Shown here: positions 1-64,000 of the stretch, in pieces
Position numbering within the stretch: position 1 is the first letter of the stretch
Layout: every line of letters starts with the position of its first letter
Assembly (NCBI RefSeq): GCF_000150275.1
Contig: NW_002060951.1
Location: forward strand, 2,056,297 to 2,120,296
DNA length: 64,000 nt
Source: Trichoplax adhaerens
Lineage: Eukaryota > Animalia > Placozoa
Reading direction: 5' to 3'
Program-made: the position numbers and the translations under genes
Notes under the pieces: model-generated
Database searches by the model: none
The model's input: the letters and a program-made list of their open reading frames with translations, nothing else
What the model was told of the DNA's origin: nothing

Positions 1-3000
1 TCCTCAATATTTTCAGTGTCTAGCTCTAATTCTAATTAAGATCAGAAATCCAATTACAGAAAAGATCTAAGATATTAGCAAATATAGGTTGTGATATAAG
101 CTACCTTTCGATATTTTATCAGCGACATCGCTTGGCAGGTGTTTAATAACTTGTACTAGTTGGCTTTTACATCGCTGTAAGGCTAATGTATATTTTTTAT
201 CAAATCTCCATATTTTTGTTTATCTTTTTCAGCCTCGTTCAGATTTACTTCAAGTTGATCAATTCTTTCTTGCATACGCTTGTTATTAACTTGGTGCTGA
301 TCAGTTAATTGCTCTAGCTCTTGCTGCGATGCAGTAACTTCCTCTTGTTTTAGTATTAACTGTTGTTTTAAGCTATCAATATCAAGTTGCAAAGCTTGTA
401 ATTTCATCACTTTATCATCTAGCGCTCGCTGTGTTGCGTCAGCTTCAATCTGAAGTTGATTACTATCTCTCGTTGTTTCCTGATATTGCTGCTGCATAGT
501 TATATAATTATTTTCCAATTTATCTAAATTATCCCTCATACTTTCTAATTGTTTACGTTTATTTTCTAATTCTCTCTCGTAATCTTCAATTTGACCTACA
601 CTTTGATTGTAACGCTGATTTAAATCGGCATTTTGCTTCTTTTCAGATATAATTAAATCATTCAAATCGGTAACTGTAAGGTCTTTTTGATCAAGTTGTT
701 GCTGCAATTCATTTACTGTAACTTGAAAAGCAGCTTTTACGGATTGGTTTTCTTCCTGGCTATTTTTTAATTTAACTATAATTTCTTCTAATGCTAACTC
801 CTGTTTGCCTAAAGCACTCTGGAGTATACCACTATGTTGTCTCAAGATTGATTGGATTTTTTCAAGACCTTTCCGTCTGCCTTTTTCTCGCTCCAATTGG
901 CTACTTAGTTGTTGTAACTTTTGATCCATACCGGTATCTACAATATCAATATGATTTGTAATATTTTCAATCGATGTTTGCATAGAATTGTCGACTAAAG
1001 TAGGACGGATAATGTTGCTTTTGTCTTCTTGAAAATCTTGCGATATTTTTGTTAGATCAGCAGAATCAGTTGTTGACTCCATTATCGGCACCTGATAAAC
1101 TTTCTCAATTAAATCGTCTTGTGTAGGTAATTGCGTCAGACTCCTAACCTCAACATTGGGTTCAATGATGCTTTCAATAATTGCTTTTTGATCAGACATC
1201 GGTAACTGCTCATCAATATTAGCCTGCTGCATAGATCCCTCTTGTACAGATCTACCAAGAGATTCCTCTATTAATCGACGATTTTCCTCTTGTAATTGCT
1301 GACATTCTGATTCCTTTAATGCCAAATTTCGTTTATAATCAGCATGTTGATCAGCATGGTCATGACGTGTAACTTGTAAGTCTTGCGTCAAGCGAGCAAT
1401 TTTAGCTTTTAATTTAGTTAATTCTTTGCGACTTTCACTTCCAGCTTTGTGTAATCGATTTTCTAACTCCTCATTTTTAATTTTTAGTTCATTTAACTCT
1501 TCGAGTTTATCACCTGTTGATGGTAATGGTTGTGATAGAGCCGCTTGAGATGACTGACTTAACTCTTCCAGATGATCTTTCAACAAGTGCATTTGATTTT
1601 CAATCCTATCTTTCTCTTCTTTTGTTGCAGCATGATCGGACAACATATGATCGAAATCGTGCTTAAGAACTTGCAATTCGCTTTCCACTGTAGCTCGACT
1701 AACGCGTAACTGTTCAACCTGGGTTTCTTTAGCGTAATGCTCACGAGTTAACTCTTCAATATTCTTCTGTTGATCATCTAAAGTTTCTTGCAAAGATTCA
1801 ATCTCTTGACGCAAACCCTCCTTTTCTTGTTGTAGCATAAGTAATTGTTTCTCTTGAGCTTCTTTATTGCGTTCGATTGTATCATACTCATCCTTCACTC
1901 TATTCATTTCACATTGTAATGATTCCATTGCCTGAGTAAATGCCTGTTTTTCATCTTGAGCTACTTGTAACCCACTGCGAAGCTGTTCAATATTGTCCAT
2001 TAATTCTCGTAGCTGAGCGTCCTTAGCAATTTGTTGTTGTTGCAAGTTATTTAATTTCTCCTCTAATTCATTACATTTTGCTTGTAATAATTGCAAATTG
2101 TTTTCGTGATCTTTAACACATTGTTCAGCCTCTTGCAAGCAAACTTCCAGGCGTCGTTTATCTTCATTCAGCCTTTCGATAGCTGACAGTAATTCATTAA
2201 CCTCATTCTTACTACTATTCAGTTGATTTTCAAGGGAAGTTGCTTCTTCTAAATCAGCTTGCAAGCGATCATTCTCAATTTGTAACTCCTTTAATTTGGT
2301 ATTAAGTTGCTGATGTAAATCATCATGGCTGGCTGTAGCCTCTTTCATTGCTGCTTCACGCGCTAACATATCAGTCTCAATTAATGATAAATACTCAACT
2401 AGTTGTTTCTTTTCTTTTAACGACGATTGCCAGTGATTATCTAAATCGTGTAGTAATTGATCATTTTCTGTACGCAAATGGTTTACTTCCTTACTTTGTT
2501 CAGCAACTTTTTTATTTACTGAAGCTAATTCACTATCTAAGGCATTGCGTGCATCCTGTGTAAACTTTAGTTGCTTTTGGAGCCAATCTTGAGTGCCTTG
2601 TAGGGATTCGATTACAGAGTGGGCTGCTTTTAATTCTTGGGCTGTTTTCACTTTTTCAGTAATGCATTCATCCCATTTATGTTGTAATAGTTCCATTTCT
2701 TGTTGAAGATTCGTCACAGTCGCATCACGATGTTGAATTTCAACCTTAAGTGTTGCTAGGCGTTGCTCAAGTTGATTATTGTTAAATTGATATACATTTA
2801 GACGTTCACTTAGAGCTTGAACTGCCTTTTCTTTTGCATTGACATTACTTCTCGCCTCTTGCAGAGTTTTATCTAATGTACTATGACTTAATTTTAATTC
2901 ATCGATCTCAGCTGATAATTCATCCTTACTTTTAATAGCATTCTCGACAATTTCTTCTTTATTTTTCAATTTCTCCCGAGCTATAACGTATTTATTTTGT

Positions 3001-3347
3001 AGTTGGCTATGATGATCAAGCAATGACGAATGTTCATAGCTAATTGATTCTAACTGGCCCTCTAATTGGATTACGATTAACTCAGCTGATGTTTCTTCAT
3101 AGTGATTAGTTTTATCTTCATCAGACTCAGGCCGATCTCCAGATACTCTTTCGGCCATATCGGAATCACTGGTACTTGATCGCGAACTGAGTAATGCTCT
3201 ACCGCGTGCCAACTCACGTTCAATAACATCTTGATCAACAGGAATTGATGGTAATCCACTGCCATTCAGTAATTCCCTTGTACGCGCTAGCTCTCGTTCA
3301 ATTAGTGATTGTTGGCTATCGCCATTAAAATGGTTACTTTCTGTCAT
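1..3347 (-). CDS. GOLGA3: Golgin subfamily A member 3 (golgin-160)-like coiled-coil protein; 3'-partial, with apparent 1-nt frameshift at 193-198
   Basis: 1054-aa heptad-rich ORF. Segments QDWLQKQLKFTQDARNAL..HLRTENDQL..SLKEKKQL..IETDMLAREAA and QLEREKGRRKGL..ILRQHSGILQSALGKQE resemble remembered golgin-160 blocks. Coding continues in the -1 frame (KYTLALQRCKSQL..DKISK) to a GT donor at 104, an AG acceptor at 32-33 and a further exon (ELELDTENIE) at 1-31. Confidence 0.8.
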
Positions 3348-5435
3348 ATTAGTTTGTATCAGTAATAGGCGATTAAGCTCTATAAATTAATCAATTTCAC
3401 TGGAAGTTTAATATATTGTATCATAGTTAATTTTCCAATGGTTCTATGAATTTCTTAACTCCATCAATAATGGCAGTAATACTACATAACGACTGAACGA
3501 TGAATATTATTCGATTGCGGATATGCCCAATGCGTTAATTATCATTTTTCCTTACCTAAAAATGTTAACATTAGATGAAATCTATTTAGTATGAGGTATT
3601 GTAAAAAAATCGAAATATCCACCTAACATGATTAAGTTGCTCAATTAATTAGAGTTAAAGCTGACTACACTGTATATGTAGTTATTAATCCAACTCCTAG
3701 TTAGCCAGGTCGCATCATTAAATCAATGGTAATTGACATCTTGTGATTCTACAGTACTGTATTAAGATATAGAAAATTGAGACTAAAGAAATAATCAAGC
3801 AATCAACATCTTTACGCACATTAATATCACGTTAATCTAGTTCTATGGAATTAGTAAAGAGAACGTTTGTATTATCACGAGAAGTTAACCAAACGATATT
3901 TGTTGAAAATGTCATTCTAGTCGTCTAATAAATAGTGCCTGATGAAACTCGAACGAAATCGTACGACGTGTGAAGTACTGTAACAGTAATTTTTCCCGTA
4001 TAAATAAGCTGGTTAAGTACAATACAGTACATGAAATTGATCTGTACACTGAAGATTCTCAATAGCAACTCATAAAGTACTGGGTGTTATCAACTTGAAC
4101 ACTGTGTTGCAGGTGTAGTAAATTCGATAAAAATTATTAGCTACGCGTAGAGGCGTATTTGAAGCCATAATTAAGTCAAGAAAGCGCTGTATGCTCCAGT
4201 TTAGTAAGTGATTTTTACGATAATGGCTGAAGTTGGTCTAAATATCAATACATATTCCCTTTCTATGGATAAGAATAAAAGTGCTCGCTGAATGCTCTTG
4301 TATGGTTATAACAAATAAAATAATAAAATATTTAATTTGCTCGAATTATACGTATATTTCAATAACTATTTTGGTATCAAAGATGAGTTCTTTTCATCGC
4401 CTCGCCAAATAAGCCTAAGGCTAATATTAATATGCGTATACGGCGCGATAAATTAACGTAATCACTATTAGCCATTTTTAGCGGAAAATAGGGGATCACT
4501 GTGGTCCAAAATTTGACCCTGCTTCATCTTAAATCTTTTCTAATTTATTATGTCTGTAATGGACTGGAACGATTACAGAAACCATTAGTTTGGTTACCAT
4601 TAGAATGTGTTTACGCGTACAGTATGTTATGAGTTCGAAAGCAACAATCCCAACAAAATGGTTTATTGCCTCAATTAGGCATTCAGTACCGATGGTATTT
4701 TTATGTTTTAATTTGAGTTTATGCATAGCCTCTGTGTCTACAGTATGGCAATAATGTCGCCTTCAATTCCTGTCATAATTACTATCAGGTAAGTTGGAAG
4801 CTTTCCTTAAAGAAACGGATAGGTGGAATCCAATTCACCATATTATTAACCTTTATCAATGACTACGGACAAGATAGTACTATAAAAGTTGAAATTAAAT
4901 TCCTTAATTAGCATTACTTGAAAGCAATTCCAGCGGTGAAAGTTGATTCTGTCTGCTGCCAGACTAAGCAGAATCGTTACAGCCTTGATGACGGCAAAGA
5001 GATGACGCTACGATTTTACTCACGTTTTATGCTATAACCCTTTGAAAAAACCAATTCTCGTCAATCAACATTTCAACGTTATTGACTGTACAGTTTTAAT
5101 TCCATGGACGTGATGGAGTGCCTCCTACCCATAAACTTGATATTCGTATACTCGCCAAGTAGAAGCCAAAATTCAAGTTGCTGTTTGTAAGTTGGAACAG
5201 GAATTACTCAAGGCCAATTATACCACAGCAATTCACCAGCCTGTGACAACATAACAACCAAGTACGAGGATGACGTAGGACGCTGAAACTAGGCTAAAAC
5301 TTGGGTGAATTCGCTTCTTTTCTCAGAGCAGACATTCTTTATTGACTTAGTATTGTACTGTAGGGTGAAACGGTGTCGCGGCAAGAGTCAAGGATCATTT
5401 TGGGATGGGACGGTAATAAACTGAGGGTAAAGTAC

Positions 5436-5532
5436 ATTAACAGTACCGTACTGTACTGTTCTGTACAGTGTACAGTGTACAGTACTGTATACTGTACCTT
5501 CTAGCGTGTACAAACTGTACAGTACTGTACTC
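5436..5532. repeat. (TACAG/CTGTA)n palindromic low-complexity array upstream of the GOLGA3 leader
   Basis: cagtaccgtactgtactgttctgtacagtgtacagtgtacagtactgtatactgtac... Confidence 0.85.
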
Positions 5533-5671
5533 TGCAAAAACAACCTGGCAGCTCATTTGGAGCACGGTCGGGTACGATTGACGATTATCAGTTCCAGTAC
5601 TGTATAGCTGAAATGACCAGTAGAAAAATCGGCCTACTCATCGTTAGCCAACGATTGTGTCCTGTCTATTA

Positions 5672-6420
5672 GTACAGTCATAAATGAACACTATTTTAGT
5701 CCTACACTTGAAACTTACTGTACTTTATGCGCACGCGTACAGTATATGGAGGTACAGTACGTGCAATACATGATACAGTACAGTATACTGTATACTGTAG
5801 TTTTGTGCTGGCAATAGCGTACTGTACTGTATTTTATTTCTACTGTACTGTACAGTACAGTATATACTGTATATACACTGTATACAGTACAGTAGTCATA
5901 AATGAACACTACAGTACCGTATTGAAGTCCTACAGTACAGTACTGTACAGTGTACAGTACTTTATACACGTACTGTTACTACTGTACTGTAGTTTTGTGC
6001 TGGCAATTTTTGATTTGTACAGTCATAAATGAACACTATTTTAGTCCTACAGCTTGCAACTTACTGTACTGTATACGCGTATATGGAGGTACGTACATCA
6101 TATACAGTTTTTGTGCTGGTAATATTTATTTTATTTGTACAGTCATAGATGAACACTATTTAGTCCTACACTTGCATCTTAATGTACTGTACTGTATACG
6201 CGTATATGGAGGTACGTACATCATATATAGTTTTGTGCTGGCAATATATTTTATTTTATTTGTACAGTCATAGATGAATACTATTTTAGTCCTACACTTG
6301 CATCTTACTATACTGTATACGCGTATATGGAGGTACGTACAGCACATCGTATACAGTACAGTATGCAAAATCGGTAGTTACGTGCTGGCAATATTATATT
6401 CATGAATCTGTAAACGTGTA
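5672..6420. repeat. Minisatellite, ~120-bp unit, about 5 copies plus a remnant
   Basis: The unit gtacagtcata(a/g)atgaacactattttagtcctacacttg..cgcgtatatggaggtacgtac..ttttgtgctggcaat recurs at ~5672, 5890, 6017, 6137 and 6262. The first copies are expanded by TACAG repeats. Confidence 0.9.
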
Positions 6421-7065
6421 CGTAGCTGTACAGTCCATACATACAGTACATAATGGACATTCTAAGATTAAAAACCTTTCTCGTGCAGTTATCTCGGAAA
6501 GCAGTGATGCTGTTCCGATCTCTTTATATTGAACTAAATTCGACTGGTACATCTCTAGCAGTCTATTTGATACAATTTTACTTTCAAATATACACGTATG
6601 CGTGTATCTATTCTTATATTATACATACGTATATATAAATAGTGAATTATTAATACAAATCAATGATCTACACAACTAGGTATCTCAGTTTTGCCATTTT
6701 ACTGCTGTATCCGTATGTTGTACCAAGGACTTCTATGAAGTTCCTGGCTGTATCGAAAGAGTTTTACTGCCTCTAATATAAATAACAGATAACAGATAAT
6801 AGATATGATTGAAGACTTTACACATCGAGCATACCGCCTAATCAGGCGCTCATTCTTAGCCAAGAAGAACTAGTTCATAAAGACCCTGTATAGCGTATAT
6901 CGAACAAATAAGCCATGATTTCATGATTGCATAGAAATATGAGTATTAATACATCACAAATATCAAAATTGCAAGTCTGAAAAGGTTAATTTTATACACA
7001 AGTTTGAATTATCGTATCCGTCAATATCGTGTTCTTTCATACTTTATCATCAAACAGAGACCTGA

Positions 7066-9348
7066 CTATCTCACAAACGGTAATTTGGCTGACTTTTTCA
7101 GTATCTGACCCTGGCCAGAAAAAGCTTCGAATTCTTTGTCAATTGCAACGTCCTAAAATTATATTTGATATTGCACCAAGATTCTATTAAGCATATTTCC
7201 ACCGATAATGTTACCTAAATAAAGCTTACCGTATCGTCAGCCCTGTTGGCACACTTTTTAGGCCTGATAAATTTTAAATTCCCAATCTTATAATCATAAT
7301 TAGGTATGCCTCTGCTCAAAAAATGTAACACCTTCATCACATTATATAATTAACAATATCGGAAATAAACAGTATCATTTCTCCTACTATATTTACTTTT
7401 TCAATTCTTTCGGAACTGAAACAGCACTTGTAGCTGCACTTTTTTTCTTTTTACCATCTATCCTGTGTCCTTCACCTCCAAATATCTTGAATTCATCCTC
7501 ATCTTCCTCAAAGATTTCACTTTCATCTTCTTCCTCCTTTTCTTCTTCCTTAATATTTCTCTGTGGCTCTTTATAGTCAATTGGCGGGGCAAATTCAACA
7601 CTCATGTCACACTCAATGATTGACACAGCCTGGCCAGGCTTCGTTTCCATCACTAATAGCTCGTATACCTATAACCAATGATAACAATGTAAATCTTACT
7701 GCGGTCTAACATTTAGCGAACGATAAGTGCAATGCGGATCTTTACCTTATCATTGTACTTAATAGCGACAACATCTCCTTTCGTAAGACACGCAAATGAT
7801 CTCAGAGCATTCTCTAAACTATGGTGATAATAAAATGCTATCGCTAAGGATTATTTTAACTTACGTGCCATATGAAAGTATTTTAAATGATGATATCAGC
7901 AATACAGTATTATTTCGTAATAAAATTATAATAGGAGAGCAACAAAGATACACGGCTTTATGATTAGTTATATCCAGAAAATCGACAGAAAACGGCTGAA
8001 ATTTCGAATAAGTGGCCACTGGTAACGATGCGCTTTCAATACGAACTAAATCTCCCTCCGATACTAAAAGATTTCTCATCATCTGCAATAGAAGAGCAAA
8101 GCTTAAAGTCATGCAATTTAACATTACTAGAAATAATATCGCAATGTTAAACTTTGAACGCAAGTTAAAGAGTTATCATAAATGCATAGAATAGTCCATA
8201 TCCCCCAATTACTGTACGAGTGTACAATATAGGAAAACTTTACCCAATAGGGTATATACATCTTCCCCTCATCAGCAACAAATTCCAAAACACCGCAGTG
8301 AGTACTTCGATCACTTTGCTTGTTAGTAATCTTGAATAGCATCGGATATACAATATTTAGCCTGGCTGTATTTAACACAAAACAAGTTATTTTTCTCGTG
8401 GTAAAACCTTCTAAATCAAAGATTATACACTCTACAATGTACAGATTGCACGCGTTGCTAACTTTAGGTTTTGGAATACAGTAGGTTAAAATATAATACA
8501 CTATTGTATGAAACATCATTAAAGAATGAATTTACTTACTGAGAATATCAAGGGCTGAAGGTGGTAGAATTACTGGGTAAACGAAATAGACCGAATTAAC
8601 AAAAGAAATCAATTTGAAGTCGTTAGTAATTCAATATACTAATGTACGTGTATAGTCTTATTTTCAATGAAATAACACTAAGCTTACTCTTTCCTCCATT
8701 GTCCAACTCTTCACGGCTATCAGGCATCATCGAAACTGAATAACACCGTAAGCTGGTATTGTAAGAACGTGGCAATGAGCTACGAACGAATTCATACGGG
8801 AACTAGCAATTATTAGCAAAGGGAATATAGTTAGTCAGTTATAGTTAATACAATGAAAGGAAAAGCAAAATACATGTAAGAAATTGTACATACAATTTAA
8901 CAAAATGCCAGTATTTTAGCCAAGCTGGCATAAGTAATGATACACAATTTAATTATAAATTATATTTGTAGATAAACTCGGAAATTGTGCAGCATAATAC
9001 AACACAAGACCATTGAATTCGAGAAGAGTGTCACAATGAGATCAATGTTTGCAAACTATGCTATCAGAATACAAGTTTTGTTCAGTCATACCTTGCAATT
9101 TATTAGCTAAATTACAGTAAGCTTAAAGCTAGTGAAAAACTACATATTTTTGATCACAGAAAAAACAGCTTTCAAATAGAATTATACTGTTATTTATATA
9201 GAAGTTAAGATAACTTCCTTTTATTACAATGTACTCAAGATAGGATTTTTAATCATTATGATTAACGCCATTACGTGAATTCTGCTGTAACCTTCTTCAG
9301 TGAGAAGCATCACTGTAAATCGAAATACAGCGAGCCAAAACTTACCAT
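7066..9348 (-). CDS. UFD1: Ubiquitin fusion degradation protein 1 (p97/VCP cofactor), multi-exon
   Basis: ATG|GTAAG at 9348-9346. Spliced product: [110 protein letters not shown]-like [11 protein letters not shown] and FSGQGQIL; TAG at 7066-7068. Confidence 0.96.
7819..7951 (-). other. U12-type (minor) GT-AG intron in UFD1
   Basis: Donor GTATCTTT at 7951, branch-like TCCTTAGC at 7850-7843, AG at 7820-7819. Splicing gives KAV|LENALR in frame. Confidence 0.7.
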
Positions 9349-9862
9349 TCTTGAATTTTTTTTCTTTCTTCCAATTACGAGAGCCTCAGATTTAGAAGAT
9401 GTTATATGGATTATTTTACTGTATACTGTATTTATATATTAATTATATTATCGGTATGATTAAGTGCAGCATATAAAGTATTCGCATTTGATTGAAAAGT
9501 TAACAAGAGAATCCAGAATACAGTGGTAAACTAAAGTGCAGTAGGCGCAGCAGCGTACAGTACAGTATCTTTAGTAGTCTCTAGTAATACTATAGATTAC
9601 TTTACCAGTATGACTACTAAAAACAGTTCAGAACAGTACAGTACTGTAGAGTATTCGCATTACATTTTACCGTACTTACAAGACTCGCACTGCACATGCG
9701 CAGTGCGCATGATATACTGTGCATATAAATCACTGGACATTCAGTACTGTAGATCAAGTGCACTTGTGGGTCAAAATTGATAAAGATTAAAGATTATTGT
9801 AGTGTAATTAGTGTAGATACCTGACGAAATAACATTTATCATTATTCGTATGTCTTTCTAAC
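9349..9862. promoter_or_regulatory. Bidirectional promoter region UFD1/SIRT4 with a short TACAG array and an NRF1-like palindrome
   Basis: Head-to-head ATGs 514 bp apart; tacagtacagta runs at ~9555-9650; GCACTGCACATGCGCAGTGC at 9687-9706. Confidence 0.6.
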
Positions 9863-10750
9863 ATGATTTCCAATTCACGAAATCTGACCTCCTTTATACC
9901 ACATGCTCGTCAAATAACCCAAGAGGATGTTCAACTTGTTAGTGATTTCATGTTAAAATCGAAGAAGTTATTGATTTTGACTGGAGCTGGCGTATCAACA
10001 GCGTCTGGCATACCGGATTATCGATCGAAAGGTGTTGGATTATATGCACGTAGCAACCAAAGACCAATGCAATATTCGGACTTTCTGGAAAACGACGAGA
10101 ATCGGAAACGTTACTGGTCTCGTAACTTTACTGGATGGTCTCGATTTTCCTCTGTTAAGCCCAATTTAACCCATAATTTTATTGCTAAGCTCGAACAATT
10201 GAAGTTATTGCATTGGGTTGTAACCCAGAATGTGGATGGATTACATCAACGTGCCGGCAGCAGCCGACTGACTGAGTTACATGGGACTATGCACGAAGTC
10301 ATTTGCTTACAGTGCCAAAAAATTATTCTTAGACGAGAATTTCAAGACATATTATCGAAGCTAAACCCGAATTGGACAGTCAAATCTATTCAAACCGCTC
10401 CAGACGCTGACGTGTTCATTGCGGAAAATGAAGTTATGAAGTTTAACTTGGCCAAATGTGAATGCGGCGGAGTATTGAAACCTAATGTAGTATTTTTTGG
10501 CGGCTCTATCTCTAAAGATATTAATGAAGAAGTGAGACAACATGTCGATGAGGCTGATTCGATTCTCGTTGTTGGATCGTCGCTGCAAACCTATTCTGCA
10601 TATAGAATTATATCAAGGGCCAGCGACATGCGAAAGCCAATAGGTATAGTTAGTATCGGTGAAACACGAGCTGATCATTTAGCATCATTCAAAATTAGTA
10701 TAAACTGTAATCAATTGTTTGAAAATCTGCAATTGTCAGCTTATAGCTAA
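9863..10750 (+). CDS. SIRT4: NAD-dependent sirtuin, class II (SIRT4-like), intronless CDS
   Basis: GAGVSTASGIPDYRS, RKRYWSRNFTGW, VTQNVDGLH, ELHG, LKPNVVFFG, LVVGSSLQTYSAYR, IGETRAD. Confidence 0.95.
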   Translation: MISNSRNLTSFIPHARQITQEDVQLVSDFMLKSKKLLILTGAGVSTASGIPDYRSKGVGLYARSNQRPMQYSDFLENDENRKRYWSRNFTGWSRFSSVKPNLTHNFIAKLEQLKLLHWVVTQNVDGLHQRAGSSRLTELHGTMHEVICLQCQKIILRREFQDILSKLNPNWTVKSIQTAPDADVFIAENEVMKFNLAKCECGGVLKPNVVFFGGSISKDINEEVRQHVDEADSILVVGSSLQTYSAYRIISRASDMRKPIGIVSIGETRADHLASFKISINCNQLFENLQLSAYS

Positions 10751-10962
10751 TATATTTTAGCCCGTTATTTAGATGATTGGAATCTATTTTTTTAATGTAT
10801 ATATATATAGTCGTTTATAAATACTGAATACCTTAAAATATACGCTTATTTAAATGCAATGATTCATGAGCATAACAGATTGATCTAAACGCGATCTCAT
10901 GTATAGTAACTGCTTATTACAATATCCTATGGAGGATACGCGAGATAATGTAAACTGTACGA

Positions 10963-11240
10963 TACGGAATTACAGTATAATATTGCATAAAATTCAGCTT
11001 TCATAACTACAGTCAGTACCTACCTGTACCAACTAGTACCTCTACTAGCATCTGTAAGACATCTAAAATTGCGTGAAATGTGACAATTCATGGACGTAAC
11101 GTTCAAAGAATTAATCACTATACTGTACTGTACACGTGTACAGTACGGAATTAGTGTATAAAATTCAGCTATCATAGCTACCTGTGCCAGCTAGTATCTG
11201 CACGAGCATTTGTGTAGCATCCAAAAATTGCACGGAATAC
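10963..11240. repeat. Diverged two-copy direct repeat (~100-130 bp units)
   Basis: tacggaatt..ataaaattcagct(t/a)tcata..tacctgt(a/g)cca(a/g)ctagta..agcat..aaaattgc at ~10963 and ~11143. Confidence 0.75.
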
Positions 11241-12611
11241 TCATTTAGATATAGCATGCGAAATACATGTTACCTCTCATGAAAGATGGAGCTTACTATT
11301 AATTTGATCATATAAGCCAATAAAATTCGTTAACATCGTCTCAAAATATAGTGCTGCTATATTTTTATCTCTCTCTTTCAAAAGTTAAATTATATGAAGC
11401 TGTCACAGACAGAATTTATAGCTTGCATGATGCAATACGTTTTACGTTACTTTTACGGAGAATAACATGAATTTGTGAGCTGATACGTGTATATCATAGT
11501 ACAGTACAGTCTGTACCATAGACTTATACGACTTTGAGGTATTCTTGTAGAATTCTTTGTAAAAAAAATAGAAAGTGTAGACGTTATAATAGTCAATTAT
11601 ATAATTAACAGACAAAAGTGTAAACTACATTTTTATTATATAAATCTTAGATTGGTTATGCCCTAAGACTAATTATATAATTACTTTATTTTAATAATGA
11701 AATAATAATTAAAACTGATTTGTTGCTAAAATTTTACAGTGTGAGGGTTGATAAATAAATAAAACAAAATACCCTAATGCGATATGTGGATTATATGCAA
11801 TCAACTCTGATATACACGTATATACTGTATAATTTTACTTACTATTAAGTCATAATTACCAGTATATTGCATTAGTTACTGTAGACAACTAGACAATGTC
11901 TATCGTGAGTCACAGACGTACAGACAACCGACCTCGTCGATGGACTAATGGCTGAGGTGCTGTAAAATTGTAAAAACAAAATGACCTACAGTATTTATTT
12001 TTTTTATTATTTATTTTATATACTGTAGTTTAGTTTAAACAGTTTAAACCATTGTAAAAGCTAATTCGTTGAGTCACGTTACGTCATTTATTTCTTTGCC
12101 AACAGTTTCCACTAGACCACCACAGAGCCGTATCATACTGTGTACAGTACTGTACCATCTCTTCTTTCTTTAGTAACTTCGCAAGTACTTGTACTAACGT
12201 ACAGTACAGTACAGTTCTGTATATAACTTTGTATAGCAGCAAGTCTTGTATACTGTAAATCTCTACGTCATATGAGACGTCTCTAGGTTTTCTTTGTTTT
12301 AATGCCTCTAGCGTTATAAGGTACACATCGGGGAATAACGTATTGAATATAGGAAGGAGAAACGATTAGTTGGAATCCCTGCGTACACTCTGCTGGGATC
12401 AACTTACATAATAATGTGGTCGTAGAGATAAAGAAAACCTACGCTTACTACTCGGAAAAAAATGATTCCAACTTTTTTTCAGCAACTCTCCACTCGGAAA
12501 TTTATTTAATACTGTAGACCTGTTTAAATACTGTACATCAAGCTTTTCTTGCTTGGAGGGTCGAGAGTTCAGAGTTCAGTGCCTCCACTGCACTTAGCCT
12601 GCTTTCAGCTT

Positions 12612-12830
12612 GCTGTACAGTACAGTACTGACACAGGTACTGTACAGTGTACAGTGTATGTACTGTACTGTACATGTACAGTACAGTACAGTACGATAGC
12701 ACGTGTACAGTACTGTACACTCTACAGTGTACAGTACACTGTTCTGTACAGTACACAATAACGTTGCCAGGGCAGAAAAGTACTGTACTGTACAGTACTG
12801 TGCGATGTCTACAGTAGTGTACCGTAAATA
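12612..12830. repeat. (TACAG/CTGTA)n array upstream of the NLK leader
   Basis: Dense tacagtacagtactg/gtactgtactgtac tract. A smaller tract lies at ~12135-12220. Confidence 0.9.
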
Positions 12831-13520
12831 GTTTTTCAAGGTTTAGTATTAATTTCGCGTCTTATCGTAGGAATTGTGCACTATTGGCGGAGCTGATTAA
12901 CGTTCACCGTCATATAGGAGGAGGAGGCAACTGCCGAAAACTGGAAAGGGTCTAGCATTGATTTTCCGCTGACACAGATCTGTAAAAGTAGTTGTTTGGA
13001 TAATAGCTGTGGCCCTTTGCAGTTATTCCTATTAATTTGTAGTATCGACGTTAGCACTTACTACAGAAAACGCAATCATGACTATCCGCGAGCACACTAA
13101 GTAAGGAAGACAGGATAACCATCGATCGACGCTGTGGTGGTTACGGCTTATCTTTAACTTTGATAATTTCAAAGCCGGGCCATTGTGATTTTGTGGTTAC
13201 AAGATTGCCGTTTCCTCACTAGTCAAATCGATTCTTTGGGACTGTTTCTTACCTTTTCATCTATCAACGACGACAATTTTACTTCCTTACTGTCCTTCAA
13301 GGCTTTTTTGTACAGTTTTTTTCTATATTACTCGCGAATTCCTTCATATTTGGATATCGAAGTGAAGAGAGTGACGCTTGGTAGAGTGTAGACTCTTGGT
13401 TATACGTGCGTAAAGATATCCGCGTGTACTTCCGTTGCAACGCTAATTCTTCGATATTCATTCTGTGGTTTCTATCAACGAAATAGCGACTGAGTAGCGC
13501 ACCTTCACCATATTCAGATC

Positions 13521-19261
<5,741 letters not shown>

Positions 19262-20766
19262 AGTAACTCACTCATTCGATGGAATGTGGACTAAATTATT
19301 GGTATCTGCAAACAAATGAATTTTGTGTTTCAACTACTTCTTTTACGTCTTGCGTGTATGAATAAATGTATTAGGCGTTAATGTGGTTGCTGTATAATAA
19401 ACATCTTTGAATTAGTTTCAAAACCGGCCAGTTGTTAGTATTTGATTAAGCTTATGAGAAGAAGGCCCCGTCCCCTTAAAACTGCAGTCTATAATTCTTA
19501 ACTTGATATAGAAACAAATTTTCCAGTCTTTTATATTTCACTTAAATATTATTAACATCAGTGGAGATGAGAGAGTGCTTACAATTTGAAAATGATCGAG
19601 GGATTTATCTGTCTATTTATCAGCTACATATTATGTAGTGAATTTTGCAAATATGAAGTTATCTCAAGTTCAGTATCCTCCATCCGCTGTTAGAATTTTG
19701 TCATTAATTAGTGATCTATGTATGTACTGTTCGAAAAATGAAAAGTCTTTTCGTTACACGTGTAGTATTACGCTTAAAACTCTACAGTGAGCATGAATGT
19801 TCTGCTGAAACTATTAGTACCGTAAACGAATGTATTTATATTGCCCTTTCGTAGAGGCTTGAGATGAAAGTACTCGGAGTAACAAGAATAATGCATTGTA
19901 CCAATTTTGATTAGATATTCCTGAGTACCATACGTATTACACAGTGATCGCAGTGAGATCAACTTCAGTTTATTGCAATCTGGATAGTAACATATGCGTA
20001 GTCTCTGAAAGTTTACTTTATAATACACTGAAAGTATCTTTATCTGTTAAACCTGAGTGAAATTAATATCTTAGACAAAATTTTTCCGTTTCATCGACGC
20101 ATCCTAAGTTCCTTCAAAGTCTCACCGTTTTTAGGCAATAAGTATCTTCTAGCCTAAATTGAATAAAAGTGAATTTATGTCGTTCGGTGTTACTGTACAC
20201 GTTGAATCGGTTAGTAGTTATAAATATATCACAATAGTATTATACAAGAACTACCAGATAGATTGAGTATGTGAGTATAAGCATGCTCGAATTCGTAGTA
20301 AGAGAAGAATTAAAATCTTCGAATAAGTCCGACGATACCTAAAAATTAAGAACTGATTCTATTAGCCTAGTAGGTACCTTTGTCAAATTGTGGCCATAAC
20401 AACATTTTATATTTACGAACGTGGTAAAGAACACTGCTTTAAATTGCACTCTTGCACCATAGTAGACTAAGTGAAAAATTCCTGCTACGTAAGTATGCTT
20501 TAAATTTAAGTAAAATACAGAAATCTATGATCTTATAACGTATTCTCCATTCTATATGGGATGTAGCATTATGTATCAGTATCATGATGAGCTTGGACTG
20601 ATATACGCGTATACTCAAAAAAGTTATTCTTTTCTACGCCTCTATTTATTTCAGGATGTGCAATTACGTAGGAAGTACCATACAGTTGTAACAATAATGC
20701 ACTAGGTCAGTCAGATTTCTGTAACAGCGCTGGACAATAGTTTAATACTGTAAACTAGAAGAGTTG

Positions 20767-20780
20767 GCTACCATGGCAAC
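20767..20780. promoter_or_regulatory. RFX X-box upstream of STYXL1
   Basis: GCTACC-AT-GGCAAC, with a perfect GGCAAC half-site, ~220 bp before the ATG. Confidence 0.65.
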
Positions 20781-20996
20781 GTCCAAGTGTATTTATATGC
20801 TTTACTCTAGAAGAAAATACAGCACATATTTTTATGAGTAATGTAAATGCTAATACAGTAATTCGACGTAATTGTTTTTACTTCTTAAGTTTATCGTAGT
20901 GGATTTATCTAGTTAAAAATTTAGGCGATCTGCTATAATCAATACCTGGCAATTTTTTCAATCATATGAGATTGTAGCTTGCTTTTAGAAATAGTG

Positions 20997-23900
20997 ATGG
21001 ATATCGACGGGATTGAATTGTGTGATGCGATGTTTTTATATAATGTCTTAAATCAGGTACGTAAATGCTACATCAAAGCTTGGTCCACGGCTACATTAGC
21101 GAATATAATTAAGAATTATTTAGCACTTGCATCTTTATATTATTTGCTATGGGTTTTGATAGTACTAACAAAACTTAACACCTTGATGAGTTTTGCACTC
21201 TTATGATCTGTAAAATGTATGATAGTCTCCTAGAAGTAATAAATCTATATCCTAAACTTCTATAAAGTTAATTGTCATAACATGACTAATTTCTCAACTT
21301 TAGGCAACAGTTTATTCGTGTTTCAGCGATCCAAGTTATCTCTTATTACTAGGTTAGTATCATTATTATCATGTCTGAAAAAAGCCGTTCGCTTATAACA
21401 ATTGCATAGTCTACTTTCCATCATCTATAAATAAGTTAAAGCTATGAGATATACAAGCATGATCAGACTTAGCAATGAAATTAAGTTGGAAAGGTTCATA
21501 GCAGGCACTACGATATAAGTACGAAATTAACGATTGAACATGTACGTTCATAATGTTGTCGTAACTTCAATACGCTAATCATCGATGTTATGATCATGTG
21601 GATACTTTCTACGAAATAGTATAAGTGTGTATTGCTTAAAAACTTTAAGATGCATCACAACTATGAATCGTGTATAAAAATTTCCATTTTAATCCCATAG
21701 ATGTTCGATCGAGAAATAATTATGATATTGGCCATATTATTACCGCAAAATATGTTCATCGGGTAAGACTATGAGTATATTTGAATAAATTCCAGAAGTT
21801 CTTGAATGTTTTAAATAATCTTATTCAATCTTTTATTATATATCTATGCTGGTATTATAATTTTATATACGATTTCTATCATTACTTTTATTTGTTTATA
21901 TATTATAGCACATACTATCAGATCATAAGCATACAATATTTATCAGACCAACGATTCCATCTCCCGAATTTTTCGTTATCTATTCAACACATCTTTTAGA
22001 CTAGAATTATTATATTGAGTTGTTTTAAAAGATGATAAAATATTAATAACTGTATACAATATCTATAAGTGGTACAGTATCTTTGCCATGTCATCATAGC
22101 AGAGTCAATCACGCTAGTTCGTAACGCAAAAAAGTGCAGTAAAGAGAGAAAGAGTCATCACATTTTATTTTAATACACCGATACCATTAATGTTCACGTA
22201 GAAAAGTCAAGGTTTCCTCTATCTTATTATTATATCATAATTCTAATCACGATCTTTATCTACAGATGATATAAAATATAATGGGCACACACAGCTCAGT
22301 AACATTTTAGTTTTGGTATTAGACTTCTTTAAGCCCGTTGAAACCTACTATGAACATAATTCCTGAGTAGAAAGCTCATACTGTAACTTTTAAGTTTTCA
22401 TATCACTACTACCGCACAACCTATAGAAGAAACACATTAATAGTTTTTCGATAATCTGCCATTCGTCCAAATTAGACACTATATCACTTACTTAAATATC
22501 AGATCCCTAAAATTATATTTAAAATCCAACCGCCATGATGGATTAAAAAATTGATACGTAGATTTATTCTAATGGAGCTTCACACTACATCTATTTTTTA
22601 GCTCTAATTATTAAAAATCACTTAGTTTGCTACCTTAAAACACTATAGAATATGGTTACATGAAGTGAAAAAGCTGTATGTTGAAACAAAGTAACTAGAT
22701 TTTAATTATTATATACCGATAATAAGGCTGGTAGAAAATATTAAACACTGGATTGCTTTCCTTATTATGATTACATGAATGAATTTTGTTGATATCAATT
22801 GTACAACAAATCTTTCGATATAGGAAAAAAGAGATAGATTAAGATTTCGCCTTCAGAAAAATAAGTTCGAATTGAGAGTAGGAAAAGAGAAGAAAGAAAT
22901 ACTTTATAGTAGTTAATAATAAATATTCTTAAATTTAATGACTATGACTATGACAGTTCACTTTGATATTGATCGATTTCTTAAATACTGTAGACAATAC
23001 TTTAAGAATTTTGAGAGTTATTGTCTAAGTTGAATAGAGGAAAAAGCTAAAAATGAAATTCCTTCAATTACACACACATAGAAAGTTTAACTTCCTCGCC
23101 ACTGACAATCATTCGCGTTGAAACCATGAACTAGAAATCTGTTCTATATACCAATTTAAATGCCTTTTACACGTCTTTCCATGTTATAATTAACGTTTTA
23201 ACTAGCAACTTAAAGTAATGATTAATTTCTAATTAATTATCGCAGATAACATTATAATTGATTATAATCGAAAAAAGTCAGCTAGTAAAATTTCTCTGTT
23301 AATCTAACCTGTCAAGTTTGGATGTTATTTGCCTACTTTATAAATTTATGGCCATTCATTACTTATTCACTATTGTAGATTAGAGCGTTCTAAAATTATT
23401 ATACGCCCTTCATATTACAAAGTCATACAAAGATCACAATCTTTTTGATACTTTGCTCTAATCAAAGAAAGATGTTTCTTGATTTGAAGAACGAAATTAT
23501 CTTTCCATAGTATTTTAACATCGCTAGTAGTATTTATTTTCTTATATTTGTAGAAGGAACTCGCTTTGTTAAATTGATACAGACTCTAATAACCTAAACT
23601 ACAGGATGAGTGTAATACACTTTTTTAAAGTGTTGATTTGAGAGATTGTTTCCGTCAATGTTAAGATTGCATGTAGTAGTCGACATTTAGTATTGATATT
23701 GTTCATTACAATACTGATAGAGTTAATAGAAATGTTGCAGTAGCTTTATGAACTATAGCTAAAATTTTAATACATCTACAGTAGAATATCAACGTTGGAT
23801 TCGATATTAAATAACGGCATACACGTCTCTAACATACTTCATAAAAAGCCATTGGTTTACCCTTTTATCAGGGAAAATTTACCAAGTTAATTATCTCATT

Positions 23901-26900
23901 CACGTCTTTTAAACTAATGTAACGGCAATACCATTAATTTATCGATTTATCTCTAAATATTGTACTTAGACTTGCTTAGTATGGTCTGATTATCATACAT
24001 CAATCTTAAGCTTTAAAATTTACAATTCCACGTAGCCAAGTCATGAAGCTCTCAAAATATTGCATAATTTATACTAACATTCCATTAGATATTACGTGTT
24101 ATTTTAAGTTGTAACGTGTATGATTTATGCTGTTAATCACTTTATAGTACGCAAACATATACAACGACTATACTTCAATTCAGAGTATAGTAAAACTTAT
24201 ATTAGAGACGGTAAAACCTTCCTGAAAGATTATTTTATCGTTGTTCGTCCAGAAAGCATGGGTATTATCATGCACATACAATGTAATGAATTATAGTACA
24301 ATTGATTTTGGGAGATAAGGCACGACAGATAACTTTAGTATCCAAGATCTTTTACTTTATAATTACCTTAATATTAGATAGATTTCGATCGAATTGTTTA
24401 TCATGTTAAGCACAATTCAATATAGTAAAATCTCAATATATCAATCTAGTTCGATAGATCTAATTTCTTTTCCGATTTACTTTTTGCTTTCTTATACAGG
24501 ATGAAAACGATGAAACCCTAATACCGTATGACGCAGAATTAGAAACAAAACATTACTGCATTGTTTATGATAACAACAGTAAAGATCTGTCGATGACCAG
24601 TAAGCTTATATGTACTTTGTATGTGTGCTAATCATTTATAATACATTAATTTCTCTCCATTATTTAGGAGAAACTATGAGTTTATTTATTTAATATGCAT
24701 TACATTTCTACGTTTTTTTTAAATTTATTTTATTTCTCATCGTTCCATAATATATACAGTAATGGTGTTTAGTATTAATTGTAATATCTTTCAAATTACA
24801 ACATTCTGAATATTATTAAAAATAGCAAGTATATTTGAAACTCATACTTATTAAACATGGTAATCATAGTTACAATTTCGGATAGTGCGACTTTTATTTT
24901 AACTTAAAGTACCCCATTTATGATTTCGAATAGAATCTTAGGCTGCTAAACTATTAAATAATATCAATTATAGTTCAATCAGTGGTTATTTCTGGATACT
25001 AGAAAGGTGCTAGCTTAAGGTCTAAATTGATAAGCGCATCTTACACACATCATATCATACGCGTACATGCATTGACTGCTCTCAAATTTTCAGCTAATTT
25101 AGAGTGGATCGATAATATGCTATTTCGATTATACTTCGATAGAAGTCAAAATATGCCGTAATACTTTAATGGTGAAATGTACGATATATGTATATAGACG
25201 ACTGTAGCTTCTTTTCGTAGAATTATCATAATTATTGAGTTTCATACAATTGAATCAATATTTTTTTACAAATACTATCATTTATCGCCATGCATCACAG
25301 TCTTTAATACGTTTAGTAAATTGGATCATAATATCTCTATAAATAATTAATAAATATAATAGATCCTGCTGTTCGATGTGCTCAGAAGTTGTGGGATAAT
25401 GGGAGCAAATTTCCAGTGAAAGTTTTGAACGGTAAGTTCGTCGATATTGTCTTGCGAATTCTTGCATATTTTTGATTTCTTACGTAGAAATTTTATCTTT
25501 AATTAATTAAGATACTCATTGATAATGTAGTCCACTTTACTGAATAAATGTTTTTTAGGTGGTTATGAATTATTTTCTGCTATTTACCCATTTTTAAGAA
25601 CACAGAAGGTTATTTATATGCCTAGGGTAAGTGTGACTTTTAGATACAATGTTTTAACCTATTGTAATGATCAAACGAACGATTATTTTGAGTTAGGGTT
25701 AGTATTAGGGTTAATATCAGTTATGTCAATTTTTATGATATTAGGAGCTGGATGCCATGCCAATTTATCCCATAGAAATTATCCCACAGTTTCTCTACGT
25801 TGGTAAGCGAAAGCAAGCTATGACACGTCATATACAAGTGGAATTGAAAATCGAAGCGCATATTAATGCGTCGTCTGATAATGAAGATAGAGAGTAAGTG
25901 CATATGTGCTTTAAATGATCTTCATGTTGTACTCAATGTTTTTCCAGTCTGACAGAAATAGCTAGCGTACTATGTAGACCTTTATCGACTTCCCTATACA
26001 GTATAATTAATTACTCAAAGTGGTGAAATAGCAAAGATACGACTATAAAAGCGGCTTAACATCATATAATACTCTTAGAAACAATGACCTCTATCCCGGG
26101 GTACTTAATTATCAAATCGAGAACTGTTAGCAAGTGTTAAATTATAACTTAACTTATAACGCCTAGGTTTCATCAAGGTCGGCTATTACACTATGTTAAG
26201 TACAATGAATTTTAGTCATCATTCCTTTCTCTAGAAATAAATAGGGTGAAGTTAGGATTAGTACTTCAAGGTTGACCATAACAAATTCTCACGAGCGATT
26301 ACCTCAGTAAAGATGATTTATTAATAGAAACTGATATAATAAATAGTACAGTACATCAAGTAGGCTGTAATCCAATTTAGATGTAGTATTCGAAGGAAAA
26401 GGATTGCAAAGAGATAAAACAGAGATAAGGTAGGTTAATATGCCGTTTTAGTAGGCCTTGATCTATTTCTTACATGTAATTACTTGTATCAAACAAGAAG
26501 GATTAAAAGTGATGGTATCGTACCTAGACGGAACATTTTCCCAAGTACTGTAGATATTCATCTCTATTACCACTTGTACTCGTAAATACTTAATCAGGAA
26601 GAATTACAAAAAGATATTACCTAGATAGATTAGGTTATCATATTAAGTAGATCTGAATTCGATTGTACGCTTAATTAAATATCTGAAGAAGAGGGATTAC
26701 AAAAGATAGTACCTAGATAAATTAGCGTATCATATTAAATAGGCAATAATCCATTTTTGCATGCAAGAGTCTAAGCGAAAAGACCTATACGGAGAAGGTG
26801 CTAAGGTAATTTAATATACTTGTCAAGTTGATACCCGCTCACAGCCATATGCTAACATCCTGGCGAGAAGAATCACTGAGCCAATCATTTCGTAAACTAT

Positions 26901-28728
26901 TACTGTTAAAATTTTGATTTCTAGCTCATCATCGATTATCGGTAGATGAGAAACTTCAGTGTCTCTTTAGAAACAGAAACGAATATTCAAGTATTGGTTT
27001 ATTCAAGTACTTCTTGAGATGGTAAAAGAATGATAATTTATATGAATCTAATAGTAACAATGAAATGTAACATAGGTACGAAATTAATCTTGACAGCGTT
27101 AATGATAAAGGATTAGGTTATTATTTTCCGTGGGGTTATATTAGATAATTACGAGTTTTGTATGGTCTCAACCTGTTAGCATTCTTAGAGCATCAGATTA
27201 AAATTTTGAGAGGTCAACATTATCCTTCATAGTTTGAGGCTTGAGGCAAAAATATCTATATATCTTGACTCTTGGTCAAGGAGATGGTACCTATATGTTC
27301 GTAAAAGTGACATCATTAATATTTATAATTGTAGATATACAATTTCAATATTAATCTGATGATCTTATTTGTGCATTAAGTTTCTACGGATCCCATGCAC
27401 AACTTTTGGAGTAAATGAATGCTTTCCCAGTTATGAGCCTATCTAGCTTGATTAAAAAAATAGAAAATCTACCAGATGAAATCGTCAAGAATGATAAAAC
27501 ATAATTACTACGGTACAACTTATCATGTATATACCAATAAAGTTACTGCTTGTAATTATTTGCAGCTGGAGCCTTCGCATGGATGTCCTAAACTTGAGTG
27601 ATGTAACGGACAGCGTCGAAGGAGATATTCTTTCTCACTTAGAATCTGTTTGCAAATTTATTGGTAAGGATTCTGCTTTAATAAGTCCGGTAGGATAAAA
27701 ATAACAATTTCCTAACGTAATCGAACTTTAATAAATATGTCAAGCGAATGACTTTCTATTACATATAATATATATATATATTTTAAGGATTAGATCGCTT
27801 TATATTCTTATGCTCCCTCAAATATGTTTTACTTTCGTTTTATCTACTGCAGAATATGAGTATCGATCTCCTCAATTTAATTGGTTTACTAATAAGGCGA
27901 ATGATTACAAATCTATGTCATCATCGCTACTGCACATTACAATACTGTTACTGTAGGAACTTCTAAGATTAAATTCCTTAGAAGTCGCTGGTTGCTTTTA
28001 CTAGTGTAGCTTCGATCTCCAGCTTCTATACTGAAAGCATACACGCATTTGTGAAATTAAAATGATAAATGTCTGTGTGCATTATTCAGACGTTCTTAGT
28101 TAGTATATCACTCTTCACTCTTAGCTAAATGATTCGTAGATTAAGTTTGAAAACTAGGTATATTACAATAGACAATGGCAGTAGCTCTATTCAGAACGGT
28201 AACGATAACTTCCGTTAAAGGCGCTCTATGCATCCGATTGTTGATTACTGTAACAAAAGTATCGAACGTTTAATCTTATGAAAACTTATATCCGCATCAT
28301 TAATTTTAATTTTTCTGTCTATCTATGTAGAGAAACACGAACAACAAAATCACCGCATTTTAGTTTATTCGGAGAACGGAATAAGCCGATCTATTACTTT
28401 AGCTCTTGCCTATCTAATGTATCGCGATCATGTTACTTTAAAGGTAAATCATCTATCCCTGAATTCAATTATGATAATCGTTAATATTATTTGCATTCAG
28501 GCATTATAGCAAATTTATTCTTGATTTATTGATATGCACGTAAAATATTGTAGAAATATATGTAATTAATTCAGTCTAATGTTTATTCTTAATTAGGATG
28601 CCTACAATTACGTCAAACAATGTCACCATTACATTCGTCCTAATAGGCATTTTATATTCCAACTATCTAGTTGGGAAAATAACTTACATGGACAAAGTAT
28701 TACTGACATTAGTGATCCGTACTTTTGA
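20997..28728 (+). CDS. STYXL1: MK-STYX pseudophosphatase (rhodanese + inactive DSP domain), 10 coding exons
   Basis: Exons 20997-21056, 21304-21352, 21701-21762, 24500-24599, 25363-25431, 25559-25626, 25745-25893, 27566-27663, 28331-28443 and 28597-28728 splice in frame via GT-AG: [110 protein letters not shown]. Confidence 0.93.
26615..26745. repeat. Two-copy ~75-bp direct repeat in a STYXL1 intron
   Basis: attacaaaa(a)gata(t/g)tacctagata(g/a)attag..tatcatattaa(g/a)tag repeated; weaker similar copies at ~26400 and ~26500. Confidence 0.7.
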
Positions 28729-30153
28729 AAAGGGATTAATCAAATTCAGTTAATAATTATCGAGATTTTTGGATCAATCTCGTCAGTTCCTCTGATAAAT
28801 TTTGTTGATTCCGTCAGCTGCAATCGAGTCATTTTGTTTCAGGCTACTTAGCCGATGATTCATATGAAAAAATATGTATTGAATTATGTGTTATACTCTT
28901 AGTTGAATTTGATCTTACAAGAAGTTGCCTCGAAATTGAGAGCGAATTGATTTTTATTATCGTAAACTATATAATTTTATACACATTTTTAATATTATCT
29001 AGTACAATCAAGTATGTAATATTCCTCCTTGTCGATTGCTATTTACAGCATAAGGGGAATGATTATAACTATAACCAGGATTGTCCAACTTGGTTTACGT
29101 AATTTCTGTTAAAATATTTTAGTGATTTTATAATAATAAATTGGATTCAATTTTATTTCGCATTGATAAACTGTAACTGAAATACTATGAAACGATAGGG
29201 AAATTCTTTAGCTAAAAATCTATTTTGTATTGTGTTATCTAGTTTATCAACAAGATTTTATAGTAAATTTTAAGTCGGTGTAGATGTAAGACACACTTTT
29301 TTGTATCTTTAAACCGTGATTAAAAGTAGTAATGAAATGAATAGGAAAACAAACTAGGCTATTATCTGCTGCCAATCGCGTTGACTGTAAATATCGTCGA
29401 CTAATGTAGGAAATAGCAGATGAGAATATGGTTACAATCATATGTAATCCTAATTATTTTACACCATGTGTCAGTAAATTCATGAATCGAGCTATCTCAT
29501 AATTTGTTGACGCTTATGTATGGCTATATACCGCGATTGACTATATATCTTTATTTGGTTGAAAATCTCAATTTACGATTCACTTATTTTTATTAATAAC
29601 GCCAGCATAAAACTGCATATTACTTGTTAGGCTTTATTGTTTATCAATAATGTCGGCAATTGTGGTATTAACAGCATCTGTCTCTACCTACCAGTAACAA
29701 CAAAAATATCTAACACATTTGTTGTTCTTATAATATTAAATTCCGATCTTTTAATTTTTAAATATGTAAAACGTAACAAGAAATAGCTTAATTATAATAA
29801 AATACTTCAATTATCTTAGTTTGGCATCTTATAAGAAATATCTAACAGGCTAAAAGTGAATAAGAAGCTTTATACATTTTTCTCAAAATTTACTCAATCG
29901 CTAATTCCTTCAATAGGAGGAGATTTAAACATTGTTTTTCTGGTTTTACATTTCTATAGTTTTGTCGTACAATCATTTTTTCGTCTGCCTTGAGGATATA
30001 GAAATGAGCTTATAGTATTACATTTCCCAGAAAATCTATCACTATTTATGCTACCATATTTCTTACATGCACCATCCTGCAGTACTGCCTAATCGAAATT
30101 TCATCTACAATTGGATATCCCACATTTCATTAACAATTAACCATTAGAAATAA

Positions 30154-38203
<8,050 letters not shown>

Positions 38204-38443
38204 TCAAAGCGTAATAAGTTAACAGCTAAGAGCTTGTAATAATTATTACGACTTTGCTGAGTCTCCTCGATGAAGTACTCGTTTTACCTTCGTCTTGCAG
38301 CTACGAGTAAGTTCGGGCTCGAGCTCTGTTACTACTATTTATTTACGCGCTATCCAATATATTATTATTATTATTGTTCATAGTACTTACTAGTACTAGT
38401 ACATTATAATCTCCATCGTACGAGTCTGAGCATGTTGTGGCTG

Positions 38444-38725
38444 CATACAGTACAGTACAGTACTACAGTATACCGTACAGTGTACAGTACAGTTAACTAC
38501 AGTGTACGTACTGTGGAGCAGGAGTGCGAATCAAGCTTATCCCGCCAGAACTACAGTCTGTACTATACAGTGTACAGTACATACTGTACAGTACAGTATA
38601 CTGTACGGTACTGTACTGTACTGTACAGTACAGTACTGTACAATACAAATTCTACAGTGTACAGTACAATTTCGAGTTCACTGGACTGGATTGGACGGAC
38701 TTGACGGACTAGACTGGACTGGACC
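38444..38725. repeat. (TACAG/CTGTA)n array plus (GGACT)n tail in the CHD1L/DRG1 bidirectional promoter
   Basis: Dense tract at 38444-38670, followed by actggactggattggacggacttgacggactagactggactggacc at 38680-38725. Confidence 0.9.
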
Positions 38726-38878
38726 AGCATGGAATCTCGGGACTGACCAGCAACCTTGACGATTTTGCCGTATTGGTTCGAGAGGTCCATGCCTTGAAGA
38801 ACAATTGAGGAGACATTTCTTCAATCCTGGTCACTCACTTCCCAGGCGTATATTTTGTATCTTTGATTTGAACACATC

Positions 38879-41714
38879 ATGGGTATTTTGGAAAGAATTG
38901 CCGATATTGAAGCCGAGGTAAATGATAAATAAAATCTTGGAAATAGAACGTGCTAATTCAAAAACAGCTATTAATAATTGTAATACTTTACTGTACCCTT
39001 CAAAACTTCATTTTGTCATGCTGTGTCTTGCGTTACACGATTGCCTAGTTTGCCAGCGCAAATAGAGTTCGTGCTCACTCACTACTGTGCTACTAAATTG
39101 ATCAAATGTCATGACTTGTAATAAGCCTCTTAATTAAAAAATGAGACGTAGTGTGTAATAATTAAATCCAATACGCGCAATTGAAGATTTCGTCCCTTTT
39201 GTTGTCTTGTTTGCCTGAGATTTTAATCGAGTTATTTTGTACGCTTTAGATGGCCCGAACTCAGCGCAACAAAGCGACAGCACATCATCTTGGTGTGCTA
39301 AAAGCTCGACTGGCGAAATTACGACAAGAGTTACTCACGCCTAAAGGTGGCGGCGGACCAGCAGGGGAAGGTCGAAATCAATAACCGATTTATAAATCTA
39401 GTGAATTAATTCATTATATCAGTATTTTATTTTGGTACACTCTTTCCTTAATACGTTCTAACGTGTTGCATTTTTGTTGAATGTGATTAGGGTTTGACGT
39501 AGCTAAAACTGGCGATGCTCGAATCGGCTTTGTTGGTGCGTTGAAGTTAACATTTAATGTCCAAAATTTCTATCGAAACTAAACTAATGGACATGTGCAG
39601 CTATATTATTTCTACACCTACAGTCTTGAAATAAAATAAGAAATATCGGATATTCTAGACTGCTAGCTATGGTGAGAATTGACAATGAAATTGACACTCT
39701 GATTACTTTTTCTTGGTAGGATTTCCATCAGTTGGCAAGTCCACTTTATTATCTAATTTGTCAGGCGTCTACTCTGAAGTGGCAGCTTATGAATTTACCA
39801 CATTAACTACTGTCCCTGGTAAGTAAATTAAGTATTTAAATTATTGGATTAAATGAAAATGAATGATTTTATGTTAGTAGTACCATTGATTGCTACCTTT
39901 TCTTTCTGTAGCGGTCATTCGATACAAGGGTGCTAAAGTACAGGTTAGAAACCAACATAGTTTTCCTAGTAACATTAAAGATTTGTCTTTTATAAATGTT
40001 TATATTGTAAATCGGTAGTATCTCTTTATAAAACCCTATAAACATGCTCTGTTGGAACGAGAATACACGTGTAGTTTAAGTTGAGTAGACGTAACCAGGT
40101 TTCGACTTTGTTATTTTCAAGTAATGAAGAATGCAGTGAACTGATGAAACAATTATGATGCATAGTTATTAGATTTACCTGGGATTATCGAAGGTGCTAA
40201 GGATGGAAAAGGCAGAGGAAGACAAGTTATTGCTGGTACACCTATATATTTACACTGTATTAAGATAGTAATGATATGTGTCTGATACATACTGATGATT
40301 CCTATCACACCAAAAATATTTCAATTAAAATAAAAGACTGTGATGATCTTGATCTTTACTGTAGTTGCTAGAACATGTAGTCTGATTTTGATTGTACTGG
40401 ACGTACTGAAGCCTCTCCAGCATAAAAGAATCATAGAAAAGGAGTTAGAAGGTTTTGGAATTAGGCTTAATAAGACCTTGCCCAATATCTCTTTCCGAAA
40501 GAAAGATAAGGGTGGAATTAATTTAACCTCGACTGTAAGTCTTTGTAATTAATATTTTACTCGTTCCATGTTGCATTGTGGTATACAGCATTGCACGAAA
40601 AGATACAAAGTCCCAAAATTGTGATATAGTACTGTGAAACACCCTCATATTGAAAGCGATTTCTTAACAGTTAAACGTGTTACATCTTGGACAATTAATT
40701 TGATTACAATTTCTGTTGGTTATTGGTAGTGTATTCAGTCCCATTTAGACCTGGATACAGTTAGGGCAATTTTGGCCGAATACAGAATACCTAATGCTGA
40801 TATTACATTACGCTGCGATGCTACAGCTGACGATTTAATCGATATCGTTGAAGGCAATAGGTAGGCTTACATAGGATCATTATTGCATGACTTGCTAGAG
40901 AAATTGAGCTTGTAGGCTTGATGTTAAAATATTTATATTTCTACAGATCATATATACCTTGTATTTACGTTCTTAATAAAATTGATCAAATATCCATTGA
41001 AGTAAGTCAATTCAGTGCTGAAATCTTATGTGAAAGATTCCATAGTTGTAGCGTATTGTTTGATGCTAACTATCTCCTGTATTAAATTATAGGAATTGGA
41101 CGTTCTTGCAAGTATTCCTCATTGTGTTCCGATATCAGCTCACCATAAGTGGAATTTTGACGAACTATTAGAAAAAGTTTGGGATTACCTACAACTCGTC
41201 AGGATGTACGTTCAATAATATCCATGCGATATCATGAAGTAACCTGCTTTCTCTAAATCAACTCTATTTTGCCTAAATTTTTAGCTATACCAAGCCCAAA
41301 GGTCAACTACCTGATTATTCAGCACCCGTTATCTTATCAACGAATCATCATTCTATTGAGGATTTATGTAATGCGTTACACAAAGCTATTTTGAAAGAGT
41401 TTAAACAGTGAGTGTTAACTGTTACAATTATTTACCAAAACGCCTGCAGTATATCATTATACGATTCCCCGTCTTCTCTTTTGGCACACACTGCTTTAAA
41501 AATAGAACTTTTACTACGTTCACCTTAAAGAGTTACCTAAACACTATGTGATAATAATTTAATACGTTTTACTAAAGTCTTTAGTAAACTAAAATGGTAT
41601 ATGTTAATTCTTAGTGCACTGGTCTATGGTACTTCCGTAAAGTATAATCCACAGAAAGTTGGTAAAGATCATGAGCTTAATGACGAAGATGTGGTGCAAA
41701 TCTTTAAAAAGTAA
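38879..41714 (+). CDS. DRG1: Developmentally regulated GTP-binding protein 1 (OBG family, TGS domain)
   Basis: [13 protein letters not shown]|[15 protein letters not shown].., [99 protein letters not shown]. Confidence 0.97.
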
Positions 41715-42397
41715 GAAATTAGTAGTTGTTGCTTGACAGAATAGTACATTGACGCAGTTTCGTTGTTCTTTTGTAACTAACATATCTCATTTTTTACATG
41801 TGTAGAATTTAAGAATGGATAAGAAAGATTTACATGTACAAAGATGAACATACGCAATAAAAGAAATTTAATTCTATGATTTCCTGCTTCCTATTATTTT
41901 TTTAGTGAACTATAATATTCATTGTAATTATATATTAACATTCCATAATTACCGTCAAAATAAAGTTTTACATTGCATTGCGATGAGCACTTTTTGAAAT
42001 ATGTTTCATTGCTAACAAATTGGTTAACACTATTAATTTACAACACAATAGTAATTCTTAATTAGACATAACAGTAAAATCGAACCGTTACCAACATAGA
42101 TCCCCTAATAAAAGATCACAGCACGGTATAAAAATTTGGATACAAAAAATGAAAGAAAGTCGCTTGATGTTGGATTATAAAAACATTTGGACGCGTATTA
42201 TCGCTTCAATAAATACGGATTTGTTAAACAATTTTCTGGAACGGTGCAACTGATATATATATATATATACAGTATATATACAAATTGTGCCTAGCAGTAA
42301 ATGTATTTACAACGTCTAACTGAAAGCAGAGCTCAGAAATGCATTATATAACTTTTGTACACAATCGCATTATATTTAAACAATCAATCCGCAAAAT

Positions 42398-45300
42398 CTA
42401 CTTTGAAATATTCCTAGGTGATGACTCTTGTACGATGCTGAACATGAATTGCAAGCATCCTAATCTAATATGGCTGCCATGACGTATGACAGCCGTTCCT
42501 TCCCATCCGGCTCCTGCGCTTTCATTTAAAGTACTAGTACTAGTAGACTTGTTACGGTTGCAGTCACAAGGTTTCCAAGGATCCTTTTCAGGAAAAGGTA
42601 CCATTGAAGGTTTCTTTGAAATACTATTTAGTTTTCTTTCAGCTGAAGAAACGCCACACGACTTTATGACCTCTTCTTGGCTTGAAAATGTCTTACGATT
42701 TTTCACAGAAAAGTCACACCCGTATAAAATACTATCCACGAACGTTCCATGTTCGCTATAGTTCAACAATTCATACTGTTTTGTAATCTATTAATTATAA
42801 CGGTGAAATAATAAACGAATTAATTTAACAAGAAAAGATAATGTAGAATACAAGATCGAGATTACCGATACAACAATGTCTACAATACCTTATCATAAAA
42901 TATACAAGCATGCTTCGAGGACACAAAATTACAATGTCCATACTTATATACTGCTACATCCATATCAGCTCCTAAAGAGAAAGTTATTTTAAGCTGGAAA
43001 GCTCGCTGAAATGAGTATAACGAAAAAAATGCCTTTACGTGTAACTCTATTCGCAACATTACCAACCTATTCCCATCGTAAGAGATTTATTAACCATTGG
43101 TATTGCAGCTCCGATACCGTTTAAAGGGCAGATAAGAGCTCGGCAATAAGGGCTCTCTTAAATTTTAGATAAAATATAATACGCATAGCTATTACTTTAT
43201 CATCCACTACAGTACTACGATTTCAAGTTTTAACAACCTATACCTGAAATCATATTGTTGACACTATTCGTAGCAATTTGCATCTACATAATTAAGTGTA
43301 ACAATTCAGTAAAATATTTTAAAATATAAGGTACACCGTATTGATAAAGCAAGACTGTCCCAAAATATATATATATACCTTAACATCCATAGTGTTAGGA
43401 AACAACTGATTTAGCCGTTGTAAAGCTAAAAGCTTAAGCATCGATTCATCAATTAAATCTATATAGAATTTAAAACACAGTACAACTTACTGACCAGGAA
43501 TAACTAACAAGTTTTGAGCTAACATGAATACATCATAATTAAAATTAAAAGTAAGCTTTTGTTATGAAACCCACCAGTAACTTCGGATCTAGTTTTAGTG
43601 TCGTGGCTTGTATTATTATTTCCTTCTTTAATGACGTTTTGTAATTCGATATAATTTATGAGTACTGAGTCATTCTTTGAAACAAATTTGTTAATATTAA
43701 AGTTACTTTTATTTATATTCTCCGTTGTTGTGACCAGTTCTTTCTGTACACTACTTCGTTTATTTGTGTTATCTGAAATCGTACAATTATTTGAAATGAC
43801 AGCTTCATTGTCCTCTTTTGCAGAAACTGAAATAATCTTTTTGTCATATTTCTCTTCATCCAAAATACCATTAGAAAGAACCTTATCTATATTCTGATTG
43901 TTGTTATCCAATTTGCTTGCTGTTATAGCTTCTGCTATTCCTTCATTGTTATTTGCTTTTACAGAACTGGAGTTTCGTGCATTCACCTTGCCAGAGTGAT
44001 GTTCTTTAGCAATTGCAATTTGGAAGTTGACTATATTCTTTAGCCACTGTTTAATGGTTAAGAAAGCATTGAGGAATATAATCACTTTTTTTATACCTAT
44101 AATAGTAAAATAAGTAGTCTAACGAATTATGAATCTATCTCAACCTCTTCGGACTCTTGATTAGTAGTCTGAGCTTCAGTAGATTCAATCCCATCAGCTA
44201 AAAATGCTCGTTTTACAGTAAGAGTCCGAATAGGGTTTAACTCTTTAAGTTCCTTTGGTGGTGATAAATAATTCTGTTTAACCATTTCAGGAACCTTTCA
44301 AATCGAAATTAAAATAAAATACGGAATAAATCATACATCATTAAATTAATGACAGTTTTTCTCGATTCGTAAATAATCGGAAAATAGACTTTGAACTAAA
44401 TACTTTGATAACAGAAGACTACCTTAATAGCTTTTCGGAGTGGGTATTTCGAACTTCTTTGAAATGGTGGTCGATTGCTGAATAGTATAAATTCCACTAT
44501 CAGTATTAGTTTTGCATCGGCAATCCTACACGAATACAGTACAGTAATATCTGGAAATTTTCCAAAATTAGCCAAAATTACCGGTGGACATTTTCCAAGA
44601 AGTCTAACATCACCGCATGTTGGGAAAGCGAATCATTCAGTTTATAGTATGCATCAAAACGGCGACTAATCCTTGAATCTTGCATTGCGGGCTAAATTTA
44701 GCAAGTTATAATTTAGGCTTTAGTTGGCATGTAGAACTGGTTATCTATTTTATTTTAAGCTCAAACCGAATAGCCATAACTTACTAGAAAGTGTTCTGCG
44801 TGATTAGGACACATCCATAATCCTGATGGAGTCGTAGTTAGGGGAGGATCCATACAATCCAGATGAAAAGATAACGGACAATAATCACAATGTATCAGCG
44901 GTTTTAAAAAGCTGTTACCTCTACAGCACCCATAAAATAATCCGAAAACGTTTAAATTAGTAACAATAATGCCGAGCAATTGAATACCACAATATAATAT
45001 GATCACATTTAAAAACAATAAAACGCACTCTGAGCAGTAGTAACATAATCGTAACGGTCTAACGGTAACGTTGGTAGGTGGTTGGGCAGATGAACTTTGT
45101 CTTTTAGAAAAACAATAAATTTGATTAATAGTCACATAATTTGGTCACCAGTTGAAAATTTTTAACAATTTGCTAAAATCTTGATGATATTATCAATTAA
45201 TTTTATTAATAACAAGGTTACAAGTATTTCTTAGCAATTACGACCAAATCCATCTTCACCAACCTTCGACCACCTTTAGTCGCTGAACCGTGCCCGTTAG

Positions 45301-46823
45301 ATTTCTTGCGTTTCTTAGAGCCTAATAATTATAGAATTAATTGAAACTTAAGTGCGTAACGAAGTCTCTTCTAATTATTATTATCTATTACCAACTTTCT
45401 TAGTAGCAGGTAGCCATAAATATTTATCTTACGCGTAATTTACTTTCTACCGTAGTTTGGAGCAAAATTATATTGTATACTACAGTATAGTACCAGGTAA
45501 TGGAATGTGATATTGCATCTCTTTAGGTAATCGAAATTCGGACGGGTTCTGCTTCACATTATCTTTTACTAAAACTGCAAACGGTGATCGTAATTCCGAC
45601 TGTTTTGCAATCGGCCTAGTATTGTCCTACATTTTTAGGATAGATCAGTGAAACAGTTAAAATCAATCATAATTGCTCTAATCATCTGTAGATTTTTAGT
45701 CGTAAGAGACCAAAGATTTTAAACAAGCGTTTCGATGCGCAATCGCTAAATAATGTGGAGTAACACCTGATATTCGGCTTTGCATTTTTTACAAATCCAT
45801 TCACCAGCAGGAATTCCGTCTTCATCTAGTGGTGGATCACTATAGTGTCAAAAATTACGTTAATGTGTATGAAACTAAGGACTACATAAGTTATATCCCT
45901 GTAAATGGAAAGGCATTCGTACGGGCAAAATAGCAATCCGTCAAAAAGTTATTGCATAGATACCCCAGTTTAAATATAGTACTGAGTATGGACCACCAAT
46001 ATTACAGTAAAAACTCGCATTATTGAAAGGCGAAATTAGAGATTGAAAAAGCTAATGAACTAAAGTGGCTGAGAATAATCGTTGATATATCTTACCAACA
46101 GTGAAGGTGGAATGCTGATGGACATCTTTCACAGCATAGCAAGTCACCACCTTCATTACAACTGTCGCAAGTATCATTATTAAATGATCTTCCACTTCTT
46201 CGTACTTCTCGAACAACTTTTCGATTTAATTTCTTGCTATCATCATCTGACTGTGGTGGCCTTGTCAAGGCACGAATTTGCTAGATGAAAGAAAAATGTC
46301 CATAATTAGTAGATATAAAACGATGAGCAGAATGGATAGGTATATTACGAACTTGTCCTTAAGTTGACCATAATACTATATACTGTACAGTACTATTTTT
46401 AAGTGGGGTATTATGAACAATTTGTCATTTTTTTGAGTGATGGATAAATTCTGTCGTCAAACTTGTTTATGCGATAATTATAATCGAACAAAAACTGAAG
46501 TCCCATCGACTATATGATCATATTCGTGAAAAAAAAGTGAACGACAAGTTCTACCAAACACTTTATCCTACGTATGATTTAATCAATCGTAAATCAACGG
46601 GCGATTATCATCCATTAACTACCGATGGACAATTGTGCATTCAGGAGAATTGATACTGATGAGGCTAAGAGATCGTTGATGCTCTACAACAAATGTACAA
46701 AGTATTTAAAGTACCCTACATAGAGCAAAACTATCATATCCAATTTGCAACTTATATCGATCAATCATTCACGATTGGAGTTATTCGATAACTTACATCC
46801 ATAATCTCAAAATGACTTTCCAT
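42398..46823 (-). CDS. PHF12: PHD finger protein 12 (Pf1; two PHD fingers, C-terminal FHA-like region)
   Basis: IMD|[54 protein letters not shown]; second [32 protein letters not shown]; [52 protein letters not shown]. Confidence 0.94.
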
Positions 46824-46924
46824 GATGCTTATATCTTAAGGCACGAATGGCTTCGCTTTTAACACATGAGAAGCTGAGGAACTCAATTTGATTTTAGTTG
46901 AGCAACTGAACCGCCGAAGTTATT

Positions 46925-47148
46925 TCTGTACGATACACTGAGTATACCGTACAGAACAGTACAGTGTACAGTACAGTAGCAAGTACTGTACTGATAGACC
47001 TGAGAAAGGTTCGGTTCGGGGTAGACCGTTACGATCTATATAAGAACCGTTCTCAGGTCTAACTGTACAGAACTGTATGTACAGTACAGTACGAGTGCAC
47101 TGGACGGTGTAGCGTAGACTACAGTATGTAGTACTGTACACTGTACGG
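46925..47148. repeat. (TACAG/CTGTA)n array in the PHF12/NSRP1 bidirectional promoter
   Basis: gtacagtgtacagtacagtag..gtacagtacagtacgag..gtactgtacactgtac between ATGs 396 bp apart. Confidence 0.85.
46995..47061. mobile_element. 67-bp inverted-repeat element (mini-MITE-like) embedded in the promoter array
   Basis: TAGACCTGAGAAAGGTTC ... GAACCGTTCTCAGGTCTA: 18-bp arms with one mismatch and a 31-nt spacer. No clear TSD beyond the terminal TA. Confidence 0.5.
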
Positions 47149-47219
47149 AGTGTCAGTCGTTTGTGCAGTTTCGTATTCGGACCGACCTGCACAGACTGCA
47201 CAAGTAGAGCTAGCTAAAC

Positions 47220-50200
47220 ATGGCTGCAAAGGGAAGCAAGAAGTAAGTTAACATGGATGATTTTGTGATTGATTTTAGGAGTACATCAAAATGTTATTTT
47301 AATAGCTTATATTCTATGTTTATCAATGGTAGTTATGCTCTTACTATCGCTGTAACCGCAGGTGTTTTAATTTAATTTCGGTGACTTCCGATAATTATAA
47401 TAGCAGAAATTTCGAGCTCAAAGCAAAATGAGATACGGTCATACTGTACAGTACTACAGTGTACAGCATGATTCTACCTTGGAAAACACTAACGCAAAGT
47501 TGAAAGTGCTGTAGGCCATTTTGTAAACTTTCCATGTAATTTCTCTACTTTGGTTATACGGTAACAGTTAGGTAATAGAACTCGTCATATAATTGCAAAT
47601 GCCGGCTGTTTTATATTCCAGTACATTTGCATGGTACTTGTTATGACTATAATTCTGGCAAACTGTGCTTATGCATGCTTCAATATGCGGCCTAAAATAA
47701 TGGAATTGACGGTTTGAAAGGTCTAACTGGAATTTTCGTCAGTACTGTATCAACCATTGATCAGTTTAATTATACATTTCTAAAATGTAGCCTATGCTTT
47801 CCATTCGCAAGGATTTTAGTATTGCCTATTTGGACACTAATATTCTACTCAGTGCAGCGCTGCTCTTAGCCCACTTTACAATATTTCACACTTGGAAATT
47901 TTTAGATGAATATACTGTACGCGTATTCACATAAATAGCCCAAATGATCACCTCGTAGCCAATTCCATAGTATACAATACTTTACATGTAAATGCTATGC
48001 TTGACGATAAATATTGTAATTTATTAATTTGCTCGCAGGTGCACACGATACGATGCAGTTCTAGTTACTTTAGAATTATCCACTACCAATTAAAAAGCAG
48101 ATTGAATGAATACGCGTATCTCTCACATTGAGTAACAATTGCTCGTATATCGACTTGGAAGCAAAATATATCAGTATTATATAGCCTAGTAACTTATAGC
48201 CTGTACATTAAAGTAAACAGTTATGATATTCAAAATAATTATAACTCTCTTTACTAAATTTTACTATAATAACTAACTAACGATAAAAACTAGATATGGC
48301 TTAATACTTAATAATAAAGTAAGTTCAAGTAAACGGGTAATTAAGAATACGAATGTCCTTGGTGATGAATCTGATAACGAGGATGATCAGGTATGCACAC
48401 TACGTAACACAAAGTTCAACTCATATCGTGGTATTAAGATAAATTATGAATGGAATTTTAAGTAGTTTCTTGGTTAATAGCTATATAGATAGATTTAATG
48501 ACAAACGACTAACACCAAAGATTTACAATATATTAAGTTAAATTATAACAAAATATTACCCAATTTCTTAAGTAAATCAAATCTTCCACATATGGTATGA
48601 TGCTAACTACTGTGTTACATTACGTTATTGTTTTATTTTACTATATCACAATTTGCGTAACAGCTAAATACCAACTGTTTTGATACATGATTGAGGGTCT
48701 ATTGACGTGTAGTTTACAGGCGTTTATTACTTATTATGGTCGATATCAATTCGTATGATACAGTGTTGAATTTAACGCATTTTTATCAGCGACTGTCTGA
48801 AAGTCTTTTTGTTTTGCTTCAACAAGAAACGTGTTGTAAATGCTTCCATATTACAAGAGTCATTTAAAAAGCATCAACGTAAGCAGGTAGGACCATGCCG
48901 TAATAGTCGTAAACATTATAAGAATGTAATTAATAAATAATTCGTACAGTACATAATAAAATTGATACGAATTAATCTTTTTCGTTACCCTTGATTCAAA
49001 ATCTTGGTATAAAGATGTAGCATTTATTAATTTAAAAAGTGAGGTACTTATCAAGGCCCTGTACTCCAATATGGCAATTTCTTTCGGAAATTATATAGGT
49101 CCAGTTAGAACTGGATAGAGCCAAAGCCGAAGATCCCACGGTTTTCGAGTATGATAGTATCTATGATGAATTAGAGAACAAGAAAGTCGCTCGTAATCCT
49201 GCTGTGATTACCGATAGAAAGGTGCACTACTCTTCTACTTTATAAAGTTTGCTGTAATAGAGAACCGCCAATAGTGCTTTAGTAATACTGCACTTAGCCT
49301 AGCGTTATGTTAGATAAGAGAACAATTTTCACGTCAGAATTATGGACAAACTATTAATTATATCCTTATGAACTTAATTGTCATAAATACTATTAGCCAA
49401 AATATATAGCTTCACTAATGAAATCGGCTGAATTGCGAAAGCGTGAATATGAGCGAATGACAGAAAGGAAAATCCAAAAGGAGCGAGAAGCTGAAGGCGA
49501 TAAATTTCAAGATAAGGAAGCTTTCGTTACCGCACAGTAATGCAAATATCTTATTCTTTGTATTGTGTATCAATTTGATATTGAATACTAAAATTTATCT
49601 GCTTTGCATATTATTGATAATGTAACGATTGAATTTTAAATTAGTTATAAGGAGAAGATGTTGGAATTAGCTAAAGAGGAGGAACGCATTAAGCAGCAAG
49701 ACAGAATTGATGGTAAAGGGATAACCCGTTTATAGCAATTATTTTTTACGAAATTAACATATATCACGGTCTTTCACTTTAGAATTAAACGATGTGAAAA
49801 AACAAAGCGATTTAAGTGGTTTCTATAGACATTTACTAAATAATACGTTAGCGAAGGAAGAGACGTCTGTATCTCGAAATACAATTAAGTCAAAAGCGGA
49901 AGATAAGGATGCCATCGATAATCAGCAGCATACAAATCAATCCCGTGATTCTAGCAGTAGTAAACCACGAAATACTGATGACAAACAGAGATACAGAAGC
50001 AAAGCCGGTGACAACAGCGGAGATGATGATGCTACCGAATACTCAGATCATTCTAAATATATTGACCGACAGGATAACGATCACATGCCAAACAAAGTGA
50101 ATGACATGAAGCGAAATATCGATGATATAGGCGAAGCTGAATCTAGTCGATCTAAATTTAGTAAGCAAGATAAATCATCGGAAGTAGTTCAGGAGGAAGC

Positions 50201-50372
50201 TAATAACAAGAAGAATGATACTATTGCAACGGAAGTTTCATCTGAAACCAAACAGACAGTGTTTGACCGCCGCAATGTTACGGACACAGTATCAGCTGCA
50301 CGTGAGAGATACTTAGCTAGAAAAAAAGCTAAAGACTCCGTAAAAGCGATCTTCGATGACGACACGAAATGA
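47220..50372 (+). CDS. NSRP1: Nuclear speckle splicing regulatory protein 1 (CCDC55)
   Basis: MAAKGSKK|YGLI.., AKAEDPTVFEYDSIYDE, RK|PKYIASLMKSAELRKREYERMTERKIQKEREAEGDKFQDKEAFVT, DVKKQSDLSGFYRHLLN, VSAARERYLARK. Confidence 0.94.
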
Positions 50373-51255
50373 ATTCACTTCAGATCCAGTTGCTAGGTTT
50401 TAGTTAACTTTGGATAATACGTACACTTTTATGCGACTATGTCTCGTTATAGTCGTTGCAATCGATATCATGTGTGTGCGGTTTAATGAACTATATCCAG
50501 CGATACCACAGTAATCTTTTCAGACTATTTGCTTTTACAATAAACATCAATGTCGCAAAGGTAGTTGCTAAATATAGATAATTAATTAATTAATTTATTA
50601 TATTGTATTCATATTATCTACATTTAGTATATTATAGTTTAGAATTTTTAGTAACACATTTCCTGTTTGTAATGTACTATGTAAAGCCAGATATATCTCA
50701 TATACTGTAATCTATTGGTTAAAAATAGTGCAATTTGTATAATTTTTAACAAGCTGTACATTTTAAAATAAACTTCACCATTGGTGACTTACGGTATTAC
50801 CTATAATTTCTGTTAGTTCACTGATATCAATGAATACATTTGACATTAAGCGCGTATGCCGCATACATTATAGATCACGGGATCATGATCATACGAATAA
50901 CAAATCTATCTCATCATTGTACTGATAGTTTCCTATACGTCTTATGAATACAGTACTTTTTTCAGCTATATATATTAATTATTGATACTTGATTTACGCA
51001 ATCTTAAGCCAAAGGGAAAAGGATATTATAAACGGATCGAGAATTTTAAAATATGAATACATGCTGCTTTATGCAGTACGAAGCTACTACTAATGCACAT
51101 GGCATAACATCGAAATAATATCGGCATTTATACCGTATTAATTAATTATATGATTATCAGTTTACTGGAGTGCAGGACAGTGCTACAGCAGCAGCTACGA
51201 GTCTTTGGATGATATTGGTCTTGCAGAAAAGTGGCCAAAAGTAAGGGATGAGAAT

Positions 51256-52716
51256 TTAGAACATACCAATGTTAGTTGCTATCTCTCTCGTAGTCGTATT
51301 TCGGAATCGTTTCTGGTGAAAAAGAAATGTTATTATCTCATAAGTACTTAATTTTAAACAGTACACTGGTGACAAGGCAAGATAATTAGCAGTTAGGCTC
51401 GGCTGACTGTGCAAAACAAATTATTTGACAATAACGTAGACATATAAAATTATCACGTAGCTCTAAATTCTACAGTAATACTGTACTGTTAGCAACTATG
51501 GCATATAAGTTACTGACCACATCGGGTTGCATTTTATCTTCTTCAACGTATTTTCGCTTCGCCACAGGGCACTGACCCGTAGACGGGCTATATACATAGA
51601 AAAAAATAACAGACTATTCAAAACTCATTCACGTTATCAATACTTAGGCCTACGCTATTTAAAGCTTCGATTTAATGAGTACTTTTCCAGTAACCGTTGA
51701 CTTAATATTTGCTAAGATCGATGTTAGCACAGTAGTAGACCTAGAATTTCTCAATACTGCAATTTCATATGCTACAGTATATACTCTCGTATTACATGAC
51801 GCATGCAAATGAACTTGTAATTTGAAAGCCTGGCCTCAACTACAGACTTTATTACATTTACTCTTTGGGATCAACCTAGATCCAGTCATCCAGTATTGAA
51901 CAAGCATCAAACGCAAGCGTGCATCAAACAGAAAATTAAAAACTGGGTTCAGTACGAGGTAAACATTGATTCGATTTGCCTCGATCAATGCATGAAGAAT
52001 CAAGACAAACTAGGGATCAGTATGTACTTTACCGAACTGAAAGGTATTGAATTGAATTAAATTTATTAATTAACTTTAACAGGAAACTTGTAAACAGTAA
52101 ATTTGGCGAATACTCGTATTGTATGACAGTATATAACTATATATATAATATACCATACACGCAGTCACAGCAATAGCAGGAGCCTCTCAGGACTGCAACG
52201 CGATTTACAATTTACCACTAATAATAATAATATATAATTAACCAAACATTATATCATTAGTAGTAATTAAATAAATAAATTAATGAAAGAGCGCGTTAAT
52301 CTAGTGCACAGTACTGCTGCTGCACTACAGTACAGTATATATACAGTCTTAATAAATGTGCATTTTACACTTTTACAGTACAGTACAGTATGTTCCTGTA
52401 ACTGTTTCATGATTTGCACTCTTCAATTTATTTTCTTTTCTTATTTATTTAACTTAATCAGTAAAGTCAAGTGCTAAGCTTCCAGTTAACTTAAAGAGGT
52501 TGTATTCAGGCAAGTTGCTGTTACCTGCTGTTACTGTATCGTTAAGAAATGCAGCCTTAATTAAATCAACTGATCCCTGTCATGTTAGTAATTAGCGATG
52601 ATTTATTATTATCATTTTACCTCGTCTGAGCTGATGCCACTGTCAATAATAGCTGATTTTGGATAAAATTACATCGTTTGTACAGCTCGCTATAATGACT
52701 AGCACGAGATTCCATT
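51256..52716 (-). CDS. Possible small orphan spliced gene (or lncRNA) divergent from SRRT
   Basis: Candidate exons with splice sites: MESRASHYSELYKRCNFIQNQLLLTVASAQTR|gtaaaa (52716-52621); STTVLTSILANIKST (51740-51695); PSTGQCPVAKRKYVEEDKMQPDV|gtcagt (~51588-51518); accag|KRFRNTTTREIATNIGMF*. One junction phase is unresolved and no homology was recognised. Confidence 0.3.
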
Positions 52717-52774
52717 TTGATCTCGAAAAACTTAACGGTTACCGTAATTTCACCGTTGTTGAGGGATTTTAAAC

Positions 52775-53040
52775 CTTGTACACTAAATGTACAGTACAGT
52801 CCTGTACGCAAAGTACTGTACTGTACTACAGTATACTGTACAGTACTGTTGTAGGTATTTTTACAGTACCGTACAGTACTGTATAAACTTGCAAGTCCGT
52901 CATACTGTACTCTACTACGCTTATATTAAACTCTTCTACGTTACATGCGCCGACTGTCTGTCCGTCACTGCCGTCATTTTCCAAAATAGCGCTTTTTCAG
53001 CAAATGGCCTTGACGTATTTTACTGTACTGTACAGTATAG
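52775..53040. repeat. (TACAG/CTGTA)n array upstream of SRRT
   Basis: Dense tract at 52775-52915 and a short one at 53020-53040; smaller tract at 52310-52390. Confidence 0.85.
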
Positions 53041-53452
53041 CGTCAACGCAGCCATGGGCTACTAAATATGCCCTTACAGATGCAGGGCCACACTGTTACA
53101 CCTCTGTGACATCGCACTCCAATGTCATCACTACTGTAATGTACTGTACTAACAACAAGCAAAAACTAACAGCCTTCAGTATAGTATATATTGTAGCGCA
53201 AGTCGGTTGACTAGCACGGTTCTTTGTTAGGTGCGTTCGCGATAACTAGTGTACGAGTAAAAGGCAGACATGTAGATAGATTTTACTTTATGCAAGGAGA
53301 AGATTTCATTGAATTTAGCTGAATATTACTGCTAGCTTTGTATAGCTGTAATTTTATTAACAAATATTACTTTCTACATACTCTTATTATGCCTACAATC
53401 ACAGTTTCTGCATGTGGCAGAAGTGAAGAAGCTTAACTAAAATCCAACCAAC

Positions 53453-56400
53453 ATGGCCGACAGCGATGATGATTACGATTCTAGAGAACGTGAACGCGAT
53501 AAATTTCGCCGTGAAAGGAACGATTTAAATGATCGACAACGTAGCCGCGATGGCAGAGGCAGTGGTAGCAGTAGTTCGTATGATAAAAGACGGAATGATA
53601 GCTCATCATGGGATTCCCGACGTAATCGAAAACGTTCCTTTGATTATCGCGACTATGATCGAGGTCATGGAAGATCTAATCGTGGTTCAAGTCCCCCCAG
53701 TAAAAGAAATCGAGACTGGTAAGCAAGCGTTATATTTCAGTTGGAAGACTAATTTGCAAAATGACACATACTTAAAAATACAAATTGAAGGTAAACATCT
53801 TTGATAGTGTTGTTCATTCGTAGTGAGACTCATTACCTGAAAGTAGGTGTTAGTAATGTACAGCACTTGTAGAATCTCAATCATAGTATGCAGGCAGCGG
53901 TTCAGGATTCATGATGGCGGCAATAGCAGTAGTCATCAAGTATAAAAAGTAGCTTTCAATACATTTGTAATACATTTTTAGATTTTAATGTGTCAGTACC
54001 AATGATAGGCAACGCTCCAGCAGTTCCCGATTCATGATTGTGACAATAGTCATGAAGTATTAAAGTAGCTTTCGATACCTTGGTAATGCATTTTTAGATG
54101 TCTAATATGTTGGTCGTACATAGCGTGAAAGCTTGCGTAGCTGGCATTGCCTTCTTTTACTTGTTGTCAAGCTAAAATGCTATCAGTAGACATTAGTGTA
54201 CTAATGTGAAGCTACAAGATTTTGACAGTCGGCATTTATGAATGCAATAGACTGATACACGTATTTCCCTGATAGGATACGCTACGATACGCATACTGTG
54301 TAACTGGATAGAAATGCATACTTATTAAGCTTATTTATGTATTTCTATCCAGTTGCTTAACTTTATAAAATGAATACTTTACCTGAATCATGTAATAACT
54401 CCAGAATGAATTTATTTATTCTTAGAGAGCATCATTACCTACATAATGGTATGAGTATTTTACAATTATCCATTTACTAGATTCTATCGTGATATTTCGA
54501 TAGACGAGCTACTATACATCGGAGCAAAAGTAATTCTAGCTGCAATATATTACTATATTGGTTTATTGCTCGTTATAAATGGCTACAATCTAGTGGATTG
54601 AAATTTGAAATATTGATAGGGAACAAGGTGTGGACCACTTCTATCGTGACGAATCTGAGAGACGTCTGCCTCCTTTACACCATCAACACCAGCCGGCCTA
54701 TGAATATATGCCTAATTACGTCAATGACTTTCATCAGTTCAACTCTCGCCCGTAAGTTGATGTCGTTTAAAGAAATAGCACCTTTAAAAGCCATACTATT
54801 TACGGTGGTATGAGGGTGTTTAAGCAATCAACGAATTCCATCGACTTTAGCTGTAGCATGAAAATAAAGTACTAACACAATCATGCGTGTAATTGCAGGG
54901 ATACTTATGGTGGTAATGTTAGTAGTACTGGTAGTGCTGCAAGCATGATGACCTTCAAACAGTTTCTGAACAGTTTAAGTGATGAAATTGATGAAGAGGA
55001 TGCTATTAAGAAATATAACGAATATAAATTAGATTATAAGAGAACTCACTGTAAGAAGTTTTTCATGATCCACAAAGGGGAAGACTGGTAATTACAAATT
55101 GATGTAAAGCTGATTGCTAATTTCGTATTCGGGTTATACTTAACTGGAAATCCTCATAAATAAGTTAACAATAGCTTGCGTTTTCTTCAGAAAGGATCGC
55201 TTAATATCCCTTGAAAAAATTGTGCAACCCTATCTTGTAGGTTTCGACAGAAATATCATCCGGTTGATTCTAGTGCTAAGACCGAATACTTGAAAGATAA
55301 TGTAGTGAAAAGGCTGCTAACATTCATGGAAATGTATGATAATGACCGATTAAGTGATGTGCCATTGCATCACGATAATACTATGAATGTTACGCGGATA
55401 CTTGATGAATGTAAGTTTATGATATAGTAATGCATTATACAGTATTTTCTGATATTGTCGTTGTAGAATACGGTTAATCAACCTTCTTCTCCTTTAAAGT
55501 TGTGATTAGATTAGAAGGTGGAACCGATGATGATGCAGAGCTCCTGGACAACGAAGTACGAGAAACCGATGTCCCTGACAAACCCAAGGTTCTTAATAGT
55601 ATATATATATTCATATTACGTATATAAATTATCAAGCGAAGTAATAATATTTTTTGATTCGTAATTGATTATTATTCAAGAACCGTAACGTGTAACTGTC
55701 ATTCATTTTTATTAATTTATAATATGAAATCGTATTAAAACTTTAGCTTCAAACTGAAGCTACTGAAATAGAAGAAACTGGAAATGGTAATTACGGTATT
55801 GCTAGCGATTTAACTATACATTAACTGTACATGCATAAACAGCACCACAATGCCAAACTCTTATAACACTTGGATTATATTTTAAAATACTTAGAATCAG
55901 ATAGTGAGAACAAAGAAGATGCAGCGAAAGTAAGTATTAGCAGTACAGAAATTACTTTCTTGATTGGAAATGATCTTTGATGGTTATTGGTAGTTTTTCA
56001 TTCGTATTGATCTATTTTAACAAGCCTTTTGACTTGTATTTTGATGTGTTTAGTTATATAATTATACAAACCTGAAGTCTTATATGTTTTATTAATGGAA
56101 CAATTATGTGATTTTGCCACTAACTATACAGGATGAAACTGAAAGCCGTGATTCAAAACGTGGAGGTGCTTACGAAACTGAAAGAAATTTTAAACATTAT
56201 AATTTGTTATTCAGGACTTGTTCTAGATATAACTAGTAAAAATTTGTATTAATTTATTTCAATTTATTAACGTTTTGTGTGTTAGAAGATGACGAAGGTT
56301 ACATAGAAGAGGTAATAAAATACAATATTTATTTTACGTATGTAAGGCAGGACTTATAATAATTATTTTCGTAATCTTGATGCTTGGCAATTGTTAGGGC

Positions 56401-59101
56401 GATGATGAAAATGATAGTAAACGGAGCGAAAATCTTGATATGAGCAAGGTATGCAGATATTCTTTTGGTTCGTAATAGTGATGATAACTTACAACGAATG
56501 ACCTAACCAACTAACCACTGTACACTATACAGCGAGTCATGGACTATTAGGCCATCTTGTTAATTCATATTAACTCATGTGGTTGGTTAGTTAATTAGGT
56601 CAATTGGCTGTTAGTTGACATCACTAGTTTACAATTTGAGGGATACCTAGCATTAATTTTGAAATAATTAATAGGTTGCCTTCATGTTATATTTAGCAAT
56701 ACATGCATTTGCTTAATAAAATATTTTCCCAATGGAATATTCTTTAGAATTCTAACAGCAATGAAATAGGTGACGTCAAACGTAGAAAATTTCACAAAAA
56801 TTTATCGATATTTTTGCGAAATTTAGCACCAGTTATCTCAAAGACTGATATCGAATCGGTGTGACATTTAATTAATATGCCTTTCATATCTTTATATTAA
56901 TCTCTTTTCTATGTTGTATATTCTATATTATTTCTATCAGATCTAGGAAGACTTAACTTTTACCTTCATTTATTAGGTAGTTTCCCAGTATGAAGGTTTT
57001 ATTCGGGTGGCTGTTGGCGAAGTAATGCCAGATAAAAGGTAAGGAGATTTTAAGTTTTAAGTTGCATTATATGTTAAAGATTTCTTAACAACCTAATGAT
57101 TAGTAATTTTAATAGATTTTACAGACATGCTTGGGCTACTTTTGAAAGTACTGTCGATATTAGAGAAACTTGTAATAAAATCAACGGGTCAAAAGTTTGT
57201 ATCTCTTTTTAGTTTACTTGAATGATACAGTACGGATACTAGTTACTGATTCTTTAATCATTATTTGTTTTAGATTCGCAAGTTTGAATTGTATGCAACT
57301 TTAAATAGGGAGCTTAATCGTCGTATACGTTCGATTGCTGGTTATGCTGCGCATAAACCTTGTGTAGAAAATGACATTATGTTAGCATCAAAGCTAGCAA
57401 AATTCTTAGATAACAAATATTCGTTATGGATTAGCGAAAAGGTATAATTTGAATAAGATTATTACTAGGAACAATGTTAATTCCTCCTTTGTAACGTAGC
57501 AGGCAATTATGGTATTCGAACACAAAAATTAAATGAATATAATATCAAATTATTTTTAGAAACATCCAGAACTGCTGGCTTTAAACTATGAGACTAATCC
57601 GATTTTAGAAAAGATCGATAAACTAAGCCTGCCAGAAAGCGAAGAATTGCAGGAAGATGAAGATAGCAATACGGAATATGACGTAGATGTTAATAAAGAT
57701 CTTCTGCAGGTATGGAAACACCAGTTTTATTTATACTTCGCATAATTTGTTCTATACATAATGGAGTTTTAATTGTGATACAGGTATTGGATCGACTACT
57801 CCTGTATTTACGCTTAGTACATTCAGTCGATTACTATGGTGGTTCTGAGTATATTTATGAAGACGATATGCCACATCGTTGCGGCATATTGACAGTTCGT
57901 GGGAAATCAGCTCCAAAAATACAATATAAAGAAAGTGTGTATTATTACTATGATATGATATTTTAATGCCTCAGTTGTTACCAGGTTATTTATCTGTTTA
58001 AGATATTAGTGAATGTGCGGTGTATTAGATCATTAACAATCTAACATTTTCGTACTTTATATCGAACCTAGTTAAATATTGGAAAGATAGTATGGCCAAA
58101 AAAACAAGTCCTCGATTTCAAGAGCCACCAGCTCGTTTGACTGACAAAGAGTGTGAACAGTTAGGATCAAAAGATCCGGAAAAATATCCTCTACAGTTTC
58201 ATGATGTTGTTTATTATATGATATATATATAATCAACTAATGATATATTTTCAGTTTTGTTACAAATAAATTCCTTAACCACATAGCTACGGAAGTGGAA
58301 GCTTTCATTAAAGAAAATACTAAAGAGCTATCGTCAGAAAAATGGTTATGTCCATTAAGTGGTAAAAAATTTCGTGGCCCTGAATTTGTAAAGAAGCACA
58401 TATTTAATAAACATTCTGATAAAGTCGATGAAGTGCGGGCTGAGGTATCATTAAGTTACGACGAAAGTATAGGTTACTTTTAGATATTATCTACATACAG
58501 TAGTATAGATCCAATTCATTATCTTTCTTCTGATACCATATTTTAAAATACAAGTTCAATTTTATTCAAGGTTGAGTTCTTTCATAACTTCTTGCGAGAT
58601 CCTAATCGCCCGGAGGAAGTCGAACCTAGTCTTAACAGACGTTCTGGTACAGGAAATGCCAGAGGACCACCTCCTCCACCTTTGGGTTGGCCGCGCCCTA
58701 TGAACTGGGGTCCACCTGTTCAGCCGCCATTAATGATGAATGATGGTTAGCGCTTGCAGTTTTTATGTATATGATTTGGTGAAAATATTGATACAAACTT
58801 TCTTTGATCACTGGGTTGTATAAAACAATCTTGATTGAATTTAAAATTTCAGGGAGAAGGCCTCCTTTCGGATCTTATCCGGCAGCTCCGCCAATGACTC
58901 CTCGTATGAGGCCATCTCCATCTAGCAGGTACCAATTATATATCTCGTGTAAATGACGTTCTTTCTAGTACGTTTTCATAGTTATTTATTACACAAAATT
59001 ACATGAATATCCATATAATATATTTTAGGCATCGATCTGATCCAAGAAAACTTCTCAATTATCATGATCTTGATGCTCCAGATGAAAATGATCTTTATTA
59101 A
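53453..59101 (+). CDS. SRRT: Serrate RNA effector homolog (Ars2), multi-exon
   Basis: [160 protein letters not shown]; TAA at 59099-59101. Confidence 0.96.
53893..54115. repeat. Diverged two-copy ~120-bp direct repeat in an SRRT intron
   Basis: gattcatgat..caatag..tcat(c/g)aagtat..aagtagctttc(a/g)atac..gtaat(a/g)catttttagat repeated. Confidence 0.75.
56476..56626. mobile_element. Degenerate MITE (hAT-like ends) in an SRRT intron
   Basis: Ends TAGTGATG.../...CATCACTA with ~45-bp imperfect arms (TGACCTAA..AACTAACCAC versus GTGGTT..TTAGTT..TTAGGTCA). Flanks gttcgtaa / gtttacaa resemble a decayed 8-bp TSD. Confidence 0.6.
58184..58290 (+). other. U12-type AT-AC intron in SRRT
   Basis: Donor ATATCCTC at 58184, branch TTCCTTAAC at 58271-58279, AC at 58289-58290. 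Join gives DPEK|[10 protein letters not shown] in frame. Confidence 0.92.
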
Positions 59102-60537
59102 TTGAAATACTTTTAGAATATTAATGATGCCTTTAGCCTATCACGACTTTTCGATTCCTATAACCAACCTGTTATGTTTTTAGAATGTTGTTCTTGTAAG
59201 ACGTTACTTCTACGCGTATACGCAATCAAGCAATACATAAATTTGTAGCTATAATCTTCACATGAGAGAATATTACTATGTACTGCTCTTTCCAGTAATG
59301 ATATGTGCATCATTCGAAATTTTATTATACGATAAAACATTAAAATTGAAGTGCAACATAAAATTGTCTCATGTTTTAACATCAGATACTGATCGGAAAC
59401 TCAAAATACTTATACATATGACATTCTACGAGCATGTTTTTATTTCTAGGGTATTCTTTTTTTGGGCACTATTGCATATTGACCTTCAAATTATGATCTG
59501 TACAAGATGGAGTTCTATTCATAAACAATACAGAGGAGGGATTATAACTATCTACTCTAGCCATAGTTGTTAATTAGAATGTTATTAGTCATCAAGATAA
59601 CAATGAGTGTAAGCAAGATTTGCGAATTAGGCAAGCAGCAGCATAACATCTTGAGATTTTAATTATTATGACAGGTATTACTATTTCGCCTTTGAACTAT
59701 ACACTTATTATATTATATTTATGAGCCATAATCATGACGTGCACGACTTGTAGAGTGACGTATGACTAGTCATAACTAGCTCAATACATTTACGTACATT
59801 AATATTGGCGCTACATGAAATTATGATACTGTAAAATCACTTGTGAACAGTAGGCAAAGACGGTCATTTACTATGGCTTTAAGTAGCAAAGCTTAACCAC
59901 ACTTTTTAGTGGTCATCTTGCTCATGTCATTCCTCTTGATATGATGAACCTGCTCAGGTCAAGTTTGTAATGATTAAATAATCTAGAATGTTTTGCGATG
60001 ATTTACTTATTGACACCAGCAATACATGATTTCAAATCAATGTTTACGTTTAAACTTGAAGGGGACTATCTAATGAACATTGCACGTATATGTGAACAAT
60101 CATTCATTCAATTTTTGTTATCTCCAGAGTCACAAAGACATATAGACTGCAAATTAACAAAAAATTATAAAATTTCAACAATTTTGTAAAATGAAGTAGT
60201 GCTGTATACAGTATTTAAAAACAACATTCTGTATGGTATGTGTATTCCTTGAACGTCAGTATAGTAAACTTCCCAATTTTCAATATGATACAGTTTGTGA
60301 GTTATAAATGTATATATACTGTACTTATATATAATTAATTAACAAGTACTTGGTATATCATTTGTACTTGCGTATGGCAGTGTGCAAATAAGCTGTTACT
60401 TTTATGGCTTTCTGTCGTTCAACAGTAGGATAAAATAAACGAAGCTTAAAAAGTGCTTTTGATATCTTTAATTAAAAGTCTTGATTAATGTTGCATTTTT
60501 TAGTGGTAGTTTGTCTGTCTGTCTGTAACCTTTCTTT

Positions 60538-61100
60538 ATACTGTACTGTACAGTGTACAGTACTATACAGGACAGCACTTACTGTACTTTACATTGTACT
60601 GTACAGTATAGTACTGTACTGTACAGTAGTTCATGATTGTGCATTACACGGTATAAAGTTACTGAACCTCTGACAGGTCTACGACAAATGGTAATACCAT
60701 CTGTTAAATGAGCACATTATCGTAAAGGAGTTTACACTAGTACTACACAAAACGAAACCAATCTAGCAGCTAATTTGGACATCGATCACGGACAGTGCAA
60801 TGTACTGTTACAGACATATGATTCACTTAAAATTGGCAGTAAAATAATCAGCCTCCATATTATGTTATTAGTACTGTACCTTGTTGTCAACAACTGTTAG
60901 CAGTCATATTTCTTTCTTCTTTTAGTAGTCTGTGGTCTCACAGTCATTCATTTTACACTGTACAGTACAGTGTACAGTACAGTACTGTACAGTGAGTGTA
61001 CTGTACGTACAGTACAGCGTACAATGTACAGTACTTTACAGGCCTTTACGTACTGTAGGCCGTTACACTGTACTGTACTGGACAGCGTACAGTACCGCAC
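60538..61100. repeat. Two (TACAG/CTGTA)n arrays upstream of CCDC43
   Basis: Tracts at 60538-60630 and 60955-61100. Confidence 0.85.
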
Positions 61101-61373
61101 ATTACCCTACTTACCGCATGTCTGTTCGCTAGATCAAAAGCTAATGAACCATTTGGTCACTTTTGGTCACAGGTCCACTCTACACAGTACTATAGAGTCT
61201 ACAGTAGATAGCAATGAGCTGAGTCTTGCAAGTTTTATTGCGTTTCCTTGGATTTGTTATTCACCATCAGTCGAAATTTTTGATCATAGTTAGATACATA
61301 TATGTAGCAAGCGAGAATAGGAATCGTAACTAAACTGGATAGTACAATTTGACAACGGAAAGACAGTTTGTAG

Positions 61374-63348
61374 ATGGCATCCCAATTCAATGAATGGCTC
61401 AGCCATCGCCTGCAAGCTATTGGTCTTGATGGTGAAGTGATGGCTAATTACATCATAGCAGCTTTGGAGCAAGAAAGTGATGATAAATATGAATGTGTGC
61501 TTGAAATACTGACTGATTTTACGGTAACATTTAATTATTAAGTGATCGTAAGTTATTACAGAACGTATCTAAATCTAAACTGATAAGCTACACAGAATAT
61601 AAAAGTATATGTGTCAGCATACTCGCCGACATATGCGTATCGTATACTGTAGTACATAGTGACGGAGATGTAGAGTAGAACTATTACGCTTGTGAATTAA
61701 CGTTAATCTTAACCTTAATAGATTGCATTACAGTATTGCGATACAATAGTTTGACTTGTATTTATTCTTATGCTCCTATAACATGGAACAATTTGATATC
61801 ATGTGTTTAGCGGAAATACATCCAGAACACAAAATTACAGAAATTGGCATTTTGCAAATGAAATTCCGTAACAATATTCTCACATCTTTGCTTTTAGCAT
61901 ATTATTACCGCCACAACTCTATTAAATGATAGATGTATATGCAATCAGTATTCCGGTTAAAACCGTTTTCCTACACACATCTTGCTCTAGTTACAAACGC
62001 TGTGATTTGTACGCATTTAGTAAAACGAAAAACCTTTGATAACCTGGATTGTTGCTGCGCAATTTAGGAACAGTCAATGGATGAATTAGCGAAAGAAATC
62101 GTCGATAAGTGGACTGAAAGTCCATCAGATGATGCTAGACTCGGTAAATTAACAATTATGATATATGATTGCTCCAATACAAATATTTGATATGATATTA
62201 CAGTATGCTTGAAACAAAATTGTTCTTATTACTGTAATCATGAATATGATATCCTTTAGTATGCCATCTTTATGAATCAAAGCATTTACTTTTTGATAAT
62301 TAATTTATATATATATATACAGCATATACGAGTATATATATTATTTAGGGCAGTAACTGCACCATATAGTCAATGATAGTAATATGTTTTATGATTCATA
62401 GAATGCAGCCTTTCCAAGACTGCAGAAGGAAGCATCAATATAGAATCGGCATTAAAAAGCGCCATTTCTGATATCGCTACAGTTCAAATACACGAGAGAA
62501 ATGTAATGGATCAGAAGGAGAAAACAGTATGCGAACGTTACGGCTACGAAAGTACAGGAGGAGCGGTCGAAAGGGGATCATATCCTGATTTAAAAGGCTT
62601 ATTACTGCAGGCAATCATGAATCGATGAAATGTTACAATTACCGAAGTTATACAATAATATAATCAGATTACTAAAGCATCTGATGTGAAATACTTCAGC
62701 ATCAGTTCTCAGTGCAAATGCTGTTTGACCAGATTAATATCAAGTATTTGATCACTTAGGGTAGTGAATGATCATTAATTTCATATTACATCGAAGTTAT
62801 TTGTACATTCCGTAATAGATACCTTTCTTTCAAATCGTATCAAGTTAGCAATTGTATTGATATTTATGCAATTCAGAACGCTACCTTAACTTTACGAAAT
62901 GATGACGATGATTTATCGGACAATATGATCTCAGGTATTTTAAAACCTTGACAATAATTCTATATTTATAATCTAACAATCATGATAGATTATGATAGCT
63001 GCTGTTTATCAAACGGTCCATAAAATAGTTATAGGATTTATTACAGATATTATAATTATCAAATAATAATGAGCTCGTAAGAAATTAAACTAGAAAATAT
63101 TTTGACAACTAATGCTTCTTTTCTTTCTCTCGAATCATTCGTGCAATCAATTGTATTTAGATTTCCACCCTAATACCAACACTGCGGCTGTCGCTGTAGA
63201 AGAGCGTCACAAGCGAGAAGAGCAGAAGGCTTCACATGCAGCGCGTGTAGAAAGGGATAAAATTAATAGGCAAAAAGAGAAACAGAAAGTTGCAGATAGA
63301 AAAGAAAGAGAAAAAAAGAGAACGCAAAAGAGAGAAAGAAGGCGTTAG
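61374..63348 (+). CDS. CCDC43: Coiled-coil domain-containing protein 43 (N-terminal PWI-like fold)
   Basis: MASQFNEWLSHRLQAIGLDGEVMANYIIAALEQE..LEILTDFT|EQSMDELAKEIVDKW..; C-terminal NTNTAAV..ERDKINRQKEK..EKKRTQKRERRR*. Confidence 0.88.
62580..62899 (+). other. U12-type intron in CCDC43, probably AT-AA
   Basis: Donor ATATCCTG at 62580, branch CCTTAAC at 62884-62890. Among nearby AN ends, only AA at 62898-62899 restores frame (GS|DDDDLSDNMISD). Confidence 0.65.
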
Positions 63349-64000
63349 CCATTGTGACATCTTCATAGAAATTTTAGCGAACGTTAACAGTTTTCCTGCG
63401 TTTTACCGACTATGTCAGAAGTCTAGCCAGTAACAATGCATGCTCAATTGCATATACGAAGAGGGTTGACAGCTTTGTGTAGTATATTAATATCATATAT
63501 TTTATTATTAGGACTACAGACCTTTTATTTTATCATATCTACTTTTGTTTACGCCAATTATTCTGTAATATTTTCTTATGAAGAATTATACTAATAGCTG
63601 AGATTTCAAAATTTAGTGTTTGGTTACAATACTCTACACCAGGAATGTTAATACCATAAAGTTGCTATTATACAACATAATTTCAGAAATTATTTCATAA
63701 TAGTCCTTTCATCTTGTAGTCTGGATTGCACGATTAACACAGTCATTAATTTTCTGTCAAGTTGTACAAACTTTTTCTCACGATTGTCAGACAAAATGCA
63801 ATTTTTTAGGTTGATACGATGCTTAAGTTGTATAATACTTTCGATGACTTTTTAATGCTGTATACTACTATCATTTGCGTATTTACTAGTGACAGTAGCG
63901 GTATTTTATGCTAGGATTTAAAAATAAATATAACGATATTAATTAACTAGGTAATTCCAGCGTTCACATTGCTTAGAATTACAGGTACATATTTATTGTT

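Follow-up and report, generated by a model that had tools for sequence, protein, structure and literature searches.

Within a 64-kb window of the Trichoplax adhaerens genome (the whole stretch of DNA analysed here), tracts of interleaved TACAG and CTGTA pentamers stand upstream of most genes, which raises the question of what these tracts are and whether they act at the promoters beside them. The first half of the question is answered by the literature. The tracts are copies of (ACAGT)n, the dominant microsatellite of the T. adhaerens genome, which is concentrated just upstream of genes (Wang, Zhang, Meyer and Bao, 2010; Biol Direct 5:18; PMC2871265). In that survey, pentanucleotides made up 61.8% of 11,697 perfect SSRs and ACAGT 78% of those; the first 1 kb upstream of genes accounted for 54% of ACAGT copies and the first 5 kb for 85%, with upstream GO enrichment for translation, ribosomal proteins, and kinases. 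ACAGT was also the commonest pentamer motif in ESTs and was proposed as a transcription factor site (PMC2871265). ACAGT and TACAG are cyclic permutations of each other, and the window arrays share with this microsatellite the genome, the exceptional abundance, and the upstream bias: the unit is ACAGT/ACTGT, thousands of copies occur in the genome, and within the window the strong arrays lie no more than 1 kb upstream of genes. The preliminary description of this DNA had presented a candidate promoter “system”; its motif, abundance, upstream bias, and transcription factor idea had all been published in 2010.

The pattern resurfaced in 2025, and what is given here is locus-level detail, not discovery. 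The survey of 2010 considers perfect repeats only, whereas the present analysis adds a GTAC-phased reading with A/T strand switching, RNA-supported placement between divergent starts, a contrast of gene classes, and one case from another placozoan. The same repeating ACAGT motif was recovered by Chimaera, a CNN applied to Trichoplax Micro-C data, and its in-silico insertion altered the predicted contact maps; this is a model prediction that does not extend to locus-level anatomy or mechanism (bioRxiv 10.1101/2024.11.14.623548). Literature naming the motif letters together with Trichoplax yielded nothing beyond the papers cited here.

Anatomy of the repeat

The most fitting description of the array is (GTACW)n, in which a palindromic GTAC recurs every 5 bp and one A or T fixes the strand. 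In the window, 87 GTAC-to-GTAC intervals measure 5 bp, and TRF reports periods of 5, 10, and 15 with the units GTACA and GTACT. Of 132 GTACNGTAC words, 127 have A or T as the spacer base, so that G or C is far rarer than neutral point mutation would leave. A single A/T change makes the unit its own reverse complement; the interleaving of strands and the palindromic junctions noted earlier, which were indeed found (ACAGTACTGT 12 times, ACTGTACAGT 19 times, and CTGTACAG 24 times), therefore follow from the unit itself. The array reads alike from either side. The arrays are nevertheless imperfect and variable in length, being interrupted by 7-bp variants, and they have no conserved internal sequence, fixed length, or definable ends; different arrays have unrelated flanks. 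They give rise to many inverted-repeat pairs of 20–50 nt, 30–450 nt apart, which consist of the repeat unit and fit in many registers.

Distribution of the arrays in the window

Gene identities and strands are confirmed by Pfam matches of single ORFs (UFD1, SIR2, kinase, DSPc, SNF2, PHD, and SERRATE/Ars2), with exons searched one by one; the start exons of DRG1, CHD1L, NSRP1, the “orphan” gene, and CCDC43 were taken from translations. The long coiled-coil gene on the minus strand, earlier named GOLGA3, gave coiled-coil matches only. No Rfam match was found in the whole window.

TACAG occurs 238 times and CTGTA 199 times in the window; base composition predicts about 65 of each, and second-order Markov simulations give about 246 for the two together. 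With a cluster defined as at least five matches to either pentamer and gaps of at most 40, the window contains 14 clusters, and simulations contain about 0.1 per window. All nine strong arrays (9/9) fall in 5′ intergenic spacers, which make up ~9% of the window, and within it they lie 75–550 bp 5′ of start codons or no more than ~75 bp from the 5′ ends of RNA contigs, these ends being those of assembled contigs, in which repeats cause breaks and which do not locate a TSS. For this window the arrays are thus, much as had been proposed, a mark of 5′ intergenic regions that does not depend on orientation.

Upstream of the coiled-coil gene, an array with 10 matches (5451..5529) shares its intergenic region with 31 matches at 5718..6142 that are carried by a ~123-bp minisatellite (about six copies, 5650–6400), the unit of which matches nowhere else in the genome; the 123-bp unit at 6009–6260 was considered as a transposon and rejected, its copies being local only. 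The divergent UFD1/SIRT4 spacer (9553..9755) holds only three mini-clusters of 2–3 units, at 9553–9570, 9633–9655, and 9742–9755; UFD1 RNA contigs end at 9565, inside a mini-cluster, and SIRT4 contigs start at a mini-cluster, at 9728–9755. The latter run from 9728/9755 to 11185–11361, continuous with the SIRT4 coding sequence, and the SIRT4 3′UTR (AATAAA at ~11318) includes a 28-bp array at 11120..11147 and scattered array units; a cluster is located at 10955–11056. A strong array with 21 matches (12613..12826; cluster 12613–12814) lies ~70 bp 5′ of the NLK exon-1 RNA contigs, which begin at 12888–12921, and ~150 bp from a weak transcript (11773–12460). The 5′ ends of UFD1, SIRT4, and NLK contigs all lie within ~75 bp of tracts. 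Tracts of 58–90 bp are found in the weak transcript (cluster 12200–12257), in an NLK intron (medium array, 16754..16843, 6 matches), and within the “orphan” gene body on the minus strand (medium array, 52326..52400, 7 matches).

The window scan found no array cluster from 16843 to 38446 or from 38664 to 46926. The STYXL1 promoter has no array, and the convergent junctions STYXL1/CHD1L and DRG1/PHF12 are free of clusters, both as described earlier. The earlier account of arrays outside promoters holds for these junctions; the tracts in the SIRT4 3′UTR, the NLK intron, the “orphan” gene body, and the weak transcript depart from it. In the center of the CHD1L/DRG1 spacer (ATGs at ~38185, minus, and ~38879, plus), two arrays with 8 and 16 matches span 38446..38664 (clusters 38446–38502 and 38552–38664), and an (ACTGG)n tract follows at 38680–38724. 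The PHF12/NSRP1 spacer (ATGs at ~46823, minus, and 47221, plus) also has two arrays, with 6 and 8 matches (46926..47145; clusters 46926–46990 and 47063–47145). They flank an inverted 18-mer pair of a dispersed element beginning TAGACCTGAGAAAGGTTC (46995..47061), the 31-nt spacer of which contains a TATA-like CTATATAAG. A dispersed ~50-nt element, separate from the arrays, is found between arrays at two promoters of the window. Between the “orphan” gene (ATG ~52716, minus) and SRRT (ATG 53453, plus), a strong array with 12 matches (52790..52909) is situated ~75 bp 5′ of the former ATG and 545 bp 5′ of the latter, with mini-clusters at 53020–53040 and 53130–53150 in the same spacer; SRRT exon 1, used as a query, gave no matches. 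Two strong arrays occupy the SRRT-3′/CCDC43-5′ intergenic region, one at 60523..60626 (12 matches) and the other at 60958..61092 (16 matches), ~285 bp 5′ of the CCDC43 start exon (ATG ~61376).

Six of the seven sites listed in the preliminary description are true tracts, of 57–200 bp; the site at ~9555 consists of 2–3-unit clusters. The placement of arrays in head-to-head spacers and upstream of GOLGA3, NLK, and CCDC43 is likewise upheld by the nine strong clusters, with 2–3-unit clusters only at UFD1/SIRT4.

Abundance, gene classes, and conservation

In the genome searched (105.6 Mb, 1,414 contigs, 33% G+C), (GTACA)3GTAC occurs 2,599 times and five in-phase units occur at 2,688 sites; the reversed controls gave 0 in both cases. 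None of 30 GPCR loci (~113 kb scanned) has an array; arrays are present at 5 of the 30 Ras-family loci and, within the window, at 11 of 13 genes, the last figure being biased by the choice of an array-rich window; the contrast between Ras-family and GPCR loci is weak when taken alone (p = 0.05–0.11). The suggestion that a cell-type-specific gene class would be devoid of arrays agrees with their absence from the GPCR loci, and this fits the upstream bias and the enrichment of GO terms for kinases and ribosomal proteins published by Wang et al. (2010; PMC2871265). A mark of nearly every promoter, as was first claimed, fails genome-wide, with arrays at ~15% of Ras-family loci and no GPCR loci.

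A comparison of orthologous promoters had also been suggested. In another placozoan, the Rab39 orthologue has an array ~235–290 bp 5′ of the ATG; the coding sequence is 84% identical at the nucleotide level, and the remaining upstream DNA is unalignable. The comparison gives a single case of an array kept (n = 1). The contig of the SIRT4 orthologue contains isolated units only, has no UFD1 homology upstream, and is uninformative.

Proposed role of the arrays

From the sequence anatomy, the adjacency to RNA 5′ ends, the absence from GPCR loci, and the upstream array of one orthologue, which are direct observations, we infer a role of the arrays in protein binding and chromatin opening, and possibly in looping. 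It is proposed that copies of the ACAGT microsatellite act as a putative promoter-proximal, orientation-independent platform for a candidate sequence-specific factor, to which we assign a probability of roughly 0.55. An array would offer the factor many identical short sites in either orientation near a promoter. The bound factor would keep promoters open at genes that are broadly expressed and often arranged head to head, and the arrays may add to the promoter–promoter contacts in placozoan Micro-C maps.

Two known systems resemble the arrays. The (GA)n elements of Drosophila, bound by GAGA factor at promoters and tethering elements, can serve as many-site platforms and open chromatin, and have been linked to promoter–promoter contacts. 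Like the arrays, they are short tandem repeats at promoters; however, the sequence differs and the reader is known there, and this is an analogy that does not imply homology. The CpG islands of vertebrate housekeeping promoters are similar in length to the arrays, orientation-independent, located at broad-expression promoters, and often common to divergent pairs, but they are defined by their composition and tied to DNA methylation, whereas the arrays consist of a defined 5-bp repeat within a genome of 33% G+C. A microsatellite that marks a promoter class in a very simple animal would be a compact system for housekeeping promoters without CpG islands and a natural one for promoter-hub formation without CTCF.

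Several observations that count against a platform are those expected of a neutral by-product, namely a slippage-prone, near-palindromic 5-bp microsatellite that would arise and grow preferentially in open, transcribed, nucleosome-free promoter DNA and have no role of its own. The arrays are imperfect, of widely varying length, and interrupted by 7-bp variants; the active divergent UFD1/SIRT4 promoter has 2–3 units only; tracts occur in the SIRT4 3′UTR, the NLK intron, and gene bodies; and one block is carried inside the local 123-bp minisatellite. The single cross-species case (n = 1) and the weak Ras–GPCR contrast also limit the argument for a platform. We nevertheless consider a neutral by-product unlikely, as 127/132 spacer bases are A or T, the Rab39 orthologue has retained its upstream array in spite of unalignable flanks, ~113 kb at 30 GPCR loci is entirely free of arrays, and in-silico insertion alters predicted contact maps.

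The CAGT core of each unit resembles the metazoan initiator. Present on both strands, it could make the array a dispersed bidirectional start-site zone and not a platform for an upstream factor. The ends of the UFD1 and SIRT4 contigs at mini-clusters agree with this, as do the many RNA contigs from other loci with array sequence at their ends, the Rab39-orthologue contigs, 4/4 of which begin in the array, and the frequency of ACAGT in ESTs (PMC2871265). However, assembly by itself would place contig ends at repeats, the NLK contigs begin ~70 bp past the array, and the unit agrees with the initiator consensus in its core and not in its flanks, which makes such a zone improbable.

A purely structural effect, in which nucleosomes would be kept out, or cruciforms extruded under transcriptional supercoiling, by the 5-bp phase of GTAC or by self-complementarity and without a specific reader protein, is in our estimate slightly more improbable. 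Single-strand folds of four arrays reach −31 to −45 kcal/mol (z-scores −4.1 to −6.9), and two control stretches from convergent junctions give z ~0, but this in silico hairpin potential is an automatic consequence of the unit, and some arrays are one-stranded and lack a partner arm (38446–38502, with 8 TACAG and 0 CTGTA).

Transposons and promoter hubs

The preliminary description also mentioned a link of placozoan promoter-hub loops to a transposon-TIR motif. Kim et al. (2025; Nature 642:1097; PMC12221973) reported that hub promoters have a motif in common with “Mutator TIRs”; their repeat calls came from EDTA, a structure-based pipeline. Like the arrays, this motif is promoter-located, conserved across placozoan species, and associated with housekeeping, linearly clustered genes, ~1/3 of all genes. 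Its letters are given in a figure only. It apparently differs from the array motif, as the Chimaera preprint equates it with an “ACGG” repeat and gives ACAGT an entry of its own (bioRxiv 10.1101/2024.11.14.623548). Membership in a Mutator-type transposon was rejected, since the four MULE-transposase (PF10551) loci in the genome have neither arrays nor TIRs and the arrays lack fixed ends and internal sequence; a MITE or other non-autonomous DNA transposon was rejected as well, the inverted pairs being the repeat unit, the array flanks unrelated, and the 123-bp unit without another copy. That the arrays are, or derive from, the Mutator TIRs of these hubs and serve as loop anchors is the least probable reading, even though their inverted-repeat pairs could pass as TIRs in such a pipeline and the separate ~50-nt element lies between arrays; besides the MULE loci and the separate “ACGG” motif, the 6 MuDR fragments and 0.13% TE content found by Wang et al. 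(PMC2871265) speak against it.

The published “Mutator” link deserves re-examination against these arrays. It may be suggested, tentatively and with considerable doubt, that the primary sequence determinant of housekeeping promoters and hubs in placozoans is the GTAC-phased array and no transposon, via a dedicated putative factor, and that the hub “Mutator TIRs” would largely be these arrays, a G/C variant of them, or a small inserting element, seen through a structure-based repeat caller. Strict (ACGG)3 occurs 3 times in the genome and ACGGTACGGTACGG 90 times, hence the motif of Kim et al. may belong to the same GTAC-phased repeat as its G/C variant. The window itself contains one ACGG dimer, at 38693.

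Arrays in the window and their relation to genes

The window contains 238 copies of TACAG and 199 of CTGTA, where base composition predicts ~65 of each and second-order Markov simulations give ~246 for the two combined. These matches form 14 clusters of at least five, versus 0.1 per simulated window, which confirms the arrays of the preliminary description. Nine of the clusters are strong (at least eight matches): 5451-5529, 5718-6142, 12613-12814, 38446-38502, 38552-38664, 47063-47145, 52790-52909, 60523-60626, and 60958-61092. All nine lie in 5′ spacers, although these make up only ~9% of the window, and the distance from array to start codon is 75-550 bp; within the window, the proposed promoter association is borne out. 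No cluster of at least five matches was found in 16843-38446 or 38664-46926, so the STYXL1 promoter and both convergent junctions are array-free, as had been claimed. The array described at ~9555 stands only in part, as units are present there but merely in three clusters of two or three.

The gene calls were made on single, unjoined exons. Pfam searches of single ORFs identified UFD1 (-), a SIR2 protein (+), a kinase (+), a dual-specificity phosphatase (+), an SNF2 helicase (-), a PHD protein (-), and SERRATE/Ars2 (+), and the start exons of DRG1, CHD1L, NSRP1, PHF12, CCDC43, and the “orphan” gene were taken from translations. A 295-aa ORF is 100% identical to SIRT4 of Trichoplax sp. H2.

Transcript evidence came from assembled contigs of four runs placed over 8000-13999. 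Three runs are RNA-like, with GT..AG joints; the fourth covers introns evenly and thus behaves as DNA. The RNA contigs place UFD1 exons (-) at 8000-8082, 8244-8365, ~8540-8572, 8688-8802, and 9346-9565. The last of these, exon 1, is apparently nearly all 5′UTR, the start codon being apparently its final three bases (9348-9346), followed by a 543-nt intron. SIRT4 RNA (+) runs from 9728/9755 to 11185-11361 and includes a 28-bp array at 11120-11147; an AATAAA at ~11318, close to its end, fits the RNA contig ends. Its 3′UTR also holds a tandem duplication of ~190 bp (10960-11260). NLK exon 1 (+) extends from 12888-12921 to 13677 and includes a ~640-nt 5′UTR, its start codon lying near 13530; over 8000-13999, contig depth is by far greatest on this exon. 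Weak RNA coverage was also seen at 11773-12460; this transcript, missing from the earlier gene list, contains an ORF at 12087-12365 (-) with no Pfam match and lies head-to-head with NLK across the array at 12613-12826.

Genome-wide abundance and gene classes

The arrays are a rediscovery of a published repeat. Wang and co-workers reported 11,697 perfect microsatellites in T. adhaerens, 61.8% of them pentanucleotides, and ACAGT accounts for 78% of the latter (Wang et al., 2010; PMC2871265). In the same work, ACAGT repeats lay upstream of the nearest gene at a distance of up to 1 kb in 54% of cases and up to 5 kb in 85%. Translation (ribosomal proteins) and protein modification (kinases) were over-represented among genes with ACAGT, and a transcription factor-binding site was proposed as a possible role. 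The promoter association in the window fits these genome-wide figures. In the 105.6-Mb genome searched (1,414 contigs), there are 2,599 matches to (GTACA)3GTAC and 2,688 sites with five in-phase GTACW units, and neither reversed control gave a match. Many unplaced 1-2-kb assembly contigs (e.g., C100, C200, C207, C801, and C868) are filled with ACAGT arrays, which makes it probable that the repeat broke the assembly and that assembly-based counts are underestimates.

Arrays are present at 11 of 13 window genes. Among the best 30 Ras-family loci, an array lies upstream in four and downstream in one, versus none within 1.5 kb either side of the best 30 GPCR (PF00001) loci (Fisher p = 0.05-0.11). 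The window genes, an ascertained sample, differ from the GPCR loci with p = 1e-8.

At the single-exon Rab39 gene of T. adhaerens (locus L010), arrays end 418 bp upstream of the ATG. Its closest relative (92% protein and 84% coding-DNA identity) was found on four Logan contigs, all of which begin inside an ACAGT/ACTGT array, 235-290 bp upstream of the ATG; similarity to T. adhaerens is undetectable in the DNA between array and ATG. Judged from sequence, the source would be a different placozoan species. Upstream of a SIRT4 relative (75% identical), units are isolated, resembling the weak T. adhaerens SIRT4 site.

Possible functions of the arrays

The arrays are most likely a many-site, orientation-independent platform at promoters of broadly expressed genes, read by a putative factor. 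They might instead be neutral, a by-product of slippage in open chromatin. At the cluster sites, Tandem Repeats Finder detects periods of 5, 10-12, and 15-17 and units including GTACA and GTACT; (GTACW)n is the best description of the repeat. Neighbouring GTAC cores in the window are spaced by 5 bp in 87 cases and by 7 bp in 13, the latter being the GTACAGTGTACAG variant. GTACA and GTACT in phase are reverse complements, and a single A/T difference reverses the strand of the unit, which explains the “interleaving” and palindromic junctions with no need for inversions. The inter-core base is A in 71 cases, T in 56, C in three, and G in two (window plus ~234 kb of other loci of the same genome). 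This rarity of G/C, despite transitions normally being the commoner mutation, hints that the ACAGT/ACTGT word is under constraint.

A second rival is an initiator array. The 5′ end of UFD1 RNA extends to a mini-cluster of array units and NLK exon 1 RNA begins ~70 bp past its array; contig ends cannot fix the TSS, because assemblies break at repeats. A purely structural element was also considered. The arrays contain many inverted-repeat pairs of 20-50 nt, and their single-strand folding gives z of -4.1 to -6.9 against shuffles, versus ~0 for two control stretches, in favour of this explanation.

A further rival is a transposon relic. The genome has only four MULE-transposase loci, and none carries arrays. 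Kim et al. (2025; PMC12221973) described promoter hubs formed by about one-third of placozoan genes, which are housekeeping genes in linear clusters; the hub anchors carry a motif that also occurs in TIRs annotated as “Mutator” by EDTA. Transposon content is only 0.13%, with six MuDR fragments (Wang et al., 2010; PMC2871265). Self-complementary ACAGT arrays may be a kind of structure that TIR-based callers would report. The Chimaera preprint (10.1101/2024.11.14.623548) describes two repeating Trichoplax motifs, ACGG and ACAGT, and equates ACGG with the transposon motif that Kim et al. reported. The TIR motif mentioned in the preliminary description is probably a different, possibly related, repeat. 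Since (ACGG)3 occurs three times genome-wide but ACGGTACGGTACGG 90 times (control 0), “ACGG” and ACAGT may be one GTAC-phased repeat, with “ACGG” as its G/C variant.

Other repeats near the arrays

A local minisatellite at 5650-6400 comprises about six copies of a ~123-bp unit, each with ACAGT units, and no further genome copy of this unit was found. Immediately after the CHD1L/DRG1 arrays lies an (ACTGG)n-like pentamer tract (38680-38724), inside which is the sole ACGG dimer of the window (GGACGGAC, 38693). A second dispersed element, beginning TAGACCTGAGAAAGGTTC (its start is also cited as TAGACCTGAGAA), was observed at 46995-47061 and 60664-60681. Its 12-mer core has 125 exact genome matches (control 5), its 18-mer has 74 exact matches and 439 with up to three mismatches (control 64), and the copies share a consensus of ~45-50 nt. 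It may be either a long site for a factor or the small TE/TIR from the promoter-hub work of Kim et al. About one-quarter of its sites have ACAGT units within ~30 nt, and two copies in the PHF12/NSRP1 spacer make up a unique inverted pair flanking the TATA-like CTATATAAG.
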